Shown piece by piece: positions 1-64,000 of a stretch of DNA of 64,000 nt. Numbering within the stretch: the first letter of the stretch is position 1; every line of letters starts with the position of its first letter. The position numbers and the translations under genes are program-made. Where the stretch lies: sequence record KY499642.1; one strand, given 5' to 3'. The notes beneath the pieces are model-generated. The model made no database searches and was not told the DNA's origin. It saw nothing but the letters and a program-made list of their open reading frames with translations.

Positions 1-1023
1 GTCACAGGCACAGACGCATACTCCATCGATGTTGATGGAACCGTGATTTGGAATATTGACCAATCGCGACGTATGCCAGTCATCTGGTGCGACCGCAACT
101 TCCTCAGCTACGGCTTTGAAGAAGACATGTTTGATGGTCATGCTAAGTTCACTATTGATTACTGGGAGGATGACGACAACTACAAGCCTCTATTGCTCGA
201 ACCTGAGACGTTAGAGATTTGGATGAATGGACATATCCTCGTACCGGGTATTGATTACTTCGTGAAGTGGCCTCAAGTTGTGGTTTGTAACAAGACCTAC
301 CTTGAAGACACGCCGGAACGTCACAAGCCTTGGTTTGATATCCGTTGTCGCGGTCTGGCTGAGAAGCTCCGTATGCCTAAGACAGGCTTCGTGGTGAATA
401 ATCTTATCAGTAACAATGCGTACTTCGATGTGCGCGATGACAAGGTTGTCCAGATTGCCATTGGTGGTGGTGTTCGACACCGTAGTGATGTTGTCTTCCG
501 TGAAGACACGGCATTAGGTGTGCCTGAGATGGTCAACGGTATGCCATTCATGGTGAACGACCCAACCGTGCCTCTACGTGAGCTTGTAAGTAAGAACACG
601 TATGAGATGCGTGATAGTTCTCGTGATTTGGACGGACGTATTGAAGCGTATCTAACAAACTTCATCCCTACGCCGGAGAACATCGAGCATAACCCAATCC
701 CTCAAGTGTATGAACTGTTTAGTCCAATCCTGAATAAGGTTATCCATGACATGATCAATGGTGACCTGATGCCGGAAGCGGATGACCAACTGTATTACAT
801 CAGTACACGACAGTTCGACGAGTTGATGAAAGAGTACATGTATCTGCTTGACTATGAGCCAGTGCTGCAAGGCGTTGACTTACGTTACGTATCGGTGCAT
901 CCGCATGACGGGAACGATTACATCGAACTTGAGCCTATCCAGATGACTATGGTTGAACGAATCAACGACCGTTATTTGAACAACAAAGTCATTATCAATA
1001 AACTGCTTCGTATTAAGGTTTAA
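1..1023 (+). CDS. Virion tail/baseplate structural protein, 5'-truncated by the window edge (phiKZ gp27-like position)
   Basis: Frame 1 is open from base 1 to TAA at 1021-1023. Lies two genes upstream of the terminase, as in phiKZ-like phages. Function inferred from synteny. Confidence 0.6.
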   Translation, partial: VTGTDAYSIDVDGTVIWNIDQSRRMPVIWCDRNFLSYGFEEDMFDGHAKFTIDYWEDDDNYKPLLLEPETLEIWMNGHILVPGIDYFVKWPQVVVCNKTYLEDTPERHKPWFDIRCRGLAEKLRMPKTGFVVNNLISNNAYFDVRDDKVVQIAIGGGVRHRSDVVFREDTALGVPEMVNGMPFMVNDPTVPLRELVSKNTYEMRDSSRDLDGRIEAYLTNFIPTPENIEHNPIPQVYELFSPILNKVIHDMINGDLMPEADDQLYYISTRQFDELMKEYMYLLDYEPVLQGVDLRYVSVHPHDGNDYIELEPIQMTMVERINDRYLNNKVIINKLLRIKV

Positions 1024-1025
1024 TT

Positions 1026-2699
1026 ATGTCGAATGATAACCATCTCGATGCAGGTAGTCAATACGGTGTTCCTAACCCGCAACCCAACCGCCGTTTTACG
1101 GTGTTTGACAAAGAGGAACTTTATACGGGGCCTACGGGCTCCGGACGTGAAGTGGCTAACCCGCGCGACCTTATTGTCGATTATGACAATAACTCATTCT
1201 GGCGTGTTAAGGCAACCGATTACACCAACTACACGTATGAACTAGAACCATTCCATCCGGTTCCTAAGTACAACGTGGAAATTGAGATCGGTGGTTGTGC
1301 GCCACATTTGTCAGACACATTCCGTATTTATGTCGACGACACAAAACACCCTGCATCATTGCGTATCGACGGACGCCTTACAGTTGCTGGTTCCGATTTG
1401 GACAGCGTACGTATCTTCCGTGGTAAGCGTATTGATAGTAGCGGTGAAGTTATCTCTGGCAACTACAGCAATGGTCAGATTGTTTCCGATCGTATTCCGC
1501 TAGCACTAGCAGCGGTACAAGGCAACAAGACCATCAAGTCGGCTATTCCGGCTGTCTGTACTCGTTCTGTTGAAGACGGTGAACTGGTTACACTGGTTTA
1601 CTATAGCGAGAACTCAGAAGTCGCAGCAATCGCATACTGCTACGTTGTTAAGACTAGCCTTGTGATGGCAATGGAAGCACCTGTTAAGCAAGTGCTGGAC
1701 GTGAAGTTGAAATCTCCATTCATGTCTAAGTCCGATGATAAACTGCTTGAACTGCCAATCAACATCCCACTGGATGATATTCCGCTACAAGCGGAAATCA
1801 AGTACACCGACGGTACACGCACTGTGACTATCGATGGTACTCGCGCTAACCTTGATGGTCTGCGCAACAGTGGTTCTCATGACACGTTCTACATCAGTAG
1901 CAACGTTGGTCAGACATTGCCTCTAGTTCTGTCTTACCGTTTGGGTAAGAACGAAACCTACGTAGGTGATGACGTTGTTGAAGGTGTTATTAACAAACAC
2001 TACAAAGCAACAACATTGGAAATCGATGGCTCTTACAGTGTGAAGCTCTTCGTAGTTCCACGTTGGCTAGACGTTGACCGCGGTTACCGTCTGGACTACT
2101 ACCTGTACGACCTCGAACGTGGTAACGTGTTCTATGCAACGCCGTACGTTACAGCGGGTGAGAACAGCGAAGTCTTTGACCCTAAACTGTACAACTACAA
2201 ACAGCGTCTAATCGTTCGTGTAGACTTGTCTCAGGTTAGTCAGACGTACAACGCACACATCCACCCTCAGTCGTTCCATATCTCGCTACAAGCGCCGGGG
2301 AACGAGAACCGTACGAACTTCCTATTGGATTACATCCATGATGGTGAGACGTATGGTGAGGACATCTCTGCACAATTCCACTACAGTAACACCAACTTCT
2401 GGTTGATGAATGTGTCCTGTGGTGCGACAAGTAAAGCAGAATGGCTGAAGCGTCTGTACTACAACACGTACCCATTGTACGACCGTCGCTCTGAAAGTGA
2501 TGCGCCTGAACCAACGCACTTTGAAGTGCACATTGGTGAAGAAGTGTACACACTTCCGGTTGATGGCTGGATGAACGATTTCAACATTGACTTCCAAGTT
2601 GATGAGGGTCAGTTAATCATGATCCGCTGGATTCGCCGTACGCCACAAGACGAGTTGCACCTTGCACTATCTCCAATGTTAGCGCATCAGAAGCAATAA
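1026..2699 (+). CDS. Virion tail/baseplate structural protein (phiKZ gp26-like position)
   Basis: 557-aa beta-rich ORF directly upstream of the terminase. Product inferred from synteny. Confidence 0.6.
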   Translation: MSNDNHLDAGSQYGVPNPQPNRRFTVFDKEELYTGPTGSGREVANPRDLIVDYDNNSFWRVKATDYTNYTYELEPFHPVPKYNVEIEIGGCAPHLSDTFRIYVDDTKHPASLRIDGRLTVAGSDLDSVRIFRGKRIDSSGEVISGNYSNGQIVSDRIPLALAAVQGNKTIKSAIPAVCTRSVEDGELVTLVYYSENSEVAAIAYCYVVKTSLVMAMEAPVKQVLDVKLKSPFMSKSDDKLLELPINIPLDDIPLQAEIKYTDGTRTVTIDGTRANLDGLRNSGSHDTFYISSNVGQTLPLVLSYRLGKNETYVGDDVVEGVINKHYKATTLEIDGSYSVKLFVVPRWLDVDRGYRLDYYLYDLERGNVFYATPYVTAGENSEVFDPKLYNYKQRLIVRVDLSQVSQTYNAHIHPQSFHISLQAPGNENRTNFLLDYIHDGETYGEDISAQFHYSNTNFWLMNVSCGATSKAEWLKRLYYNTYPLYDRRSESDAPEPTHFEVHIGEEVYTLPVDGWMNDFNIDFQVDEGQLIMIRWIRRTPQDELHLALSPMLAHQKQ

Positions 2700-2713
2700 T
2701 GTGAACTAGATAT

Positions 2714-2734
2714 GTGGGAGCTATATGCTCCCAC
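2714..2734 (+). other. GC-closed hairpin between the structural gene and the terminase
   Basis: GTGGGAGC-TATAT-GCTCCCAC, 8-bp stem with only a weak U-tract. Confidence 0.55.
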
Positions 2735-2761
2735 TTCTACTTTACATTGGAGACAACGATT

Positions 2762-4882
2762 ATGATCTTAAGGGAAAACGACTGGAAGCGTCCCGAATAC
2801 CGGAATGCCATAGTCCACTTTAAAACGAAAAACAAATCGTTTCTGAAGCTTGCATACATTCAGAAGCAGATGGGCGTTAAGCACTGGTATTGTTGTTTAG
2901 CGTTAACACAACCTGATTTAGAAGATATCGATCCACACGATCCAAACCACGATATCGAAACCAAAACCAAAATCGCGTATGAGATGTTCATCAACCCGTG
3001 GTACTACTTCCGCGAAATCTCACGGGTGCCTCAAGAAGGTGCAGACCCTGTGGCCTTCAAAATCCATCGTGGCTCATTCGCACTGATTTGGACTTTCTTT
3101 AACAACATCGATATTGCTTTGCTACTTATCCGTCAGCAAGGTAAGACTGTTGTACTGGCTGCGTTGCTTGTTTACTTGAAACGTATCCTGAAAAACTCAC
3201 GTACTATCTTGATTACTAAAGATACTGGTCTACGCTCAGAAACCATCGATAAGATGAAGAAGATGCGGGATGCGCTCCCCAAATACTTGTGGTTGCATTC
3301 ACGGAGCGATGCGGATAACAGTGAAATCTTTACGTACATGAACCGCAACAACAAACTCATCACAGCTATCGCGCAATCTAACATGGCATCTGCACAGAAC
3401 GCAGGTCGTGGTTTGACATCTGCTCGACTGTTCAGCGATGAGTGCGCGTTTACTCGTTACATCCGTGCTATGCTTCCGGCTGCCTTGGCATCTGGTACAA
3501 CCGCACGTCGAATTGCAGAAGAAGAAGGCGTTCCTTACGGTAACGTGTTCACTACTACACCGGGTAAACGTGACGAACCAGACGGCAAGTACATCTATGA
3601 CTTGTTCCACGACGGTTATTACTGGGACGACAAGTTAATCGACATTCCGACTCGTGAAGGTCTGATTGAAATGATTCGTGCTAACTCCAAAGGTGACCGT
3701 GTGTTGCTACACGCGCCATTTAACCACCGTCAGTTAGGTATGACTGACTTGGAGTTGTATGATGCGATGGCAAACGCCTCTGGTACGCGTGAAGAGAAAC
3801 TGCGTGACTTCGGTCTACAATGGACAGCGGGTTCGTTGTCATCACCGTTGACCGTTGATGAATCGAAGATGATTCGTGAAAGCGTAGTTGACCCAATTCC
3901 GCACCACGAGATCTTCCCGAACAACTACTGTCTGAAATGGTACTATCCTGAAGACCACATCAAAGAGAAGTTACAGAAAAAACACATCATCGGTTTGGAT
4001 ACCTCCGATGCGGTTGGTCGAGATAACATCTCACTGGTTATGACCAACAGTGAAACATTGGAAACGGCATGTACTGCGGTTATCAATGAAAGTAACTTGA
4101 TTGTCTTCGCAAACTGGGTGGCTGAAATCCTAGTTAAGTACCCGAATACTATTTTGGTTATCGAGCGCAAGTCTTCGGCTCCGACCATTATCGACTCATT
4201 GTTAATCACACTGCCTGCGAAAGGGATTGAACCTACTCGACGTATCTTTAACCAGATCGTTCAGAACCGCGACAGTGAAGACCCGGATTTAAAAGAGTTC
4301 AAAAAGAGTACCCGTCCACGAGACGAACGTTTTTACGAGATTTACCGTAAGTACTTCGGATTCGTGACAACTGGTGCATCCCGTAAGCTCCTCTACGGGG
4401 AAGTTCTCCAAACTGCTGTTCGTATGGCTGGCGACAAAGTCAAGGACAAGGAGTTGGCGAACGAGCTACTCGCTTTGGTCGTTAAAGATGGTCGTATTGA
4501 CCACAAAGCAAGTGGTAATGACGATACCGTAATTGCATGGCTATTAAGTTGTTGGTTTATGTTGTTCGGTAAGCGTCTAGACTACTATGGTGTATCTAAC
4601 CGCGTTCTGATGAAGCGTCATCACGTGACTGAAGATGGTGAGGTATTCGATAGTGAGGAGTACGAACAAGAGCAGATTGCTCAAGAGCTTCTATCTGAAG
4701 AGATTGACAATTTATGTTCTCGTATCGCGTCTAACCGCAACCCATTCACTAAAACCGTACTTGAACGTGAGCTCCGAGTTAAGCTGGCCAAACTACAACT
4801 CGACACGTCCCAAGCTACGACTGTGGGTGAGCTGCAAGAACTTATCCGTAACGAAAAACTACAGTCGAGGTATCTGCGATGA
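2762..4882 (+). CDS. terL: Terminase large subunit
   Basis: Walker A LLIRQQGKT, Walker B LFSDECAF, motif III FTTTPG, RNase H-like nuclease IIGLDTSDAVG and NDDTVIAW. Start moved to ATG 2762 (GGAG RBS) because the track's GTG 2714 lies inside a hairpin. Confidence 0.93.
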   Translation: MILRENDWKRPEYRNAIVHFKTKNKSFLKLAYIQKQMGVKHWYCCLALTQPDLEDIDPHDPNHDIETKTKIAYEMFINPWYYFREISRVPQEGADPVAFKIHRGSFALIWTFFNNIDIALLLIRQQGKTVVLAALLVYLKRILKNSRTILITKDTGLRSETIDKMKKMRDALPKYLWLHSRSDADNSEIFTYMNRNNKLITAIAQSNMASAQNAGRGLTSARLFSDECAFTRYIRAMLPAALASGTTARRIAEEEGVPYGNVFTTTPGKRDEPDGKYIYDLFHDGYYWDDKLIDIPTREGLIEMIRANSKGDRVLLHAPFNHRQLGMTDLELYDAMANASGTREEKLRDFGLQWTAGSLSSPLTVDESKMIRESVVDPIPHHEIFPNNYCLKWYYPEDHIKEKLQKKHIIGLDTSDAVGRDNISLVMTNSETLETACTAVINESNLIVFANWVAEILVKYPNTILVIERKSSAPTIIDSLLITLPAKGIEPTRRIFNQIVQNRDSEDPDLKEFKKSTRPRDERFYEIYRKYFGFVTTGASRKLLYGEVLQTAVRMAGDKVKDKELANELLALVVKDGRIDHKASGNDDTVIAWLLSCWFMLFGKRLDYYGVSNRVLMKRHHVTEDGEVFDSEEYEQEQIAQELLSEEIDNLCSRIASNRNPFTKTVLERELRVKLAKLQLDTSQATTVGELQELIRNEKLQSRYLR

Positions 4883-5088
4883 CACAATTGTTCATCCTTG
4901 TTATTAACTTACTTGTCCTCTGCATTAGCGGACATGTCTGGAAAGGCTTAAAGGCCATTTATAAAAGTAAAGGGATGCGTGCTTGCTTGCCCTATAGCTT
5001 TGGTTCTGTACTACTACTAGGTAGCGGTTCAGTTATGGCAAACACGTTCTTGCTTCAAGTGGCCGAGCTGTCACAGGCGGCACCATAA
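4879..5088 (+). CDS. Small membrane protein with two hydrophobic segments
   Basis: ATGA overlap with the terminase stop. Hydrophobic stretches LFILVINLLVLCISG and FGSVLLLGSGSVMANTFLL. Confidence 0.55.
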   Translation: MTQLFILVINLLVLCISGHVWKGLKAIYKSKGMRACLPYSFGSVLLLGSGSVMANTFLLQVAELSQAAP

Positions 5089-5184
5089 ATACAAAGGGGA
5101 AAGTGGCGGCGTTGAATTCTTTTATTCTTCGCCGCACTACTGTAAAAAATTATTGTAAATCAATTGTTTATGCAGGAGGTATTC

Positions 5185-5337
5185 ATGCATGAACTACTAC
5201 TTGCGCTTATCGTACTTCTCTTAATAGGGTGGGAAGTTCGAGTTATTGAACGAGCTGAGCGCAACGGCATATTGCGTATGCTGGTTGAGAGCCTATCCGG
5301 TTCTTCGAGGTTGACCCACAGCTTTGGACTGTGTTAG
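5185..5337 (+). CDS. 50-aa single-pass membrane peptide (absent from ORF track)
   Basis: AGGAGG RBS at ~5174-5179. Translation MHELLLALIVLLLIGWEVRVIERAERNGILRMLVESLSGSSRLTHSFGLC*. Confidence 0.6.
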   Translation: MHELLLALIVLLLIGWEVRVIERAERNGILRMLVESLSGSSRLTHSFGLC

Positions 5338-5528
5338 TCGCCTATAACCCTATTACTACAATTTGGAAAAAGCAAAACGCTTTAAGTAGCGCTTCAAACG
5401 AAGTCGGCAATGACGCCCACTGGTACCCGGACTGATGCTTCATTAACACTATGCTATAGATGTTAACAAGCGGATGTCCGGTACATCCCTTTTATTTTTT
5501 TGTCTCCAGAGTAAAAAAATATTCAGAT

Positions 5529-5544
5529 ATATATCATTATGGTG
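5529..5544 (+). promoter_or_regulatory. Candidate early (virion-RNAP) promoter motif
   Basis: ATATATCAT-TATG-GTG, one of six copies of ATAT(T/A)TCAT-N4-GTG upstream of operon starts, preceded by an A-tract. Confidence 0.6.
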
Positions 5545-5579
5545 AAGAAATCATCTAAACCTTTTAATGGGAGCTTACC

Positions 5580-5933
5580 ATGGAACTATCTAAACTTGCA
5601 AAAGAACAACTTCTTAATTGGGATCACGATATCAACCCAACGCCACTAAAAGATATCGAGTACAACATTGCACACCACATCGCAGTTAATAAAGGATGGG
5701 GTCTAAGTAATGTTGCAGTGCAACTTACTGACAAGGTTCTGGATATCCGTGTTCAGAAATTTGCTACGTTCGGTAAAGGTGCATCATTCGGACAAACGTG
5801 CGATGGGTTCTGGTCAATGGAAGTCTATGTAGACTTCGACGACATTATTCCACGTGAACATCTGGGTCGAGTTAGTAACTGGTTACCAACGGGTGTATAC
5901 GCATTGGCCGACCACGTTAAGACAATTCACTAA
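5580..5933 (+). CDS. Hypothetical protein (likely early)
   Basis: GGGAG RBS, 117 aa, followed by a terminator. Confidence 0.75.
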   Translation: MELSKLAKEQLLNWDHDINPTPLKDIEYNIAHHIAVNKGWGLSNVAVQLTDKVLDIRVQKFATFGKGASFGQTCDGFWSMEVYVDFDDIIPREHLGRVSNWLPTGVYALADHVKTIH

Positions 5934-5941
5934 TTCACTTC

Positions 5942-5975
5942 GAGGAAGCTTCGGCTTCCTCACTACTTTTTATTT
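5942..5975 (+). terminator. Intrinsic terminator
   Basis: GAGGAAGC-TTCG-GCTTCCTC followed by ACTACTTTTTATTT. Confidence 0.65.
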
Positions 5976-5985
5976 GGAGATAATC

Positions 5986-6546
5986 ATGAGCAAAGTAACT
6001 TTAGAAATCCGCGAAGGTAAACTACGTCCAATCTACAACGGTGAAATCGTTGACCAACGTCACAACCTACTATTCGAATTGGATATCGCGTTAGGCAACC
6101 TTCCGCCATCGCCATGTCGTGGTGATGATGGTACAATCAATATTGAAGATGCAGTTGGCTACGTATTCATCAACATTGAAGATCGTCGTCAACGTTGTAT
6201 GGCACACCAAGCGGAGTACCGTGAGGTATTGCAGCAACTTAAAGCTGAAGTGCTGAAGTTCTATCACGAGTACAAAACTGACCCAACTGAGTACCACTTG
6301 GATTACATGTTGGAAGCGGCTAAACGTAATGGCGTTAAGTCAGTCTACCTTGACATGTTCTACGAAGGTAAGATATCACGTAACGATTTGAAGACTTGCT
6401 TCCTACGTGGTTCTTGTTCAACAATCGACCCGTCAATCTTCAGCGACCCATCACCTAAAGGCTTTGCAGTCCCGCCTGCACCGGAAGCACCAGCTGAGCC
6501 TGAATGTCAAACCTCTCACGAAAACTACGGCAAGGAGTCTAAGTAA
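5986..6546 (+). CDS. Hypothetical protein with Pro/Ala/Glu-rich C-terminus
   Basis: GGAG RBS before ATG 5986 (MSKVTLEIREG). The track's 5854 start overlaps the upstream gene and terminator. Confidence 0.75.
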   Translation: MSKVTLEIREGKLRPIYNGEIVDQRHNLLFELDIALGNLPPSPCRGDDGTINIEDAVGYVFINIEDRRQRCMAHQAEYREVLQQLKAEVLKFYHEYKTDPTEYHLDYMLEAAKRNGVKSVYLDMFYEGKISRNDLKTCFLRGSCSTIDPSIFSDPSPKGFAVPPAPEAPAEPECQTSHENYGKESK

Positions 6547-6923
6547 TGAACTGGTTCGTACACGGTACAAATAAAACAATCACTGAAGAATGGGATCACT
6601 GTGAGCATTTGAAAGTGGGTCAGGTTGCACCTTACATGGTCGGCGAGCAAGACTCGTTCGGCCCTGTGGCTCGCATGGGGATGTGTAAGGAGTGTCACGA
6701 TAAGTATAAAGCGGAGCAGGATGAAGAGCTAGAGTACTGTCATGACTGTGGGCAGGAAAAGCCTATGAAGGAAATGCGCGAATGGCGTTGGTACGACTTC
6801 TATGCACCTCAGGGCGATGAACCACTGATGATTTGCGATGACTGTGCGGTCAAAGACAAACACAAAGAACGTGTGCGTAAAGACAATGAAGCGTACGAAC
6901 GTGAAATGGGCGATGAGTATTAA
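6546..6923 (+). CDS. Zinc-finger protein, unknown function
   Basis: CxxC pairs CKEC, CHDC and CDDC plus CEH. AAGGAG RBS. TAATG overlap with the upstream gene. Confidence 0.75.
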   Translation: MNWFVHGTNKTITEEWDHCEHLKVGQVAPYMVGEQDSFGPVARMGMCKECHDKYKAEQDEELEYCHDCGQEKPMKEMREWRWYDFYAPQGDEPLMICDDCAVKDKHKERVRKDNEAYEREMGDEY

Positions 6924-6935
6924 TTGGGAGCTAAC

Positions 6936-7469
6936 ATGAAAGACAAAGTAGAAACAATCATTCAGGGTAAACGATACGTAGCCCGTGCAGTACAACAACC
7001 AGATAACAAAGTTGCATTCCACATCTACGACTTTCCTGATATCAACGGTCTGCCAGAGTCACGCATTACTCAGCTGGCTAAAGAGTTCGGCTTAGAGAAC
7101 AGCAAGAACTTCATCTGGTATGGACGTGACCACTTCGAGAAGCTGTATGGACAACAGCAGCAAGCACGTACTGGAATGTCTGGACGTTCGGTTATCACTG
7201 AACTGACTAAGTGCACATCGCCATATGAACATCATGTTCCATTCGCACGCATTTCACACATACTGGGTGATCACTTCCGTGGTGTTAATCCATTGGAAGA
7301 CGATGTACTGAAACAAATCATCGAGCACACACAACAGCACGTAGAGCGTCGCGGTAAAGAAGTTGCACATCAAGGACATTCAATGTCTATCAATGAGCAG
7401 CGTTACTTACTGAGCATTCTGCGCAGTTTGTTGCCTGCACTGATACCAGTTCCGGCTGAAGAGAAATAA
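6936..7469 (+). CDS. Hypothetical protein
   Basis: GGGAG RBS before ATG 6936. ORF ends at a bidirectional terminator. Confidence 0.75.
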   Translation: MKDKVETIIQGKRYVARAVQQPDNKVAFHIYDFPDINGLPESRITQLAKEFGLENSKNFIWYGRDHFEKLYGQQQQARTGMSGRSVITELTKCTSPYEHHVPFARISHILGDHFRGVNPLEDDVLKQIIEHTQQHVERRGKEVAHQGHSMSINEQRYLLSILRSLLPALIPVPAEEK

Positions 7470-7503
7470 AAAGAGGAGGGCTAAGCCCTCCTTTCTTTTT
7501 TTG
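7470..7503. terminator. Bidirectional intrinsic terminator
   Basis: GGAGGGC-TAA-GCCCTCC flanked by A- and T-tracts, between convergent genes. Confidence 0.8.
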
Positions 7504-7505
7504 TC

Positions 7506-8813
7506 TTACGTGTAAACGTTAGCCGATAAGGCACGTAATAGGAAGTACAACATAAGTGCAGTACGGACTGAGGCAAGAGCAGAACTTGCACGCAGTGCGC
7601 TGTGACGCTTAGCATACTTCTCGATACGACTACGGAGACTTAATAGGCGCGGGTCAGTCGATTTAGATGACATGTACAAGGCACGCATCTTGTTCAAGAT
7701 AAAACCAACATCATGGAAACGGATACGTTCGCGAGCGATATAATCGAAAGCGTGCATCAGTGTGTCTTCCATAATCTCTTCCACCTCATCGCGTTTCTTA
7801 CCTGTTGGTGTTCGCGCAATAGAACGGAGGATATCTAACAGTGATTGTCTGGAGGTCGTTGACATCACATCCAATACCACATCAACGAGTTCTAACTTGA
7901 TAAAGCTAGAGTCGTTACCTGCTACATCGAGAAGATAAGTCTTCGCATTGTTGTAGGCACTGACTTGGTCACGGATGATCTTGTCTCCGTCCAACACCAC
8001 AGTGTTAGAAGTGGTTTCAATACGCAAGTTCCCCGAACGAACACGGTCAAGGATTTTGTATTGGTCTTTAATCGACTTACGGACACGTGTTGACATATCC
8101 GTTACAACGTACATGATGCGTTCATCATCATCGAACTTAACTAAGTCGCGATAGTGTTTGCCTTCTTTCGAAAGGAATGACTCAGCACGCCACTTTAACA
8201 CCTCACCCCAACTACCTAGTCGCTTAATAGCAAACTTCATAGTCAGAGCACTGTAGACGGCTTCTGCTGCCTCATTGTCTACAGGTTTATCAAAGTAGTG
8301 TGTGTAGATTGATGATAGGAAACGGAACTGAAGCATGACTAATGCTTCGACCATTGCTTCGTAAACAATCTTGTCACGTGGGTTGAGTTCATCGATACAC
8401 TTATGAATGAACCAAACGACGGATAGGTTGAAAGCATCCCCTGCAACTTTCCAGTCTTTGTTCACTGCCTTAACCGAGTGAATACACTCTTGTAAGTAAG
8501 CTTCATCAATCTGGAGTACTTCATCAAACCAACGGTCGCGGTCATTATCGTACCAACGAATGCGGTCTACACCCATTAGGTTACCGCCAAAGAAAGACAG
8601 ATGCTCCCCGCGTGACGCAATAGACTTGCTATAATTTATCACACGCTTGCACATACTAATGGAGGGACTTGTTCCTTCCACGGCTTTTATGAACGCATCA
8701 CGAATCGACGGAATTCTGCCGTCGTCAGAGTGAGCTTCTAAACCAACGATTGGCATTGTTCCAACTTCTTGGATCAAGTCAATCATGGCTAGAGTCGCTT
8801 TATTGAATTCCAT
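7506..8813 (-). CDS. Conserved phiKZ-like virion (head) protein, probably protease-processed
   Basis: ~435-aa helical ORF. Start ATG 8813 with GGGAG RBS. N-terminal VGLE|A resembles prohead-protease sites. The FFGGNLMGV block is recalled as conserved in this phage group. Confidence 0.6.
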   Translation of the reverse strand: MEFNKATLAMIDLIQEVGTMPIVGLEAHSDDGRIPSIRDAFIKAVEGTSPSISMCKRVINYSKSIASRGEHLSFFGGNLMGVDRIRWYDNDRDRWFDEVLQIDEAYLQECIHSVKAVNKDWKVAGDAFNLSVVWFIHKCIDELNPRDKIVYEAMVEALVMLQFRFLSSIYTHYFDKPVDNEAAEAVYSALTMKFAIKRLGSWGEVLKWRAESFLSKEGKHYRDLVKFDDDERIMYVVTDMSTRVRKSIKDQYKILDRVRSGNLRIETTSNTVVLDGDKIIRDQVSAYNNAKTYLLDVAGNDSSFIKLELVDVVLDVMSTTSRQSLLDILRSIARTPTGKKRDEVEEIMEDTLMHAFDYIARERIRFHDVGFILNKMRALYMSSKSTDPRLLSLRSRIEKYAKRHSALRASSALASVRTALMLYFLLRALSANVYT

Positions 8814-8876
8814 AAGGACTCCCATATTTGTGATACACAGGATTTGCTGCCAGACGTATCCTAAATAGGTTCAGTT

Positions 8877-8892
8877 ATATTTCATTAATGTG
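8877..8892 (+). promoter_or_regulatory. Candidate early promoter motif
   Basis: ATATTTCAT-TAAT-GTG, 39 bp upstream of ATG 8931. Confidence 0.65.
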
Positions 8893-8930
8893 ATATATCA
8901 ACCACCCGTTCTATTATTAAGGAGATCACC

Positions 8931-9692
8931 ATGCAATTAGAAAGACGGGCAACGCTAAACAGGCACATCGAAACTAATCAGATTATTCTCGATGGTGGCA
9001 AGATTAAAGCATTTGCTATGAAAACCGGGGCGCTATGCAGCATTAACAAAACTGGTAACATCATCAACATGAAGAACGGCAAGACCCGATTCTGTAATGA
9101 TGACTTAAGCAAGTTCTTATACGAACAAGGTGTTCGTGGTGAATTCTTAATCCACCATAAGACTCAAACATTCGGTGTACCGAAGTGGTTAACATTCAGC
9201 CAATACAACAGACCATTTAATGAGTGGTCACAACAAATCGAGATATACACACTCGATGGATTGGAAAAGCCAGACGCTTTGATTCCAATCAAACCGCTGG
9301 ACTCGTTCCTAGTTGACCCGAACAACATCAAAGAAACTGTTGATAAGTTGTCGGAAGACACTAAGTTCGATGGCTTGATTTTAACAGCCGCCACATTCGA
9401 TAACCAAACCAACTGGTATCAAGTATTGCCTAACCGCTATTGCCAAGGTCGAATCGTTGACTACAACGCATCTACTGATGACAGCTACGTCATCGTAGAG
9501 ATTCACCACGACGGTGAAATGTATCGCACGAAGATTTGTAAGTTCACCAAGACCATGGCACGTGACCTAGATGAACTAGGTGACGACGTACTTAACCGTA
9601 ACCTCAAAATTCAATACAGCACGTTCATTCCAGGCGACCGCTTAGAGAACTTCTCTAGTCCATACGCGCTGTTTGTAATCAACCGCCCATAA
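8931..9692 (+). CDS. ATP-dependent DNA-ligase-fold protein with degenerate catalytic motifs
   Basis: Ligase motifs in correct order: MKTGALC (I, KxDGxR eroded), VRGEFL (III), IYTLD (IIIa), FDGLIL (IV), WYQVLP (V, no lysines), then an OB-fold-like C-terminus (LKIQYS...FSSPYALF). TAAGGAG RBS. Confidence 0.6.
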   Translation: MQLERRATLNRHIETNQIILDGGKIKAFAMKTGALCSINKTGNIINMKNGKTRFCNDDLSKFLYEQGVRGEFLIHHKTQTFGVPKWLTFSQYNRPFNEWSQQIEIYTLDGLEKPDALIPIKPLDSFLVDPNNIKETVDKLSEDTKFDGLILTAATFDNQTNWYQVLPNRYCQGRIVDYNASTDDSYVIVEIHHDGEMYRTKICKFTKTMARDLDELGDDVLNRNLKIQYSTFIPGDRLENFSSPYALFVINRP

Positions 9693-9701
9693 GGAGACAT
9701 T

Positions 9702-10106
9702 ATGGATCTTTCATTAACGCGACTAAATCGTGGTCAAGTTCAAGTACAGGGTGAGTTCATCAATATCTCAATCTCAGACGAGGGATTCAACCAACGTCTA
9801 ATGGAATTGAAAGGCCGCCCTAAATCTGGTGACTACGTAATCCACTTACGCATTACCGATGGTGAGGGTAACGTCTCTGAACGTCTATACGCTATCGAAT
9901 CAAAATTCACGTACAAGTTCCTCAACCGCATCACTCTACAAAAGTCATTACAAAACGCATTCAAGCGTTATGGTGTAGAAGTGTTGAACGCAGGTCTGTA
10001 CTTCACCACATTCAATGCAGCGTATGTACACAAGACGTTAATCAGCATTGACAACCAAGCATCAAACGATAAAGAGCTGTACGTAAAGGAGCTTAGAGCA
10101 GCATGA
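9702..10106 (+). CDS. Hypothetical protein
   Basis: TAAGGAG RBS, 134 aa. Confidence 0.75.
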   Translation: MDLSLTRLNRGQVQVQGEFINISISDEGFNQRLMELKGRPKSGDYVIHLRITDGEGNVSERLYAIESKFTYKFLNRITLQKSLQNAFKRYGVEVLNAGLYFTTFNAAYVHKTLISIDNQASNDKELYVKELRAA

Positions 10107-10366
10107 TCATGCACTACTTTGAACTGGCATTAATCTTTGTACTCACCCTAGTAGTTTACTGGGAACTGTTTGAACTTAAGGGTCACGAATACGGCCCTGT
10201 CTTGACAGCATTACGAGTGCTGCCAGTTCTAATGATGCCCGTACTCGCAATGGCATATCTTGGTTGGTATGCCAATTCGAAAACCGAACGTAAGAAGTTT
10301 AAGATGCCAATGAACGTTGGCTTCTTCATTGTTATTGCAGCGTACTTCCTGTACTACTTTTATTAG
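10103..10366 (+). CDS. Small multi-pass membrane protein
   Basis: Three hydrophobic stretches. ATGA overlap with the upstream gene. Confidence 0.75.
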   Translation: MIMHYFELALIFVLTLVVYWELFELKGHEYGPVLTALRVLPVLMMPVLAMAYLGWYANSKTERKKFKMPMNVGFFIVIAAYFLYYFY

Positions 10367-10375
10367 GAGCTCATC

Positions 10376-10663
10376 ATGAAATATTTCAACCTCACCAGCG
10401 TCCCTGTAAGCGGCTATGAGATGGTTGCAGGTTTACCTAATGAACTAGGTGACCGACTAACCCAATACCTCTCACGTGGCGTTGAGAAGGATGCTGTAGG
10501 TCTTTCAGCATTAATGGATAGTGCAGGTATCAAAGGTTTCATCATTGACCCAGTACACACACCAGATACAACCAAACATATCTTACGTAAAGTAAGTCAA
10601 CTTCGCGGTAGCTGCGCAGCATTCTCAGTGAGTGCTGGTCAGTTAGTTCCTGCAAACCAGTAA
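10376..10663 (+). CDS. Hypothetical protein
   Basis: AGGAG RBS, 95 aa, followed by a terminator. Confidence 0.75.
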   Translation: MKYFNLTSVPVSGYEMVAGLPNELGDRLTQYLSRGVEKDAVGLSALMDSAGIKGFIIDPVHTPDTTKHILRKVSQLRGSCAAFSVSAGQLVPANQ

Positions 10664-10680
10664 CGTGAGTAGTACCTTTT

Positions 10681-10706
10681 GAGAGTCTTCGGACTCTCTT
10701 TTTTTT
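10681..10706 (+). terminator. Intrinsic terminator
   Basis: GAGAGTC-TTCG-GACTCTC followed by T8. Confidence 0.9.
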
Positions 10707-10785
10707 GTGTCGGCAAATAAAACTACAGGCGATGCTAGGAATTAACCTAGCAACCTGTCGGACATATAATACCCTACTAAGGCAA

Positions 10786-11100
10786 ATAAAAAAGGGGGTG
10801 TCGGTAGGTTTCCCTACCGACGTATGCCAGACAACGAGTAAGCAACAACCTTCGGTGGAAAGTTGGGGTGGGGCAGACTGCTGTTCGGTCAGTCCACTCC
10901 TCCAATCAATCGCCAAGTCTACATCACGTTAGGACCCACGTTGAAACACATCCGGCTAACACAGGAGGTGCCGCCACGTTCACAGTTGGCTAAGTAACCG
11001 TAAGCAGCATTTGCCGGAGGGCGATAGTTGTAAGAAATCTTTGGCTGGTTCGAACAGTTCCTTACAGAAGATACTACAGTCAGTAAAAAATTACCATTTA
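10786..11100. ncRNA. Candidate structured non-coding RNA (strand uncertain)
   Basis: No credible ORF. 9-bp stem at 10800-10821 (GAAA loop on minus strand), stem 10951-10956/11013-11018 enclosing inner hairpins, and stem GTAAG/CTTAC. Confidence 0.3.
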
Positions 11101-11104
11101 TACG

Positions 11105-12184
11105 GTGACAAATAAAAAGGCGATTTTGTTTTTCCCCCTTTAAGGTCCCCTCTTTCCTTTCCTTTTCTCTTTCCTTTTTCCCCTCTTTGGAAACACCCCT
11201 TTTACCTATCTCTTATCCTATCCTAACTCCCCCCTAAATCCCCCTTTTAGCGTCACTCCAGTCGCTTCGCTCCCAAGGAGTTCCTTGAATGCTGACATTA
11301 GATTAATGTCTCTATATTTTTTTACTGTACAAAAAGTGAACAGTTTTAAATTGAGTATAAAGTTTAAGAAAAATTTAAGGTTTAATTAATCTAAATATAA
11401 AAAGTATGTTTAATAGAAATAGATCTATTGATCCAAGAGATTGACTTGTTTCTCCGAGAGATTGTATGAGGGCGCGCGCCGCCCGACCCGTATAAGGAGA
11501 TAAGTGATGATACTGAAGTTTATATGCATGGATGAGATTAACGCCATCAGGATGGCTAAGAAGCTGCTCAAGCGCGGTAGACGAGTAGCGGTTTACAAAC
11601 GGATGGTGATATCAGAAATCGAAGGAGACGAATACGCGTTATTGCAATGTCAGTTCCGCGCGTACACGGACACGATCAATTCTTGGGATCTAAATTATCT
11701 TAAAGTGAATAACTTAATTTTTTGATCTAGATTAAGTGTTTTTCTTAGGTTAATGTATTTTTCTACGGAAGTATTCCTATTATATGTCTTCACTGGCTTC
11801 TGCTAGTGTGGATCTAAAGATCACAGGGCGGAGCCCTGGATCGCAGGAAGACGGACGGAGACCGACCGGGGGCGAGTAGACACCGGAGGTTGAAGGATTC
11901 GAGGGAGCCCCGAAGGCTCCCAGAGAAGTAGATAGATAAAGATAGATAAAAGAGAATAAAAAAAGAAAACATCCAGGATGGATGGAAAGAACTATGGAGC
12001 TTTAGAAAGTTTTAAACCTTTTTTTATTTGTTGAGACTAAGATATGAAATTAAATAAGATTTTGAAGAGTTTATTGATCGCATTTCCAGTTCTGTGTCCT
12101 GTGCCGCCCGCGCCACTGGTTACTTTTTATACAGAAGTGCATAGTGTACTAAAATAGTAAAATTTCTTTTTAAAAGGCCGTTAG
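11105..12184. other. Low-coding region with polypyrimidine/polypurine tracts and GC hairpins (candidate origin, pac site or terminus)
   Basis: Pyrimidine tract ~11125-11280, AT-rich block ~11315-11420, hairpins at 11470-11484, 11819-11842 and 11903-11921, purine tract ~11920-11970. Confidence 0.4.
11504..11725 (+). CDS. Small basic hypothetical protein
   Basis: TAAGGAG RBS before GTG. 73 aa containing KKLLKRGRR. The only credible ORF in the low-coding region. Confidence 0.55.
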   Translation: MMILKFICMDEINAIRMAKKLLKRGRRVAVYKRMVISEIEGDEYALLQCQFRAYTDTINSWDLNYLKVNNLIF

Positions 12185-12781
12185 ATGATTAAGACATTAC
12201 TGGCACTGGATATAGATGAAACACTCAACTCATTGTTAGACCATAAGCTGCTGTGTGATGCTGATGATGACGGTAGAGATGAACAATTATATCCATCCGA
12301 TTTTGAAGGCGTTCTTAAGTTTTGTAATATCACGAATGGTGGGAACTGTTCTGAGTTTAACTTAGGGATGTATGTGAATGTTGAACAGTTAAAAGCGTTC
12401 AATGAACTACGTGAAGAGTTTGATGCAGATGTCCTCGGCACCTCCAGTTGGTTTTGTGGTGGTCGGGATGATAGAAAGGTGGCTGGCTTTCTTGATATAC
12501 CCGATGAGAAGTTTATTGGGTCAGGTGATACGGGTGGTAGTGTAGGACGTTGTAAGTCCGTAGCTGAAGCGGTATTGGAAGGTGGTTACAACCGAGTGAT
12601 TGTGTTGGATGACCAGTACTTTGGTTGGGAGTTGTTTGGTTTGGATGCTCATCGTCCTCCTATTACTGGGGCTGAAGGGTTCAATGCTGAGTGTCAACGA
12701 ATTGCCAGAGAGATACAAGGCATTGAAATAGACCATGAAAAGCTCCGAGGGCTGTTGGAGCAATACCGTACCAAGCGGTAA
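12185..12781 (+). CDS. HAD-superfamily phosphatase (HAD_SAK_2 / RNA-repair-like type)
   Basis: Motif I LLALDIDETLN, motif II VLGTSSW, motif IV VIVLDD. Confidence 0.75.
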   Translation: MIKTLLALDIDETLNSLLDHKLLCDADDDGRDEQLYPSDFEGVLKFCNITNGGNCSEFNLGMYVNVEQLKAFNELREEFDADVLGTSSWFCGGRDDRKVAGFLDIPDEKFIGSGDTGGSVGRCKSVAEAVLEGGYNRVIVLDDQYFGWELFGLDAHRPPITGAEGFNAECQRIAREIQGIEIDHEKLRGLLEQYRTKR

Positions 12782-12826
12782 TTCTTTGTAGAGTGTATGT
12801 CAGACAACAATAACGGTGGAGCGTGA

Positions 12827-13252
12827 ATGGCACAGATAGTAACACTTACACCGAGTGAATTCATGTTAGCGGTGCATAACCAGAGCATTAGTCCAGCACA
12901 GTTGAGTAAGCGTGCAGGATTACCTACTCTGAAGATGCGTTCGTTTTATCAAGTTTCCGACGGTGAAGAAAACAAAGCAAATTTTGAAGTAGTGATTGGT
13001 GGTGTACGTCAGCCTAAGTTGACGATTATGCCAGAGGCGAGGATGTGGCATGAGCTGTTGAATATTTCAATAGCGGGACTTAACCGAGGGAAGACGTTTG
13101 AACAGACCCTGAAGTTAATGCTGGATGCTCACTACGGTCGATTCATTGATATTGATGATGAGTCTACGGTGGGGATTAAATCCCTCTTTGACCAAGTCTA
13201 CTACTTCCTACTTTATTTCGAATGCAGTGAGCGTAATGTAAGTTCACATTAG
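12827..13252 (+). CDS. Hypothetical protein, possible N-terminal helix-turn-helix
   Basis: GGAG RBS. ISPAQLSKRAGLP resembles a Cro/Xre recognition segment. Confidence 0.6.
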   Translation: MAQIVTLTPSEFMLAVHNQSISPAQLSKRAGLPTLKMRSFYQVSDGEENKANFEVVIGGVRQPKLTIMPEARMWHELLNISIAGLNRGKTFEQTLKLMLDAHYGRFIDIDDESTVGIKSLFDQVYYFLLYFECSERNVSSH

Positions 13253-13265
13253 TGAGGGAGGAAAT

Positions 13266-13727
13266 ATGTCAGTTAGTTTAATTGCTATACTCGCGGCAGA
13301 ACAGCCTGGGTACTATAGCCAGATTATCAGTGACCTCGACACGAATGATCCGCGCACGCAAGCAGTTAAGCGAGCGCTGGCACATTATCATGAAGGGGTT
13401 GTCGCTAAATACGAAGATGTGAACTTCAGCCGCTTTGGCTATATCACTGGTAATCTAGAAATAGATTGGAGTAAGTCGTTTGGTGAGATACCTGCCTGTA
13501 TGGTGGCGTTCTATTACGAGGCAGTACGTCGCTGTGTAGCAAATCGTGATAACTTCCAACATGCGGTGATGTTCTTGTTTGATAGACTGGGACATCGCAT
13601 TAAGCTGTATCAGGAACATTGTACCGAGCAAGAAATCAATGAATGGATACGTCAAGTCATCCATGATTTGTACATTGAATATGAGCAACGTCCAGAACCC
13701 ATTAATTTAATACATATGGATCTATGA
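13266..13727 (+). CDS. Hypothetical protein
   Basis: GAGGGAGG RBS, 153 aa, helical. Confidence 0.75.
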   Translation: MSVSLIAILAAEQPGYYSQIISDLDTNDPRTQAVKRALAHYHEGVVAKYEDVNFSRFGYITGNLEIDWSKSFGEIPACMVAFYYEAVRRCVANRDNFQHAVMFLFDRLGHRIKLYQEHCTEQEINEWIRQVIHDLYIEYEQRPEPINLIHMDL

Positions 13728-13801
13728 TGTGTAGGAATCGGGCTTGCACGCGGTTTCTGGGAATGATTTTAATAGGGGCTCTGATTATTTGCTCTTGGTA
13801 G
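13724..13801 (+). CDS. Putative 25-aa single-pass membrane peptide (absent from ORF track)
   Basis: ATGA overlap with the upstream stop. MMCRNRACTRFLGMILIGALIICSW*. Confidence 0.35.
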   Translation: MMCRNRACTRFLGMILIGALIICSW

Positions 13802-13848
13802 GGTTGATAGGTTTTATACTTGTCTTCCCTACCTCTCTTTTTTTATTT
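13797..13848 (+). terminator. Intrinsic terminator
   Basis: GGTAGGG...CCCTACC stem with an inner GATAGG/CTTGTC helix, followed by a T7 tract. Confidence 0.65.
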
Positions 13849-13863
13849 GTTTAAGGAAATAGC

Positions 13864-14565
13864 ATGAAACATTTACTGGCAGCCTTAGCGCTGCTGTTTG
13901 CCATGCAGGCAAACGCAATGGTGAAGTTATCGACCAGTGGTGGTATCTGCCACTCTGAAACCTCGCCCTACTATGACCGTATTGTGAACTACACGTCATA
14001 CCTGAATATGGAAACCTGCTCAGCGGAGTTAGGGTTCATGTTCGTTAAGAACTGCATTGATGATGGGAAATGTTACGACCCAGAGCCTGCACCTGACGGT
14101 TACGACCGTGAAAAGATGTTTGGTACATGGGATGACCCAGATGGCAACTGTTTGAATACACGCCATCAGCTACTGGCGATTACTTCTTACGATACGGTAG
14201 AGATTGAAGACTGTCGTGTTGTGTCAGGTAACTGGATATCACATTTCACCAACCTGACGATTACTGACCCGACTAAAATGGATATCGACCACATTGTACC
14301 TCTGTATCATGCATGGGCGCATGGGGCTGATAAGTGGACACAAGAGAAACGCGAAGCCTTTGCTACAGACACCGACAATTTGTGGCCTGTAGAGCTCTCT
14401 CTGAACCGAACGAAGTCTGACCGAGGGTTAGACTGGCTTCCGCCTAAGAACCAGTGTCAGTACATTCTGAAGTTCTTAAACATGGTTGAGAAGTATGACT
14501 TACTGTTCAGTGGGGAAGAACTCCAGTTCCATAAGAAGCAACGATTTGACTACTGTGGATTTTAA
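13864..14565 (+). CDS. Secreted HNH-family nuclease (DUF1524 / GmrSD C-terminal type)
   Basis: Sec signal peptide MKHLLAALALLFAMQANA. HNH core DIDHIVPLYHAW...NLWPVELSLNRTKSD. Several Cys that may form disulfides. Confidence 0.85.
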   Translation: MKHLLAALALLFAMQANAMVKLSTSGGICHSETSPYYDRIVNYTSYLNMETCSAELGFMFVKNCIDDGKCYDPEPAPDGYDREKMFGTWDDPDGNCLNTRHQLLAITSYDTVEIEDCRVVSGNWISHFTNLTITDPTKMDIDHIVPLYHAWAHGADKWTQEKREAFATDTDNLWPVELSLNRTKSDRGLDWLPPKNQCQYILKFLNMVEKYDLLFSGEELQFHKKQRFDYCGF

Positions 14566-14574
14566 GACACATAA

Positions 14575-14600
14575 AGAGAGGAGGCGTAAGCCCCCTCTCT
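14575..14600. terminator. Hairpin/terminator between convergent genes
   Basis: AGAGAGGAGGC-GTAA-GCCCCCTCTCT with one mismatch. Confidence 0.65.
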
Positions 14601-14612
14601 GATTTATGCGCT

Positions 14613-15428
14613 TTACACTTTAACTTTGCCAGCACGGAAGATATGCTTGTTCTTCCGAGCAGGGTCGTTGAGTAGTAAGATAGTGTGCCATTTCTGATCG
14701 AGTAGGTCTTGGTACATCTGATGATGATCACTCCATTGGTCTACAAACTCTTTGTATCGACCAAAGTCACGACCACCCTCTAGACGCGTTCTATCCAATC
14801 CTAACGACAGTTCACGGTACAGGTAAGCCTTACATGCCACATTCACCAATTCCGCAAAGTCTTGGTAGTATGGGCGTTTGATTTCAAGTAAGTCATCCGT
14901 GTAACCAACTCGACACTCTAACGTGATATCAACCGAGAAGTTTTGATAGTCATTGATTTTGACTACGTTATCTCCTAGCAGTTCAACTTCCGCGTTCGTA
15001 ATATTTGGAATAGGACGATGGGAAGCATTAACTGACTGAATGCTACGTTCGAACGGGGACACAGTGAAAGCCTGTGTGGATTGTCCGGGTACACGTTCAG
15101 AGTAGTTTGACGTAACGTTAAGTGACACGCGGTTAACTTGGACGATTTCTCGACCCAGAGTCATATGACGTGGAATTACATAGATACGGCTGTAGTCTTC
15201 CAGCTTCTCATACGCAAGTCCTGACAACGGGATTTCAAGAGCAACGCCACCAATCGAGTCTAAGTCCGGCTTAATGAGATTCGCAATCAATTCATCACGA
15301 ATTTCACTGTCAACAGACTTACGACGACGACCCCAACGCTGTTCTTTTTTTCTGAATCCGTCTTCTAAAATCTCTTTCGGAATGTCCGAGAATTTGAGAC
15401 GGTTCAGAGCATGCTCTATAGCGTTCAT
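14613..15428 (-). CDS. Conserved phiKZ-like protein, probably virion structural
   Basis: Start ATG 15428 (MNAIEHALNRL) with AAGGAGG RBS. Type recalled as conserved upstream of the polymerase block in chimalliviruses. Confidence 0.6.
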   Translation of the reverse strand: MNAIEHALNRLKFSDIPKEILEDGFRKKEQRWGRRRKSVDSEIRDELIANLIKPDLDSIGGVALEIPLSGLAYEKLEDYSRIYVIPRHMTLGREIVQVNRVSLNVTSNYSERVPGQSTQAFTVSPFERSIQSVNASHRPIPNITNAEVELLGDNVVKINDYQNFSVDITLECRVGYTDDLLEIKRPYYQDFAELVNVACKAYLYRELSLGLDRTRLEGGRDFGRYKEFVDQWSDHHQMYQDLLDQKWHTILLLNDPARKNKHIFRAGKVKV

Positions 15429-15535
15429 AGAACCCTCCTTCATCGCAGTCATAGCATGGCTTAAGCTTACGTAAATAATAACATAACAGCGATTCCTATA
15501 GGGGAGTTTGGCTATGAATAAAAGTATTGTCAGAC

Positions 15536-15551
15536 ATATTTCATCATAGTG
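15536..15551 (+). promoter_or_regulatory. Candidate early promoter motif driving the nine-gene array
   Basis: ATATTTCAT-CATA-GTG, 22 bp upstream of ATG 15573. Confidence 0.65.
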
Positions 15552-15572
15552 ATGAATCCTTGGAGATAATAA

Positions 15573-15926
15573 ATGCGACTTATAATTTTACAATTTGAAG
15601 TTGCACCTTTCTTAGACGAATATGAAAACAAATTTGGTGAATTACCAGATGGTTGCGAGATAAATGATTTTGCTGTAATGGTAATGCTTTCCATAATGCA
15701 TAGACATTGTATCTTGATGTTAACTGATGATGCTTTTCACACCTACGAGAAACGTGGGGTTGGATTTCGCAACATGGTGGATGACATCGTAGAGAACTTA
15801 GTCTTTGAGCCTGAACACTCTGCATTGTACCACATATCAGAATACGCTCGCACCTTCAGAGGTATACTAGCCATATCTAAAGTTCGTTTAAGAAGAAAAC
15901 GAACGTTTGAGGTGTACTGTGAATAA
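15573..15926 (+). CDS. Hypothetical protein, array member 1
   Basis: GGAG RBS. Pattern: N-terminal strand, helices, C-terminal strands. Confidence 0.7.
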   Translation: MRLIILQFEVAPFLDEYENKFGELPDGCEINDFAVMVMLSIMHRHCILMLTDDAFHTYEKRGVGFRNMVDDIVENLVFEPEHSALYHISEYARTFRGILAISKVRLRRKRTFEVYCE

Positions 15927-16593
15927 ATTTACATATAACATTGAACCATTCTACCAACAGGTTCGCGACTTTATCGCTAACCGTGCTGACCTGTTTACTG
16001 GTCTGGAAGAGATGTTTGATGATCCCGTCAACTTTGACCATGATCCGTCTAAACCACTATCGCTGTTTGAAGCGACAGAAAACCGCCGTGATATCACGGA
16101 GGAATATCTAGATAAGTTAGAGAGCTTCCAACGCGACCTGACTCAGGAACTCATTCATGCCGTTCTGTGTGAGTATTTCTACTCAATCCCAGAAGGGTAC
16201 GACAATCGTTTCTACATGCTAGGTAAACAGTCCATCAATCAGTGTCAGTATGCTGACGTGAAAACATGGTACAAGGTCTGTCGTGCGGCTGGACGACAAG
16301 ACGCGCATGTACTCCTGTTGGATGAAAACGAAAACGTTGAGGATAGCGTACCTATCGGAATCCGCAATGAAGACGTTCGCCGAATCTTCCACGAATTGTT
16401 TGTAGCATTCCTTTGTGAGCTACGACATGCCCTGCCTGATAACACATGGGCTACGGTAGATTTTAAGGTCAGTGGCAATACAATGACGCTAACCTTCGGT
16501 GAGGACTTAAGGCATGTTATCTTTGAACGTGAACACGGTACCGATAAATGGAAAGGGCCGTACTACCTTCCGACAGGAGAGATTATCGAATAG
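15919..16593 (+). CDS. Hypothetical protein, array member 2
   Basis: GAGG RBS and GTG 15919 overlapping the upstream stop. Acidic. Confidence 0.7.
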   Translation: MNKFTYNIEPFYQQVRDFIANRADLFTGLEEMFDDPVNFDHDPSKPLSLFEATENRRDITEEYLDKLESFQRDLTQELIHAVLCEYFYSIPEGYDNRFYMLGKQSINQCQYADVKTWYKVCRAAGRQDAHVLLLDENENVEDSVPIGIRNEDVRRIFHELFVAFLCELRHALPDNTWATVDFKVSGNTMTLTFGEDLRHVIFEREHGTDKWKGPYYLPTGEIIE

Positions 16594-16975
16594 TCGCGTA
16601 AGGTTAACAATTAAGGACATTTATTGTGGGGTTGAAGGCAAACTTGACGAGTTCGATTATCGTTACGATAGTACGGATGTTGAAGAGTTTGTCGCCTCAG
16701 TTTTGGACATGTATCTAGACACGGCTGACCGTGGATTTGGTAGAGCAGCTGTCGATATGATAGCAGCACACGAAATCTTTCTAGCACTCATGGAATCAAA
16801 AGACGCGAAGCGAGTATCGCGTACTCATTCACAACACGTAGTGCAGTTCATCTTGGCTGAATTGAACGACTACGTCAGAACGTTCGACATCGTTCGTGTG
16901 TATGACTACACCATTTACGGGACACAGTTGGTAATGGATTGTCTCCGTAGAATGCAGATAAGAGCTGTCGCTTAA
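16514..16975 (+). CDS. Hypothetical protein, array member 3
   Basis: 153 aa. Start uncertain (80-nt overlap with member 2). Confidence 0.6.
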   Translation: MLSLNVNTVPINGKGRTTFRQERLSNSRVRLTIKDIYCGVEGKLDEFDYRYDSTDVEEFVASVLDMYLDTADRGFGRAAVDMIAAHEIFLALMESKDAKRVSRTHSQHVVQFILAELNDYVRTFDIVRVYDYTIYGTQLVMDCLRRMQIRAVA

Positions 16976-16989
16976 CACAGGAGCTAATA

Positions 16990-17361
16990 ATGCACAAACG
17001 TAAACGCAGTGCGTATGTGTTTAATTTGAGTGTCTTACAGGACCTTAGTGAAGACCTCATGGAGTACGACATCTATGAGTGTTTTGGTGAAAATATTGAT
17101 AACTATGATTTCATCCGTACACTAATTAAGGCATCTCTATCAACACGCAATGAGTTAGAAGCACATCTTAAAGCAAGTATGTTCTTCTTCCAATACATCG
17201 ACAAGTCTGAACAGGATCATTGTCGCCGTTTAGTAAACGAAATCATGCAACTACCAGATTACGAGTATCTCATTGATATCATTCGTAACTCGGTGGGTAG
17301 TCGTGCGTATCGGTACCCGTCGGTTGAAGTTAAAGGTGAGAGATTGGTGGTGAAGGTGTAA
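16990..17361 (+). CDS. Hypothetical protein, array member 4
   Basis: AGGAG RBS. Ends in SVEVKGERLVVKV, a predicted beta-hairpin. Confidence 0.7.
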   Translation: MHKRKRSAYVFNLSVLQDLSEDLMEYDIYECFGENIDNYDFIRTLIKASLSTRNELEAHLKASMFFFQYIDKSEQDHCRRLVNEIMQLPDYEYLIDIIRNSVGSRAYRYPSVEVKGERLVVKV

Positions 17362-17768
17362 TGGATATTGTGGTTGGTATTGTGCCATATCACAGACGTC
17401 TAGCTTTAGCCATCGACGATTACTACGATGATATCGTTCAGGGTAATAGCACGACAACGGCTGTGAGGCGTGCAGATATATACACTATGTTAACGATCAT
17501 TATGAAAGTGTCAGTGGTTGACTATATGTCGGATATTGCATCAATGGCATCCGAGTCCATATACCAACACTTGAACCTTAAGTATGGGGCATCCATGCTT
17601 ATGATTTCACACATGGTCAATGAGATAATAGAATCTGACGAGTATAGGGAAATACGAAATCGGATTAACACTAGCGTTGCACAAACATCTGACCGACACT
17701 TAGGTGTCAATGATGTAACCCTTACTTGGAACATGAGTAAGGTTGTGATTAACGTTGCCAGACGATGA
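17361..17768 (+). CDS. Hypothetical protein, array member 5
   Basis: TAATG coupling. Ends in DVTLTWNMSKVVINV. Confidence 0.7.
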   Translation: MDIVVGIVPYHRRLALAIDDYYDDIVQGNSTTTAVRRADIYTMLTIIMKVSVVDYMSDIASMASESIYQHLNLKYGASMLMISHMVNEIIESDEYREIRNRINTSVAQTSDRHLGVNDVTLTWNMSKVVINVARR

Positions 17769-18255
17769 GGCGATTATGAGAGTAACGGTTCGTATACATG
17801 ATTTTAATGACTACTTTATGGAGCTTATTCCATTCAGTCAAGCGTTGGACAACACGCGTATTGTCCAGTGTCTAATTGATGACCTAAACGGTCTACTTAA
17901 TTTAAGTCAAGCGGTTGCCAGAGAGGAGCCTGTTGACTATCGAAAGATTTCAAATACGTTAGAGTACCTGACGAAAGACGCTGAGAATTTCATCAGTGAA
18001 GCTGGTATGGTTCACATGAAGAACGCTGTTGGTGACCTGATGAAAGTGTTCTTTGAAGAGCTTCGTGGGTACGCTCGTTGGACTAACATGCGTTTCCGCT
18101 ATGTTCGTCACCAAGAGTCAAGTTCTGGTTCGTGGACTATACGTATGGATGCTGAAGACCAATTTGATTACAATGATAGAGTTTGTGATCTTATGATGGA
18201 ATTGGCAGAACGATTACTGGAGCAATTCTGTGTTAAAGATGACCGTAGGTATTAG
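17755..18255 (+). CDS. Hypothetical protein, array member 6
   Basis: 166 aa. The true start may be the internal ATG (MRVTVRI) after GAGG. Confidence 0.7.
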   Translation: MPDDEAIMRVTVRIHDFNDYFMELIPFSQALDNTRIVQCLIDDLNGLLNLSQAVAREEPVDYRKISNTLEYLTKDAENFISEAGMVHMKNAVGDLMKVFFEELRGYARWTNMRFRYVRHQESSSGSWTIRMDAEDQFDYNDRVCDLMMELAERLLEQFCVKDDRRY

Positions 18256-18643
18256 CGGACTTCTAAGATTAATCGAACGCAAGCTGAAAAAGTTTCGCCT
18301 ACCTACAGGTGGGATTACCAGAAAAGAGGAGCAGCAGATAATGGAGCTGCTCATCTTGCGCTTTATTTGTCGTGACGATGCCCGCATTAGAAGACTGTCA
18401 TCACCAACTGTAATCCGTGTGTTTGATAAGCTTACCAAAGGCGATAATAACTCTTCAGGAGACTGGGAGTTGTTAGATGAGCTGCATTATTACGGTGAGT
18501 TGGTGGGTGATATGGTGATGAGATATTACGACTACGAAGGTGATGGAATTGGCTATAACTGTGAAGTACATTACAGCCTACGTAGACGAAGAATAAGCAT
18601 AGAGGGAACATCCGAATGTCTAAGAAGAAAATTAGGCAGGTAA
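18230..18643 (+). CDS. Hypothetical protein, array member 7
   Basis: 137 aa, overlapping both neighbours. Ends in CEVHYSLRRRRISIEG. Confidence 0.6.
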   Translation: MLKMTVGISGLLRLIERKLKKFRLPTGGITRKEEQQIMELLILRFICRDDARIRRLSSPTVIRVFDKLTKGDNNSSGDWELLDELHYYGELVGDMVMRYYDYEGDGIGYNCEVHYSLRRRRISIEGTSECLRRKLGR

Positions 18644-19353
18644 GAGTTTGTCTGAAAGAACACATGCGTGATATTGAGGATATCGTTGCTAACATGTGTG
18701 ATAAACTGAGTGACTTGCCAGATAGCTTTAGACGCCCTATTGAAGAGGGCGTTGTGTACATGGCGTTGTTTGACTCTGGTTACAATGACGAAGATTTCTG
18801 GGAGAATGTCGCTGACTACCTAACCGAAGTGTTTAGCCATTACTTCGAGAGCCAGACCGACTTCACAGATACAATGCCAAGAAGTAAGTTGACACGTCTC
18901 GCACCAACTAGACTTGATATTCTAGATGGAACGGATACTGACGATGATCTATTAATTTCTGACATTGATGATAATGATGGTGAAAGGATTGAGTACGTTG
19001 TCGGAGTTAGTGATGAGATTCCTCACCACTACCACTGGGATAGCCGTGAAGATATGGACTACACCGCTGAGATTGTTGCAGAACAAGTAGCGGAGATGTT
19101 CGCAGAGTACGACTTAGCATCTGATGATGACTTCGCTGAACTAGCGTGCGTGATTCGTGATGCTGCCCTTGGTGACCAATACACTGTCAAGAACGTTGAC
19201 CGTTTCACTATTGATATGAACCGTAAGAAACTTATGGTGGGTATCGATACGGGTTCTCGGTTAGCCAATATGGATATGTCACTTTTTAATCGATTTGAGG
19301 TAGACGATGCGTTATCTGTTCGGAATGGATCGCGAAGTCGTCGAGCATCTTAG
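18616..19353 (+). CDS. Hypothetical protein, array member 8 (very acidic)
   Basis: GAGGG RBS, 245 aa. Ends in RFTIDMNRKKLMVGI plus an RS-rich tail. Confidence 0.7.
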   Translation: MSKKKIRQVRVCLKEHMRDIEDIVANMCDKLSDLPDSFRRPIEEGVVYMALFDSGYNDEDFWENVADYLTEVFSHYFESQTDFTDTMPRSKLTRLAPTRLDILDGTDTDDDLLISDIDDNDGERIEYVVGVSDEIPHHYHWDSREDMDYTAEIVAEQVAEMFAEYDLASDDDFAELACVIRDAALGDQYTVKNVDRFTIDMNRKKLMVGIDTGSRLANMDMSLFNRFEVDDALSVRNGSRSRRAS

Positions 19354-19879
19354 AGAGGCTTGGGATTACCTTGATATGGAGTACAACTTAGATTTATGGC
19401 CTACAGTAAAGCCTACGATTGAGTTGTGTCTCCATACCACCGTACATGAATTGATTTCATTGCACTATATACTAGACTACGATTTAGAAGAGTATCTTCA
19501 CAATTGTAACTGGCACCACGTTGATGATTACATCGGGGCTATCTTTGATTCAGGTAGACACGAGGAACTCTTCGACGATGTGATTGATGCTCTAGAGTCA
19601 AACGTATACGCGGGTAACAAGCTTGCCGTATCTGTCAGCCGTAAAAGCCGATGTATACGTCATGCTAACATCCTAGATGAGCCTGTCGAATATGACTACG
19701 ATGATTTACAGCGATCGTTGGCTAATGCAGTCACTGATGCAATCATAGACGCACTTAGAACAGTAGAGATACTTGACTATTTGCCTAAGGTTGAAAATGA
19801 ACTAGCTCCAAGATATCGTATGCCGATACAGGATGTTGATATCAACTTCCGTAAACTAAAGCTTACAATACGACACTAG
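19307..19879 (+). CDS. Hypothetical protein, array member 9
   Basis: GAGG RBS, 190 aa. Ends in DVDINFRKLKLTIRH. Confidence 0.7.
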   Translation: MRYLFGMDREVVEHLREAWDYLDMEYNLDLWPTVKPTIELCLHTTVHELISLHYILDYDLEEYLHNCNWHHVDDYIGAIFDSGRHEELFDDVIDALESNVYAGNKLAVSVSRKSRCIRHANILDEPVEYDYDDLQRSLANAVTDAIIDALRTVEILDYLPKVENELAPRYRMPIQDVDINFRKLKLTIRH

Positions 19880-19888
19880 GAGATAGCC

Positions 19889-20308
19889 ATGGCCGATATC
19901 AGTGGACTTAAAATGGGACAGGTTGTCTCGTTTAAGCTGCACACTAAACTGATCTCCGACATCTTTACTAACGTGAAGGTGCTCGGTATCGTTGGCTACG
20001 ATGTAGCAACCGCATTTGAAGATGTGGCTGCTGTACATGCTAACATCTACTCAACCCTCCCAGAGGGTACACCAGAGAACGCTGAAGACTACGACTACTT
20101 GTATGTTGAGACAATCGACAAGCAACGTAAGGTGGTGGGTGTTCCTTGGATTAAAGACCCAATCTCAGTAGTTGACTCAGCTACAATTCGAGTCACACTG
20201 AATAATGCTACAACCTCAGACGTTGAGAAGGTCCGCAATGCACTAAACGCATACGGCTACATCGACCTGAGTATTGAAGTGTTAAGTGGGTCTAGTATAC
20301 AGTCCTAG
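19889..20308 (+). CDS. Conserved chimallivirus SH3-like beta-barrel protein upstream of DNA polymerase
   Basis: AGGAG RBS. GQVVSFKL...VKVLGIV...YLYVET...VVGVPWI strand pattern. Fold is inferred. Confidence 0.6.
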   Translation: MADISGLKMGQVVSFKLHTKLISDIFTNVKVLGIVGYDVATAFEDVAAVHANIYSTLPEGTPENAEDYDYLYVETIDKQRKVVGVPWIKDPISVVDSATIRVTLNNATTSDVEKVRNALNAYGYIDLSIEVLSGSSIQS

Positions 20309-20336
20309 TAATAATTTAAATGGAAGGCTATAATGT

Positions 20337-20483
20337 GAACAAATCTATCTCCCAATTAGTTTGTTCTATTGTGAGTCGCATTTCAGTCCCTGCAAATGCG
20401 ATTTACCTGTCCACTAAATTTTCTAGGACTTATGTCCTCCTTATGAAGCCAGCACCCGTTTTGGGTGTTGGTATTTTTTTTTT
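20337..20483 (+). ncRNA. Candidate ~145-nt sRNA with C-rich (anti-SD-like) loops
   Basis: TATAAT at 20329-20334, hairpins at 20337-20366 and 20376-20401, CCTCCTTA at 20436-20443, intrinsic terminator at 20449-20483, no ORF with an RBS. Confidence 0.45.
20449..20483 (+). terminator. Intrinsic terminator
   Basis: CCAGCACCC-GTTTT-GGGTGTTGG followed by TA and a T10 tract. Confidence 0.85.
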
Positions 20484-20555
20484 GTCTTAATGTAAAAAGT
20501 AATGCTGCTGCTTTTGATTTGTAGAACTAACTAAAACAAATTCCCAGAGGCAAAA

Positions 20556-22727
20556 ATGTCATTATTCTTACGACCGGACGAAGAATACGTTCGTGAAATA
20601 AATGTCATGGAAGGCTACATGAAACAGTTGGCTGAATACCTGCACATACAGACAGGTAAGCCGATGGATGTGGTTAAACCATGGTTAAAGAAAGAATTCG
20701 AATCTGATGAGGGTCGATTCAAGTTTGAGTCCCCTATTGCAGATATCAACGTACGTGACCCACAAACTGGTGACCGTAAAGCAACACGTATCTCAGTGGC
20801 TAAGCTACTGGCTATGACGGAAAAGAATGACATCATCACGTCACCGTCACTGACCTTTTATACGCCAGCAAAGAAGAAGCGCTCACTGCTGTCTGTCTTC
20901 ATCGATGAAAACATCGCTAAGCGTGCAAAAGTAAAGAAAGAGATGTTCGCAGCTCAGGCTGAAGGTGATGAGGTAAAAGCTCAGAACAAAAAGAACGAAC
21001 AGAACTCATTTAAGACATTGAACAACGCAACCTCTGGTGCACACTCGTCTCCATATACCCTGCTGTTCAATAAGTCTACTCACTCATCACTAACATCAAC
21101 TTGTCGTTCGGCTACCTCGTATGGTAATGCAAACAACGAGAAGTTACTGGCAGGCTCACGTCACTACTGGATGCCGGGTATTGTTATCAACAATATCTTG
21201 TCTACTATTACCCTGACAGACTTCGATGCGTTCCAAGGATGTGTTGATGAATACAACCTGCACTACCCAACAGCAGAAGAGACAATGGAGTGTATTGAAT
21301 ACTCTACTCATCTGTTCTGGAATAACGTAGCAGCTATGGATCATATCCGCGACTTCGTGGGTAAGCTTACTCCGATTCAACGCGCTGCGTTCGTCTACAT
21401 CGGCGACCTATACCACCTACGTAAACACAACCCTGATGTGGTTCGTGGTTGGATTGGTTCAATGATTGAAGAGACAAATGAAAAGGTTCCCGTAGAGGAA
21501 GTGGAGCACGTCGAGAAAGTTACCGATGGTGACTTGACTGCTCTAGTCGCACTATTACGTGCAGACATTGTCGGCCCTCGAAACCTCCGTAAAGTAAAAG
21601 AGCAAGACTTTGAAGATTACCGTATTCTAATGTCTACGTGTCTTAAAGTTCGAGAAGCATGTGAAAAGTACTCAACGCTGATTCGTGAGATTATGACCAC
21701 GAAGAACGTGCCTGCCTCGATTGCTCGATTACCTGACACTATTCGTCGTGTATCACTGGTATCGGATACTGACTCAACAATGGCTACAGCTCAACGATGG
21801 TCAGAGTGGTTCTGTGGTGAGATGACGGGTAAGACTGCGGACAACGTTGCAGATACAATGATCTACATTGCAACGCAAAACATCGCGCACATGATGGCAC
21901 GTATGTCTACGCAGATGGGGGTGGAGAAACAGTACTTGCATCGCTACTCAATGAAGAACGAATTTAAGTTCAGTTCTTTCGCACTAACAAATAAAGCGAA
22001 GCATTACTTCTCACTAATCACTTCTCAAGAGGGTACTCTTTTCGAAGATCCTGAATTGGAAGTAAAAGGTGTGGCGTTACGCACGTCAAACATTCCACCA
22101 ATCATCATGAACGAGTTCCGTGCGACGATTCGTGAGTTGTCACGTTTGGTTATGGTAGGGGAAGATATTGAGATTGTTCCGCTGCTAGAGCGTGTGGGTG
22201 ACATTGAGCACAGCATCGTACGCTCGGTACACAATGGTGACTACCAGTACTTGAAGACTGGTCAGGTGAAAGATAAGACAGCCTACTCTAAACCAGAGCA
22301 GTCTAACTTCATCTACTGGGAGTGGTGGGAAACAACGTTCGGTCCTAAATACGGTTCGGCGGGTTCACCGTCATATAGCGTAGTTAAGATTTCTGTTGAC
22401 CTTGGAAACAAGACATTGATTAAACGATGGATTGATAACATGAAAGACAGGGAGTTGGCGGGACGTATTCAGGAATGGCACCTAAGAAACCCGAAACGTA
22501 AATTCACGCAGTTACTACTACCGGAAACAGTTGTAGCAACCAATGGTATTCCAAAAGAGATTTTGGACATTGCGGATTACCGTCGAATCATCTTTGCATC
22601 AGTTGAACCATACTACCATGTGTTAGAATGTTTCAAAGTGATGATGATTGACAAGAACCGTACGCGAATGGTTTCGGACTTCTATGGTGAACCAATTGAG
22701 AGTGAACTAACGGAGAGTACTGCATAG
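20556..22727 (+). CDS. Family-B DNA polymerase, polymerase half (phiKZ gp50-like)
   Basis: Motif B region QNSFKTLNNATSGA, motif C VSDTDST, downstream KHYF and EVKGV. No exonuclease or motif A in this ORF. Confidence 0.85.
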   Translation: MSLFLRPDEEYVREINVMEGYMKQLAEYLHIQTGKPMDVVKPWLKKEFESDEGRFKFESPIADINVRDPQTGDRKATRISVAKLLAMTEKNDIITSPSLTFYTPAKKKRSLLSVFIDENIAKRAKVKKEMFAAQAEGDEVKAQNKKNEQNSFKTLNNATSGAHSSPYTLLFNKSTHSSLTSTCRSATSYGNANNEKLLAGSRHYWMPGIVINNILSTITLTDFDAFQGCVDEYNLHYPTAEETMECIEYSTHLFWNNVAAMDHIRDFVGKLTPIQRAAFVYIGDLYHLRKHNPDVVRGWIGSMIEETNEKVPVEEVEHVEKVTDGDLTALVALLRADIVGPRNLRKVKEQDFEDYRILMSTCLKVREACEKYSTLIREIMTTKNVPASIARLPDTIRRVSLVSDTDSTMATAQRWSEWFCGEMTGKTADNVADTMIYIATQNIAHMMARMSTQMGVEKQYLHRYSMKNEFKFSSFALTNKAKHYFSLITSQEGTLFEDPELEVKGVALRTSNIPPIIMNEFRATIRELSRLVMVGEDIEIVPLLERVGDIEHSIVRSVHNGDYQYLKTGQVKDKTAYSKPEQSNFIYWEWWETTFGPKYGSAGSPSYSVVKISVDLGNKTLIKRWIDNMKDRELAGRIQEWHLRNPKRKFTQLLLPETVVATNGIPKEILDIADYRRIIFASVEPYYHVLECFKVMMIDKNRTRMVSDFYGEPIESELTESTA

Positions 22728-23771
22728 TAGCAACAAATCTTCTAGATAGTTGTCTATTATATGTACTTTCATGTGCTTCGGCACGTGGGAGAGTGTGCGG
22801 CTGTTTATAAACGCACGCAGTTCTCTTGATAGATTACTCAAGTTAGATTGGTCTAGTACCTGACCTGAGGTGTAAGCAACTTGTAGCCCGTAATGCAGGT
22901 AAGGCAACTTACAAGCAGTTAAGAACCATTCAATTTGCTGAGTGGTGATTGTGGGAATTGGCTTAGTTAAGTCCAAAGCACTATCTCTAAAGAAGGATGG
23001 TGTGTTGTACAAGGCTGAGCCAATGGTTGTACCTTTGCCGAGGATTTCGTTTACGATATTCACATTGGATTTCGATAAACGTTCATCGATGTCAGGTACT
23101 GGGTATTCCACCACATTCGGATCATCATGGATTTCTTTACCGATGATGCGATAATAATGACGGTTAAACAGACTGATGTCCATATAAGACTTTAGACTGT
23201 TAAACAGTGGGTACTTGGCAATGAAGTTATAGATGTTCTCTTGTACATCATTGCTACGTCTCCATCGCAACCACATCAAGAACTGGTAAGCCAGCATTGG
23301 TACGTTGATTTTAATGAAAGCGTATTCACCGTCGTCGTCAGGTGTTCCAATCTGGAAGTTAGTATTGGTGTTAGTGTGATAGACAAACTGTACAGGTTCC
23401 AACTCTGCCCAACGAGTTCTTTCATAAGGCTCGTAGGTAAAGATAACGGATTCTGAACCGCTGTTTAAGAATTGACCGCTAAAGGTAGTGCCGTAACTGT
23501 TTGGTGAAGTGATATTCAATGCACTAGCCATTTTACGTGCACGTTCTCTAACGTGAAAGTCCAGTGTAGTCGTTAGCATCTCAGCTGATAGCCCTAATCC
23601 CGAAAGGATGCGGTACAGCAAATGCGAAGGCGGTACACTGTGCGCACTAGAGATAAAACGTTCCCGGATGCGGGGGTGGTTTTTTATTACCGTGCGATGT
23701 ATAGATATGAAGGAAGAGTCTATGACTCTACCTTTCGCCTTGGCGAAATCTTCATTAAAATAGTCTAGCAT
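22707..23771 (-). CDS. Conserved chimallivirus core hypothetical protein (phiKZ gp52-like position)
   Basis: 354 aa, convergent with the polymerase and divergent from chmA. Synteny only. Confidence 0.65.
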   Translation of the reverse strand: MLDYFNEDFAKAKGRVIDSSFISIHRTVIKNHPRIRERFISSAHSVPPSHLLYRILSGLGLSAEMLTTTLDFHVRERARKMASALNITSPNSYGTTFSGQFLNSGSESVIFTYEPYERTRWAELEPVQFVYHTNTNTNFQIGTPDDDGEYAFIKINVPMLAYQFLMWLRWRRSNDVQENIYNFIAKYPLFNSLKSYMDISLFNRHYYRIIGKEIHDDPNVVEYPVPDIDERLSKSNVNIVNEILGKGTTIGSALYNTPSFFRDSALDLTKPIPTITTQQIEWFLTACKLPYLHYGLQVAYTSGQVLDQSNLSNLSRELRAFINSRTLSHVPKHMKVHIIDNYLEDLLLLCSTLR

Positions 23772-23802
23772 TCGTAGACCCCTATTCCAAAAAAATTTAA
23801 GT

Positions 23803-23818
23803 ATATTTCATTGTAGTG
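23803..23818 (+). promoter_or_regulatory. Candidate early promoter of chmA
   Basis: ATATTTCAT-TGTA-GTG preceded by an A7 tract. Confidence 0.7.
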
Positions 23819-23888
23819 AGATTCAAGGAAATAAATAAAACCTGACTCACGTTAATCGATTAACTACATCTACATAGGATAAAAAACA

Positions 23889-25748
23889 ATGGCATTTAAT
23901 ACTGGCGAAAATAAGACTCAAGACAAAGCGGCTAACACTGGTCGTAAAGACAATGAGAACAAAGGTCGTAAAGACGAAGGTCGTCGTTCTGATGAGCGCG
24001 CTCGTCGCAACCTTGTATCTCGTGCTTGGTCGCCTGGTTTGTCTGAGCAGGGCCGCAGCGCAGAATTCGTTAAGCGCGCGAAAGAGTTCCTTGAAGATCA
24101 AGGTAACAAAAACACAATCATCCTACAGCCTGACAACGAGCTGGCTCGTGAGCTGTCGGATTCATTCGGTTTCGTAATCTACGGTACTCACGTAGACTCT
24201 GACCTGATGTGGCACCTACTGGTATTTGAATCTCAACTTAGCCCTGTTGCTATGGAAGAAATCAAAGACCGTAACCGTCGCTACTCTCGTGACGAGAAAA
24301 TCTTCGACTTCGAAACTACTTCAGATGCAATCAGCGATGATCTGGTTTCTGATATCGAAGAGTGGCTACGTCGCAACGTTGAAGTTGACGGTGAGCTGTA
24401 CTTCACTAACGCAACTGTAGTTCCAGTTGAAGTAGACCTTGAGTCTGATGCGGTAGTTCAGCTACTGGGCTTCGATGCAGAAGATTCAAACATCCTGCTG
24501 TCTGACACTGACGAACCATTCAGCTCTAAGATGCTGGCTGACCGTTCAGTACTGAAAGCGAAGTTGAACTTCACTTCACTTGACGACAAGCGTGACCTTA
24601 CTTCAATGCCACTACGTTCTGACCTGCAAATCAGCATCTCTGAAAATCTGCGTGACAACAAAGTCAGCATGATTCGTTCAGCAGGTGGTCAGCGTACTCT
24701 GGTTGAAATGGATGCGTACGTGAATGCTCGTTGGGTTGGTCATGATGAAGCAGACCGCGATGACGAAATCGATCCAGCATGCTACGTACCAGAAGTAGTA
24801 ATGACTCAAAGCAACCCTTACCACAACGATGTGTACGGCGGTAACTTCGAGCGCTTCTTCCTTGGTCTAGCTGCACTAATGTACACCAAAGATGGTGACG
24901 TGTGGATGAAAGGCTTCGAGTCTTCACTTCACGGTGGTGGTCGCGTATCTAGCCTTGCTTACGGTATGGACCCAGAAGTATTCCCAGACGGTAAAATCCC
25001 ATCTGACATCAGCATCGTAGACGAAGACCCAACTGAAACTGGTAACTGGCTACGTAAAATCTTCTTCCGTTCAGAGCGCGGTCGTTCTATCCCAGTAGAA
25101 TTCGCAGTACTGATTAAAGAAGGTGGTGTTGGCTACGCAACTAACAAGCTTCTGCTTGACGTTGCAGACGACAACCCAGATGCACTGGACAAACTGATCA
25201 ATGTACTGGACAACCTAACTGATGGCGTGTCTCAGGACTACCTTGACATCCGTGACTACACTGATGTTATCTCTGGTCAGGTTCGTGTACCAATGGGTTA
25301 CTTCAAAGATGCTGACGGTGAGCGCGCTGGCGAGTTCATCGATACTCAGTTCGTAATGGAGCGTCTGAAAGACAACTACCCTGAGAAGTTGGATGACTAC
25401 TTCGAGTGTGTTCAGATTGATGATCGTGAATTCGACCACGAAGAAGCGATGACCAAACTACTGGACATCTACCAGCTGGTTACTGATGGTCAATTCAAAC
25501 TGAAAGGCTTCGGTACTAAACTGTACATCAACCCAGACTTCCTAGACGGTCTAGCTAAAGCTATCAAAGCTAAAGACGCTGGCCTGAACATGGAGCTGGA
25601 AGCAAACGTAGAAGTGAACTTCCGTCGCGGTCGTCGTTCACAAGGCCGTCGTGCATCAGCAGGTCTTGTAGACTCACCGCTTGGTCGCAACCGTCGCACC
25701 TACTCAGGTTCGCGTCGTCGCGGTTCACGCACTCGCTACCGTCGTTAA
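23889..25748 (+). CDS. chmA: Chimallin, major phage-nucleus shell protein (phiKZ gp54-like)
   Basis: 619 aa at the invariant position immediately upstream of the nvRNAP beta' N-terminal gene. Own promoter and terminator, high-expression codon bias, disordered N- and C-termini. Assigned by synteny, size and recalled features, not by alignment. Confidence 0.82.
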   Translation: MAFNTGENKTQDKAANTGRKDNENKGRKDEGRRSDERARRNLVSRAWSPGLSEQGRSAEFVKRAKEFLEDQGNKNTIILQPDNELARELSDSFGFVIYGTHVDSDLMWHLLVFESQLSPVAMEEIKDRNRRYSRDEKIFDFETTSDAISDDLVSDIEEWLRRNVEVDGELYFTNATVVPVEVDLESDAVVQLLGFDAEDSNILLSDTDEPFSSKMLADRSVLKAKLNFTSLDDKRDLTSMPLRSDLQISISENLRDNKVSMIRSAGGQRTLVEMDAYVNARWVGHDEADRDDEIDPACYVPEVVMTQSNPYHNDVYGGNFERFFLGLAALMYTKDGDVWMKGFESSLHGGGRVSSLAYGMDPEVFPDGKIPSDISIVDEDPTETGNWLRKIFFRSERGRSIPVEFAVLIKEGGVGYATNKLLLDVADDNPDALDKLINVLDNLTDGVSQDYLDIRDYTDVISGQVRVPMGYFKDADGERAGEFIDTQFVMERLKDNYPEKLDDYFECVQIDDREFDHEEAMTKLLDIYQLVTDGQFKLKGFGTKLYINPDFLDGLAKAIKAKDAGLNMELEANVEVNFRRGRRSQGRRASAGLVDSPLGRNRRTYSGSRRRGSRTRYRR

Positions 25749-25772
25749 TCGACAGTAGTAAAATAAAGAAGA

Positions 25773-25800
25773 TGGGGAGCATTGCTCCCCACTTTTTTTT
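25773..25800 (+). terminator. Intrinsic terminator after chmA
   Basis: TGGGGAGC-ATT-GCTCCCCA followed by C and T8. Confidence 0.9.
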
Positions 25801-25821
25801 AGTGTGTAACCGTCAGACTAA

Positions 25822-27369
25822 TTGGGAGATAAACTTATGACGCTTGGACAACCACGTCCCGATTGGGAATCGAATGGCATCAGTCTTGACATCTATTCAT
25901 TAGAAAAAGATTTTGATGAACTAAAAATCGAACCAATCATCATTAATGACGTAGCTGATGAGTTCAGCGTCGGTCGCACTATCGATGTAATCAATGATCT
26001 GATTCGCGTTAGTTACGACAGTGATGAACTAAACACGGTGCCTTCCTGTGAAAAGGGATGTACTACAGGTGCCTTTAACTACGACCCAGTCCACCCTATC
26101 ACATGTGATGTGTGTGGTACTACGGTCAAATCCGTCATCAACCAACCACTCTTACCACAGGTGTGGATGAGAGTACCAAAGAAAGTGGATGCGTTTATCC
26201 ATCCGCGTATTTACCAACTGTTCTCTGAGTACTTCAGAAACAACTACTTCGATTTAATCGAGTATCTCACTAACCCAACATATGTAGTTCCTCGTCACAA
26301 TAACTACCGAGGCGGCAAACCTGAAATTGAGAAGTTGCTGGACTTCTTAACGGATTGCAAGGTAGAACGTGGCATTAACTACTTCCATCGTAACTTTGAC
26401 GAGTTGATGGACTTGTTGTTAATTCAGAACCCGAAACTGTTCACCTATAAATACGGTACAGCGGATCGTGCTACACGTGTCTGTGCGAAGTTTAAATACT
26501 TCCTCGACTTATATCGTGACAGCATCTTTACTCGCTACCTACCGTTTCCGTCGAAACTCATCATGGTTTCAGAACGTGGTGGTACGGCAGAGTTCATTGA
26601 CCCGAACATGAAAGATGCATTCGATGCTCCTAAGACAATTGCGTCATTGGAAACTCGTGCAACTAAGCCAAGCTACAAAGTAGTGCAAGCTGAAACTGTA
26701 AAGGTCATTAAACTGATGGGTGCCTACTTCAATGGGTACTACAGTAAGACGTGTTCTGGTAAGACAGGTATGTTCCGTGGACAACATGGTGGCTCACGTG
26801 GCTTCTTCACTGGGCGTGCAGTAATTGCACCTCTAGCGATGGAACACGAGTACGATGAAATCCACACGCCGTGGTCATGGTCAGTGACTATCTTCTCCGT
26901 ACACCTTGAGAACAAGCTGCTACGTCTAGGATATAATCCGCGTCAAATCATGCGGAAGATTGATAAGGCTACAGTTCGTTACGACAAGATGATTCATGAA
27001 CTCTTAAATGAGATCATTGCAGAATGTCCAGAAGGTGGCTATCCAGTATCGATGCTGCGTAACCCAACGTTACGTCGTGGTTCGAACCAGTACTTCCGTA
27101 TTACGAAGATTCTGACGAACGTTCATGACAATGCTATCATGATGTCGGTACTCGCAATCAAAGACCCTAACGCGGACTTTGATGGTGACCAATTGCAGGT
27201 TAAACTGTTGGTGGATAATAAAGAGAAGCGTCAGTTCTCGCGTCTAGCATCGCACCTGAACATTATGGATACAGACCATCCAAACCGAATCGGTGGGCAC
27301 ATCACGTTCCACCCTGAAGTAACAACCATGGCAAACAACTACTTGTCACACTACAGAAAGGCAGCATAA
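25822..27369 (+). CDS. Non-virion RNA polymerase beta' N-terminal (catalytic) subunit (phiKZ gp55/56.1-like)
   Basis: NADFDGDQL active-site loop, Zn-binding CEKGC...CDVC, GRAVIAP and RNPTL motifs. Confidence 0.95.
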   Translation: MGDKLMTLGQPRPDWESNGISLDIYSLEKDFDELKIEPIIINDVADEFSVGRTIDVINDLIRVSYDSDELNTVPSCEKGCTTGAFNYDPVHPITCDVCGTTVKSVINQPLLPQVWMRVPKKVDAFIHPRIYQLFSEYFRNNYFDLIEYLTNPTYVVPRHNNYRGGKPEIEKLLDFLTDCKVERGINYFHRNFDELMDLLLIQNPKLFTYKYGTADRATRVCAKFKYFLDLYRDSIFTRYLPFPSKLIMVSERGGTAEFIDPNMKDAFDAPKTIASLETRATKPSYKVVQAETVKVIKLMGAYFNGYYSKTCSGKTGMFRGQHGGSRGFFTGRAVIAPLAMEHEYDEIHTPWSWSVTIFSVHLENKLLRLGYNPRQIMRKIDKATVRYDKMIHELLNEIIAECPEGGYPVSMLRNPTLRRGSNQYFRITKILTNVHDNAIMMSVLAIKDPNADFDGDQLQVKLLVDNKEKRQFSRLASHLNIMDTDHPNRIGGHITFHPEVTTMANNYLSHYRKAA

Positions 27370-27372
27370 CTT

Positions 27373-27990
27373 ATGGCGAACGTAATGCGTGGAGTAGGAA
27401 ACGAAGGTGTTCGTGATATCCTTTACTCTCGACCGAAACGTCTTCTTGAAGATTATCATGAAGAAGTATTTGGCGATGAAGGTATTGCACGAAACTTCTC
27501 CGAACGTTTCCGAGAACGGGCTAAGGCGAAGATCGATCGTCTCAAAAGTAGTCGTGCTATTCGTGCAGCGTCTGCTACATTCCGTAAACTTCGTAACCGT
27601 GGTCGTTTAGACCGCATCGAATGTCTACTAGATGTAGGTGCACTGCAACATGCGCCACCGCGTATGCAATCACTGATTATGGCGAACCCTAATGTTCGTC
27701 GTCGTTGGCAGAAGCGTACTTTGGCTGGCTACGAGAATGGTTATAACTTGCGTGCGGACCAACGCAATTCAATTAAGCATTCACACTCAACATATCGTAT
27801 GATAATGGATGGACTTGTGCAAGAGGATGAGGGTAAACATGTATCACATACTTACGCTCTAACTCAAGCCGAGAAAGACAACCTTTCATACAAAGACAAA
27901 GCGGAAATCCGTCAGACATGGGCACGTGTCGATGAGATGCTCTGGGAGAATCTTGAAGATCCGACCTCAGAGTACAACGCAATGTTGTAA
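27373..27990 (+). CDS. Conserved core hypothetical protein (phiKZ gp59-like position, possible import cofactor)
   Basis: 205 aa, Arg-rich, directly after nvRNAP beta'. Synteny only. Confidence 0.55.
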   Translation: MANVMRGVGNEGVRDILYSRPKRLLEDYHEEVFGDEGIARNFSERFRERAKAKIDRLKSSRAIRAASATFRKLRNRGRLDRIECLLDVGALQHAPPRMQSLIMANPNVRRRWQKRTLAGYENGYNLRADQRNSIKHSHSTYRMIMDGLVQEDEGKHVSHTYALTQAEKDNLSYKDKAEIRQTWARVDEMLWENLEDPTSEYNAML

Positions 27991-27998
27991 ACAAGATG

Positions 27999-28033
27999 AG
28001 AGGTATGGCGTTTGCCGTACCTCTTATTTTTTT
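27999..28033 (+). terminator. Intrinsic terminator
   Basis: AGAGGTATGGC-GTTT-GCCGTACCTCT followed by TA and T7. Confidence 0.8.
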
Positions 28034-28052
28034 GCCTTTTGAGGAACCTTTT

Positions 28053-28469
28053 ATGAATGTTATACCAACATTAAACTCCAAGGGTTATGCTAAAACACCT
28101 GAAGAGAAGCTCGATGCTGTCTTACTGTACTACCAATCATTGAATCCATCAATGACCAACCGTTACCGTGGTAAGATTCGCTCACTACAGAATGCTATCT
28201 GGGAAGCTGGTACAGATAGTGGTAACATGGAACGTCTTACACGTATTGTTAAGGCAGACCTAGTTATGATCCTGACTAACAACTTCCCATCTGGAGCTAC
28301 TGTAGAAGTCACTGCTGAACCTTTATCTACTGATGGTTCAACCTACAATCTAAACATTAGTGCAACCGTAAATGAGAACGGTAAAACCTACGACCTATCT
28401 GGCTCATTGGATAGAATCAATTCTCGTTTCATGGAAACATTCAAAGTGACGAGAGTGAATACGGTATAA
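28053..28469 (+). CDS. Conserved protein, possibly T4 gp25-like baseplate wedge fold
   Basis: Start ATG 28053 with GAGG RBS (the track's 27996 start lies in the terminator). Helix followed by VEVTAE...YNLNISATV strands. Confidence 0.5.
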   Translation: MNVIPTLNSKGYAKTPEEKLDAVLLYYQSLNPSMTNRYRGKIRSLQNAIWEAGTDSGNMERLTRIVKADLVMILTNNFPSGATVEVTAEPLSTDGSTYNLNISATVNENGKTYDLSGSLDRINSRFMETFKVTRVNTV

Positions 28470-28517
28470 AAATATGCCGCGTTTTATGATCTGTATTAAT
28501 AACCAAAGGACAGTAAA

Positions 28518-29129
28518 ATGGAAGATTTGATGGTTCGTGCTGCGGTTGAAGAATCGCGCCAAATGACCGAACAACTCCGTGAACTCGATACAGATATCGA
28601 TATCACATTGGAAGACTTTGAACGTCGTGTTCTGCCACAGCTAGCAAACCGTGGTGAAGCTTTCAATGTTCAAGCATGGATTACAATGACTACGCATCCA
28701 AACGTGGGTATTCGTGTTCTGGATAAGAATGGTGATGTGAAGTACTACGTCCCACCATTCCTAGACAACGGCGAAATGCGTGTAAACAAAGACGTTAACC
28801 TGTCAGCGTTTGCAAGTGATTTGGATAACATCACCGCAGACCGCCCACGTGCCAAGGACTCAGTGCTGTACAATGTACTCCAGTCATTCAGTGCTAACGA
28901 TGAAGACATGGTTGTCTCTTCAGTAGAAGCTATCATGGCGCTGAACAAAATCTACGCCGACTACGACATGCCGCTGATTGAAGTGGATGATGTAATGCGT
29001 CAGGTGTATGTTAAGCTGAAAGGTACTGAACCAGAAGTGCCTGTCAGTAATGGTGAACCAAAAGTAGAAGCAAAGGCTAAACCAGTTGCAGAAGACATCT
29101 TCGAAGACGACGGTTTCGATCTCCCATAA
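28518..29129 (+). CDS. Conserved core hypothetical protein
   Basis: AAGGA RBS, 203 aa, acidic C-terminus. Confidence 0.7.
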   Translation: MEDLMVRAAVEESRQMTEQLRELDTDIDITLEDFERRVLPQLANRGEAFNVQAWITMTTHPNVGIRVLDKNGDVKYYVPPFLDNGEMRVNKDVNLSAFASDLDNITADRPRAKDSVLYNVLQSFSANDEDMVVSSVEAIMALNKIYADYDMPLIEVDDVMRQVYVKLKGTEPEVPVSNGEPKVEAKAKPVAEDIFEDDGFDLP

Positions 29130-30307
29130 TGTTAAATGTCAGACAAATAAAATTTAATGATCTACCTGCCCGACCGAATAGTGTAAAGCGTTATGGCGTA
29201 ATTAGTGATGTTCACCTAGGGCATCCTAGAACGCCGACGTGGCGCATTATTGAGACATTGAACAAGTATGTCACTAACGTGATGTTCATGTCTGACATTG
29301 ATGCCTTGTTTGTGTCGGGCGACTTATTTGACCGTCTACTTAATCTACCTACTACCGAAGTAGAAGATATCAATGAGTGGACAGAACGTCTACTACGACT
29401 ATCTAAAAGTTGTAGAACACCAATCCGAATCCTTGAGGGTACGCCTAGCCATGACTGGAAACAGTCCGCTACTATCTCTCAAATGAACGAGCTGTATCAG
29501 ATTGGTGCCGACATCATGTATGTCGAAGATTTGGCGATCATTGAAGATGAATCGCTAGGGATGACCATTGGGTATGTTCCAGATGAGTACCGTGAAAGTT
29601 GCGAGCAAACCACCATTGAGTTCAAAGAGCTGATGGCTACTCGTGGCTATGATAAGGTCGATATGATCATCATGCACGGTATGTTTGAATATCAAATACC
29701 AAAGGCTGCTGCCAAGTCAGTATCTCACTTTAAAGAATACGAGTGGGAAGAAATGGTGCGCCATGCGATAATCATTGGACATGACCATCGTCATAAAAGC
29801 AAAGGCAAGGTTGTAGTACCGGGTTCATGGGAACGATTGGCACATAACGAAGAAGATGACAAAGGTTGTCTAGTAGTAGATGTGGGTCATGACGTAACTG
29901 ATGTTTACCACCTTACTAATGAAGATGCGATGTGGCATATCACAATTGACGGAGTGAAACTCACAGACGTAGAAGTGATTGCTAAGGCAGAACATCAACT
30001 TCATCAGTTCGCTCGCTTAGAGCGCCCTATGGGGCGTCTCAAGGTGAAATACAACCGTAAGTATGATATCAGTGCAAGACTGTCGGAATGGAAGAAAGCA
30101 TTTACTGAGGTAATCGTGGAAGGGGCTAGCGAATCCGATGAGGAAATCGCGAAGTCTGAAATCGATGATGAATTTAAACTCAGTGGTGAAGCCATCAACA
30201 TCAATGATGAGAATATAGAAGGGATGATAATGCGTGAAGCAGAAGTTCCTCCTGAATTGATGGTGTACTTCCAGAAAGAGATTCAAGTAGTGAGATCAGC
30301 ACTCTAG
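29129..30307 (+). CDS. sbcD: SbcD/Mre11-like metallophosphoesterase nuclease
   Basis: ISDVHLGH, SGDLFD, EGTPSHD, MHG and GHDH motifs. Confidence 0.85.
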   Translation: MLNVRQIKFNDLPARPNSVKRYGVISDVHLGHPRTPTWRIIETLNKYVTNVMFMSDIDALFVSGDLFDRLLNLPTTEVEDINEWTERLLRLSKSCRTPIRILEGTPSHDWKQSATISQMNELYQIGADIMYVEDLAIIEDESLGMTIGYVPDEYRESCEQTTIEFKELMATRGYDKVDMIIMHGMFEYQIPKAAAKSVSHFKEYEWEEMVRHAIIIGHDHRHKSKGKVVVPGSWERLAHNEEDDKGCLVVDVGHDVTDVYHLTNEDAMWHITIDGVKLTDVEVIAKAEHQLHQFARLERPMGRLKVKYNRKYDISARLSEWKKAFTEVIVEGASESDEEIAKSEIDDEFKLSGEAININDENIEGMIMREAEVPPELMVYFQKEIQVVRSAL

Positions 30308-30315
30308 GAGCAACC

Positions 30316-31143
30316 ATGGCACTTGTTGATATCAGCAGTCGCACGTTGGGTTGGTTTGGGGCGTCCATAGGGACGTCTCTTGCTTTCGAACGTATCACGA
30401 ACACAGGTGAATTTGAACAAACGTTTGATAAACCACCCATTCAGGATATGGAAAGTATTTGGATTAACCTACGCACCCTTATCCGTAATGCGCACAATGC
30501 TGTAGAAACTCAAGACCAAATTTATATCACCGGAACGCAGCTGTCAGAGGCTGTAGCGGAAGATTGGGAAGCTATCAATAATGCGGTAGCCGAAGTAAAC
30601 CCGAACTGTGAGCTCCGGTTATATTTATGTACTTACGAAGGGATTAATGCGGAATTTCCAAACGCTAACTTTCGTAATAACAGTACTACGAAACAACTTT
30701 CGTATGAAACCGTCGAACGCGACGTAATAAGTTATTTTCTTGATAATTACAGTGAAGAATTGTTGAAATTCAAATGGCAGCTTTCGGGCAGTAAAGGGTG
30801 TGTCTTAATGACGCACCTTCCCTTAGACTTGGTGTCTTACCCGAAATTTCCGTCTCTGAAACTCCTCGAATCGCACACTGGAGCAATCAAAGAAAGACGC
30901 CATTGGCACACCAAGATGAAGATCAAGAAAGATGGTCCGGTTATCCCGTTCTGTCGTGCTATGTTAGTCATCTTCGGTGATAGCTCAATGTTCTCCCCGC
31001 AGCCTATAAAGGCGCGAAAAACGTTGCTGACTATCAGTGAGAAGAATAAGTGGCATCCACTTACATCCATGGCAAAAATTGAGCAAGATGTGAAGCTTGC
31101 GCATGAGCCATTCTTACTAGATTTCATCAAGCAATACAAGTGA
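30316..31143 (+). CDS. Conserved core protein, possible PIN/5'-nuclease-like fold
   Basis: IWINLRTLIRN and acidic motifs. Lies between sbcD and chmC. Fold is inference. Confidence 0.55.
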   Translation: MALVDISSRTLGWFGASIGTSLAFERITNTGEFEQTFDKPPIQDMESIWINLRTLIRNAHNAVETQDQIYITGTQLSEAVAEDWEAINNAVAEVNPNCELRLYLCTYEGINAEFPNANFRNNSTTKQLSYETVERDVISYFLDNYSEELLKFKWQLSGSKGCVLMTHLPLDLVSYPKFPSLKLLESHTGAIKERRHWHTKMKIKKDGPVIPFCRAMLVIFGDSSMFSPQPIKARKTLLTISEKNKWHPLTSMAKIEQDVKLAHEPFLLDFIKQYK

Positions 31144-31235
31144 GGGTAAGGCGTTGCAGTTAATTTTAACGCGGCGTACTACCTTATGTAGAAACTCTTA
31201 AAATCAATTTCAGAAAGAAAATTAAGGAACAGATA

Positions 31236-31877
31236 ATGTCCCACATCAATGAAAACGTTCTTCAGCTACGTACTCGTGCAAATGGCGGTCGTCCGACTCT
31301 AATGAAAATCAACCCTAACCGTTACAACCGTGTTTCGTTCTCAGCACGTGTAGGTGAAGGTTGGGTGAACGCAGACCTAACAATCGATGCGTGGAAAGAT
31401 TTCTGTAACTACATCCGTATGGCTACACGCCTTAAAGAAGCGGATAGCTTTGCAATCCAGCTTAAGAAGAAAGAGCAGGTTTACGCAGTAGTAGTAGTTG
31501 GCCGTGATGATGACGGTCTGGTTTACGTTGAACTGGCTAACACAGGTGGCAACAAAGTTCGCTTTGACTTCCTGCCTAAGCATCAGTTCATCCACATGCG
31601 CTCTGGTAAACCAATGCCAGAGTCTGAACTGTCTCGTAACCGTGCAATGGCATGGGCTGATCTGGTTGAGCCAATGGTTATTGAACTGTGGAAACGTGAC
31701 TACAAAACCGATGATGCTGGTCCACAAGGCGGCGGTCAACGCGGTAACTACAATGGCGGTGGTAACCGTGGTGGTTATAACAACGGTGGTGGCAACCGTG
31801 GTAACTACGGCGGTGGTAACCAGCCACAAGCACAGCCTCAAGCAATCGATGGCGACTTAGACGATTACCTACCATAA
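31236..31877 (+). CDS. chmC: ChmC, shell-associated RNA/ssDNA-binding protein (phiKZ gp67-like)
   Basis: Beta-rich core plus Gly/Asn/Arg disordered tail (GGGNRGxY-like x3) and acidic tip. Immediately upstream of the sigma-like subunit and picA. Confidence 0.72.
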   Translation: MSHINENVLQLRTRANGGRPTLMKINPNRYNRVSFSARVGEGWVNADLTIDAWKDFCNYIRMATRLKEADSFAIQLKKKEQVYAVVVVGRDDDGLVYVELANTGGNKVRFDFLPKHQFIHMRSGKPMPESELSRNRAMAWADLVEPMVIELWKRDYKTDDAGPQGGGQRGNYNGGGNRGGYNNGGGNRGNYGGGNQPQAQPQAIDGDLDDYLP

Positions 31878-31889
31878 GAGTAGATGAAC

Positions 31890-31915
31890 TAGGTAGGTGC
31901 TACGGCACCTACCTA
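31890..31915 (+). other. 11-bp hairpin with UACG tetraloop after chmC (terminator or 3' stabiliser)
   Basis: TAGGTAGGTGC-TACG-GCACCTACCTA, no U-tract. Confidence 0.65.
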
Positions 31916-31929
31916 AACAAATTTTAAAT

Positions 31930-31945
31930 ATATTTCATATAAGTG
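31930..31945 (+). promoter_or_regulatory. Candidate early promoter motif
   Basis: ATATTTCAT-ATAA-GTG upstream of the sigma-like/picA operon. Confidence 0.7.
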
Positions 31946-31962
31946 GAATTAAGCTTTGGGAG

Positions 31963-33549
31963 ATGTTTGACGTGCACTTAGTATTAAAAAATGAAACTAT
32001 GTGTCTAGTCCACGATGGACAAGAATTAGACTTCGGTCAGTTTAAACCGAAGAAACCAAATAGTGAAGACCCGGCGGTCAAGAAACTCTCAATGACTCAG
32101 TATGTGAAGAAACTTTCAGATGCGATGTTCTGCGAGATAAATGGCTACTGGAAAACACTTCCTAAGGAGGAACTCGACGAGCTATTCGAACTGTATGAAA
32201 TTGCACACGAAGATATCATTGAGTCACCGACTCAGTCAGAACGTTACACCAACGTTCGTGAAGGTATCAACAAAATCGTAGACCGCTACCATCGCTTTGA
32301 AGATATGGCGGACTTCATGAAGGATAAACCAATTATCCCTACTGACAATGTGAAAGAATCATTCGACAGTAGCATTCATGACACAATCTCAAGACAGACA
32401 ACTTACATCATGTCTGAGTATCGTGACTTGGCAATCCTGACAGTCATCCTGCGTTCCGTGGCACCTATCTGGAACTTGACTAGCCGCATGACTACCGTGG
32501 CTAATGAAAAGGCTGGTAAGGTTTACCACGAAATTGAAATGTTCAGCATGTTGGCAAACACTGACCTAATCGACTGTGAAGCATTCCGTCGACTAGAAGA
32601 GTTTGTTAATGCGCAATGGGACAAGTTTGAGACAGGGCGAAATAAGCAGGAAGCTAAGAACTCGATTCTTAGTTCTGTTGTAGCTGGCTTAGGTACATCT
32701 GACATTCCTAACTACTTGTTAGCAACGTCGGTAGTAAACAAGCTGGCAGTGCGTGAAGTTAACACGTTCAGAGATGAAGGTGACTTAATTACTCACGTGT
32801 ATCAGCGTATCGATACAGAGGTGAAGAAGCTGGCGGTGAAGTTCGCTCGGTTGAAGCCAAAGGTCGATAAGCGAATGGGTGAGGATGAAGATAAGACGGG
32901 TTACTTAGAATCATTCCGCACTCGTGAAATGGTACGCCGAGATGTACACATGTTAGTGCAGTACTATCTGTACGACTACCGTGCAGCTAAGCGTGCTTTA
33001 GATGAGGAGATTCCTGCATCGCTTGTTAAGGCGTGTATTGAATCGTTCCAAGAGTACAAGCCCGTACCGATTCGTTCTGACCAGTGCGTAATCGTACAAT
33101 GGGTATTGGGTAAGATTGTTCATCCTCGTGCAATCCCACACATTGATCGTACTGCTATGATTAATGCAATGGGTATTACACAGGCGGCTTTGATTCATTG
33201 GCGTATGCGAGACATCGCAGTGTTGATGAGTTCAAAACCTGCACCATCTGATCCAGACTCTATCCTTATCACAACGCCTTTTGATGCGGTAACTACGGAT
33301 GTGCGTCAGCGCCTTGCTGAAACGTACCCTTACTACCGACATTCAAAGACGACTACATCAAGACGACAGATGTGTCCTGGCCTGCAAGCGTTGGAAGCAT
33401 ACACTAAGATGTTTGCTGACCAAGAATGGGATTTGAATTGCACGAAAAGAATAAGCGAAGACTTACGTCAAGAACCGGGCCGATTCAAACCATCTCGCAG
33501 ACTCAAGAACGAATTAGCAGAACTGCTAATCAAAATCAATCGTCGTTAG
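31963..33549 (+). CDS. nvRNAP sigma-like promoter-specificity subunit (phiKZ gp68-like)
   Basis: ~525-aa helical protein between chmC and picA. Start is ATG 31963 or GTG 31972 (GGGAG RBS). Confidence 0.72.
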   Translation: MFDVHLVLKNETMCLVHDGQELDFGQFKPKKPNSEDPAVKKLSMTQYVKKLSDAMFCEINGYWKTLPKEELDELFELYEIAHEDIIESPTQSERYTNVREGINKIVDRYHRFEDMADFMKDKPIIPTDNVKESFDSSIHDTISRQTTYIMSEYRDLAILTVILRSVAPIWNLTSRMTTVANEKAGKVYHEIEMFSMLANTDLIDCEAFRRLEEFVNAQWDKFETGRNKQEAKNSILSSVVAGLGTSDIPNYLLATSVVNKLAVREVNTFRDEGDLITHVYQRIDTEVKKLAVKFARLKPKVDKRMGEDEDKTGYLESFRTREMVRRDVHMLVQYYLYDYRAAKRALDEEIPASLVKACIESFQEYKPVPIRSDQCVIVQWVLGKIVHPRAIPHIDRTAMINAMGITQAALIHWRMRDIAVLMSSKPAPSDPDSILITTPFDAVTTDVRQRLAETYPYYRHSKTTTSRRQMCPGLQALEAYTKMFADQEWDLNCTKRISEDLRQEPGRFKPSRRLKNELAELLIKINRR

Positions 33550-33591
33550 AGCTAATAAACAAACCACTTTTATTCATAAGGAAACACATAC

Positions 33592-35160
33592 ATGAACTTT
33601 ATCAGTCTTAAGCTTATCGAAGTTGGCGGTCTAGAGAAACAATCTCGCCGAGTATTTGAGTGGCAACGCTCAGGTAACTTCGTTAACGATATTGTTGATG
33701 TGGTTGAGCGTACTGGCGGACGTCTAAGCGTAGACAGCTTCGTTGGTATTGCATCTGATGCATTGACCATCTCAACAGACGTTGAGGAGGTTTATGTACC
33801 GGGCATTGGTAGCGGACGTGATTGGGAAGAGCGCCGTTTCCGTTTCTTCTTAGAGATGGAGCTAGAACCAATGACTCGCTATAATAAGAAGCGTACTCGC
33901 GCTCTTATTCAGGGCTACACCGACCACTCAGACTTGTCACATAACGACAAGGTCGACCCTAAGATGAAGATGTACATCAACAACGTAACTACTGTTCAGG
34001 ATTTCTCTGACGGTGCTCGTGGTACAGTTACCCGTGTTGTTGACGTATCTCAAACGCTACTGGGCGACATGTCCCGTGGTGAAGATTTCCTACTCCGTCC
34101 ATCGGATGTATTTGCACGTATCGAGAATAAAGAAGACTCGATTGCAGATGACTTGGAACTGGATGTAATGGTTGATACTCGTAGTTCGTTCCACTCGGGT
34201 ACTCAGCTAAACGATCGTCGTAGTAATGCATCAAGCAACTACCTGCACAAGTTGGTAACATCAGACTTGGATGCAGCTGCGAATATCGAAACGCGTGACA
34301 TGGGTATTATCCAAGATAACCGTGACACATTAGCGTATGAAACTGCTGGCGGTAATATCCAGACTGTACGTTCGAACAAGTTCCTACGTGCATTGGCTGA
34401 CAAGAACCGTAACTTCAAGTTCTCTAACTACTTCACTTACGCGGACTTAGCGGAGTTCGCAGGTAGTATCAAATCGCTTGACCGTGATACTGACATCATT
34501 CTACCAGATGGTTTTGGTGAGTTTGAATCAGAGCACTGGGATGGTGCAACAGCTGAAGTTAAAGCAGCGGCTCAGGTATGTCACCTGATCCCGATTATCA
34601 TGATTGACTGTTTCATGGATTCAGTCTCGTTCACAATCAGTAACAACGATTGTCGCGGCGATCAATCTGACATGGTAATCGAAGACATGACATCTATGCT
34701 AGGTGAGAACGTCCGTTCTCGTGACCATATCCGTGCATTCGAGACTCGCGTTAAACGTGAAGTGTTCTCTCAAATCACGAACAATGGCCACATGTGTGTT
34801 GACATGGATGTTGACTCAGAGATGTGTGGTATCACAATCATTGAAATCTCAATTGATGGTGACCCGTATGACCGTTACGTATTCCCATCATTCGCAGATG
34901 GTCTGCTATCTCCAGTTGTTACCAACGATGGTGAGAACGCAGAAGACATGGCAGATGGTTACATCGAAGTGCGTAAGCATGTAGATGAAGTAATTGGTCG
35001 TCACCAAGACATCTCACTAAGTACAGATGTACGTTCAGCCGTACGCGACCGTGACCGTCGCTCTCCTCGCTCTGAGCGTCGTCGTAGTAATGATGCACTA
35101 CTAGATGACGATATTCTAGGCGGTGGCAATTTTAAACTTTCTAATTTGGATGATCTATAA
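33592..35160 (+). CDS. picA: PicA/Imp1, phage-nucleus protein import factor (phiKZ gp69-like)
   Basis: 522 aa following the sigma-like subunit. RRFRFFLEME, LRPSDVF and YVFPSFADGLLSPV blocks recalled from this family. Synteny. Confidence 0.72.
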   Translation: MNFISLKLIEVGGLEKQSRRVFEWQRSGNFVNDIVDVVERTGGRLSVDSFVGIASDALTISTDVEEVYVPGIGSGRDWEERRFRFFLEMELEPMTRYNKKRTRALIQGYTDHSDLSHNDKVDPKMKMYINNVTTVQDFSDGARGTVTRVVDVSQTLLGDMSRGEDFLLRPSDVFARIENKEDSIADDLELDVMVDTRSSFHSGTQLNDRRSNASSNYLHKLVTSDLDAAANIETRDMGIIQDNRDTLAYETAGGNIQTVRSNKFLRALADKNRNFKFSNYFTYADLAEFAGSIKSLDRDTDIILPDGFGEFESEHWDGATAEVKAAAQVCHLIPIIMIDCFMDSVSFTISNNDCRGDQSDMVIEDMTSMLGENVRSRDHIRAFETRVKREVFSQITNNGHMCVDMDVDSEMCGITIIEISIDGDPYDRYVFPSFADGLLSPVVTNDGENAEDMADGYIEVRKHVDEVIGRHQDISLSTDVRSAVRDRDRRSPRSERRRSNDALLDDDILGGGNFKLSNLDDL

Positions 35161-36380
35161 TGAATGTAATCGAGTTTTATCAAGCGCTTCTTGAGAGCAC
35201 AGGTCTGGTTGTAAGTGAAGCTGGTCATGTCTTGCGTCCTACCAAAGACCAAGACCCACTTCAAATCGAGGGGAAGGACGTTGTCCTTCCCAACAAGTTC
35301 TACCTAAGTCAGAATGATTGGTCTGACGTACACCCGTTCCATCCTCTATGTGAAGATGCACTAATGGGTCAATCGCCAACGTTCCATCTGTTGAACAGCA
35401 TCATCCGCATTGCATTGTCACAACGCTACGCAGCACTTATCAAAGACATCTTAAAGGTGGCTACGACTAAAGAGCTGCAACAGCAAATCAAAGACCCATC
35501 GGCAAATGAAATCACGATGGTGTTCCCTGACATGAAATCGGGTGCAATCAAATCGTGGACTTCTGTCTACGCAACGTTTGCACAGAACCAGTACTTCGCA
35601 GGTCTGTATATCTCACGCAACTTAGAGATTGATGGTCAGCAGTACCAGCGTGTAGGTACAGTACGCTACCCAATCTTGGAAGATGATTCTGAGAGCAGCT
35701 TGCTTGGTGTGAAAATCACTAAGAAAGATACTGCGGGTCTGCGTGCTCTAGTTGGTAAGATTGTAGAGCCAATTCCAAACGAGTTCGGTTCTAACTCAGC
35801 AGTACCTTACTTCGATACATTGATTCAGTTCTACGTTGCAATGGTTAAACGTTACAACGAACTGGTTGAAATGTTCGGTGATGTACTGTCAACTAAAGCA
35901 ATCCCAACAGAGTGGATGGAAGGCTACGATGAACTTGAAAAGCTTCGTAAGCGTATTCCTAAGCTACCGGGTAATGCGGGTGTTCGTGTAGACGCTGAAG
36001 AGAAACGTAATGCTGGCATCGAAGTCGAAGATGATGATGCATTTGCGAACGTTAAAGTACCAGCAACATCTCGCCGTAAAGTGGAAGACGATGATGATAC
36101 ACCACCATGGGATGAAGATGATGAGCGACCACAAGACCGTCGACATACTCCTAAGACAGGTGGTTCAATTCTTGACATGACTCATCGTCGTGATGATTAC
36201 GATGATGAAGATGACCGTTATTCTCGCCGCCGTGGACGTGACTCCCGTCGCGACCGTCGAGATGACCGCCGCAGCTCACGCCGTGATGACCGACGTGATG
36301 ATCGCCGTTCTCGCCGTGACCGTGGTTCACGTCGCGATGATCGTCGAAGCGGTGGTTCAGTACGTGACTTCTTGCGTTAA
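35160..36380 (+). CDS. Conserved nucleus-localised protein (phiKZ gp70-like) with RD-rich tail
   Basis: TAATG coupling to picA. HPFHPLCED block. C-terminal RRDD repeats. Confidence 0.65.
   Translation: MNVIEFYQALLESTGLVVSEAGHVLRPTKDQDPLQIEGKDVVLPNKFYLSQNDWSDVHPFHPLCEDALMGQSPTFHLLNSIIRIALSQRYAALIKDILKVATTKELQQQIKDPSANEITMVFPDMKSGAIKSWTSVYATFAQNQYFAGLYISRNLEIDGQQYQRVGTVRYPILEDDSESSLLGVKITKKDTAGLRALVGKIVEPIPNEFGSNSAVPYFDTLIQFYVAMVKRYNELVEMFGDVLSTKAIPTEWMEGYDELEKLRKRIPKLPGNAGVRVDAEEKRNAGIEVEDDDAFANVKVPATSRRKVEDDDDTPPWDEDDERPQDRRHTPKTGGSILDMTHRRDDYDDEDDRYSRRRGRDSRRDRRDDRRSSRRDDRRDDRRSRRDRGSRRDDRRSGGSVRDFLR
36186..36377 (+). repeat. Low-complexity coding repeat (RRDD/RRS)
   Basis: RRDDYDDEDDRYSRRRGRDSRRDRRDDRRSSRRDDRRDDRRSRRDRGSRRDDRR. 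Confidence 0.85.
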
Positions 36381-36384
36381 GAAA

Positions 36385-36423
36385 CAAAAAATAAATAGAG
36401 GGCATTGCGCCCTCTTTTTTTAA
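36385..36423. terminator. Bidirectional terminator
   Basis: AGAGGGC-ATTGC-GCCCTCT with flanking A- and T-tracts. Confidence 0.85.
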
Positions 36424-36744
36424 TTATAGTCCTGAGAGCTGAAGAATCTCTTCAACTGTACCCAAGTCAGGAATACTCAGGCTAGTTACATTTTCATTAA
36501 AGTCTTCAGGCGAATCGATGTCAGATAACATGAGAATCAACCAGTGTAGCTTGTCGTTGATTTTCTGCTGAATTAGATAGCCGTAAAGGTTGTAGTAGAA
36601 GGGACGTGCATCGTTACCAACGGTGTGGATACGCGTCTTTGGATGTTCTTTCAGGTACTTGCGATGTGTCTCAAAATGACGTCGGATTGCGGGATTTGTC
36701 CCAATCTCGTGATAGTCATAGGTAGTATGGTCAGTTACACTCAT
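36424..36744 (-). CDS. LysM-like / T4 gp53-like baseplate wedge protein
   Basis: ARPFYYNLYGYL...LHWLILMLSDIDSPEDF resembles the gp53/LysM pattern RPD..AY.LYG....W.IL..N....P. GAGG RBS. Confidence 0.55.
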   Translation of the reverse strand: MSVTDHTTYDYHEIGTNPAIRRHFETHRKYLKEHPKTRIHTVGNDARPFYYNLYGYLIQQKINDKLHWLILMLSDIDSPEDFNENVTSLSIPDLGTVEEILQLSGL

Positions 36745-36768
36745 GATGGCCTCTATTTAATTTAAGAT

Positions 36769-36784
36769 ATATTTCATTGAAAGG
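36769..36784 (+). promoter_or_regulatory. Candidate early promoter motif (variant)
   Basis: ATATTTCAT-TGAA-AGG upstream of nvRNAP beta. Confidence 0.55.
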
Positions 36785-36821
36785 ACTAACACAAGATGTA
36801 CAAGTAATGGGAGTCACCATA

Positions 36822-38966
36822 GTGCTAGACACTAATAAATATCCAGAAACAGAATGCGACATTACCCTCGACAGAACGGGCTGTACTACGAACTTACAAA
36901 TATTCCCACAGGGTTCGTCAGGTGCACGTGTTCAAATGCAGGGTACGCACTACGCTCAGGCTACGCAAATTGCATTTCCACAATTGCGTAATATCTTTGC
37001 AGGTCCAGAGCGTGACTATGCGAACTACATGTTTAATGTGGTTGTGGAGCACAATTGTACGGTAATCCGTGTAGTGAAACGTTATGCAAGACCGGGTGCA
37101 GGGGAACAGCGCGCGCTGGAAACTTTGGTCTTTGTAGAACGACAACAGGAACCGGGTTCACGTCAAGAACGTAAGCCTATTGTTGACTTAATCAGAATTC
37201 CAACCTTTGTACAGAACCATCAGACCTTCGCGGTTGAATTGGAGCTGACTGAGATTGGTAGCAGACTAGGAGCAAAACGATACCTTAAGAAAGGAACAGT
37301 CCTAGCACAGACCAAATCAGTAATTGATGACGAGTACTGTGTTGGATTACATGCAAACACTTTGCTAGTTTCTCATCCGATGGTAATTGAGGATTCGTGT
37401 TTGATTTCACAGTCCTTGGCTGACCGCATGATGTCCTATGGTTACAAAACCTACCGTATGACAATTGGTGAGAAAGACTTCCCGCTACTTCTATATAAGG
37501 ACAAGAAAGGAAATCCTTCATTGTTCCCAGAAGTTGGTGAGAAGGTTCGTGAAGATGGTATCTTGTTCGCCAAGCGTGAATATGATCCATTGCTAGCAGC
37601 TGTGGAAATGTCTGAGGTTGCACTGTCAGAGCCTTGTGGACATTTCGACGATTGTACATTCGTAAACCCTGATGCTGAGGTAATCGACATCAAGGTGCAT
37701 CGTGATGACATTCGTCCGCGTCGACGTGACCCGCAAACAGGTGAGAACCTACCATGTGAGAAGATGTCAACTCCTGTAGGCATGCAGGAAATCTGTGATA
37801 CATTTGCAGATGCATACTCGAACTACCAAGGTCACATTCGTAGCTTGTACAAGTACGTGAAGGAAGATTATCGTCGTAAGGGTTATCGTGACATTGAATA
37901 TACGCCAGATGCAAAACAGGCGATTATGTATTCAATCGCGGACAACCCACGCGAAGTGAATCCAAACCTATCGAAGTACACGAAGCAGTTCGGCCAAATC
38001 AAGAACGATGATTACATGATTGAAATCACCGTCAAGTTCCCAATCCCTCTATCCGTATCTGGTAAGATTACCGATACAATGGGCGGTAAGGGTATCGTTG
38101 GCGAAATCGTTCCTGACCATTTGATGCCAGTGGATGAGTTTGGTAACCGTGTAGACCTGATGATGTCAGAGAACGCGATGTTGCGTCGTACGAACTTCAA
38201 CCGTGGTTTCGAGAACTATGTGAATGCTGCTCGTCGTGATGCCCAGATTCGTATCGTTGAAATGTACGAAGAAGGGAAAGATGAAGAAGCCTTTGATTAT
38301 CTGCTACGCTTTACTGGAGCAGTTAACCCAGAATGGTCATACGCAATCGAAGAAGCTCACCCAGATAAAGTGAGTCGAATTGATTTGCTAGATGCCATGG
38401 CAACTGGTGAAGAGACACTAAGACTGTGGGTACCGTCAGATAACAAATATCCGATGGATCAGATTATCCGCAACGTGAAGAATGATTTCCCTCCACGTAA
38501 GTCGAAGTTGAAAGTTACCATGCCTGATGGAAGCATTGAGTACACCAAGTCTGAATTCAGCATTGGTGAACTGTACATGATTCGTCTGGATAAATGGGGT
38601 GGTGAATTCTCAGCAGTAGCCGCAGGTCGCTTCCAAGCGTTCGGTACAATCGCAAAACAACACAGCTCTGATAAACACCGTCGTCCAGTTCGTGAGAACC
38701 CAATCAAACACATCGGTGAATCAGAAGTGCGTCACCAACAAGCTTACATCGGTGGTGATGTATGTGCAGACGCGCATGACCGTAGTAATAACCCTGCCGT
38801 GGCAGACAATGTAATCATGAGTATATTGTCGGCAGAGGTACCAAGTAACATCGAACACGCAGTAGACCGTAAGAAACATCCTCTCGGTCACAACCGCGTA
38901 ATGGAGATTAACCGTCACGTAATGCGCTGTGATGGTATTGGCTTTACTACTCGTCGTTTGCAGTAA
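36822..38966 (+). CDS. Non-virion RNA polymerase beta C-terminal subunit (phiKZ gp71-73-like)
   Basis: IEDSCLIS, SGKITDTMGGKGIV, VDLMMS, GELYMIRLDK and IGESEVR motifs. Probable start GTG 36822 after GGGAG (track start 36777). Confidence 0.92.
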   Translation: MLDTNKYPETECDITLDRTGCTTNLQIFPQGSSGARVQMQGTHYAQATQIAFPQLRNIFAGPERDYANYMFNVVVEHNCTVIRVVKRYARPGAGEQRALETLVFVERQQEPGSRQERKPIVDLIRIPTFVQNHQTFAVELELTEIGSRLGAKRYLKKGTVLAQTKSVIDDEYCVGLHANTLLVSHPMVIEDSCLISQSLADRMMSYGYKTYRMTIGEKDFPLLLYKDKKGNPSLFPEVGEKVREDGILFAKREYDPLLAAVEMSEVALSEPCGHFDDCTFVNPDAEVIDIKVHRDDIRPRRRDPQTGENLPCEKMSTPVGMQEICDTFADAYSNYQGHIRSLYKYVKEDYRRKGYRDIEYTPDAKQAIMYSIADNPREVNPNLSKYTKQFGQIKNDDYMIEITVKFPIPLSVSGKITDTMGGKGIVGEIVPDHLMPVDEFGNRVDLMMSENAMLRRTNFNRGFENYVNAARRDAQIRIVEMYEEGKDEEAFDYLLRFTGAVNPEWSYAIEEAHPDKVSRIDLLDAMATGEETLRLWVPSDNKYPMDQIIRNVKNDFPPRKSKLKVTMPDGSIEYTKSEFSIGELYMIRLDKWGGEFSAVAAGRFQAFGTIAKQHSSDKHRRPVRENPIKHIGESEVRHQQAYIGGDVCADAHDRSNNPAVADNVIMSILSAEVPSNIEHAVDRKKHPLGHNRVMEINRHVMRCDGIGFTTRRLQ

Positions 38967-38985
38967 TCTATTAAGGAGATAATAA

Positions 38986-40992
38986 ATGTACGAACTTAAC
39001 GCTCGTAAAATGCTAGACTGGTCAGAAAATGAGGTGTGGGAGCTAGACCCTACTCAAAGCTGTAACCTAACCTTTGATGACAAGACCGTTGCAAATACGG
39101 ACGTGGTTGACGTACAAATCAGCTGGTACTTCTGGCAGGTATCTCGCTTCTATAGCGAAGTACCTGTCACCAGCAACCTGTTCCTACATGGCAGACCGTT
39201 TACGGACGGTCTTGCTCGCACGTTAATGAACGACGCTATTCAATCGACACGTCAGTTTCCTGACATTGACCGTGAAGATGTATGGCGTATTGTCTACAGC
39301 AATGTTTACAACCGTTGTTTCTGTGCATTAGCAACACGACTACTTCCGCATATCTCTGGTACCAACGGTGACGATACCGTAGAGCTGCTAGATGATGAAG
39401 AGATTCGTGAAGCAAATGAGCAGGTGAATGATTCGTTGGCTACAGTAGACCATGTCTACGATGTAATCGAAAAGGTATTTAAAGGAACTAAGTACCCACA
39501 TAACCCTATCGTTCGCGCGACCGGATACGGAACTGTTAAACTAAAACAGATGTTCCCATCCTTTGGCCCACGTGGTCGTGTAACCGATATTGACTCGGAG
39601 ATTTATCGCCGTCCTGTTAAGCGTGGCTTTGCAATGGGCTTTACGTCAATTGCTGACTTCGCTAAAGAATCTCGTTCCGCTGCTAAAGCACTGCTCTTCA
39701 ACAAAGATCCAGTTGCTACAGCAGAATACTTCAACCGTAAGCTACAGTTCGTTGCAGCTTATATTAAGGAGTTAGTGAAAGGAGATTGTGGTACTAAGGA
39801 CTACCACACGCTTGAAGTTCCTGAGGGTGATGCGGGGCGTGAGTTGCTGTACAGTTTAGATGGATTGACTCGTGTTTATCCGGATAACCGTAAAGAGCAG
39901 CATCCAATCGACCCTAAAGATGAAAGTCAGTTGGGTAAGACTATCCATTTCCGTACCACTATCACGTGTAAGCACTTGGCTAAACAAGGTGTTTGTGAGA
40001 AATGTTATGGTGATCTGTCGTACTCAATTCCAGCTGGTGACAACCCTGGTCACGTAAGCTGTACTTCGGTCAACGAGAAGATTACTCAGTTAATCATCTC
40101 AACGAAGCACTTAGACTTCATCATCCACAACTTGTTGGTACGTTTGAATCGTGACGAGCAGGCATACTTGGATACCAAGGACCGCCATCCTGACATGATT
40201 TACATGAACGCCACACGTAAGGGTGAGAACATGGTGATGCGTGTTCTTAAGTCAGAAGCTCCTCGACTAATCAGCGTACGCTATGTAGATGACACGTTCA
40301 TGATGAACCCATCACGTACTACCCAATTGACTCACATGGAATTTCACCATGTTGATGAGAATGGCATGTACCATGGCGAAGTTGAGTTTGATATGGTTAA
40401 ACGTTCTACGAAGGCTTCAATGTCACGTGAGCTGTTAGCCTACATCAAGAAAGTTGGGTGGTCTGAAGACGACAGTTATTACACAATCGATATGTCTAAG
40501 TGGGATGTGAAGAAACCAATGTTCATCTACCCACACAAGCATGAGAACATGTCTGAATATGGTAAGCGTGTAGAACGCTTCATTCGTTCCTCTCGCGAAG
40601 CAGGTGAGAAGAAAGAAACCAAGAAAGGCTACATCAACATGCTAACGAAGTACAAAGATGTTGACAGTGCACTCTACGATGCCTTCTATCTAATCTCTGA
40701 TAAGATTGATGGTGTTTACATGGGTCACATTGCTACGATTCTTGCAGCGTCTCGTGCGCAGCAAGCAGACCAGCAGAACTTCAACCTGCCGTATGGTAAA
40801 GACATGGGTACTTTCCAGACTCATGACGATATCATCAAATACCGTTCACTCGGTGTGGCAATGTTGTTCGAACGTCACAGAAACTACTTCGCTGACATCG
40901 ATAGTTTCATCATTAAAGACCGAATGCCAAGTATCCTCGACGATATGATTCATCTCGAAGAGGACAAGTACCCACGTACTAGTTTGGAATAG
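38986..40992 (+). CDS. Non-virion RNA polymerase beta' middle/C-terminal subunit (phiKZ gp74-like)
   Basis: FGPRG, ESRSAAKAL (bridge helix), GDCGT, Zn site CKH...VCEKCYG, trigger-loop TQLIISTKH. Confidence 0.92.
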   Translation: MYELNARKMLDWSENEVWELDPTQSCNLTFDDKTVANTDVVDVQISWYFWQVSRFYSEVPVTSNLFLHGRPFTDGLARTLMNDAIQSTRQFPDIDREDVWRIVYSNVYNRCFCALATRLLPHISGTNGDDTVELLDDEEIREANEQVNDSLATVDHVYDVIEKVFKGTKYPHNPIVRATGYGTVKLKQMFPSFGPRGRVTDIDSEIYRRPVKRGFAMGFTSIADFAKESRSAAKALLFNKDPVATAEYFNRKLQFVAAYIKELVKGDCGTKDYHTLEVPEGDAGRELLYSLDGLTRVYPDNRKEQHPIDPKDESQLGKTIHFRTTITCKHLAKQGVCEKCYGDLSYSIPAGDNPGHVSCTSVNEKITQLIISTKHLDFIIHNLLVRLNRDEQAYLDTKDRHPDMIYMNATRKGENMVMRVLKSEAPRLISVRYVDDTFMMNPSRTTQLTHMEFHHVDENGMYHGEVEFDMVKRSTKASMSRELLAYIKKVGWSEDDSYYTIDMSKWDVKKPMFIYPHKHENMSEYGKRVERFIRSSREAGEKKETKKGYINMLTKYKDVDSALYDAFYLISDKIDGVYMGHIATILAASRAQQADQQNFNLPYGKDMGTFQTHDDIIKYRSLGVAMLFERHRNYFADIDSFIIKDRMPSILDDMIHLEEDKYPRTSLE

Positions 40993-40998
40993 GTCATA

Positions 40999-41036
40999 GA
41001 TGGGAAGGAGTAACCTTCCCATCGCTTTCTTTTTTG
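40999..41036 (+). terminator. Intrinsic terminator
   Basis: GATGGGAAGG-AGTAA-CCTTCCCATC followed by GCTTTCTTTTTT. Confidence 0.8.
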
Positions 41037-41054
41037 TAAGTTGGAGAGTTCGTA

Positions 41055-42647
41055 GTGGGTCTTTTAAAGATTACTCGCGGGAAGCGAGGGTTCAAGATAA
41101 CGACAGATAACGGCAACGTTCAACGTCGTATTGAACTATACGGTGAGGAACTCATTCAGCCGAAAATAGAACGACAGCGAGGGAAGGTCACAGTTGTACC
41201 GGGTGATAAGTTTTATGTCCACTCTGCTAGACATAAGTCTTATTACTTCATGAATACTCATTACCATTCCATAATGGAACTTATCGACAACTATAGTCGT
41301 GGTACTGGGTTGGCAAACATCGACATTGTAGAAGAAGATGTCATGCCGTGTGATGGTGCAGACGTCGACTTCTCGAAGCATACGTTAAATTTGGTTGAAC
41401 CTGATGGTTCCGATTTCGATTACCAGAACCCAATCGTAGCACATACGTCACGTGAGGGCCACAACCACAATATCCTTGAGGTTCAGACCGGGAAGGGAAA
41501 AACGGCCATGGCTATGAAAACCATAGTCAATATTGGCAAACGTACCCTTATCATTACTAAGCCTGGATATGTTGATAAATGGACTGGTGATTTAACCAAT
41601 AAGAATTACAGCCTGTCGTTAAAGCCGGGTGAGTTGATTAGAATTGGCGGGGGTAAGAGTTCGTCTAGTAAAATGGATGAAATGGACGCTCTTATCGAAA
41701 TGGGTCGTAATGGAGAGCTAGACGGTGGTAAGGGTAGAAAAGAGTGTAAGGTTATTCTTATCTCTTCTAAGACGTTTGACAACTGGATTAAACATCAGTT
41801 AGAGAATGATGTCGAGCAAGTGTTTGAACAGTTCATGACCATCACAGGCTGTGGTGTGTTAACGTACGATGAATCGCATGAGTGGTTCCGTATGAACTAC
41901 TGGACGTTCATGTTGCTTAACCCTGCCCGTGTATTGGATTTGTCAGCAACGCTGATTCCGGGTGATGATGTATTCATCAAGCACCGTTATGATGAACGCT
42001 TCCCTAAGATTTGTCGTTACAATGATTTGGAATACGACAGATACATTGACGCGTTGGGTATCTACTACCATACGACCGACCAGAAGATCATTGACCGCAT
42101 GAACCGGATGAAGCTCTATAATCACATAGAGTTTGAGAAGATGGTCATGAAACGCAAAGGGTCGCAGGAAGCGTACTTTGCAATGGTGAAAGACCTCATT
42201 GATATGTTCTACAAGAACAAGAAATGGGAGAAGGGGCAACGGGCTTTGATCTTCTTTGCCAGCCGAGAGATGTGTACACGTTTTACAGAGTACGCTACGA
42301 AAGCATATCCTGACTTAAACGTTAAGCGACATATCCAAGGCGATAACTATGACGAGTTTGTTAAGGCAGACTTAGGTGTTTCCACGCCGGGTAAATCCGG
42401 TACCGCAGTTGACATTCCCGGACTGATACTGACTATCGTAACTGTATGTCTATCGAAAGAAGACAAGAACCTACAGATACTCGGTCGTACTCGTAAGGTC
42501 CGTGATTGGGATTTAAGTCCTAAGGCTATCTTCCTACACTGTCAGCAGTTGGTGAAGCATCTGGTGTACCTCAAGCGTCGTCAGAAGATGTTTAGGAACA
42601 AGGTTCAGTCCTTTAAGATTCTAAACAGTAAATTCATTATCAAGTAG
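41055..42647 (+). CDS. Superfamily 2 (DExH) helicase (phiKZ gp75-like)
   Basis: VQTGKGKT, YDESH, LSAT, GTAVDIPGL and QILGR motifs. Confidence 0.92.
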   Translation: MGLLKITRGKRGFKITTDNGNVQRRIELYGEELIQPKIERQRGKVTVVPGDKFYVHSARHKSYYFMNTHYHSIMELIDNYSRGTGLANIDIVEEDVMPCDGADVDFSKHTLNLVEPDGSDFDYQNPIVAHTSREGHNHNILEVQTGKGKTAMAMKTIVNIGKRTLIITKPGYVDKWTGDLTNKNYSLSLKPGELIRIGGGKSSSSKMDEMDALIEMGRNGELDGGKGRKECKVILISSKTFDNWIKHQLENDVEQVFEQFMTITGCGVLTYDESHEWFRMNYWTFMLLNPARVLDLSATLIPGDDVFIKHRYDERFPKICRYNDLEYDRYIDALGIYYHTTDQKIIDRMNRMKLYNHIEFEKMVMKRKGSQEAYFAMVKDLIDMFYKNKKWEKGQRALIFFASREMCTRFTEYATKAYPDLNVKRHIQGDNYDEFVKADLGVSTPGKSGTAVDIPGLILTIVTVCLSKEDKNLQILGRTRKVRDWDLSPKAIFLHCQQLVKHLVYLKRRQKMFRNKVQSFKILNSKFIIK

Positions 42648-42654
42648 GTGATTC

Positions 42655-43008
42655 ATGGTTCTTCCATCGAAGTACTCTGCGCTGAAATCTCTTGATGAGT
42701 TTTTACATTTCGTGTTGAAAGCCTACCCGTCGGTAGAAGACGTCATCGATAAAATCGTAGATGGTCAATCTGATGAGTTCAAAGGCTTTCACCACTTCAC
42801 AGTCCTTGACCATGTTACAACTGTACATATCCGTCAACACGGTAATGTATGGCAAGTAAACCGTTCGTCTAACATTCGTGGGACGGCAGGTTACGAGCGA
42901 TATGTAAAAGCACTGTGGGATGTAGAAGAGCTTCAGTACGATGAGCGCATCGTGACATACAAATGCTTCATTGATGAATGGCTGCCGTGGCAGACCATCA
43001 GACTTTAA
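42655..43008 (+). CDS. Hypothetical protein
   Basis: AGGTG RBS, 117 aa. Confidence 0.7.
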   Translation: MVLPSKYSALKSLDEFLHFVLKAYPSVEDVIDKIVDGQSDEFKGFHHFTVLDHVTTVHIRQHGNVWQVNRSSNIRGTAGYERYVKALWDVEELQYDERIVTYKCFIDEWLPWQTIRL

Positions 43009-43014
43009 GCGGCA

Positions 43015-43055
43015 AATAAAAAAGGAGGGCAATGCCCTCCTCTTATTTTTTTTTG
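43015..43055. terminator. Bidirectional terminator
   Basis: GGAGGGC-AAT-GCCCTCC with flanking A- and T-tracts. Confidence 0.85.
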
Positions 43056-43417
43056 TTTCCGTTACGAACTTTCTGTCGTAGACGTTCACGTTCAGCTTCT
43101 TGCTTAATCTTCTCTGCCGCCTCAAGATCTTTCTTATTGAGTCGTTCAGCAGTTTGGTTTAAGGACTCCATCATGAAACTAGGACGGTCGATATACTCAT
43201 CAAACGAGAGATGCCATCTGTCCCATATCTTGTACTGATCATAAATCTCAGCCCAATATTCATAAAGAGAACCGGGTGTCATCTTTTCGGCTTTAGACAT
43301 CTCAACTAGACTACTACCCGAATCGATGTCGTAGTCTGTATCAAAGGCACGGATTAATTCCACGCGTGCCTCGATATAGTTAAGACCACCCACAAGTCCT
43401 GTAATGTCCAATCCCAT
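43043..43417 (-). CDS. Small conserved protein, tail-assembly-chaperone/hub-assembly-like
   Basis: GAGG RBS. YKIWDRWHLSFDEYIDRP resembles the S..E....P motif of chaperone T domains and T4 gp51-like proteins (inference). Confidence 0.5.
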   Translation of the reverse strand: MGLDITGLVGGLNYIEARVELIRAFDTDYDIDSGSSLVEMSKAEKMTPGSLYEYWAEIYDQYKIWDRWHLSFDEYIDRPSFMMESLNQTAERLNKKDLEAAEKIKQEAERERLRQKVRNGNKKK

Positions 43418-43473
43418 GAGTTCCTCGAAAGCAGGAGCCCCTGAAACTAGACGGTCTTCGAATTCGGTCGAAC

Positions 43474-44904
43474 TTATACGTTCGCCATCTCCAACATAAC
43501 CAAATTTCTCTGCTGAACAAGCGTAAAAAGTACACGGTCAACGCTGATAGGAACAATGCTACGGTGACGACCATGTTCGGCAGTACCATCGTAACCACAA
43601 GCTTTACATTTCTGAGTTGGGTAACCAACAACCGCAACAGTAGACTCTTCAATGAACGAGTTAGCGCCATCTTCAAAGACAGCGTAGTTCGCATCGATAG
43701 AAGAGAACTCAATCAGTGCATCACGGATAGTTTCACGATCATCAATGATGATGTACTCATCTTCCATATCGCCTGGAATACGAATTTCAGAAACCAAGTG
43801 TTCGTACTTAAGCATACGTCGTGCTTGGATTTGACCGTCAAGGTATTGTTCGCGGCGCTTAGGTGAAGTGTAACTTGATAGAGCGTTAGTGTAAGAGCGC
43901 TCAATCTCATCTACCCAACGTTTCGCAGTCTGAATGTAGTTAGCCAGAGATGTGCGACCGAATACAATCACAGTGTCGTCTGCAAGCTTAATCTCTTTAG
44001 ACGCAGGAGACTTAAACTCAGAACGGTATTGCTCAAGCAGGTCATCTGTGATTGACTTCTGGTTACCCGCAAGGATGTTAAGCTGTTTCTCAGTAAGTGA
44101 AGACTTATCAATCCAAAGCATACGTGCAAAGTTAAGCATTGCTGTGTGTGCTTCGTTACATTCATTTGAAGTACACTTGAATTCCCATGGATGTCCGTTA
44201 GCAAACTTAGTGGCCAGTACACCCCATACTAGAGTGCTGTAGTCAAGCGGGTCAATGATTTCAACCAGAGTGTCTACGATTTCGTCGGCACCGCAAGGGT
44301 AGTTGGTAGAAACGATATGTTCCAGAGCAAAACGTACCATTGCTTCACTGAATACGCCAGAGCGTGCGTTAAGCAGTAGACCTGTGGTAGACAGACCAAC
44401 CTGAGTCGCTTGATGCTGTAGGGAGAATTCCAAATCAATGAATTGCTTCTCGTTAGCAGGTTCCATTGTGACATGGATGCCAGTGTGAATAAGCGGGAAC
44501 GTTAGAGTACCACCATTACCACCGTTACGACGAATAAGTTCAATAGCCGCACGACCTGAAACATGACCACCTGTAGCACGCATACGTGGGCGCTGTGTGC
44601 CGATGATACGTTCATCATGTTTGATGTGCTGTACCCAGTCACGGCTTTCGTCATCCATCTGGTTAGTAAACAAAACCTTAGGCGTGTAGTACTGGAACAT
44701 TGACTTACGTGGGTCGCTGTCAGTAAGCGATTGTAGGTTCTTAGCCGAGATGTTAAAGTTTGTGTTAAGGAAAGACAAGTATGGCCAGTGTGCCATATTC
44801 GAACGTACTTCTTTGTCTTCCACAACCTTACTGGTTTCAGTGAAGTTGTCTTTCGCTGGTTGAACTACTTCTTTATCTAGTTCATGTGGGTTCTGTTCAG
44901 ACAT
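43474..44904 (-). CDS. Baseplate hub assembly / tail chaperone-like protein (phiKZ gp77-like)
   Basis: 476 aa with two Cys pairs (CTSNEC, CKAC). Synteny. Confidence 0.55.
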   Translation of the reverse strand: MSEQNPHELDKEVVQPAKDNFTETSKVVEDKEVRSNMAHWPYLSFLNTNFNISAKNLQSLTDSDPRKSMFQYYTPKVLFTNQMDDESRDWVQHIKHDERIIGTQRPRMRATGGHVSGRAAIELIRRNGGNGGTLTFPLIHTGIHVTMEPANEKQFIDLEFSLQHQATQVGLSTTGLLLNARSGVFSEAMVRFALEHIVSTNYPCGADEIVDTLVEIIDPLDYSTLVWGVLATKFANGHPWEFKCTSNECNEAHTAMLNFARMLWIDKSSLTEKQLNILAGNQKSITDDLLEQYRSEFKSPASKEIKLADDTVIVFGRTSLANYIQTAKRWVDEIERSYTNALSSYTSPKRREQYLDGQIQARRMLKYEHLVSEIRIPGDMEDEYIIIDDRETIRDALIEFSSIDANYAVFEDGANSFIEESTVAVVGYPTQKCKACGYDGTAEHGRHRSIVPISVDRVLFTLVQQRNLVMLEMANV

Positions 44905-44929
44905 GGTATTTTTTTACCCTTTATTAACG

Positions 44930-44961
44930 TGAAAAGGAAAGACGGTAGTAAATTACTACCG
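44930..44961 (-). terminator. Intrinsic terminator (minus strand)
   Basis: CGGTAGTA-ATT-TACTACCG followed by TCTTTCCTTTT on the minus strand. Confidence 0.65.
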
Positions 44962-44969
44962 CCGTTATC

Positions 44970-45434
44970 TTAATGATCGTAAGAGATGATTGTTTGGTGG
45001 TTCAGTACATACAATTCAGCGTAACGGTTACGCAAGTCGTCGATACGTGACACCAAGTCAACTGAAGTAGGTAACCATGAGAATTCGTTACCGCCAGTTT
45101 CTGCGATGAACTCTTCTGCTTCTGCTTTCAGCTTCTGATGTTCTTCATCGAAATCTTTCAGGTCTTTATCGATAGTCTCAAGAACCTTAATGATATCTTG
45201 AGAGTGTTTACCTAATGATTCCGGACCATCTGTATCCAGACGTTGTCCGTACAACATCAGAAAGTCATTTACTTTCTGAATGAACTTTTCAGAGTCATCC
45301 AATTGGATACGCACTTCTTTATTGTGCGCTGCCTTTTTACGGATGTTCATGTTGTTAGCAGCTTTTGCTTTACGTACTGTATTCTTTTTAGCACGCTTTT
45401 GAGCGCGTACATTAGAACGTTGATTCTTCTTCAC
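44970..45434 (-). CDS. Hypothetical protein with very basic N-terminus and coiled coil
   Basis: GAGG RBS. KKNQRSNVRAQKRAKKNTVRKAK. Confidence 0.7.
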   Translation of the reverse strand: MKKNQRSNVRAQKRAKKNTVRKAKAANNMNIRKKAAHNKEVRIQLDDSEKFIQKVNDFLMLYGQRLDTDGPESLGKHSQDIIKVLETIDKDLKDFDEEHQKLKAEAEEFIAETGGNEFSWLPTSVDLVSRIDDLRNRYAELYVLNHQTIISYDH

Positions 45435-45524
45435 AATAAATCCTCGTTTCCATCATATGGAGTAGTTTAGTGACATTATCTCGTAAGATATGTCGTCACA
45501 TATTTTTTAACACAGGTTAAGACA

Positions 45525-46409
45525 ATGATAGATTTATACCAATCAGTATTCCAAGATATCCGCACGCCTGAACGTACAGAGTTTGCGGTAAAGCTTGTTG
45601 AAATACTTTATGAATCGGGATACGATTCTGAACTAGACGATATCATCGTGTTAGTTTCAACGCACGATAGTCTAGAGGAAATCATTCGTCCTCTTGAATC
45701 GATAATCGCACGTTCGCTACATTCTCTTCTATTGAAGATGGGGATTGATATCGACGTTGTGAGCATAGATCAAAACTATCAAGACGTATACCTGCTCCTC
45801 ATAACTATACTTGAAAGTATCGAACATTTTGATGACCATGAATCGATGCTTGCGATTGTAGACTCAGGAGAGCCGTCAAACATCGTCCTAAGCAACCTAG
45901 TGACGTTTATTCACGCAAAAGGTATCACAGCACTACCTGAGATTATTCAGGGTGTAGAAGACCGTCTGATTCGCGTAGTGCGTAGCGTACTAGTTGGCCG
46001 CGGTATGGTTGACTACGACGAGTACACACTCGACATGGGTGCCGCGCTTCGTGTAGCACACTTCATTAAACTGTATCCAGACAACTACGTCAGTGAGATT
46101 CTGGATGACAACGGTTATGCTTTACCTGAGGAAACTCTCGTAACAACAGTTGACCTAGACCCTGAAACGACAGACGGCTATGAAGAAGCTATCGCGCTAA
46201 CTGCTGCGGGTATCATAGTTGCCAAGCACGAAGAGTACGATGAAGCGTACGAAGCTATCGAGGGGATTGTTGACCAGTTACTGGATGCAGACTTCACAGA
46301 TAAGAAACTGTTGGTCTGTGATGCAGCCCACACAGCCATTAAGCCTATCTACGCAACCTTGGAAGAGGTAGAAGTCGAAGAGGGTGAGGTTGAGAACCAC
46401 TTGGAGTAA
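45525..46409 (+). CDS. Conserved acidic core protein (phiKZ gp79-like position)
   Basis: 294 aa directly upstream of vRNAP beta'. Confidence 0.65.
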   Translation: MIDLYQSVFQDIRTPERTEFAVKLVEILYESGYDSELDDIIVLVSTHDSLEEIIRPLESIIARSLHSLLLKMGIDIDVVSIDQNYQDVYLLLITILESIEHFDDHESMLAIVDSGEPSNIVLSNLVTFIHAKGITALPEIIQGVEDRLIRVVRSVLVGRGMVDYDEYTLDMGAALRVAHFIKLYPDNYVSEILDDNGYALPEETLVTTVDLDPETTDGYEEAIALTAAGIIVAKHEEYDEAYEAIEGIVDQLLDADFTDKKLLVCDAAHTAIKPIYATLEEVEVEEGEVENHLE

Positions 46410-46412
46410 GGA

Positions 46413-47720
46413 ATGGATAAGAAGCAGTTATTTATCGAGGGCTGTAAACGCGACCGCTGGAAGTGGCGCAGTTGGCGTATCAGTTTATTCGCCCCGACTA
46501 ATCTACCGCCTGAGCAGGAACTAGAGACGTACGACTTGGAGTATCGCCAAGACGGTATCTACTGGTTCACTGATGACGGCGAGTGGGAGAAATTGGAAGG
46601 GTACGATCCTAACGAACCTCTTTTCAAAGCAAATGAAGCAGTAACGTTTGAAGAGTCCGCCATTCCATCTCAGAATGGTAAACTGGAAACTACCTACGGA
46701 AGAATGTTATTCAACTGGATGGTGATTCATTATGCGTTTGGCACGAAGCTTCCTTACCAACAAAAAGTTATGCCACAAGACGTGGTGGAACAGTTCGTAC
46801 ATCACGTGGTCGATGAACCTGATGAAGACAAAGCAGTTAAGACATCGATTGATGGCAGCTCGACTGCGGAGTTTTACCCGTCAGAAATAGAGCGCTTTGT
46901 AAAGGCTCTGTTTGAGCTTACAAGCCTTTGTCCTTACATCACGCCTACTGGTTCAGTTAAGACGTTAACAACGCACCCAGAGATGGTGAAGACGCGTAAC
47001 GCGCTATTAGCTAAGTACAAAGACCAACTCGATGACCCGGCTATCATTACCATGATTCAGAACGAACTGGTAGAGCTCGATAAAGAGTGGTTGAAAGGTG
47101 ATGATGCTGAAGGTTACTACATCAGTAATAAGTCCTTTACTGTTAAGCGTAAGAAGATGTTCGTTATGCACGGCATCGAAGCTGCCTTTAAAGATGAAGG
47201 TTCATTCACTCTTATTCCGACTTCGCTATCTGAAGGTTGGGATATGTCGCAACTAGTGGCTAAGTACAACGCTACTCGTGAGGGTTCGTACAACCGTGGT
47301 GCTGATACAGCATTGGGTGGTGAAAAGGTAACGTTCCTACAACGTATCTTCCAGAACATCCGTGTATTGGAAGGCGACTGTGGTACTAAGGTAACACATC
47401 CACTACATCTAACTGCCGACAACTTCAAGCCTTACCTAGGCATGAACATCATGGTTAATGGTGCTCCAGTTGAGTTGGCTTCTGAAAACATTAAGGGTTA
47501 CTTAGGTAAGACGGTTCAGCTAAGACGTCCTATTCTATGTAAAATGCCACATACTGACTTCTGTTCGGTTTGTGCCACGCGTTCACTCGCGATGAACCCG
47601 CGCGCGGTGGCTTCTGAAATCTCAGCAGTTGGTTCTACAATCATGTACGCCTTCATGGGTGCAATGCACGGTGTGGAACTAGCGGTTAGTCACTACGATT
47701 ACAAGAAACACATGTGTTAA
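46413..47720 (+). CDS. Virion RNA polymerase beta' middle subunit (phiKZ gp80-like)
   Basis: TREGSYNRG (bridge-helix region), EGDCGT, LRRPILC...FCSVC Zn site, trigger-loop MGAMH. Confidence 0.88.
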   Translation: MDKKQLFIEGCKRDRWKWRSWRISLFAPTNLPPEQELETYDLEYRQDGIYWFTDDGEWEKLEGYDPNEPLFKANEAVTFEESAIPSQNGKLETTYGRMLFNWMVIHYAFGTKLPYQQKVMPQDVVEQFVHHVVDEPDEDKAVKTSIDGSSTAEFYPSEIERFVKALFELTSLCPYITPTGSVKTLTTHPEMVKTRNALLAKYKDQLDDPAIITMIQNELVELDKEWLKGDDAEGYYISNKSFTVKRKKMFVMHGIEAAFKDEGSFTLIPTSLSEGWDMSQLVAKYNATREGSYNRGADTALGGEKVTFLQRIFQNIRVLEGDCGTKVTHPLHLTADNFKPYLGMNIMVNGAPVELASENIKGYLGKTVQLRRPILCKMPHTDFCSVCATRSLAMNPRAVASEISAVGSTIMYAFMGAMHGVELAVSHYDYKKHMC

Positions 47721-47743
47721 CAGTTAAATAAGGAATCGTATCA

Positions 47744-48379
47744 ATGAGCGATAACAAAGAACAAGTTCAAGAGCAAGAAACTCAAACTCAAACAACTGAG
47801 CAAGAGCAAACTACTCAAGAGCAGCCAAAGCAGTCTCGTCAAGAGCGTCGTCAAGACCGTAAGCAACAGCAACAGAACCAACGCGGTACTGAGTCTGAAA
47901 ACCAAGCACCTGCTGGTCTATTCGCTAAGTCTTCTAAAGAAGACGGTACGGTGAAAGAAGACCCTAAAGCGGTTGAGATCATCAAAGCACAAATCGACGA
48001 GTATGTTGAACAGTGCGGTAAAGGTTCTGGCGAAACTAAAGAAGCGCAAATGGCTACTCGCGGTCTGCATAAAGCAATCCGTAACCTAACCAAGCTTCGC
48101 GGTCAGTCTCTGAAGCAAGCGTTCTCTCATCTGTACAAAGCGATCAAAGCTGATGAAACTGGTGCATTCAAAGTACCGTTCCCATTCCGTTGGGGTCACG
48201 ATATCTCTGGCGAGCAAGAGCGTACTGCTTATACCTCGTTCATGAACTTGGTTCTGCAATACGCTAAGTTGCAAAACCCATCGTACATCCATGAGAAAGT
48301 GGACGTACAACGTAGCCTAGCATTCATTAAAGATGCTGGTGCTCGTGCAGACATGCTTAAACAGTTTGCAAGCAAATAA
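47744..48379 (+). CDS. Hypothetical protein with Q/E/T-rich disordered N-terminus
   Basis: TAAGGA RBS, high-expression codon bias. Confidence 0.75.
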   Translation: MSDNKEQVQEQETQTQTTEQEQTTQEQPKQSRQERRQDRKQQQQNQRGTESENQAPAGLFAKSSKEDGTVKEDPKAVEIIKAQIDEYVEQCGKGSGETKEAQMATRGLHKAIRNLTKLRGQSLKQAFSHLYKAIKADETGAFKVPFPFRWGHDISGEQERTAYTSFMNLVLQYAKLQNPSYIHEKVDVQRSLAFIKDAGARADMLKQFASK

Positions 48380-48390
48380 GCAAATAGACT

Positions 48391-48419
48391 AGGAGTAGTA
48401 GGCATTGCCTACTACTCCT
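48391..48419. terminator. 13-bp hairpin between convergent genes
   Basis: AGGAGTAGTAGGC-ATT-GCCTACTACTCCT. Confidence 0.75.
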
Positions 48420-48428
48420 GCTTATGTC

Positions 48429-49112
48429 TTACGAATACTCAACGATAGTCGACAACGACTGGTCATTGAACTTACCACGTACGTCGTAGTCCGAACTGTA
48501 CAGTGAATCAATCAGTGCACGTTCAGTGACTTCTTGTGTATCTGCTGCAATCAATTCTTCATACTCAAACGGAATGTAGTCAACGACTGAATCCAGTGTT
48601 GCTTGGTCTACTTCCATTTCTAACTTAGCCCATGGGTGGATAGGTGTACCGCCTTCAGTTAAGTTACGACCATCAATGTACAAGTCCAGTTCCCACATTA
48701 ATGGTGTACCGTCTTTACGAGGAATGGTGTTGCCATCAGACTTAAGTACTGGAATGTACAGACGTGTACGTACGACCGTTGATTTAGCACTTGCTAGCAA
48801 CATGTTGTAGTTCATCTGGTCTAACTCAATGTTAGACTCCAACTTAGCCTTAGCTTCATTACCGCGCTGTTTAGAGGTCAGTTCAAACTTACTGCCCTCC
48901 GGTGCATGGTAGTGACGAATGCGTCCAGCAATACCTAAGCTCTCATTGTAAGAAAGCTTAGACTCTGAGAACACTTTCTTTTTCGCATTACCATACTTCT
49001 CGGTAAGTGCGTTTAGTTGTTCCTGAGTGAGATGGATGAAGTAACTGTACTCCACCTCCAACTCAGTTTCAGCTTTATGCTCTTCAAGAGCAGCGAATAA
49101 ATGTGATGCCAT
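48429..49112 (-). CDS. CYTH / triphosphate tunnel metalloenzyme-like protein
   Basis: ELEVEY, GRIRH, ELTSK, LESNIEL, RTRLY, WELDLY and KLEMEV follow the CYTH motif order. The ExExK lysine is not conserved. Confidence 0.7.
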   Translation of the reverse strand: MASHLFAALEEHKAETELEVEYSYFIHLTQEQLNALTEKYGNAKKKVFSESKLSYNESLGIAGRIRHYHAPEGSKFELTSKQRGNEAKAKLESNIELDQMNYNMLLASAKSTVVRTRLYIPVLKSDGNTIPRKDGTPLMWELDLYIDGRNLTEGGTPIHPWAKLEMEVDQATLDSVVDYIPFEYEELIAADTQEVTERALIDSLYSSDYDVRGKFNDQSLSTIVEYS

Positions 49113-50872
49113 TAGATTAGCCCTTCTCTAATATCTGATTCAAATGCGTCTAACACAGTATGGATGTATGGCATATTGAGAAGTTCATTACAAATCTCAA
49201 TTGCGTTAGTCTGACCACCAGTTAGATTAATGCCAGAACGTCGACGTGCCATTTCAGATACACCCTCAATACCTTTCAGTTCAACAAACGTTGTCTCTTT
49301 AGAGATGTTCAACGTAAGCTCTGCCGTAGGATAAGCCTGAGTAATGTCATCATCCGCAGTTTGTACACGGAACATGGTCTTAAGCTTAGGGATTTCCTTA
49401 ACGCACTGAAGACCGTTATCTTCAACCATGTGTGCAGGTAGAGTTACAATCCAACCTGTCATGTTGATTACATCATCGTCCAAATCAGACGTAATGTCAG
49501 CACCCACACAACCTGCAATAAGTTTGCGGTCTAGGTAGAAGTAATGCAAGTTATCCACCAAGCGTTTAGGTAACGATGGGAAGATGTGATACTCACTGAT
49601 ACCTGCAAGTGCTGGAATGGTCATACCAAGGTCGTTGGTCTTTTCATCTAGGAGTTCGACTGACACACAGTCGAATAAGTTGTATATGCAGTATTCGGCA
49701 GGCCAATCGCGTTGCATCTCAATGTGCCATTTGATGTCACCTTCAGGAGCCTTGACTTGGTCGAACTTCAACTTACCAATACCCAAGTGACGGTTAAGTA
49801 CACCGTCAAGCTTGTAATCAGGTTCGTTACCGTTAGCTACACGAATCTTCTTAAACGCACACATTGCATCTATAACGTAGAAGCCTGCTAAGCAGTATAA
49901 TACGTGCCATAAGTCAGCAGGGTGCTGTGCAATGGTCTTAGAGTTCGTTTCGCGCTGTGCTTTGGCTTGCTTGTACCAAACTTTACGGTATTTATCCGGA
50001 ACCTTAGGGTCAACCCAAACGTCTTCATGAGGGATGTTGTATTTCTCACAACAGGCCATGATTTTTGGCAAATCGTAGTTCATGTTCCAAATCGCCACGA
50101 AGTCTGGCATCCATTCATGAACCTCGCGCATGACGTCACGGATAACCTCTGCCATGTTACCGTTAGTAATAACCTTAAAGTCACCTCCGCGCTCAGCAAC
50201 CAAGTTGTGTTCAACGTGAATGGTCTTCTTAGTCTCCTTACACTTTTCTTTTAGTGTAATGCTACTAAGGTATTCAGCATACTTACTGTGTAGAGTGTTC
50301 TCTACCTCAGGGATACGCTTAGCCCACCAATCTGCAATACCGATGATCTTCTTCTCACCCATCGTAACAGAAATCATGATAGGTTCATCAGTACCAAACA
50401 CAACGTCTGCCTCGATATCGAGAACCGCTACCTTGTTACGTGTAATCAAGTCTGGGTTCTTACGACGGTAGGCTGCTTTAAGCATTGTCGGTGCAGTCAG
50501 GTCAGCAAAATAAATGTACGGGTCGCGACATACTTCGCGAAGCTGGAGTTTAGGGTTAGGTACAGAACGACCAAGCGCTTTCTGTAGCGTCTCAGACATA
50601 CGTGACTGTGTTGTATCCCAACGGTCTAGTTTGTCTAGCTCTTCGTATTCTTTTTTGTCTTGGTGGTTACGGTAAGGCTTCTTAGTGGTGTAGACAGGAC
50701 GCTTAAAATTCTCCCTAAGGACGATCCTTGGGATTTGTCTGTTATCCTTTGTATGGACAACTTCTTTAATGAGCAGCATGTCGTCTTTAGAGCCATCTCT
50801 GGCCTCTTGATAAGCGACATACTTACATTCGATGCCCTTTATCATTTCCTTAGGGATTTGTACATTCGACAT
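49112..50872 (-). CDS. Family-B DNA polymerase, 3'-5' exonuclease plus motif A half (phiKZ gp82-like)
   Basis: Exo I VLDIEAD, Exo II WNMNYDL, Exo III YNLFDC, motif A DDDITQAYP at the C-terminus. Confidence 0.85.
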   Translation of the reverse strand: MSNVQIPKEMIKGIECKYVAYQEARDGSKDDMLLIKEVVHTKDNRQIPRIVLRENFKRPVYTTKKPYRNHQDKKEYEELDKLDRWDTTQSRMSETLQKALGRSVPNPKLQLREVCRDPYIYFADLTAPTMLKAAYRRKNPDLITRNKVAVLDIEADVVFGTDEPIMISVTMGEKKIIGIADWWAKRIPEVENTLHSKYAEYLSSITLKEKCKETKKTIHVEHNLVAERGGDFKVITNGNMAEVIRDVMREVHEWMPDFVAIWNMNYDLPKIMACCEKYNIPHEDVWVDPKVPDKYRKVWYKQAKAQRETNSKTIAQHPADLWHVLYCLAGFYVIDAMCAFKKIRVANGNEPDYKLDGVLNRHLGIGKLKFDQVKAPEGDIKWHIEMQRDWPAEYCIYNLFDCVSVELLDEKTNDLGMTIPALAGISEYHIFPSLPKRLVDNLHYFYLDRKLIAGCVGADITSDLDDDVINMTGWIVTLPAHMVEDNGLQCVKEIPKLKTMFRVQTADDDITQAYPTAELTLNISKETTFVELKGIEGVSEMARRRSGINLTGGQTNAIEICNELLNMPYIHTVLDAFESDIREGLI

Positions 50873-50939
50873 GTGAGGAACCTTTTAATCAAGTTGTTTT
50901 AAATCTTATCAAAGTATCATAACTACTGTGGAAAAATAA

Positions 50940-52208
50940 ATGATGAGTATCGACACTACAGGGATAGCCCTAGAAGCGCACCTCAATCATGAACCAACAG
51001 TAATTGCCAATGCATTGCGCGCTGCCCGTGCGGTAGAGCGCGTCGGCTTTTGTCTAGAGCATTACCACGCTCTTGAACAATTACAGCCGGGGATTTTTAA
51101 AGACATCAATCCTAAAATGTTAACTCAGCAGCCATCCGCTGTGAAACGCTCAGTTGCTGTAGAAGCAATCAGCGGTTCAGACATGGTTAAAGCACTGGGT
51201 GTTGGCATCGCGGCAGGTTCAGCGGTTGCGCTATTTTTCAAACTGATTGAATGGATAGCAGACAAACTAAGCGGTGGTAAAGGTGGTGGTATCCCAACGC
51301 CCGAACAAATCGACCGTGAGAACAAAGCAGCATTCCAGAAGATCGCAGAAACCGACCGTAAGAACCGTGAAGCATTTAAAGCGGTATTCAACGACTTAGA
51401 CAGTACTCTGGACAAGCTAGCGAAAAAGCAGAAGAACACGGGTAAACTCATAGACGAGTTAGAGAAGAACATCCGTGCGGCTTCTTCACCTATTGAACTG
51501 ATGTGTGTGGAAGCAGTAATGAAGGCGTGTCCTGATGAAATGATGTATCAGGCGAAGGCGGTAGGCGCGATGCGTCTATATAAAGGTGACGATATTCTAA
51601 GATACAACCTGTGTCTTAAGAATGGTGTCCGTGGTATCCTTGCGGTATTCGAAGAGCCTGCACTTAAGAATGTAGACTTTAGTAAACTACAACGTGTTGC
51701 GAAAGATTTAGCAGATGCATTACAAACTGCCGATAATTTCATCAGTCGTCAGACTGATGGTAGTTTAGATATGCTCGTTAAACAAGCTAAGAAGGTTTCG
51801 GAAGAGTTCGAAAAGATGGACATCCCGCAATCGGCTAAGGCTGAAATCAATACCCGTGCTACTAAAGTGTACAGCTTCCATACGCGTGCAGCTGACTTCG
51901 CTAAAGAGCATGAGAGTCCTGAAAAGGGTAATCTCGATAAGCTTGACCTATCATCTCCACGTTACACAAGCATCATCAAAGACTCCTACGTTTGTCAGAA
52001 CATCGTGAAAGATGCGGCTGATAAAGTTAAAGGTAAGTCAGATGCCAAGATTGATAGCAAAGAGCACGCTGCCAAGTTCAAGAGTGCAATCGGTGATCTC
52101 CAACGTGTGATTACTGGACTGCTGTACTTCACCAATTTGTCTGATAAGATGAATAAGGCATTCACTCTGGCGCTTGAGCGTTACATGAAAGCCGAGATAA
52201 CTATTTAG
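50940..52208 (+). CDS. Virion head protein, protease-processed paralogue family
   Basis: IALE|A and VAVE|A sites followed by a hydrophobic helix. N-terminal domain paralogous to 53931..55523. Confidence 0.7.
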   Translation: MMSIDTTGIALEAHLNHEPTVIANALRAARAVERVGFCLEHYHALEQLQPGIFKDINPKMLTQQPSAVKRSVAVEAISGSDMVKALGVGIAAGSAVALFFKLIEWIADKLSGGKGGGIPTPEQIDRENKAAFQKIAETDRKNREAFKAVFNDLDSTLDKLAKKQKNTGKLIDELEKNIRAASSPIELMCVEAVMKACPDEMMYQAKAVGAMRLYKGDDILRYNLCLKNGVRGILAVFEEPALKNVDFSKLQRVAKDLADALQTADNFISRQTDGSLDMLVKQAKKVSEEFEKMDIPQSAKAEINTRATKVYSFHTRAADFAKEHESPEKGNLDKLDLSSPRYTSIIKDSYVCQNIVKDAADKVKGKSDAKIDSKEHAAKFKSAIGDLQRVITGLLYFTNLSDKMNKAFTLALERYMKAEITI

Positions 52209-52220
52209 GAGTAAATAACA

Positions 52221-53498
52221 ATGACTAAACCATGGCTAAAAGGCGTTGCTGCCGAAGCCATCGACCACCAAGGTAAGTCGAAACTGTTTGATGTCATTGC
52301 CGGAGCAATTGAAGAATTGCGCGCGGGCGGTGATTACAGTGATGAGGCTGTTGCTAAACTTGGGCTGGCGGCTCGCATCGAAGACCTGTCTGGTATTGCA
52401 ACTAAGTTCCACATTGTACGTGCTCCGTTTCATAACGCAGCCGTGCAACCACCACAGTTGGATAAGAACCATCCGATGATTGCGAATATCCTTCGCATGA
52501 TGGCATCCAACGAAGACTTGGAAACCGTGAAGAAGTTCTCTGGTAACAAGTTGATTGGTACTGTGGATAAATCCGATGGTCGTGTCTACGGCGGTTTCAG
52601 TAAGCTGGTTTGTCCGGTTTACATCACAACGGCGCTGTTGGAAGACAAGACGTTTTCTAACCGTGAGATTTCAGCAATCATCTTACACGAACTGGGTCAT
52701 GTCTTTGCATACTTCGAACGTCTGATTGATCTGGTTACAATGAACTACGCGATCTACACAGCGGCAGAACGCATGCTTAAGTTAGAGTCAGTAGTCGACC
52801 GCGTTGAAGTCTTGTCCGAATTCGATAAGTACACTGGTGTTAAGATTCCTGAAAAGGAAACCGTTGCCAAGTCTAACGAGAAAGGCACTGTTTATACACA
52901 CCTAGCATGTGAGTCAATCAAACAGCGTCGCAACGTTGAGGGTGAAGAAGTTTACTCTTACCGTGGTTTCGAGTTCAGTGCTGACCAATACGCAACGCGC
53001 CACGGCGCTGGTGCGGAACTGGTAACTGCGCTAGACAAGATTGAACGTAAGGTATGGCTAAACCCATCTTACATCTCATGGCCTATGCACATCATGGTTG
53101 AGCTTATCAAAGTCACTGTGTATGTCATCGGTAGTGTTCTAGCAGCACAGTCTAACCCATTCACTCTGTTCGGTACACTAGGTCTATTGATTGCAGCACG
53201 TCCTATGAACAAGCTGTACGATGATCCGGCAGAACGCTTTAAGCGTATCGAAGGTGAGATGGTCGCCGAGCTTAAGAACCGTCAATTGACAGAAGACCGA
53301 CGTCAACAAGTCCTAACTGACTTAGACATCGTTCGTGAAGTCTCTAAACAAGTCTCGACCAAGCGCAGCTTCTGGGAAGCAACTTGGGCATACGTAATTC
53401 CATCAGGCAACGCGTCACGTAAACGCATGGAGTTCCAGCAACAGCTAGAACGCATGACAAACAATGATTTGTACGTGGCAAGTGCGCTATTCGCATAA
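52221..53498 (+). CDS. Virion head protein with zinc-metalloprotease motif (phiKZ gp84-like)
   Basis: ILHELGH (HExxH), downstream EFSAD third-ligand motif, hydrophobic hairpin, VAAE|A site. Confidence 0.72.
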   Translation: MTKPWLKGVAAEAIDHQGKSKLFDVIAGAIEELRAGGDYSDEAVAKLGLAARIEDLSGIATKFHIVRAPFHNAAVQPPQLDKNHPMIANILRMMASNEDLETVKKFSGNKLIGTVDKSDGRVYGGFSKLVCPVYITTALLEDKTFSNREISAIILHELGHVFAYFERLIDLVTMNYAIYTAAERMLKLESVVDRVEVLSEFDKYTGVKIPEKETVAKSNEKGTVYTHLACESIKQRRNVEGEEVYSYRGFEFSADQYATRHGAGAELVTALDKIERKVWLNPSYISWPMHIMVELIKVTVYVIGSVLAAQSNPFTLFGTLGLLIAARPMNKLYDDPAERFKRIEGEMVAELKNRQLTEDRRQQVLTDLDIVREVSKQVSTKRSFWEATWAYVIPSGNASRKRMEFQQQLERMTNNDLYVASALFA

Positions 53499-53511
53499 GG
53501 GAAAGATTACA

Positions 53512-53931
53512 ATGTTTGAAGTAATCCACAACTATCGTAAAAACTGTCTACTACAAGGACCTCAGCGCATCAAGTTGCTGCAAAAGGTTGTTGCAGCTGC
53601 TGCTGCATACAGCTCACCTTGTCCAGTAGGCTCAATGTCTGACGTTAACGGTTTCTACATGGAACTGTGTCGTCACAATGCAATCCGTATCGTATCTGCT
53701 GTTAACGAACACATCCTAGTTAACACTGACGAAGTGATGGCTGATGTAGAACTGTTATGGAAAGGTCGCTTTGAGTTGATTAACTCACCACAAGGCTGTA
53801 CTGCATTCACTAAGTTCCACGAAAGCATGTCAACGTACGGTGAAGAAGTTGCTTCACACTACGAATACTGGGTAGAGCACTTCCTAGCATCATCTAAGTC
53901 TTACTTGATCCGTGTGAACGGAGGTGAGTAA
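53512..53931 (+). CDS. Small conserved virion-cluster protein
   Basis: ATG 53512 with AAGGG RBS (the track's 53464 start overlaps the upstream gene). Confidence 0.65.
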   Translation: MFEVIHNYRKNCLLQGPQRIKLLQKVVAAAAAYSSPCPVGSMSDVNGFYMELCRHNAIRIVSAVNEHILVNTDEVMADVELLWKGRFELINSPQGCTAFTKFHESMSTYGEEVASHYEYWVEHFLASSKSYLIRVNGGE

Positions 53932-55523
53932 TGGAGATTGTTGGACTGGAATCTTTGGATGAAGAAACAGTTGCAATCTATCAAAAGTCTGAACTGATTG
54001 GCGAGTTAGAGTCTATTCGAACTCGCGTTGCAACTGAAGGCATGACCCGTGACGATGCTGTTCTACTAGAACGTATCGCACCGGGTATCTTCGATGGTAT
54101 GAATGTGAATAAGTTCACAGTCCGTCCATCAGTAACAGGTCAAACAGTAGCAGTAGAAGCCATTGACTGGAAACGTGGTGCGTTAGTGGTTGGTGCAGCA
54201 ATGGCAATCATTGCTGTCATCAGCAAAATCATCAGCTGGTTGAGCGACAGCTTAACCACAACAGGTGGTGGTTCGGGCGGCATTAAAGATATCGATGAGA
54301 CTAACTCAAAGATTGAAAAGCGCTGTCAAGATAACGTGGAAACGGAAGTTATCACGGAAGAGAACCTACAAAAGGTTGGTAAAGAAGTTGTTCGCAAGAT
54401 TGGTAAGTTGAGTAATGTCAATATGCATTATGTCAACGAGCTGGTTGAGAAAGTGGACAAAGGCGACGTCGTTAACAGTAACGGCAAACCAATCGCTCCT
54501 AACGATGTCAGCAACGCGGTTAACAAATACGTTGATGCAGTTAAGCGCACTCGTGCAACTGACCGCGATACGCAGCTACATGCGCTTCTAGGCTACATGC
54601 TGTTAAGTAAGCAAGGCGGCATTCCAATGACGTTATTGATGCTTGACTGGAAAGGTGGTGTTAAAGGCAGTAAACTTGACCAAACGCACATCATGGCACT
54701 AGAGCACACGATCGAACTTACTAACGAAGTCCTAGACGAAGTTGGCAAGTTGGCGTCGGCTATTGAATCAACCGATTACAAGTCACTTGTTATGCTTGAA
54801 GATGATAAGCATGTTGACGGCTCCACTGGTGGCGGTAGTAAGATTTACGGTTTGATGTCTAAGTCGAACGATGTACTGAAGCGTGTACGTAATACGCTAG
54901 AGACTAACAACAGTCTCCGTAACACGTACAGTCCTAACATGGCTACTGAACTAAACGGTAACCGTCCGGACACTGCCACTATGGGTCGTATTCTTCCTGA
55001 GTTCAATACTGACGTTAAGAAAGTAATCTCAGAAATGAAAGACCTTGCAAACACCTACATCACATTCTGGGATATGTCTGATTACCAGAACTATGTGAAT
55101 AAGGTAGATGCGGCTAAGTACACTGACTTGATTATTGCACTAGCTGACCCTAAAGGTCGTGAAGAACTGGCTAAGTTGTACCGTATGGTTTTCGACACAA
55201 GCTCTAACTCTTCTAAACCTAAGTCGGAAGGTTCGCTGAAAGTTTCTGCGGATAAACTTAAGACTGCTTCAACCGCAGTGAATAAGATCCACAAGAAAGC
55301 AACCAAGTTGGATAGCGCATGGATTGGTCTACCGTTTGCAGTAGCAGCTAACGGTGGGTTCAAACCGGACAACACAATCTCGTATACACCAATGACACAA
55401 TTGAAAGTGTTAGTGGATACTGCGAGTGCGTTAAGTCGTCGTGCTACTGAACTGGCGTCAGTGATCAACCTAGGTCTTCGCGATGCAGACCGTGCTATCA
55501 ACATGACCGCAAAAATGAAATAA
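53931..55523 (+). CDS. Virion head protein, protease-processed paralogue family
   Basis: VGLE|S and VAVE|A sites, then GALVVGAAMAIIAVISKIISWL hydrophobic helix. Confidence 0.7.
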   Translation: MEIVGLESLDEETVAIYQKSELIGELESIRTRVATEGMTRDDAVLLERIAPGIFDGMNVNKFTVRPSVTGQTVAVEAIDWKRGALVVGAAMAIIAVISKIISWLSDSLTTTGGGSGGIKDIDETNSKIEKRCQDNVETEVITEENLQKVGKEVVRKIGKLSNVNMHYVNELVEKVDKGDVVNSNGKPIAPNDVSNAVNKYVDAVKRTRATDRDTQLHALLGYMLLSKQGGIPMTLLMLDWKGGVKGSKLDQTHIMALEHTIELTNEVLDEVGKLASAIESTDYKSLVMLEDDKHVDGSTGGGSKIYGLMSKSNDVLKRVRNTLETNNSLRNTYSPNMATELNGNRPDTATMGRILPEFNTDVKKVISEMKDLANTYITFWDMSDYQNYVNKVDAAKYTDLIIALADPKGREELAKLYRMVFDTSSNSSKPKSEGSLKVSADKLKTASTAVNKIHKKATKLDSAWIGLPFAVAANGGFKPDNTISYTPMTQLKVLVDTASALSRRATELASVINLGLRDADRAINMTAKMK

Positions 55524-55527
55524 GAAT

Positions 55528-55571
55528 AGGCAGAGTAGGGCAATGCCCTACTCGCCTCTCTTTTATTTTTT
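55528..55571. terminator. Bidirectional terminator
   Basis: GAGTAGGGC-AAT-GCCCTACTC extended by AGGC/GCCT, with a T-tract. Confidence 0.8.
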
Positions 55572-58496
55572 CACTTCATGGCTGTTGTAGCCAATGGAGA
55601 TATCGTCACGGATACTTAGAGTCCAGTCAGGGTTCAGTACCAGTTTCTTACCAAGCGTTGGTCGGTTACGACTGTCGGTCACGGTAAAGAGTTTCTGGTC
55701 TTCATAAGGACCCATTGCACCCATTTCCACATCCACAATCTCATCACCCAGACGCTTACGGATTTCTTCAGTAATTGCAGATACTGAAACCGTATCACCT
55801 TTAAGGTTAGTAAGAATAGCAGAACGTGTAGTCTCAGCCAATGTATCCAAGAAGTCACTGTTTTGACGTGCAGCACTGGTCAAGTAGTAGAACATACTGA
55901 ACTGGTTCTCAGCATCAATACGTGTCGTAGTACCATCTCCAAGCAATACATCAATCAGACCCATCGTGGTTTCTGGGTAGTAGTACAGCTTTGTTTTCTC
56001 AAGCAGACTAGTGTCGATAGATGGCAGGTCTTCCGTAATGTAACCTAACAAGGTGTCAGTTACTTTAGTCAGATATGCTTTCGTCTCTTCTGTATTGGAC
56101 AGAATGAACTTAGCATCCATCAGGAACAACTCTAGGCGTCGCTTAATTGAACGTGGGGCTTTCACTTCAGGCTTACCATCCACACCGTAGACCGGAGAAC
56201 CTTTAACGAATTGGATTTGTTTGTTACCGAACTTGTCAAGTACAAAATCACCTTTCTTGTGTTCAATAACAAGACGGGCTTTAGGTACACCGTCTACGTC
56301 AACGAACTCAACTGCCGGAGCATCCGTTGCAGGGTCTTTCTTAATCACGTCTTTAGAATAAGTGTAATAAACATCTTCTTCATGACGTTTGTAGTCTACA
56401 GAGCCAACTATAGTACGTGCGTTAGTCCAAAGCATCGGTAAGTGCTTACCATAGTTCAGAGTTAATACCTCTAAGGTCGCACCTTTCGCTCCACGTACTT
56501 CACTGTCAAGAATCATGTCGATAGATGACGTACGGTACTCAGGAGTAGTGTAGTTGCTCACAGAGTAGATGACGTTCATCAAACAAGTCAATGGCATTGC
56601 AGTTGGAGATGGCTTATCGCCTACCAGTACAAAGTTGTTGACAATCATGTCGTGGTTACGGTCGATGTCAAGGTTAGTTTCAATGAAGAACTCAAAGATA
56701 GCTTCACCATCTTCGTTGTGTCCTTTCAGTGTACCATTCACCCAAGCGTACTCTTCGCTATAACCTCGCGGTGTAAAGCTGATCTGTGCATGTTTCTGCT
56801 CAGGGTTCAAACTCTTGTACACGTCATCGCTTCGAGTCACGACAGTTAACAAGTAGCCGCCATCGACTTCTTTCAACTGCTGTTGCTTCGTACTGACGTC
56901 CAGATTCAACGTATTGTTGTTGTTTACAAAACGTTTGTTATCAATCTTTGGATTCGCCAAGTAGTAAGCACGCTCTTCAACAATCTGACCATTGAAGTCT
57001 AACACGTAATGGAACGGAGTAAACAAGATAGTGTTCTCGTTACCGTAACTTACCAACTGGTTAGGCTCCATACGACGATAGTCATCCAACGTACGACTGT
57101 CTACCTCAACCAAGCCATTAACGTACTTGTATAAAGTAGTAGGCAGAATCGTTAGACGGTTACCGTTGTCCTTCACGCCACCGCCAGCGGTTAATTCCGC
57201 AACACTGGTTTCCAAGATACCATTGACGGTACCGATTGGCGTAGAAAGCCCATCAACTGTTGGAGACGGAATCTCATTAGTTGCGTGGTAGATACGCTCA
57301 GTTACATAGTCGATTGACTTGTTAACGTCAAAGCCCATGTCGGTAGCAGCGTTCACCAATTGCTTCTCAGAGATAGGTAGTACACGACCACTGAATGAGT
57401 TGTCGATAACACGTTTACGCAACTGTTCAAATGTCAGACTGTCACGACCACCACGTGTGGCTGAGTCAGAGATAAGTGAGAAGTGCTTAAACGTCTTCAA
57501 CGGAGCAAAGTACTGAGTGTCGGTTGTCTTGCCGATGTCTACCCAACGTGCTGAGTATTCACTCACGTCGTAGTTAGGTAGGTTCATGTCAAGTGCACCT
57601 TTAGTTGCATAGACATCCACACGAACTTCGCCAGAGATTAAGCCCGTACGAACGTACACATCTGGGATGTACACTTCTAACTCACCGTTCAACACCTTAA
57701 GCTGCGCAGTAACCTCTGTAGGGTTGATTACCTCATCAGAGTGGGTTGTCTTCAGTTCACGCCATTTACCGTTCACACGGTTCCATACACGGGCATAGAA
57801 GTACTGGTCATCGTAACTGTAAGTGTTACGCCAACTGATACCACGAGTGATGGTGTCAATGTGAGTTGTGATTTTGTACTGCAAGGCAGGGATGGTGATA
57901 ACCACCATATCCAGACCTTTACCGTTAAATGGAATCGTACTGATAGTCCAATCCAGAGAACGAGAAGACAACGATGTGATTGGTGAGTCTAATGAATTGT
58001 CATAAACAATCTGTAGACCGCCGTGTGACAATACACGAATCTCAATCGGATACTGCAACGTAAAGGTAACACCACCAACCATGAACTCAGTGTCGCGTGG
58101 GATGATGAGTTTACGCATGTCGCGAGAATTACGTGGTGCCGCTTTCTCGTAGATTTCATTCTTACCAATAATAAGACGGAACTCTGCACGAGACGGTTGA
58201 GAGAATGGGTCAATCCAATCTTCATCAGACATGTGGCCGTAGAGGTCTTCCATGTCTACTGCCATAATAGCGTTGCGGCGTTGTAGTGTTTTAGTGTGAC
58301 TTTCGATACTTGTCTGTGCAAGCATCACGGAAGCCTCAGAAGACCAGATAACCGGATTGTTCGGGTCGAGTACGTCATAATCGACACCGTTGTTAATCCC
58401 TAGCAGTGTGTCTGTGACAGCGTCCTGCATTAAGTTGGGATTGTACATAGCGGCTATGGTATTTTCGAGGACTTTACTGACTTTAGTTCCTGCCAT
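55563..58496 (-). CDS. Baseplate wedge subunit (T4 gp6/baseplate J-like; phiKZ gp87-like)
   Basis: 977 aa. ATRGGRDSLTFEQLRKR matches the baseplate-J A.GG.D.E...LR.R motif. Confidence 0.7.
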   Translation of the reverse strand: MAGTKVSKVLENTIAAMYNPNLMQDAVTDTLLGINNGVDYDVLDPNNPVIWSSEASVMLAQTSIESHTKTLQRRNAIMAVDMEDLYGHMSDEDWIDPFSQPSRAEFRLIIGKNEIYEKAAPRNSRDMRKLIIPRDTEFMVGGVTFTLQYPIEIRVLSHGGLQIVYDNSLDSPITSLSSRSLDWTISTIPFNGKGLDMVVITIPALQYKITTHIDTITRGISWRNTYSYDDQYFYARVWNRVNGKWRELKTTHSDEVINPTEVTAQLKVLNGELEVYIPDVYVRTGLISGEVRVDVYATKGALDMNLPNYDVSEYSARWVDIGKTTDTQYFAPLKTFKHFSLISDSATRGGRDSLTFEQLRKRVIDNSFSGRVLPISEKQLVNAATDMGFDVNKSIDYVTERIYHATNEIPSPTVDGLSTPIGTVNGILETSVAELTAGGGVKDNGNRLTILPTTLYKYVNGLVEVDSRTLDDYRRMEPNQLVSYGNENTILFTPFHYVLDFNGQIVEERAYYLANPKIDNKRFVNNNNTLNLDVSTKQQQLKEVDGGYLLTVVTRSDDVYKSLNPEQKHAQISFTPRGYSEEYAWVNGTLKGHNEDGEAIFEFFIETNLDIDRNHDMIVNNFVLVGDKPSPTAMPLTCLMNVIYSVSNYTTPEYRTSSIDMILDSEVRGAKGATLEVLTLNYGKHLPMLWTNARTIVGSVDYKRHEEDVYYTYSKDVIKKDPATDAPAVEFVDVDGVPKARLVIEHKKGDFVLDKFGNKQIQFVKGSPVYGVDGKPEVKAPRSIKRRLELFLMDAKFILSNTEETKAYLTKVTDTLLGYITEDLPSIDTSLLEKTKLYYYPETTMGLIDVLLGDGTTTRIDAENQFSMFYYLTSAARQNSDFLDTLAETTRSAILTNLKGDTVSVSAITEEIRKRLGDEIVDVEMGAMGPYEDQKLFTVTDSRNRPTLGKKLVLNPDWTLSIRDDISIGYNSHEVKK

Positions 58497-59637
58497 CTCT
58501 GTTTACCTTTTTCATAACTTCTTGGTATTGATCTTCATAAACGAACCACAGCAACTCTTTTGTGTTGCGGTCAATCTGAGGATAACCGTACCAGTTAAAA
58601 TATTGAATTTCGTTCTTAGGTACACGACGCATATCACCACGTGGTGTAAACAGACCAACGTTGTTCTCAGCTTCAACCATGTCTGGGTTAAATAGACGAA
58701 CCACTTCATTGAACTCTTCAATCAAGCGAGGGTCTAAGTAAGCAGCACCTTCACAGTGGAACTGAATGTTAATCTGGTCATTCGCATCTAACATCGGCGT
58801 TTGTGCATCATAGTTCATCACCGCACCCAAGTTGTCGTTCACAGGGAACGCAGCAAGAGCAGCACCAATCTTAGTTACGTAAGTGAGCGTTGGGTCCATT
58901 ATCAAACGATAAATACGCGTTTCGTAGTTCTTCTCACGTTGAATCACATTGCGTGTACGTGGCCAGAAAGTCCCATCGTAGTAATTAGACATCGCTTCAA
59001 GCCATGTCGTGAACAACTGAGTTGTTACGTCACCGTCTAAGTTCTGGAACGTAGCATTGAGAGTATAGGTATAGTTAACTGCATAGTGGGAGTCAACCAT
59101 AGACCACTGCTCACGCTTCAAACCTTCTTCAGAGGTGTAAACGTCCAACGTGTTATCTGGAAAGCCTGATAAGGTAGTGATGCGGTTGGTAAGTAGTGGG
59201 ATGAACGCTTGCTTATTATCGAACGGTACCTGTGGGTGGAAGTCCATCCCTAAGCCACCGACGCCGTCGACGGCCATTGTATAGGGACACATTGGATCTA
59301 AGATGCCGAGAATGGCGCGCTCAGCAGAGCTATATCCGTTCTCAGACATATGGAGCATGCGTGGAGATTCGTTAACATTCGCTCGACTTAAGTTAAGGTC
59401 GGGACGTGTAAAGAACACATATCCTGCACGCTCACGGTTCTTTGGAACAGCGGTTGGAGCTATTCTATGGTTAAATCCCATGAACGTGTTAGTAATAGCA
59501 GCATCTGTGTCACCACGACCAGACATGATATCTATCCGTCGACGGTTCTCTCTACCGCGTTCATTCTCAGCCTCATAATCGATTTTGTAGCTATACGGCA
59601 AATCGTTATTGGCGTCGAGTTGATTATTATTTGACAT
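58483..59637 (-). CDS. Tail tube-like/baseplate protein (phiKZ gp88-like)
   Basis: 384 aa. YTLNATF...FTTWL...AFPV...IQFHC resembles a tube-fold pattern. Synteny. Confidence 0.55.
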   Translation of the reverse strand: MSNNNQLDANNDLPYSYKIDYEAENERGRENRRRIDIMSGRGDTDAAITNTFMGFNHRIAPTAVPKNRERAGYVFFTRPDLNLSRANVNESPRMLHMSENGYSSAERAILGILDPMCPYTMAVDGVGGLGMDFHPQVPFDNKQAFIPLLTNRITTLSGFPDNTLDVYTSEEGLKREQWSMVDSHYAVNYTYTLNATFQNLDGDVTTQLFTTWLEAMSNYYDGTFWPRTRNVIQREKNYETRIYRLIMDPTLTYVTKIGAALAAFPVNDNLGAVMNYDAQTPMLDANDQINIQFHCEGAAYLDPRLIEEFNEVVRLFNPDMVEAENNVGLFTPRGDMRRVPKNEIQYFNWYGYPQIDRNTKELLWFVYEDQYQEVMKKVNRDGRN

Positions 59638-59675
59638 GTCTATTATTCCTATCTGTATTTAGGAGAACTACAATC

Positions 59676-61160
59676 ATGATTGCAGAAGAAGCAAAAACCC
59701 TTCTATCTGGAGTCGTTACGCACTTGCCTGACTTATGGGCAAAACGCGGAGATTCTCTAATTGAGTTTACTCGCCCAACTCGTAACGATTTCCTGACTCT
59801 GGTCGAAAATGACCTAATCACTTTGGATTATCTACCTGATATCCTTGATACCGCACAGACGTTCGTTTCTGGTTACTACCTAAGCGCAGTTACGCTACTG
59901 GTAGACATTCCAGAAATCAACATCCGCCGTACGCTTGACCAAGTGTCAACACGACGTGACCCGGTAGAATCTATCCTAGGTTCTGGCTCGTCTGCATTTA
60001 AATTCGTTGGTACTGAATCATTCAAACATGGCTTACCTGCACTAGAGCACCTTGGCGGTGGTTCTATAGCAGCTGAGTGTTTTGCATTGGAAGATGAAAA
60101 GTACACTGGTGAGCACAAAAATCGCGAAACACTGGATGAATTAAATATTCAAATCAGTGAGAAGCAGTTGGATGAACTCACCAAACGTATCAATGAACAG
60201 TACAGCGATCGCGCACTGAACAACAAAGATGCGATGGATGCAGCTCGTCTGGAACACATCGATAAACAAATCGATGCCATTGACCAACGCTTTGAAAGTG
60301 AAAAGCTTGACCGTAAAGAGCGTAAAGAGCTCCAAGCGAAACAAGAGAAATACCAGAAAGAGCGTGACAAGGTTTCCGATGATCTTCGTGAACGTGACTT
60401 CGACCTTAAGAAGCTTTCACAAATCCTGCAAAAAGAGCAGTTTGAGTGGAACAAAGCACAGCAGTCGAAAGACAAAGGCTCTGTTGGCTTCGGTCGTGAT
60501 GCACTAGCGACTATCGAAGAACTGTCTAACCTTTCTACAGGTAAGACTCTGGAAGTGAACTTTGAGCGTAATGGCAACAAAGCTGCTATCCCAGTAACGA
60601 TCCGTCTGGCTGTAACAGACACTGACTCACTGTCAATGCGTACTATCCTGTCAGCTGCTGGTATTCAGAATACCTTTAAAGAGCGCTGGCGTCGTATGCG
60701 TAACGGTGAACTAGCGATGGTTAAAGACCTGCTGTTCTGTCACGACCTGATTGCAGAGTCGCGCCGTGTTCGCATTCGCGATAAGTCTGGCTTCTACGAG
60801 CATATGATGCGTAACCAGTCTAAGAACTTCCTATCGGGTCTGTTCTCAATGAACCCGTCTATCAACAACGCTTCTGCTGTGTTGATGGTAACCGAAGAAA
60901 CAGCTAAAGCTGCGTCTATCGAACTGGGTGGTTCACTGGACAAGTTCCATATCCGTGAGAAGGTATTCAAGTCAACTGCGGCAATGTTATTGTACGTGGT
61001 GGACACGAAGTGGGACACCGTAACTATTTATCACCGTGGTATCGACTCATACACCACTGTGACTAAACGTGATATCCAGCGTAAGAAAGGTAAAGGTGGT
61101 GGTTCTCAAGTAACTGACATCATCAATGCTTACCAAGCTGGTTCAGCGCCTGCAATTTAA
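59676..61160 (+). CDS. Inner-body/head protein (phiKZ gp89-like)
   Basis: ATG 59676 with AGGAG RBS. VGTE|S, IAAE|C and FALE|D sites, central coiled coil. Confidence 0.7.
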   Translation: MIAEEAKTLLSGVVTHLPDLWAKRGDSLIEFTRPTRNDFLTLVENDLITLDYLPDILDTAQTFVSGYYLSAVTLLVDIPEINIRRTLDQVSTRRDPVESILGSGSSAFKFVGTESFKHGLPALEHLGGGSIAAECFALEDEKYTGEHKNRETLDELNIQISEKQLDELTKRINEQYSDRALNNKDAMDAARLEHIDKQIDAIDQRFESEKLDRKERKELQAKQEKYQKERDKVSDDLRERDFDLKKLSQILQKEQFEWNKAQQSKDKGSVGFGRDALATIEELSNLSTGKTLEVNFERNGNKAAIPVTIRLAVTDTDSLSMRTILSAAGIQNTFKERWRRMRNGELAMVKDLLFCHDLIAESRRVRIRDKSGFYEHMMRNQSKNFLSGLFSMNPSINNASAVLMVTEETAKAASIELGGSLDKFHIREKVFKSTAAMLLYVVDTKWDTVTIYHRGIDSYTTVTKRDIQRKKGKGGGSQVTDIINAYQAGSAPAI

Positions 61161-61170
61161 GGAGTAGAAC

Positions 61171-62088
61171 GTGAGTGTAACCAATTACGTAAAAGGTCTG
61201 CTCCCATCATTCGAATCGTCTCGTGTGAAAGACAACCTGACTAACCTGTCTCAGGAAATCGACCAGTTCACGCTGCCATCTACTAAAGGGATGGTAGAGA
61301 CATTCCCGCATGATTGGAAGTGGAAGAATAAGAACGTAGAGACGCTTGACAAAGCTATCCGCAGTTCTTACAAGGGTAAGGTCTTCAAACGTGATGCAAG
61401 CGCACTGGAGCTCATTGAGCACGCTCTAGTGAATATGCAAACCACACTGCCTCTAATGAAGATGCAGGCGGATAAAGCATTTGCACGCACTATCTCATCT
61501 GAGGGTCTAACGTTTGACCGTGCAGCTATCCTGCAATTCTCAGAAGCAGCGACCTTCTTTGTTAACTACGCACGTATGCTGGTTAACTACCTGTCAGCGG
61601 CAGAACTGTCTGAACTGGATGGTAGCCGTAAAGTAGTCGGCATCGCACCAGACGACGAAGAGTACCTTCTGGCTAACCGTTACACATTTGCTATTGCATT
61701 AAGTATCATGTGTGTAGACGGCAAAGAGCTTAAGTCTGACATGGCGCAAATTCCTACATCTATTGTAGAGTCTGGTAATGAAGACGATATGGTAGCTGTT
61801 GTAGGTAAAGGTAAAATGGACCCGTTCGGTTTTGCCAGCCTTCCATTCCCTCTGTCTCTCGTATACCGAGCAGGTCTATCGATTGCCGATTGGCAAGTAA
61901 ACCGTTATGACCAAGCTCAGGAAGAAGCGAATGTTCAGCAGTATCGTATGATTCTACTGAAAGAACGTATCGAGAACGGTCAAGGTGATGCTGCAACGGA
62001 AGCTGCGTTGAAAGATGCTGAAGAGCGTCTGAAACTAGCACGTCGTAAAATCGCCAAGATGGAGGAAGATTATGGACTGGATCGATAA
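61171..62088 (+). CDS. Inner-body/head protein (phiKZ gp90-like)
   Basis: TAAGGAG RBS, GTG start, 305 aa, C-terminal coiled coil. Synteny. Confidence 0.65.
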   Translation: MSVTNYVKGLLPSFESSRVKDNLTNLSQEIDQFTLPSTKGMVETFPHDWKWKNKNVETLDKAIRSSYKGKVFKRDASALELIEHALVNMQTTLPLMKMQADKAFARTISSEGLTFDRAAILQFSEAATFFVNYARMLVNYLSAAELSELDGSRKVVGIAPDDEEYLLANRYTFAIALSIMCVDGKELKSDMAQIPTSIVESGNEDDMVAVVGKGKMDPFGFASLPFPLSLVYRAGLSIADWQVNRYDQAQEEANVQQYRMILLKERIENGQGDAATEAALKDAEERLKLARRKIAKMEEDYGLDR

Positions 62089-62653
62089 AAGGCCCGAACT
62101 TTCGGCGGAATCCCTTAATATTATGAATGAATGCGTGTCTCTGTTTCGACAGAATTCTATGCAGTCTCGTTCATGGGATTCAATCCATAAAGCCATCGAT
62201 GCATGTGCACCACTAATCTATCTGATGCGTGCGCCTGTCATTGGACATCCTCTGGATGGCATTTCGGACAGTGCAGGGTTAGTTAAGCGTTTCTACAATG
62301 AGACGGTAGGCTTTATCATGGGCGAGGAGCGTACCATCAACATTGTTGTATGGGAAGGCTTGATTAACGACATCACCAACTACACCGATGCGGCCACATG
62401 GCCAACTCGTCTTGGTAGTGCTGGTTCGATTGGTGCACATCTTGACTTCTATGCTAAGCCACCTAGCAAAGACAAAGTTGTGTCGTCATCTTTCAAACAC
62501 GACGGAATTCGCAATGATTTACTATCATATGCGCACCGTGATATTTTGCACAAATGGATTCATCGCAAGAATGGAATCGACGATATGTTGTTCTCATTAG
62601 TGTTGATGGCTAAAATCTACAGCGTGTACGAACATTCGTCCCTTAAGGGATAA
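62072..62653 (+). CDS. Conserved head-cluster protein
   Basis: GGAGG RBS. LSAE|S possible cleavage site. Confidence 0.6.
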   Translation: MDWIDKRPELSAESLNIMNECVSLFRQNSMQSRSWDSIHKAIDACAPLIYLMRAPVIGHPLDGISDSAGLVKRFYNETVGFIMGEERTINIVVWEGLINDITNYTDAATWPTRLGSAGSIGAHLDFYAKPPSKDKVVSSSFKHDGIRNDLLSYAHRDILHKWIHRKNGIDDMLFSLVLMAKIYSVYEHSSLKG

Positions 62654-62742
62654 CCCCGTCGCGACGGGACGTTTAGTAAAATAGTACCTATTATGTGTAG
62701 GTATTTGTTTTAACAATTTTTGGTTAACCAAACAAAAGGTAA

Positions 62743-63981
62743 ATGATCATGCGTAAGAATTGGATCGCAACTGAAGAACACACTGACGAAGTACAAGACG
62801 TTGAACTGATGGAAGTACCATCAGAGTCACTTGAGTCAGACCTTGTTGAAGTAACTGGCCTGGACAAAGACGTTGAGTCTTTGGTTGCTGACGGTGAAGA
62901 ACTTGAGCACGACCAAGAGCAAGTTGAAGCTCTTGCAGACAACGCTGAAGCTTCTCTGGAAGAAGACGGCATGGACGAAACTGCTGCTCGCGCTACTGAA
63001 ATCGCTGCTGAATCATTCTGCGGTAAGTGGGGCATCCAGCGTAAGAAAGTTGGTCTTGAATCATTCGGCACTTCTGACAGCCGTCGTCAAGCAACACAAA
63101 TCGCAGTTGAGTCTTTGAAAGACGCAGCAGCTGGTATGTGGGAAACTTTCGTTAAGTGGTTGAAAGAGCTTGTTGCTAAAGCACGCGAACAGCTTCTGAA
63201 ACTGACTAACGCTGGTAAGTCAATGAAGAACCGTGCTGAAAAACTTGAAGCGCGTCTTGACAAAGGTCTTGGCGTACAAGACAAGAAAGAAGTGGATGGT
63301 TCATTCACTAAGCAACTTGCAGTTGACGAAAAAGTTGACTACCAAGAGTGTCTGTCTTTCGCAAACAGCTCTGCTGCATCAGTAGACAGCATCGGTAAGT
63401 CAGTAATGACTGGTATCGACCAAGCTGGTAAACTGCTACGTGCAGGTACTGTTGAAGGCGCTGGCGGTTCTAAGATGGAACTTATCACTGGTAACTTTGG
63501 TAAGAAGACTTCTAAGAAACTGGGCGTACCTCAAGGTGCATCTGACGTTGAAGTTAAAGCACTGCCTGGTAACTGCTACCTGATCGGCTACACAGCGAAC
63601 GGTACTAAAGTAACTAAGTTTGAAGTTGCGACTGACAAAGTTAAAGACAGCAAGCTGCCTACTCTGTCTGCTGAGCAATGTAAAGCTGGTGCTAAAGCAC
63701 TGTACACTATCGGTGAAGTTCTAGAAACTAAACTGAAAGCGTTCCGCGACTCTAACGAGAAGATGGACAAGCTGGCTGACGCAGCTAAAGAAGCAGCGTC
63801 TAAGAACAAAGAAGCTACTTCTGAAAACCGTGAAGGTACAAAAGCAGCTCTTGCTCAAGCACGTGCAGACGTTAACTCTGCTAAAGCAGCTGAGCGCGCA
63901 GTAACTACTTCTCTGAAGAATGCTGGTGCTGGTATTGCTGGTTACGTTGCTGCATCTATCGCTGCTTACAAAGCGGCTTAA
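62743..63981 (+). CDS. Major inner-body protein of the gp93-like paralogue family
   Basis: Acidic propeptide with IATE, SLE, IAAE, VGLE and IAVE sites, then amphipathic helix GMWETFVKWLKELV. Strong codon bias. Confidence 0.8.
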   Translation: MIMRKNWIATEEHTDEVQDVELMEVPSESLESDLVEVTGLDKDVESLVADGEELEHDQEQVEALADNAEASLEEDGMDETAARATEIAAESFCGKWGIQRKKVGLESFGTSDSRRQATQIAVESLKDAAAGMWETFVKWLKELVAKAREQLLKLTNAGKSMKNRAEKLEARLDKGLGVQDKKEVDGSFTKQLAVDEKVDYQECLSFANSSAASVDSIGKSVMTGIDQAGKLLRAGTVEGAGGSKMELITGNFGKKTSKKLGVPQGASDVEVKALPGNCYLIGYTANGTKVTKFEVATDKVKDSKLPTLSAEQCKAGAKALYTIGEVLETKLKAFRDSNEKMDKLADAAKEAASKNKEATSENREGTKAALAQARADVNSAKAAERAVTTSLKNAGAGIAGYVAASIAAYKAA

Positions 63982-64000
63982 TAGATAGCACGATCGAACG

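Follow-up and report, generated by a model that had tools for sequence, protein, structure and literature searches.

A nine-gene operon of Vibrio phage pVa-21 in the genomic position of the phiKZ import factors Imp2 and Imp4

Introduction

What is the function of nine small, closely packed genes that precede the SH3DP gene in a nucleus-forming phage? We know of no linear import signals for phage nuclei. The original prediction for this locus regarded the nine products as ancient tandem paralogues of one fold that may co-assemble, or act as interchangeable cargo adaptors for nuclear import. The window analysed here, a stretch of 64,000 nucleotides from record KY499642.1, belongs to Vibrio phage pVa-21, a phiKZ-like chimallivirus and nucleus-forming jumbo phage (Chimalliviridae).

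Organization of the operon

The plus strand of pVa-21 at 15573-20308 contained nine closely packed small genes, A1-A9, followed by the SH3DP gene, and was bracketed by a conserved AT-rich promoter-like motif on the 5' side and a strong terminator on the 3' side. This segment is the pVa-21 copy of an operon present across the nucleus-forming jumbo phages (Chimalliviridae). The features were as follows.

14613..15452, minus strand: gp42-like boundary gene, divergent, 279 aa; phmmer match to phiKZ gp42 with E=4e-26; same position in 64 loci
15535..15546, plus strand: AT-rich promoter-like motif CATATTTCATCA, 27 nt 5' of the A1 start codon
15573-15926, plus strand: A1, 117 aa, pI 5.5; without GenBank annotation
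15919-16593, plus strand: A2, GTG start, 224 aa, pI 4.7; phiKZ gp43 / SPN3US gp256 family
16514-16975, plus strand: A3, 153 aa, pI 5.9; 80-nt overlap with A2; without GenBank annotation
16990-17361, plus strand: A4, 123 aa, pI 5.6; AlphaFold2 model
17361-17768, plus strand: A5, 135 aa, pI 5.7; start overlaps the A4 stop (TAATG); without GenBank annotation
17776-18255, plus strand: A6, 159 aa, pI 4.9; SPN3US gp253 orthologue; AlphaFold2 model
18230-18643, plus strand: A7, 137 aa, basic, pI 9.4; without GenBank annotation
18616-19353, plus strand: A8, 245 aa, pI 4.4; acidic insert and a 35-aa tail past the hairpin-like segment
19307-19879, plus strand: A9, 190 aa, pI 4.8
19889-20308, plus strand: SH3DP, phiKZ gp49 homologue, 139 aa; final gene of the operon
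20448..20481, plus strand: intrinsic terminator, closing the operon 5' of the polymerase gene
20556..22727, plus strand: B-family DNA polymerase, phiKZ gp50 homologue (38% identity); annotated in pVp-JHP1101 as family B polymerase

The nine ORFs and all of the N- and C-terminal peptides quoted for them in the original prediction were found in place. The description of all nine as acidic held for eight (pI 4.4-5.9) but not for A7. In the GenBank record, four of the nine are absent and at least three are shortened. A GGAG-like Shine-Dalgarno sequence preceded every gene, and adjacent genes either overlapped by 1-80 nt or were spaced by 7-14 nt. Because the A4/A5 junction was the sole classic coupling overlap, the proposed translational coupling across the array is plausible at most. 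The closing gene, predicted to be SH3-like, matched the Pfam family SH3DP (PF20287; 125.6 bits against a cut-off of 25, E=1.1e-36), phrog_3235 (E=9e-39), and phiKZ gp49 (BLAST E=6e-11). The polymerase gene started 248 nt 3' of it. At the other boundary, gp42 of phiKZ gave a strong phenotype in an antisense screen (PMC12571901).

Seven relatives kept the promoter-like motif block in their orthologous intergenic regions. The pattern YATATWTCATYR had five exact matches in the 64 kb, all on the plus strand and all within about 80 nt 5' of an operon start; besides the array, the motif thus preceded four further operon starts, including that of the chimallin operon. Early promoters in such phages have been described as AT-rich motifs of about 10 nt (PMC7598289), and chimallin is an early gene in the chimalliviruses studied. 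The conservation of the motif and its recurrence 5' of the other operons, chimallin among them, make 15535-15546 a candidate early promoter for the virion RNA polymerase. Of the single early promoter proposed originally, the conserved, recurrent promoter-like motif was found, whereas its role as an early promoter is presumptive. The terminator combined a GC-rich stem of 10 bp with a subsequent stretch of ten T, and its folding free energy was -18.2 kcal/mol (z=-5.3 relative to shuffled sequences).

Conservation and divergence of the array genes

All nine ORFs were kept in phage pVp-JHP1101 (80% nucleotide identity) with dN/dS values of 0.05-0.22 (A1, 0.08; A2, 0.11; A3, 0.19; A5, 0.22; A7, 0.13; A8, 0.08; A9, 0.15). 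This conservation under purifying selection indicates that they are real genes and not chance reading frames. When compared with one and the same relative, the array proteins showed 26-48% identity and the polymerase 70%, which points to much faster divergence of the array genes. Orthologues were found at 7 loci for A1, 7 for A3, and 5 for A7. The A2 family had 42 members across 40 loci, and the A5 family was found at 3 loci only, with A5 missing from the relative L005. Orthologues of A8 and A9 occurred at 10 loci each, A9 adjoining SH3DP and A8 second from it in every one. A search of 1.84 billion representative proteins gave just 16 relatives of A4, 15 of which had a matching length (117-157 aa) and were A4 orthologues.

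The layout was common to 64 chimallivirus loci, in which a gp42-like gene on the minus strand was followed by 5-12 small ORFs, SH3DP, and the polymerase. The annotations of phiKZ, PhiPA3, 201phi2-1, and Psa21 showed the same layout as these fetched loci, and the slot was kept in phages of Vibrio, Pseudomonas, Erwinia, and Ralstonia. Judged by gene order, the operon is not lineage-specific. Each array position was a separate family, stably placed over the 64 loci, which is easier to reconcile with nine fixed, distinct roles than with the interchangeable adaptors originally imagined.

In phiKZ, the equivalent of the array is gp43-gp48. The original prediction was right to place an import cofactor upstream of the gp50 polymerase: Imp2 (orf47, gp47) and Imp4 (orf48, gp48) lie directly 5' of gp49 (SH3DP) and gp50, in a slot syntenic with the pVa-21 array. 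Like the array products, Imp2 and Imp4 are small (127-178 aa). However, the phiKZ block has six or seven genes instead of nine, and both factors have been reported as restricted to Pseudomonas phages. The core importer set was also encoded in the pVa-21 genome, with homologues of Imp1/PicA at 33592..35160 on the plus strand (phmmer with PhiPA3 gp63, E=4.5e-29), Imp3 at 27373-27990 (PhiPA3 gp55, E=4.6e-17), and Imp6/ChmC at 31236-31877 (PhiPA3 gp61, E=6.2e-11).

The gp257-gp250 block of SPN3US, shared by Seoulvirus and Erwinia relatives, resembled the array in layout and orientation. Its eight genes, stable in number and order within the SPN3US-like clade, paralleled those of pVa-21 in size, and gp256 and gp253 were orthologues of A2 and A6, respectively, whereas the remaining positions had no detectable sequence similarity to pVa-21.

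Sequence relationships of the array proteins

Neither BLAST nor profile-profile comparison detected homology between any two of the pVa-21 proteins A1-A9; across positions, hhalign probabilities reached 5% at most. A4 and A5 had a weak C-terminal BLAST similarity (E=0.013). Profile scores were higher among array families than between array and control families (p=1.6e-4), with a small shift. The profile comparisons identified orthology at the same position only. A2 matched phiKZ gp43 by BLAST (E=5e-4) and the corresponding SPN3US-clade family by hhalign (95% probability), and A6 matched its SPN3US-clade counterpart, gp253, at 92%. A2 and the family of phiKZ gp43, PhiPA3 gp39, and 201phi2-1 gp75 occupy the same place near the array start; however, those proteins are longer (305-365 aa) than A2, and the alignment covers only part of the protein. 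A1-A9 had no match to phiKZ gp47 or gp48 in an all-against-all BLAST, and when their profiles were compared with those of the gp47 and gp48 families by hhalign, the probability did not exceed 1.5%.

In a metagenome clade containing the loci L070, L071, and L077, the three SH3DP-proximal ORFs aligned with one another over about 118 columns (hhalign 93-98%). The fourth position matched at 84%, against an iterated profile that already held one family member. These alignments indicate that the three ORFs are demonstrable tandem paralogues in that clade, so that the ancient tandem paralogy predicted for the array found a counterpart there but no detectably homologous pair within pVa-21.

Predicted structures

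The AlphaFold2 model of A4 (pLDDT 93.7, pTM 0.87) was composed of a strand (residues 8-12), six helices, and a hairpin (111-115/118-122). That of A6 (pLDDT 92.9, pTM 0.87) contained a strand (2-7), helices, a hairpin (105-114/120-128), and a C-terminal helix (134-153). The build of an N-terminal strand, a helical body, and a C-terminal hairpin was thus shown in the predicted models of A4 and A6. For A1-A3, A5, and A7-A9, the strand and hairpin pattern of the original prediction came from a crude propensity and periodicity predictor calibrated on these two models, which gave A1 a strand at the N-terminus and a hairpin at the C-terminus. Since A4 and A6 have different numbers of helices and lack close structural kinship with each other, neither recovering the other's family among its best 50 Foldseek matches, a single fold is unproven.

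Nearly all Foldseek neighbours of the A4 and A6 models were chimallivirus proteins, and those from phages with an annotated array mapped to array genes at several positions. These included PhiPA3 039 and 044 (Imp2 homologue), 201phi2-1 gp78 and gp79 (Imp2 homologue), Psa21_38, 39, 40, and 43, and the 178-aa Imp2 orthologue of SL2. Twelve targets were common to both models, and the TM-scores to other array proteins were mostly 0.35-0.6. The SL2 Imp2 orthologue was matched by A4 (prob 0.98, TMq 0.53) and A6 (prob 0.94, TMq 0.49), and PhiPA3 044 by A6 (prob 0.87, TMq 0.42); with TM-scores of 0.42-0.53, the models are moderately similar to Imp2 homologues. A4 also matched PhiPA3 039, the gp43 homologue, over about 136 columns (prob 0.99, TMq 0.57). 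No Imp4-family target was identified among the Foldseek matches of either model, and no PDB fold match was found for A6. Searches of Pfam, PHROG, and known folds detected no nucleic-acid-binding or enzymatic domain in the array proteins.

Possible functions of the array

The best explanation, held tentatively and at somewhat below even confidence, is that the nine proteins may be a set of cargo-specific nuclear import escorts. Imp2 and Imp4 of phiKZ were reported as cargo-specific import factors whose phenotypes differ by cargo, and later literature termed Imp2, Imp4, and Imp5 cargo-specific adaptors; the clients known for phiKZ are gp152, which is RecA-like, and host TopA. Each escort would be synthesized early in the cytoplasm, bind one client, likely a phage or host replication or recombination protein, through its variable helical surface, and hand it to the shell-bound importer Imp1/PicA, perhaps being co-imported. 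The conserved core would be a small sheet, assumed to be made of the terminal strands, and the rapid change in sequence would be due to co-evolution with the clients and with the surfaces of PicA. This reading is supported by the Imp2/Imp4 slot with its synteny over 64 loci, the homology of A2 to gp43, the confident A4 and A6 models with a common architecture, and their structural neighbours among chimallivirus array genes, including Imp2 homologues. The presence of Imp1/PicA, Imp3, and Imp6 in pVa-21, the promoter-like motif shared with the early chimallin gene, and the faster divergence of the array proteins than of the polymerase also argue for it. Against it stand the lack of sequence homology of the pVa-21 members to Imp2 and Imp4, the only moderate structural similarity to Imp2 homologues, and the fact that import phenotypes are known for just two genes of the gp43-gp48 block, Imp2 and Imp4.

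Transcription of the array together with SH3DP, next to the polymerase, is also compatible with a role in replication. With a lower yet appreciable probability, the proteins may be replication or recombination accessory factors that act alongside SH3DP and the split B-family polymerase inside the nucleus, the Imp2 and Imp4 import phenotypes being indirect, for example through client stabilization or pre-import complex formation. SH3DP, which has been proposed as a possible polymerase subunit (PMC7824862), always has the same orientation as the array, and the array lies directly 5' of the polymerase gene; Imp2 localizes inside the nucleus and has a RecA-like recombinase as client; and chimalliviruses lack a recognizable primase and several other replisome parts. 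However, the strong terminator lies between the operon and the polymerase gene, and neither nucleic-acid-binding nor enzymatic domains were detected. When the polymerase subunit Rhc was screened across phiKZ by pairwise structure prediction, gp50, gp140, and PicA were the only likely partners, array proteins being absent, and such fast divergence is unusual in core replisome subunits. A fixed family at a stable place for each position would equally fit subunits of one machine, and the nine proteins, perhaps with SH3DP, could form one hetero-oligomeric complex with fixed subunits co-translated from one mRNA, such as a PicA-associated import complex or scaffold. The eight size-matched genes of the SPN3US-like clade, the packed, overlapping frames suited to balanced co-expression, and the edge strands of small sheets, which in the A4 and A6 models appear exposed and able to pair between subunits, are consistent with such a complex. 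It is nevertheless quite improbable, as the arrays of different clades contain between 5 and 12 genes, L005 lacks A5, and the phiKZ Imp2 and Imp4 phenotypes are distinct and cargo-specific, not one shared.

It is unlikely that the nine are unrelated early genes for host take-over or anti-defence, alike only in small size, acidity, and alpha/beta layout, with the Imp2/Imp4 synteny devoid of functional meaning. The lack of pairwise homology, the differing helix counts and separate best matches of A4 and A6, and the modest TM-scores would be expected of such genes, and host-interaction genes also typically evolve fast. However, among all viral structures the Foldseek matches were highly specific to chimallivirus array genes, with targets common to both models, three to four tandem paralogues were demonstrable in another clade, and array profiles scored above controls. 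BLAST showed no similarity between the array proteins and another small-ORF operon with the same motif (5580-7469), and retention of the slot across such different hosts is unexpected of host-specific weapons.

Owing to the Imp2/Imp4 slot and the moderate structural similarity of the A4 and A6 models to Imp2 homologues, all nine pVa-21 genes are testable candidates for choosing which proteins enter the phage nucleus. The import escort reading has a wider form, to which we give a rather low probability: the arrays of all nucleus-forming phages would derive from one ancestral gene and form an importin-like escort family, with one client per paralogue at a distinct PicA surface. If so, a superfamily spanning the Chimalliviridae, a viral counterpart of importin families, would include Imp2 and Imp4, supposedly specific to Pseudomonas phages, as two diverged members. 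The eukaryotic karyopherin and importin adaptors are similar by analogy only, as related escorts that each serve their own clients at one gate. Their folds are unrelated to the array proteins, and in phage nuclei a protein lattice with PicA, instead of a pore complex, serves as the gate.

Gene content and conservation of the array

The window is 100% identical to Vibrio phage pVa-21 (KY499642). An ORF scan showed that the region 15573–20308 was filled by nine plus-strand ORFs (A1–A9) and a tenth gene. Each array ORF was preceded by a GGAG-like ribosome-binding site, and neighbouring ORFs either overlapped by 1–80 nt or were separated by gaps of 7–14 nt. Every peptide quoted in the original prediction was found in the window, and the SH3-like gene said to close the array was confirmed as an SH3DP protein (PF20287, E = 1.1e-36). 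The proteins had been described as uniformly acidic, which was correct for eight of them (pI 4.4–5.9), while A7 was basic (pI 9.4). Pfam and PHROGs scans of A1–A9 gave nothing above noise. All nine ORFs were kept, with dN/dS values of 0.05–0.22, in pVp-JHP1101, the sole close relative of the window in the phage collection searched (80% nucleotide identity), and are therefore real genes. The pVp-JHP1101 annotation contains all nine. The deposited pVa-21 annotation covers five, at least three of them clearly shortened; A1, A3, A5, and A7 are missing from it (15573–19879), and A6, A8, and A9 begin at internal codons. The pVa-21 annotation is corrected here by adding four genes and extending at least three truncated ones.

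Related loci were collected from viral and metagenome contigs using the polymerase as an anchor. The same order was observed in 64 loci: a minus-strand gp42-like gene, 5–12 small plus-strand ORFs, SH3DP, and the polymerase. Each array position was occupied by one sequence family, whose place relative to SH3DP was constant across loci. The SPN3US-like clade contained eight ORFs of about 107, 215, 147, 135, 170, 170–190, 145, and 200 aa, which run close in size to those of pVa-21. The phiKZ counterpart was gp43–gp48, followed by gp49 (SH3DP) and gp50 (polymerase). In the import paper, orf47 and orf48 of phiKZ are imp2 and imp4, respectively, which agrees with the original placement of a phiKZ import cofactor upstream of gp50. 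Imp2 and Imp4 were termed cargo-specific adaptors in later work, and zero disruptive insertions in imp2 or imp4 were recovered in a transposon screen. The array is a conserved, co-oriented, and tightly packed operon of real genes, syntenic with the Imp2/Imp4 block of phiKZ. The core importer genes Imp1/PicA, Imp3, and Imp6 were present in the same window.

33592–35160, Imp1/PicA gene

In phiKZ, a 142-aa ORF absent from the NC_004629 annotation was located between gp42 and gp43 (L003, the phiKZ locus, 17900–18328). Its annotated homologues occupy the equivalent position in 201phi2-1 (gp74), Psa21 (PSA21_38), Viktualia, and PS119XW, and the ORF is probably a real, overlooked first gene of the phiKZ array.

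Sequence relationships

Profile comparisons detected orthology at the same position only. A2 matched the SPN3US gp256 family with 95% probability and phiKZ gp43 with a BLAST E-value of 5e-4 (hhalign 14–21%), and A6 matched the SPN3US gp253 family with 77–92% probability. Homology between any two pVa-21 members was undetected by profile comparison (best cross-position probability at most 5%), and A1–A9 gave zero matches to the Imp2 and Imp4 families. The array proteins were 26–48% identical to those of a relative whose polymerase was 70% identical, and are thus fast-diverging. When the A4 profile was searched against 1.84 billion representative proteins, 15 of the 16 matches were A4 orthologues of matching length, and no bridge to other array positions was found. 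The sixteenth was P0010, a repeat-like protein of 1713 aa matched in eight stretches (E = 2.4e-8), which may be a helical repeat protein with a compositional match. A link between A2 and A8, raised by the A2 profile catching an A8 orthologue of a related locus (L005), was rejected at about 1% in the family-to-family hhalign comparison.

Duplication within an array is clearest in a metagenome clade (L070, L071, L077, and others), where the three ORFs nearest SH3DP are evident tandem paralogues, with hhalign probabilities of 93–98% over ~118 columns.

L070:7405–9030, tandem paralogues next to SH3DP (equivalents in L071, L077, L090, L100, L119, and L126)

The fourth position in this clade reached 84%, solely against an iterated profile already holding one of its members. 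The tandem paralogy originally proposed for the array was seen in this clade, and was undetected within pVa-21 itself at the cross-position values obtained. Array-versus-array profile scores were slightly above array-versus-control scores (median 14.2 vs 12.3, p = 1.6e-4), a shift that could also come from shared helical composition. Like the paralogues, it points towards common descent. A link of A6 to the paralogue superfamily is weak; an iterated HMM drew A6 in, but the 97% value was circular, and the non-circular test with the seed alignment gave a probability of only 4–9%. In the array of another locus (L095), two ORFs at positions 7 and 9 from SH3DP fell in one sequence cluster, and would thus have arisen by recent duplication within that array.

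Predicted structures of the array proteins

Confident models were obtained for A4 (pLDDT 93.7, pTM 0.87) and A6 (pLDDT 92.9, pTM 0.87). The A4 model was composed of a strand (residues 8–12), six helices, and a hairpin (residues 111–115/118–122). The A6 model contained a strand (residues 2–7), two long and several short helices, a hairpin (residues 105–114/120–128), and a C-terminal helix. The helices of the two models differed in number and length, and neither model found the family of the other among its best 50 structural matches. The remaining seven proteins were assessed by a crude propensity and periodicity predictor, which recovered the terminal strands of both modelled proteins and gave the terminal strand/hairpin pattern in all nine. 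The proposed strand–helices–hairpin architecture is seen in the A4 and A6 models, and the terminal pattern is roughly predicted for the other seven. Against background ORFs the pattern was enriched with odds ratios of 2–4, a weak support because the sequences were non-independent and the ORF starts over-extended.

In a BFVD search with both models, nearly all matches were small proteins of chimallivirus jumbo phages, with twelve targets in common. Wherever an annotation was at hand, every named match lay in the array of its own phage. These were PhiPA3 039 (gp43 homologue) and 044 (Imp2 homologue), assigned via gene name; 201phi2-1 gp78 and gp79 (Imp2 homologue), via exact length and consecutive accessions; and Psa21_38, 39, 40, and 43, via exact length. 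A 178-aa SL2 protein was also matched, the same length as the SL2 Imp2 orthologue (98.9% identical to gp47). The TM-scores of array-protein matches to the A4 and A6 models were 0.35–0.6. The strand–helices–hairpin build is thus common, in the predicted models, to A4, A6, and array proteins of other phages; these matches share an architecture and probably a fold, short of proof of one fold. With the A6 model as query, no solved relative was found in the PDB by fold (best E = 0.32). Sequence searches of the same database, with phiKZ gp47 and gp48 and with profiles of A4 and A6 as queries, returned only designed helical proteins or nothing. The array points to a fold without a solved relative.

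Possible functions of the array

In the study of phage nuclei, the chief open question is how a protein shell selects the proteins that enter. The cargo-specific factors known so far are Imp2, Imp4, Imp5, and Imp7, all found in phiKZ, and the first three have been reported as restricted to phages of Pseudomonas. Iyer et al. drew attention to the neighbourhood of SH3 and polymerase genes and not to the array, which in the literature searched was nowhere described as a family-wide, structurally related set.

Synteny with Imp2 and Imp4 tentatively suggests the favoured reading, in which the array proteins would each escort specific cargo into the nucleus. In phiKZ the clients known so far are a RecA-like recombinase and host TopA, which suits the position of the operon next to the polymerase. 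The same neighbour can be set beside a role as replication accessory factors, a somewhat unlikely explanation. A collection of early genes unrelated to one another but alike in a small alpha/beta layout would agree with the undetected homology within pVa-21; this is an unlikely account, and the paralogues of the L070-type clade favour common descent. Tight packing and constant order could be read as the signature of one hetero-oligomeric complex, which is improbable, the array varying from 5 to 12 ORFs among loci. The cargo escorts had been envisaged as interchangeable, a word that is disfavoured because the families are stable in number and order. If the Imps belong to a syntenic, structurally related set in every chimallivirus, each phage would carry 5–12 candidate escorts beside its polymerase, and the escort–client link would be testable in several hosts.

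Operon limits

The features bounding the array operon, and other copies of its AT-rich motif, were as follows.

14613–15452, minus strand, gp42-like gene divergent from A1
5528–5539, 8876–8887, 23802–23813, and 36768–36779, plus strand, four other exact matches to the AT-rich motif YATATWTCATYR, each a short distance upstream of an operon start
20448–20472, followed by ten T, strong intrinsic terminator between the SH3DP and polymerase genes (−18.2 kcal/mol, z = −5.3)

The 120-nt gap between the gp42-like gene and A1 contained an AT-rich block (15535–15546) that was conserved in seven relatives. The motif YATATWTCATYR had five exact copies in the window, all plus-strand and none more than about 80 nt ahead of the operon start that follows it, and a divergent minus-strand gene lay beside three of the four further copies. 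These copies form a single class of candidate promoter. That at 23802 lies upstream of the chimallin gene (23889), and chimallin is an early gene in the chimalliviruses studied (PMC12908238); an early promoter for the array operon, as originally proposed, may therefore reasonably be inferred rather than taken as demonstrated. In a sigma-70 promoter scan, sites were no commoner than in shuffled sequence, as expected because the phage uses its own polymerases.

A 56-aa ORF (20320–20490) between the SH3DP and polymerase genes includes the terminator hairpin and is probably not a gene. A second operon behind the same motif (5580–7469) contained four small ORFs of 117, 230, 125, and 181 aa; it was rejected as a second array, its sizes recalling A1 and A2 but its BLAST similarity to the array proteins being nil. 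The HNH-annotated endonuclease gene (13864–14565, 233 aa) encodes an N-terminal hydrophobic stretch that ends in ANA and resembles a cleavable signal peptide, an uncommon feature in phage nucleases.

Follow-up and report, generated by a model that had tools for sequence, protein, structure and literature searches.

A conserved structured RNA at the 3' end of an early operon of Vibrio phage pVa-21, a candidate small RNA directed against ribosome sites of polymerase subunit mRNAs

Between an early operon and the DNA polymerase gene of Vibrio phage pVa-21 (KY499642.1, 231,998 bp) lies a conserved RNA element whose C-rich hairpin loop is complementary to an extended ribosome-site motif of the phage's own genes. 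Judged by sequence comparison, we put the probability at roughly one half that the element is a trans-acting anti-ribosome-site small RNA that would silence early translation, chiefly of polymerase subunit mRNAs. The observed basis for this proposal consists of conservation, structure, covariation, ranked complementarity to ribosome sites, over-representation of the motif, and the co-occurrence of RNA and motif.

The window is the whole stretch of 64,000 nt that was analysed; coordinates below are window positions unless stated otherwise, and the position in KY499642.1 is the window position + 167,998. pVa-21 is a phiKZ-like nucleus-forming jumbo phage; its chimallin gene is found at 23889-25748 and is followed by four genes for subunits of the non-virion RNA polymerase. 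The RNA element is located in a 247-nt gap between the SH3DP gene and the DNA polymerase gene. SH3DP is the final gene of a nine-gene early operon (15573-20308), so that the element forms the 3' end of this operon. The features of the locus are:

15532-15551, plus strand: early promoter AGACATATTTCATCATAGTG of the nine-gene operon, fitting the strict pattern [AC]ATATWTCAT-N3-4-RGTGRA
19889-20308: SH3DP gene (PF20287), upstream of the element
20326-20337, plus strand: conserved 5' block GGCTATAATGTG, consensus GsyTATAnTGTG, kept in 9 of 10 distinct relatives
20337-20366, plus strand: hairpin 1, 7+3-bp stem and 9-nt loop UCUCCCAAU (20348-20356), the proposed seed
20346-20363, plus strand: segment UAUCUCCCAAUUAGUUUG, 18-bp complement (17 Watson-Crick pairs and one G-U pair) of 25814-25831
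20373-20404, extendable to 20371-20406, plus strand: hairpin 2, long stem and small loop, with double changes in relatives
20425-20438, plus strand: hairpin 3, AGGAC-UUAU-GUCCU, with covariation seen by eye
20441-20483, plus strand: linker UUAUGAAGCC, intrinsic terminator (terminator scan; stem 20448-20472) and 10-U run
20479-20555, plus strand: conserved promoter-like block and DNA polymerase leader, TTGTCT..TGTAAAAAGTAA..ATTTGTAG..GAGG, kept in all relatives
20556-22727: divergent family-B DNA polymerase gene (PF20286), downstream of the element

All sequence features that an earlier note on this DNA had listed for 20329-20483 were found in place, including TATAAT at 20329-20334 upstream of hairpin 1, the pairing of AGGAC (20425-29) with GUCCU (20434-38) and a strong terminator at the 3' end, composed of the stem 20448-20472 and 10 T. 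The plus strand reached a minimum free energy of -55.1 kcal/mol, compared with -31.3 ± 4.0 kcal/mol for 200 dinucleotide shuffles (z = -5.96), and the loop of hairpin 1 had an unpaired probability of 0.87-1.0. The 3' end has the composition of the small-RNA type, i.e. a terminator, a U tail of at least 6 and an upstream single-stranded A/U-rich stretch. At the other end, the final G of the 5' block GGCTATAATGTG is the first base of hairpin 1, and the 17 nt directly upstream of the block are variable among the relatives. The block is possibly a start signal or a processing signal; as a recurrent promoter, GCTATAATGTG or TATAnTGTG was searched for in the 232 kb genome and gave a single occurrence.

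The possibility of a small protein-coding gene was rejected. No ORF with an RBS is present, as the earlier note had stated: the sole ORF, 20320-20490 (56 aa), is without a Shine-Dalgarno (SD) sequence, and in relatives (JHP1101, run X5) it shows mostly non-synonymous changes and frame-shifting indels, a non-coding substitution pattern. A tRNA/tmRNA search of the window returned none, and the Rfam search gave no family at threshold, only a sub-threshold match to Qrr and one chance match to an HIV stem-loop.

The promoter-like block at 20479-20555 lies 3' of the terminator, outside the RNA, and is present even in phages that are without the RNA element. A block of the form TTTTTTTGTCT-N4-5-GTAAA was seen right after terminator U tracts at 20479-20524 and also at 5495-5521 and 7496-7520; before the polymerase gene it extends as TGTAAAAAGTAA..N14..ATTTGTAG. 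This block probably represents a second promoter class.

GenBank contained one relative at the DNA level, pVp-JHP1101 (JHP1101), and further relatives were gathered by searches with the flanking proteins. These comprise contigs near pVa-21 (L274/L294-296, L278 and L279-281) and the groups L282/L293, L084 (the same phage as L008 and L003), L083/L292 and L283/L291; in all of them the gap between SH3DP and polymerase genes measures 205-270 nt. Five phage lineages retain the element, the terminator and three hairpins all showing compensatory changes, so that the check on relatives proposed in the earlier note came out in favour of stems and a C-rich loop conserved with covariation. The 5' block GsyTATAnTGTG, the linker UUAUGAAGCC and the terminator were likewise kept. 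Identity to JHP1101 was 93% for the intergenic region aligned with short flanks and 88.5% for the intergenic region alone; over a wider region consisting mostly of the flanking genes it was lower, 84.5%. One metagenome variant had 7 substitutions in 247 nt, all 7 in linkers, and its flanking coding DNA differed by 5-8% at third codon positions.

Covariation was counted over seven distinct aligned sequences on the RNAalifold structure, the consensus of which contains hairpin 1, hairpin 2 and the terminator. In these sequences 95.2% of the cells at consensus pairs were paired. Double-sided pair changes numbered 9 against 2.4 ± 1.2 in shuffles, a count that 0 of 500 shuffles matched, and fell to 1-3 when the pairing partners were slid. 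All 10 pairs of the terminator stem were kept, 2 of them via double changes, and the stem of hairpin 1 showed both G-U pairs and double changes among the relatives. Hairpin 2 had a G-C to A-U replacement in JHP1101 and two adjacent double changes in L278, and in L282 and L084 its sequence was wholly replaced with the hairpin form retained. Hairpin 3 stands outside the formal pair count because MAFFT misaligns it; by eye, the variants GGAC/GUCC, UGGA/UCCA, GGAUU/AAUCC and GGGAU/AUCUC were found. The G-U pairs together with the U tract indicate that the plus strand, as RNA, is the selected molecule.

The loop of hairpin 1 was invariant in 7 of 7 aligned sequences (AUCUCCCAAUU). For the diverged lineages L083, L084 and L283 the comparison relied on inspection by eye and on duplex energies, and recognisable forms of the loop were present in them as well: AUCUCCCAGU in L084, CUCUCCCCAAUU in L283 and ACUCUCCUGUG within a hairpin loop of L083.

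These comparisons changed the place of the anti-SD sequence. The earlier note had proposed a small RNA that displays CCUCCUUA (20436-20443) as an anti-SD sequence and acts as a trans-acting translational regulator or a mimic of the 16S rRNA tail. The conserved, structured, non-coding element with a C-rich anti-SD loop was borne out, with the loop of hairpin 1 as the site and not CCUCCUUA. At the position of CCUCCUUA the relatives carry CCACCUUA, AUCCCUUA, CCCCACUUA and AUCUCACUUA, where CCACC, AUCCC, CCCCAC or AUCUCAC take its place; CCUCCUUA varies since these bases, the CCUCC included, simply form the 3' side of the covarying hairpin 3. The suggested conformational switch, in which GGAC would pair with the upstream GUCC at 20409-12, did not survive either: the pairing exists in pVa-21 and the upstream partner is not conserved in the relatives.

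Among the sequencing runs listed as containing this DNA, none is recorded as RNA; four runs were compared with the region, all of them contigs and probably DNA, and one of the four covered the element. An exact 20-mer gave no match in IMG/VR, and a search of IMG/VR with the SH3-domain protein found nothing. The degenerate pattern GCTATANTNTG..TCTCCCA gave 111 matches there, one of which could be tied to a relative (L195, the L003 contig); the others were assumed to be chance. The sister phage L004/L005 (IMG/VR 3300035493_000111 and 3300035491_000193), with 68% polymerase identity, is without the element, and its SH3DP stop codon is directly followed by the terminator.

Both strands of the whole window were searched for helices with the RNA, excluding the RNA's own antisense strand. 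The longest ungapped helix, 18 bp (17 Watson-Crick pairs and one G-U pair), joins 20346-20363 to 25814-25831; it runs through the invariant loop and covers -23 to -6 of ATG 25837 on the sense strand. The downstream gene encodes a homologue of PHIKZ055 (E 2.4e-70; PF00623, phrog_2987, NADFDGD motif), the β' N-terminal subunit of the non-virion RNA polymerase. In 13 of 300 trials with shuffled RNAs a helix of 18 bp or longer turned up somewhere in the window, and helix length alone is therefore only modestly significant. The predicted target sites referred to below are:

25814-25839, plus strand: β' N-terminal subunit (510 aa), ribosome site CAGACUAAUUGGGAGAUA with start codon 25837; predicted primary target
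31955-31974, plus strand: PHIKZ068-like fifth polymerase subunit, ribosome site UUUGGGAGAUGUUUGAC with GUG start 31972; predicted secondary target
6917-6938, plus strand: extended ribosome-site motif ATTAATTGGGAGCTA before a 177-aa gene, 12-bp helix with the loop, rank 11 genome-wide

For ranking, ungapped helices and the 30-nt hairpin were used, as the full 111-nt RNA gives inflated, internal-loop-rich scores in duplexfold. Among the ribosome sites of 281 genes of the full genome, which are crude gene calls, the β' site ranked first with -27.6 kcal/mol (mean -9.7, sd 3.7). When the 16S rRNA tail was used as control, the same site ranked 100 of 281; thus the top rank of β' does not come from a strong SD sequence. 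Cofolding left a net -19.4 kcal/mol after the cost of opening hairpin 1.

The complementarity to the β' site was followed through the relatives. JHP1101 retains the pVa-21 helix less one end pair; its position 20346 is changed and the target is not, an uncompensated difference near the seed. Helices of 18 bp with 2 G-U pairs were found in L294, of 10 + 4 bp in L293 (AUUAUCUCCC / GGGAGAUAAU), of 11 bp in L084 and of 8 + 4 bp in L292 (AUUACUCUCCUGU / AUAGGAGAUUAAU), and the pairing of L291 was bipartite (GCACUC / GAGUGC and UCCCCAA / UUGGGGA). In four other lineages, represented by 14.5-kb loci, the β' site ranked first among the 13-14 ribosome sites of each. In the two most diverged lineages both partners had changed, and in a cross-lineage matrix each ribosome site found its best match in its own RNA. 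The matrix as a whole deviates from a clean diagonal, since the L292 seed pairs more strongly with the site of L293 than with that of L292. The matches of the diverged lineages (7-13 bp, one bipartite) may be over-fitted because duplexfold ignores accessibility and allows flexible registers, and some affinity for ribosome sites is automatic because the loop contains an anti-SD core. Altogether, a conserved and accessible seed was found whose complementarity to the target is kept across the relatives. In L004, which is without the RNA, the β' gene has a plain GGAGG site.

The second-longest helix, 16 bp between 20368-83 and the sequence around the AUG of the operon's first gene (15571-86), was treated as chance because JHP1101 has changed the RNA side with the target side unchanged. 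Between the chimallin and β' genes (25757-25836) no early-promoter motif was seen, only a terminator (GGGGAGCAUUGCUCCCC + U8) and then AGTGTGTAAC; the β' subunit would therefore be expressed by read-through or from a TGTG-type start resembling that in front of the RNA.

The complement of the loop is a 13-mer, TAATTGGGAGATA, which is an over-represented extended ribosome-site motif. Allowing at most one mismatch, the coding strand has 9 copies in pVa-21 and 6 in JHP1101; the reverse strand has one match per genome in these two phages, which is the RNA itself, and the motif read backward, as a control, matched once in pVa-21 and not at all (0) in JHP1101. Chance alone would give about 0.004 exact copies in a genome of 232 kb. 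Five exact copies were located in KY499642.1, at record positions 37779, 64315, 86634, 91014 and 193817. The checked copies sit 3-9 nt upstream of CDS starts, and pairing with 16S rRNA accounts, on our reading of the sequences, for only about 5 of the 13 motif bases. Regarding the targets, the earlier note had looked to generic GGAG/GGGAG sites: the loop does complement ribosome sites, and what it complements is an extended phage motif, not generic GGAG.

In three related jumbo phages, including the 185 kb L004/L005 contig, TAATTGGGAGATA was absent, which may reflect differing base composition. Two motif-free phages for which the region upstream of the polymerase gene was read, L004 and L006, are both without the RNA element.

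The predicted targets include a second polymerase subunit. The PHIKZ068-like (gp68-like) gene (E 4e-21) lies behind an early promoter at about 31926-31945, ranked 6 of 281 genome-wide and took rank 2 in three of the four other lineages; hence two of the high-ranking predicted targets belong to a single enzyme, the non-virion RNA polymerase. Apart from polymerase subunits, PHROGs and PDB searches with the motif-bearing genes returned nothing informative, and most of these genes, including two of about 740 aa, are without recognisable function.

The motif was also connected with early expression. With the strict early promoter defined as [AC]ATATWTCAT-N3-4-RGTGRA, a UGGGAG ribosome site was present in 5 of 10 genes behind such a promoter versus 18 of 270 others (Fisher p 5e-4), and near-copies of TAATTGGGAGATA were found on other early leaders. 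The early genes include the gp68-like and gp71-like polymerase subunit genes. These two most likely start at GUG, 9-10 nt past UGGGAG (31972 and 36822, respectively), and translation probably does not begin at the first in-frame start codons, 31897 and 36777. Early-promoter-like motifs were observed 25-70 nt upstream of the first genes of operons, including the gp68-like gene, the gp71-like gene and the nine-gene array; sites are 5524-5547, 15532-15551, about 31926-31945 and about 36764-36784, with more elsewhere in KY499642.1.

A simpler explanation is a passive 3' UTR, in which hairpins and terminator would do no more than end and stabilise the mRNA of the early operon and insulate that mRNA from the promoter of the polymerase gene, and the complementarity would be a by-product of a C/U-rich loop. 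The element does lie exactly between the operon stop codon and the terminator, and the sister phage L004/L005 manages with the terminator alone. A passive 3' UTR, however, needs no invariant 9-nt loop that outlasts changes in the stems and the replacement of hairpin 2. It also leaves unexplained the 18-bp match with its rank of 1 among 281 genes and rank 1 in four other lineages, as well as the identity of the loop complement with the over-represented 13-mer TAATTGGGAGATA. We therefore consider this explanation unlikely.

Action in cis appears quite improbable, whether the 3' UTR folds back onto ribosome sites of its own polycistronic mRNA, as in the autoregulation by OppZ and CarZ, or gates read-through into the DNA polymerase gene in the manner of an attenuator or riboswitch. 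The operon has GGAGAUA-type sites of its own, GGAGAUAA at 15562 and AGGAGAUAG at 19876 (rank 23), but these ribosome sites pair far more weakly than the β' site. In the minimum-free-energy folds, for pVa-21 as well as JHP1101, hairpins 1 and 2 seem to be enclosed by a helix, yet in 5 of 6 relatives this closing helix is mismatched at candidate pairs, its best free version shifts register, and it is absent from the RNAalifold consensus. A three-way junction or riboswitch was thus rejected, the closing helix P1 being without covariation support: as the helix fails the comparative test, the riboswitch-like reading was dropped. Rfam gave no riboswitch match, and the polymerase gene is preceded by a conserved promoter-like block of its own, past the terminator. 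A decoy for proteins or ribosomes (a mimic of the 16S tail, or a platform on which an RNA-binding protein would sit) or a DNA-level element (an origin or a minus-strand relic leader) could draw on CCUCCUUA in pVa-21 and on the minus-strand loop, a perfect copy of the ribosome-site motif, but is very improbable, with CCUCCUUA not kept in relatives, a structure made plus-strand-specific by its G-U pairs and U tract, and, on the minus strand, a frame of only 4 codons after the motif and no early promoter upstream.

Under the reading that we favour, a small RNA acting in trans on ribosome sites, an RNA of about 147 nt (roughly 20337-20483) with three hairpins, terminator and U tail would arise in one of two ways, by cleavage of the early operon's 3' UTR or by initiation at the TGTG before hairpin 1. 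Its open C-rich loop UCUCCCAAU would nucleate on the extended ribosome-binding motif UAAUUGGGAGAUA, and the duplex would zip onward into the 3' arm of hairpin 1, cover the SD sequence and block 30S binding. The mRNA of the β' N-terminal subunit of the non-virion RNA polymerase would be the strongest target, followed by the gp68-like subunit and about a dozen other genes, many of which come first in early operons. The RNA would then be the counterpart of an early-gene translational shut-off factor and would hold back production of the phage polymerase. The discrete transcript, the place of its 5' end, the direction of the effect (repression) and any role of Hfq are what we infer here.

With regard to the two possible origins, the stretch past the SH3DP stop codon is A/U-rich, which bears on processing from the 3' UTR. 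A σ70 promoter for the RNA was rejected: a scan found no plus-strand promoter here, and no -35 element is present. TATAAT cannot be its -10 box: such a hexamer would stand 5-8 nt upstream of the transcript start, but only 2 nt separate the end of TATAAT from G20337, and all 7 sequences keep this first base of hairpin 1 paired with C20366. TGTG precedes or begins hairpin 1 in every lineage (as TTTG in L084 and TATG in L283), a likeness of four bases only. It recalls the late promoter of the non-virion RNA polymerase of phiKZ, T-3 A T G+1, which overlaps the start site (PMC7598289). A start at TGTG would mean that the polymerase itself transcribes the RNA that brakes its translation.

From here a wider and rather doubtful picture can be drawn, in which nucleus-forming jumbo phages might have a dedicated RNA regulon. 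The motif UAAUUGGGAGAUA would be an "address" that marks early mRNAs, those of polymerase subunits among them, and one small RNA, possibly made by the target polymerase from a TNTG start, would close early translation; this would constitute negative feedback between transcription in the nucleus and translation in the cytoplasm.

Among the closest known small RNAs are RNAIII and RsaE of the Gram-positive S. aureus, C-rich-loop anti-SD RNAs in which an unpaired loop pairs with the Shine-Dalgarno sequence and blocks initiation, one seed serving many targets. Like them, the pVa-21 element has a C/U-rich unpaired hairpin loop complementary to SD regions. Whereas their seeds are short UCCC sequences against the generic SD of the host, the complement in pVa-21 is 13-18 nt long and directed at an extended phage-specific motif; furthermore, the element is encoded by a virulent nucleus-forming phage, its predicted targets are the phage's own genes, and there is no sequence homology. 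OppZ, CarZ, MicX and FarS are Hfq-dependent small RNAs of the Vibrio host derived from 3' UTRs, and OppZ and CarZ act on their own operon. The pVa-21 element resembles these in its place at the end of an operon, in sharing the operon's terminator and U tail, in an upstream A/U-rich stretch that RNase E could cut, and in its predicted pairing with ribosome sites; unlike the phage element, they are host RNAs. In T4, the early protein RegA shuts down translation of many early mRNAs by recognising a sequence that their initiation regions share. In pVa-21 the recogniser would be an RNA acting by base pairing instead of a protein.

Membership in the quorum-regulatory Qrr family of Vibrio small RNAs (RF00378) was rejected. 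The match at 20383-20481 scored 23.7 bits against a gathering threshold of 50 (E 0.26 in a 3 kb search) and consisted mostly of the terminator, the conserved Qrr 5' stem and seed being absent. The two share a similar size, several stem-loops followed by a terminator, and the Vibrio setting, and we judged the match to be a chance resemblance in architecture.

Among virulent phages, phiKZ, PAK_P3 and other Pseudomonas phages have conserved short UTR-associated ncRNA candidates (Wicke 2020, PMC8244752; Putzeys 2024, PMC10914365). Those candidates have expression evidence, derive from 5' or 3' UTRs and end at terminators (PMC8244752, PMC10914365), and none of the virulent-phage ncRNAs, including those of phiKZ, has an assigned target or mechanism (PMC8244752, PMC10914365, PMC13282480). 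No sequence similarity was found between them and the pVa-21 element. By comparison, the element has a specific predicted regulon known from sequence alone, which provides a concrete seed, ranked targets led by two polymerase subunits, and a motif that defines the regulon. According to PMC12571901, as cited in PMC13282480, synthetic antisense oligomers against ribosome sites silence phiKZ genes; as far as that citation goes, antisense masking therefore works in a nucleus-forming phage. If our reading is true, the element would define the first small-RNA regulon of a nucleus-forming phage and would explain the timing of early-protein shut-off despite the physical separation of transcription and translation. 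It would then parallel T4 RegA, with an RNA in place of the protein, and be a natural equivalent of the antisense knock-downs that synthetic oligomers now provide in such phages.

Follow-up and report, generated by a model that had tools for sequence, protein, structure and literature searches.

Divergent chimallin and non-virion RNA polymerase genes of Vibrio phage pVa-21 in a probable chimallivirus core block

Gene content and transcription signals

The analysed window of 64,000 nucleotides is the final 64 kb of the published jumbo Vibrio phage pVa-21 (KY499642.1), and positions 23889–40992 were 100% identical to that record across all 17,104 bases. The products of this block include the nuclear-shell protein chimallin (ChmA), four subunits of the five-subunit non-virion RNA polymerase (nvRNAP), an SbcD-like nuclease and four further conserved proteins to which no function has been assigned (Table 1). 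Homologues of three proteins reported to make up the core of the nuclear import machinery (Imp3, ChmC/Imp6 and PicA/Imp1), and a fourth homologue, that of a shell-associated protein and termed gp70-like, are encoded among them. All ORFs listed in a preliminary description of this DNA were recovered on the plus strand with unchanged bounds, including those given there as SbcD, a Gly/Asn/Arg-tailed protein and an RD-tailed protein; the Imp3 homologue had been omitted from that list.

Table 1. Features of the block and its borders. E values refer to the pVa-21 product; values in parentheses are those of the PhiPA3 counterpart against the same PHROG.
Feature	Position	Strand	Evidence
AT-rich phage-specific promoter-like motif, 71 nt upstream of the chmA ATG	23802..23818	+	Pattern search
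chmA, chimallin, major nuclear-shell protein, 619 aa	23889..25748	+	GenBank pVa21_208 'hypothetical protein'; phrog_4795 'nuclear shell protein' 6.6e-26
Intrinsic-terminator-like hairpin and eight-T run, 3' of chmA	25773..25799	+	RNA fold, 8 bp (6 G-C), -19.9 kcal/mol, z -4.8
nvRNAP beta' N-terminal subunit (phiKZ gp55 / PhiPA3 gp54 homologue)	25837..27369	+	PHIKZ055 (7ogp_A) 2.5e-70; phrog_2987 8e-165; PhiPA3 gp54, blastp 2.7e-80
Imp3 homologue (phiKZ gp59 / PhiPA3 gp55), 205 aa	27373..27990	+	phrog_3254 6e-59 (3.5e-71); PhiPA3 gp55, blastp 4e-18
17-bp hairpin and T-run, 3' of Imp3-like gene	27993..28040	+	RNA fold, -26.4 kcal/mol, z -7.4
Small conserved protein (PhiPA3 gp56 / phiKZ gp62 family)	28053..28469	+	phrog_3294 1.5e-35 (4.6e-20)
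Weak homologue of PhiPA3 gp58 / phiKZ gp64, acidic-aromatic C-terminus	28518..29129	+	phrog_5171 7e-4 (8e-61); PhiPA3 gp58, blastp 0.005; conserved position
SbcD-like nuclease subunit (PhiPA3 gp59 / phiKZ gp65)	29129..30307	+	phrog_100 1.1e-52; PhiPA3 gp59, blastp 1e-45
Conserved protein (PhiPA3 gp60 / phiKZ gp66 family)	30316..31143	+	phrog_3229 1.2e-98; PhiPA3 gp60, blastp 9e-44
chmC / imp6, 213 aa	31236..31877	+	phrog_3284 3.3e-56 (6.1e-81); hhalign; AF2
11-bp hairpin 3' of chmC, without adjacent T-run	31890..31915	+	RNA fold, -21 kcal/mol, z -6.6
Promoter-like motif, second copy, upstream of gp68-like gene	31929..31945	+	Pattern search
nvRNAP fifth-type subunit (phiKZ gp68 / PhiPA3 gp62 homologue)	31972..33549	+	PHIKZ068 (7ogp_B) 4.4e-21; phrog_3209 5.6e-141
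picA / imp1, putative shell-associated protein-import factor, R/D/S-rich C-terminal tail, 522 aa	33592..35160	+	phrog_3141 1.9e-128 (4.2e-170); PhiPA3 gp63, blastp 9e-30; PhiPA3 gp063, tblastn 1e-17, 85% of query covered
gp70-like protein (PhiPA3 gp64 homologue), 406 aa	35160..36380	+	phrog_3520 1.8e-104 (1.8e-133); PhiPA3 gp64, blastp 6e-28
Bidirectional terminator-like hairpin between convergent gp70-like and small minus-strand genes	36397..36415	.	z -3.9
Small gene, 106 aa	36424..36744	-	phrog_3455 2.1e-30
Promoter-like motif, third copy, upstream of nvRNAP beta gene	36768..36784	+	Pattern search
nvRNAP beta-type subunit (phiKZ gp71-73 homologue), uninterrupted	36807..38966	+	PHIKZ071 (7ogp_C) 2.2e-71; phrog_3295 6.8e-230; Pfam RNA_pol_Rpb2_6 2e-5
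nvRNAP beta' C-terminal subunit (phiKZ gp74 homologue)	38986..40992	+	PHIKZ074 (7ogp_D) 1.3e-67; phrog_3015 1.3e-218
Terminator-like hairpin and T-run at block end	40999..41033	+	RNA fold, z -4.0

The catalytic Asp motif quoted earlier for the beta' N-terminal subunit (NADFDGD) was present at nt 27169–27189, residues 450–456 of the ORF translation; the gene start was taken from the GenBank annotation, and the maximal ORF begins at 25822. The gene described earlier as sigma-like is present and is the phiKZ gp68 homologue, but its 550-aa extent was over-extended: this maximal ORF, from 31897, overlaps a hairpin and a promoter-like motif, and because the motif lies inside its 5' end, the start is probably at 31972 or 31999, giving a product of approximately 516–525 aa. 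The beta-type gene is annotated in GenBank from 36936 and its maximal ORF runs from 36777, but the true start of the 729-aa ORF is probably 36807 or 36822. The GenBank CDS of the SbcD-like gene begins late, at 29288; residue 21 of the longer ORF is already aligned with PhiPA3 gp59, and the longer form is carried in the annotation of phage pVp-JHP1101. The SbcD-like match to Pfam Metallophos (0.0018) was under the cut-off.

The AT-rich pattern was matched six times in the window against 0.58 expected, always on the plus strand, and its exact core was found at 17 sites genome-wide, all on the plus strand and upstream of ORFs. It is similar in style to the early promoters that serve the virion RNAP in phiKZ-related phages (PMC5312081). 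The earlier assignment of its own terminator to chmA was borne out by the strong hairpin and eight-T run at 25773–25791. As for its own promoter, no sigma-70-like site was found upstream of chmA, but the phage-specific motif lies there. The hairpin following the Imp3-like gene falls in the gap that separates this gene, ending at 27990, from its downstream neighbour as annotated in GenBank (28053). The block is interrupted by three or more promoter-like motifs and by five stable hairpins, which argues against a single unit, and these signals suggest at least four or five units rather than one operon: chmA alone; beta'N with the Imp3-like gene; the genes from gp62-like through chmC; the gp68-like gene, picA and the gp70-like gene; and beta with beta'C. 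The high expression attributed earlier to chmA is not readable from sequence and rests on analogy with PhiPA3 proteomics (PMC11077065).

Chimallin and putative import proteins

The 619-aa chmA product is a divergent chimallin. With phmmer it matched Goslar chimallin (7sqt) at 1.9e-4, and a profile from 64 of its relatives matched all solved chimallins at 1e-92 to 1e-109. The AF2 model, generated without templates, had a pLDDT of 82.6 and a pTM of 0.81, with disordered extensions (residues 1–51 and 577–619) flanking the core as in solved chimallins; classical chimallins were part of the AF2 alignment, so the model's independence from them is incomplete. When it was compared with the PDB using Foldseek, as the preliminary description had proposed, the nine best matches were all chimallins (E 3.4e-26 to 1.2e-20, TM 0.74–0.80 over 550–590 columns), and the tenth, the first after them, had an E of 0.14. 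Identity to the solved structures (Goslar 7sqt-7sqv, 201phi2-1 7sqq-7sqs and 8igg, PhiPA3 PhuN 8fne) was 14–18%, and the Pfam chimallin model PF25677 left pVa-21 ChmA unmatched at E<=1, whereas PhiPA3 ChmA scores 7e-282, in agreement with the earlier view of a divergent version. The C-terminal tail is Arg-rich, unlike those of the solved chimallins; in each of the 21 subclade representatives, Arg accounts for 20–38% of the C-terminal 45 residues.

The Imp3 homologue shares its PHROG with PhiPA3 gp55, the annotation of which reads 'similar to gp059 phiKZ', and Imp3 is gp59 (10.1101/2024.03.27.586873). The 522-aa protein was tested by profile and sequence comparison against PicA/Imp1, also as proposed, and shares phrog_3141 with PhiPA3 gp63, which corresponds to PicA and phiKZ gp69 (10.1101/2024.03.21.585822); a search by sequence for a solved structure of this protein found none. 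The chmC product is a predicted Whirly/PUR-like RNA-binding protein with an N/G/R-rich disordered tail followed by an acidic end. An 80-sequence family profile aligned with PhiPA3 gp61 over the full length (hhalign probability 100%, E 1.9e-39). Its AF2 model (pLDDT 82.4) contained tandem beta-beta-beta-alpha repeats with residues 165–198 disordered; the best PDB fold match, to human PURA repeats, was weak (E 0.03), and in BFVD the matches were proteins of the jumbo phages Eowyn, Miami and EL. Both the predicted fold and the tail agree with the description in PMC11077065. The gp70-like protein ends in an Arg/Asp repeat of approximately 100 residues, and its PhiPA3 counterpart, gp64, is reported to be associated with the nuclear shell (PMC11077065).

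These comparisons confirmed by sequence, profile or fold the ChmA, ChmC, PicA/Imp1, gp70-like and nvRNAP identities proposed earlier. The module had further been called complete, which overstates the case for the window: the PHIKZ123 homologue, which is the fifth nvRNAP subunit, and an additional PicA paralogue lacking the tail map to other parts of the pVa-21 genome, and no ChmB or PhuZ homologue was detected in single-sequence searches with PhiPA3 queries, which have limited reach.

Conservation of the block

A conserved chimallivirus block with this gene order has been described for PhiPA3 (PMC11077065), in line with the preliminary description. The pVa-21 block has the same genes in the same order as PhiPA3 gp53–gp68 and phiKZ gp54–gp75, its proteins share PHROGs one-to-one with their PhiPA3 positional counterparts, and in both PhiPA3 and pVa-21 a DNA polymerase lies upstream and a helicase downstream. 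The ChmC architecture of folded domain, N/G-rich disordered region and acidic end is also PhiPA3-like. The two phages differ in their low identity (a local ChmA blastp match at 3e-5, PicA at 24%), in the tails of ChmA, PicA and gp70-like, which are Arg- or Arg/Asp-rich in pVa-21 but Q/M/P/G-rich and uncharged in PhiPA3, and in the nvRNAP beta gene, a single ORF in pVa-21 but annotated as an interrupted feature in PhiPA3. PhiPA3 gp57 (phiKZ gp63) has no counterpart in pVa-21. Conversely, the 106-aa minus-strand gene, annotated in both pVa-21 and pVp-JHP1101, is extra, with no match and no annotated counterpart at the same position in the PhiPA3 block.

All five subunits of the phiKZ nvRNAP (7ogp: gp55, gp68, gp71-73, gp74, gp123) have pVa-21 homologues (E 6e-39 to 2e-71, gp68 4e-21), and four of the genes lie within the block in both phages; sequence divergence was the only difference. 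Among close relatives of the same lineage, which differ only in detail, pVp-JHP1101 (PQ451753.1; host V. parahaemolyticus) was 87.7% identical across the block with identical gene order and a ChmA homologue annotated 'putative nuclear shell protein', and pVa-22 reportedly shares 99.35% identity with pVa-21 and carries putative nucleus proteins (pVa-22 paper). The order was also retained on metagenomic contigs with ChmA only 45% and 29% identical. Taken together, positions 23889–40992 are very probably a conserved chimallivirus core block of pVa-21.

Predicted nucleus formation and alternative explanations

By homology, the gene content suggests that pVa-21 may form a nucleus. [quoted passage not shown] On the model of phiKZ, PhiPA3, 201phi2-1 and Goslar, the block genes would be transcribed early in infection, with the injected virion RNA polymerase probably starting at the AT-rich motif sites. 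ChmA would use its flexible N- and C-terminal tails to self-assemble into a closed lattice that surrounds the replicating phage DNA and excludes host nucleases. PicA/Imp1, ChmC/Imp6 and Imp3 at the shell would license selected proteins for import, including the nvRNAP subunits encoded in the same block, and ChmC would bind phage mRNA and aid its exit to cytoplasmic ribosomes. The nvRNAP would then transcribe middle and late genes within the compartment.

An alternative, which we consider improbable, is that this deep-branching lineage uses these true homologues differently, with chimallin building a scaffold that stays open, or a replication factory that is incomplete or short-lived, in place of a sealed and selectively permeable nucleus, and with the charged tails reflecting condensate-like organization instead of a lattice with dedicated portals. 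The low ChmA identity and the missed Pfam model would fit such a role, as would the very different composition of the N- and C-terminal tails, which make lattice contacts in classical chimallins, the undetected ChmB and PhuZ, and the papers examined, in which neither imaging nor structural data on a compartment were found for pVa-21 or close relatives. However, the two-domain core fold is kept at the TM values above, an aromatic residue lies within four residues of the ChmA end in 14 of 21 subclade members as in 31 of 41 classical members, and the PicA, ChmC and Imp3 homologues, with reported roles tied to the shell, are all kept in order. Moreover, other chimalliviruses without PhuZ nevertheless form a nucleus (PMC12908238).

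It is very unlikely that the block is no functional module at all, its interleaving being the inherited synteny of one of several conserved chimallivirus core blocks, kept by descent and shared early timing with adjacency not needed: the interrupting motifs and hairpins, the inclusion of SbcD and four proteins of unknown role, the nvRNAP subunit and PicA paralogue encoded elsewhere, and a review that groups 68 chimallivirus core genes into 7 blocks with conserved gene order (PMC12908238) all accord with it, but it does not conflict with the main explanation and bears on no more than the term 'module', the order is kept down to 29% ChmA identity, and Imp1 physically binds Imp6 (10.1101/2024.03.27.586873), so that co-expression may matter.

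The novelty of the pVa-21 block is descriptive and lies in a deep chimallin subclade, the Arg-rich ChmA C-terminal tails and the phage-specific promoter-like motif. Two cultured phages of the collection searched belong to the subclade, as do at least 21 metagenomic clusters.

Shell protein of the pVa-21 block

The 17,104 bases at 23889–40992, a chimallivirus core block, matched Vibrio phage pVa-21 (KY499642.1, 231,998 bp) throughout at 100 % identity and Vibrio phage pVp-JHP1101 at 87.7 %. The window covers the final 64 kb of the pVa-21 record; its positions equal record positions minus 167,998. GenBank labels 10 of the 14 block genes of pVa-21 'hypothetical protein', and the pVp-JHP1101 record labels its homologue of the 619-aa protein 'putative nuclear shell protein'. 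Every ORF listed in the preliminary description was recovered with its bounds unchanged. The Pfam scan of the block was almost empty and was therefore not informative by itself.

The 619-aa protein is a real but distant chimallin; PHROG assignment, phmmer search, family profile and predicted fold all agreed on the ChmA identity proposed for it in the preliminary description. It matched phrog_4795 'nuclear shell protein' at 6.6e-26 over residues 108–572, and a phmmer search of the PDB gave the Goslar chimallin (1.9e-4). When 1.84 billion cluster representatives were scanned with HMMER, 70 relatives were recovered, 22 of them at ≤1e-30; setting aside one 854-aa protein left 21 full-length matches at 29–91 % identity (the pVa-21-type subclade), and the remaining relatives were of classical chimallin length, with values from 1e-26 to 7e-4. 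A profile built from 64 relatives matched every solved chimallin in the PDB at 1e-92 to 1e-109. The AlphaFold2 model (pLDDT 82.6, pTM 0.81) had low confidence at residues 1–51 and 577–619, and predicts a chimallin core fold with flexible N- and C-terminal flanks. When this model was compared with the PDB using Foldseek, the nine best matches were all chimallins (Goslar, 201phi2-1 and PhiPA3; E 3.4e-26 to 1.2e-20, TM 0.74–0.80), and the tenth match had an E of 0.14. Since the nine best matches were chimallins, the predicted fold is not unrelated to chimallin, and the earlier reading, which hinged on this, was not overturned.

No match to the Pfam family PF25677 (Chimallin_Phikzvirus), whose model derives from Phikzvirus-type sequences, was found for pVa-21 ChmA at E≤1, compared with 7.4e-282 for PhiPA3 ChmA. 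Three subclade relatives (P0011, P0016 and P0026; identities of 45, 34 and 29 %) nevertheless have PF25677 in a precomputed Pfam table; hmmscan of P0011 against the local Pfam copy gave no PF25677 match at E≤1, at odds with that table. Among 50,697 phage records, pVa-21-type ChmA was carried only by pVa-21 and pVp-JHP1101, the next best matches being 20–26 % identical.

Features of the pVa-21 block and its surroundings (window positions unless marked as record positions)
Feature	Position	Strand	E-value
ChmA, 619 aa	23889–25748		
Arg-rich C-terminal tail of ChmA	25610–25745		
nvRNAP subunit, PHIKZ055 homologue	25837–27369		2.5e-70
Imp3 homologue, 205 aa	27373–27990		
gp64-like protein (weak homologue of PhiPA3 gp58/phiKZ gp64)	28518–29129		
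Acidic C-terminal stretch, gp64-like	29106–29129		
SbcD	29129–30307		
PhiPA3 gp60 family protein, 275 aa	30316–31143		
ChmC/Imp6, 213 aa	31236–31877		
Acidic C-terminal stretch, ChmC	31851–31877		
nvRNAP subunit, PHIKZ068 homologue	31972–33549		4.4e-21
PicA/Imp1, 522 aa	33592–35160		
Acidic C-terminal stretch, PicA	35140–35160		
gp70-like protein, 406 aa	35160–36380		
Small gene of pVa-21	36424–36744	−	
nvRNAP subunit, PHIKZ071 homologue	36807–38966		2.2e-71
nvRNAP subunit, PHIKZ074 homologue	38986–40992		1.3e-67
Helicase	41055–42647		
AT-rich promoter-like motif	5528, 8876, 15535, 23802, 31929, 36768; others record 6008–160511	+	
nvRNAP subunit pVa21_013, PHIKZ123 homologue	record 13349–15028		5.9e-39
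Second PicA/Imp1 paralogue, pVa21_075	record 57719–59038		
CDS-free region	10664–12184		
T/C-rich direct repeats	11124–11249		
DNA-polymerase-type gene, family-B-like	20556–22727		
DNA-polymerase-type gene, annotated	49110–50870	−	

Import-factor homologues, partner proteins and gene order

The 522-aa protein, previously read as PicA/Imp1, proved homologous to phiKZ gp69 and PhiPA3 gp63 over most of its length, matching PhiPA3 gp063 at 1e-17 by tblastn (85 % of the query covered) and 9e-30 by blastp, and belonging at 1.9e-128 to phrog_3141, the PHROG of PhiPA3 gp63. PicA corresponds to PhiPA3 gp63 and phiKZ gp69 (10.1101/2024.03.21.585822) and Imp1 to gp69 (10.1101/2024.03.27.586873). Punctate localization of PicA at the shell and its role in selective import are established for three phages alone, phiKZ, PhiPA3 and Goslar (10.1101/2024.03.21.585822; 10.1101/2024.03.27.586873). 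The picA gene is placed between the genes for the gp68-like nvRNAP subunit and the gp70-like protein. The latter matched PhiPA3 gp64 at 6e-28, shares phrog_3520 with it and carries the Arg/Asp tail noted earlier, in which the repeat spans about 100 residues.

A second PicA/Imp1 paralogue of 439 aa is encoded outside the window, in agreement with a remark in the PicA preprint (10.1101/2024.03.21.585822). It matched phrog_3141 at 3e-69 and has no charged C-terminal tail, stopping where the tail of the 522-aa copy starts. Its surroundings consist of small early-type genes. The literature speaks of 'two PicA homologues'; the 522-aa and 406-aa proteins were rejected as this pair, having no mutual similarity.

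A 205-aa protein left unnamed in the preliminary description was assigned by sequence similarity as an Imp3 homologue, with a blastp match of 4e-18 to PhiPA3 gp55 and a shared phrog_3254 (6e-59). A note in the PhiPA3 record ties gp55 to phiKZ gp059, and Imp3 is gp59 (10.1101/2024.03.27.586873).

The 213-aa protein was assigned as ChmC/Imp6, a homologue of PhiPA3 gp61 and phiKZ gp67. It matched phrog_3284 at 3.3e-56, the same PHROG as PhiPA3 gp61 (6.1e-81), the ChmC of that phage, and an 80-relative profile built from it aligned with PhiPA3 gp61 in hhalign over the full length (probability 100 %, E 1.9e-39). Tblastn against phages gave matches only in the two Vibrio phages, and direct searches detected no protein beyond this lineage; the link to ChmC required the PHROG and profile comparisons. 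The AlphaFold2 model contained three strands and a helix followed by four strands and a helix, with disorder at residues 165–198 (pLDDT <50). This arrangement would fit a Whirly/PUR-type tandem beta-beta-beta-alpha fold and the architecture published for ChmC, repeats followed by a disordered stretch (PMC11077065). The model's best PDB match was weak (human PURA repeats I–II, a PUR domain; E 0.03, TM 0.44), and single-sequence PDB searches with the 275-aa, 213-aa and 522-aa proteins returned nothing significant. The C-terminus comprises a disordered N/G-rich region and then a short acidic end; the Gly/Asn/Arg-rich tail described earlier is on this protein and not on the preceding 275-aa protein.

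The remaining block genes are counterparts of PhiPA3 gp56, gp58 (weakly), gp59 (SbcD) and gp60, in unchanged order. PhiPA3 gp57 has no counterpart in pVa-21, whereas the small minus-strand gene of pVa-21 has none in PhiPA3; in both phages a DNA polymerase lies upstream of the block and a helicase downstream. Metagenomic contigs with ChmA at 45 and 29 % identity kept the gene-size order beginning at the DNA polymerase; the two loci break off as the gp70-sized gene starts, and the order held up to that point. Within the window there are two separate DNA-polymerase-type genes: a divergent family-B-like polymerase gene (phrog_2927), which immediately precedes the block and adjoins an SH3-fold gene, and a CDS that carries the annotation 'putative B family DNA polymerase'. 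Scanning the window for Rfam families and tRNAs detected neither. A stretch of about 1.5 kb is free of annotated CDS, tRNA, Rfam family and ORFs >124 aa, and includes short direct repeats rich in T and C, spaced at about 45 nt.

The block had been called a complete phage-nucleus module, which did not hold: the fifth nvRNAP subunit and the second PicA paralogue are encoded elsewhere, and neither ChmB nor PhuZ had a significant match genome-wide. Across the whole pVa-21 genome, tblastn at E≤1 found no match to ChmB (PhiPA3 gp2 query) or the PhuZ tubulin (PhiPA3 gp28 query), and the best phmmer E-values were 1.5 and 0.38 respectively. Searches with a single sequence may fail to reach a strongly diverged ChmB. 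As criteria for Chimalliviridae, ChmB and PhuZ are accessory and not universal. PhuZ is dispensable for the family, and since the PhuZ-less phages Ariel and Asesino build a nucleus (PMC12908238), its absence is no argument against one.

RNA polymerase subunits and transcription signals

Four nvRNAP subunit genes are interleaved in the block and a fifth lies far from it. By homology, with the four block genes matching solved phiKZ subunits, the pVa-21 genome encodes all five phiKZ-type nvRNAP subunits (gp55, gp68, gp71-73, gp74 and gp123 homologues). The chmA gene is directly upstream of the gene for the beta' N-terminal subunit, and the beta' catalytic Asp triad motif reported earlier was located at residues 450–456 of the 25822–27369 translation.

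An AT-rich promoter-like motif occurred six times in the window against 0.58 expected, on the plus strand only, and its exact core had 17 sites genome-wide, all on the plus strand and all upstream of ORFs. One copy is at record 15052, just downstream of the fifth subunit gene. The three copies in the block precede chmA (71 nt before the ATG), the gp68-like gene and the nvRNAP beta gene. The motif is preceded, at about 15–20 nt, by an A-rich stretch and followed, at 4 nt, by a start-like triplet rich in G. The early promoters of the virion RNA polymerase in phiKZ-related phages are extended, highly conserved and AT-rich, and the start lies a few bases further downstream (PMC5312081); by analogy, the motif probably represents the early promoters of pVa-21, the class used by the virion RNA polymerase. 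A sigma-70 promoter scan gave 28 sites against 36 expected, with none upstream of chmA, and a host-type promoter is therefore unsupported. The candidate for the suggested chmA promoter is the AT-rich motif and not a sigma-70-like site. Five genes have a stable hairpin behind them (z −3.9 to −7.4): chmA, chmC and the Imp3-like, gp70-like and beta'C genes. Right after chmA, where a terminator had been proposed, there is a strong hairpin and then eight T. The motifs and hairpins inside the block indicate several units and not one operon.

The maximal ORF of the gp68-like gene (31897–33549) covers a hairpin and a promoter-like motif, and the motif positions show the maximal ORFs from 31897 and from 36777 to be too long at the 5' end. 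Relative to homology and the pVp-JHP1101 annotation, the GenBank start of SbcD was 53 codons late, that of nvRNAP beta (maximal ORF 36777–38966) about 40–50 codons late and that of the helicase 73 codons late. On this comparison, the GenBank starts of two block genes, SbcD and nvRNAP beta, are probably too late.

Predicted nucleus formation and charged tails in the pVa-21 lineage

Gene identities come from the present analysis, and from homology we infer all cellular behaviour of the block proteins. Homology with phiKZ, PhiPA3, 201phi2-1 and Goslar suggests that ChmA would build the shell, inside which the nvRNAP would be active. PicA/Imp1, ChmC/Imp6 and Imp3 would license import (10.1101/2024.03.21.585822; 10.1101/2024.03.27.586873), and ChmC would bind mRNA and may help its export (PMC11077065).

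The 2019 description of pVa-21 presented a distant phiKZ-like phage, with the nucleus not mentioned. A 2024 preprint placed pVa-21 in its chimallivirus genome and PicA trees (10.1101/2024.03.21.585822), and a 2025 paper on pVa-22, 99.35 % identical to pVa-21, reported that putative nucleus proteins are carried and a compartment probably built. The system is well known, and the present analysis makes a small descriptive addition, a gene-by-gene annotation of the pVa-21 block, of modest value to the field. The chimallivirus core block was recognizable by first-pass reading of raw sequence.

The last 45 residues of ChmA were 20–38 % Arg in all 21 subclade representatives, and their mean basic content was 32 % in the subclade, compared with 11 % for the 41 classical chimallins. 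Both groups commonly had an aromatic residue among the four C-terminal positions. The PicA and gp70-like tails are R/D/S-rich in pVa-21, whereas those of PhiPA3 are uncharged and Q/M/P/G-rich, these tail differences being compositional observations; R/D/S-rich PicA tails also occurred on metagenomic contigs.

We consider it improbable that pVa-21 belongs to a deep nucleus-forming branch, largely uncultured, in which the shell and its partner proteins swapped uncharged low-complexity tails for highly charged ones (on ChmA, PicA and the gp70-like protein, with acidic-aromatic ends on ChmC and the gp64-like protein), with a second, tail-less PicA and no detectable ChmB or PhuZ. On this reading, if the tails make electrostatic contacts with one another or with RNA at the shell, the lineage would have a different physical way of tethering the factors for import and export to the lattice of chimallin. 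Only two cultured phages represent the lineage in the 50,697 phage records, versus at least 21 distinct metagenomic ChmA clusters. The lineage is naturally suited to telling essential features (core fold, gene order, ChmC architecture, C-terminal aromatic) from variable ones (tail charge, PhuZ, PicA copy number).

In each of the four loci compared, both ChmC and the gp64-like protein had a short acidic-aromatic stretch at the C-terminus. These acidic C-terminal stretches, together with that of PicA, may represent a shared docking peptide. Short acidic ends with an aromatic residue or Leu near the C-terminus were also seen on ChmC, gp64-like and PicA proteins of several distant phages.
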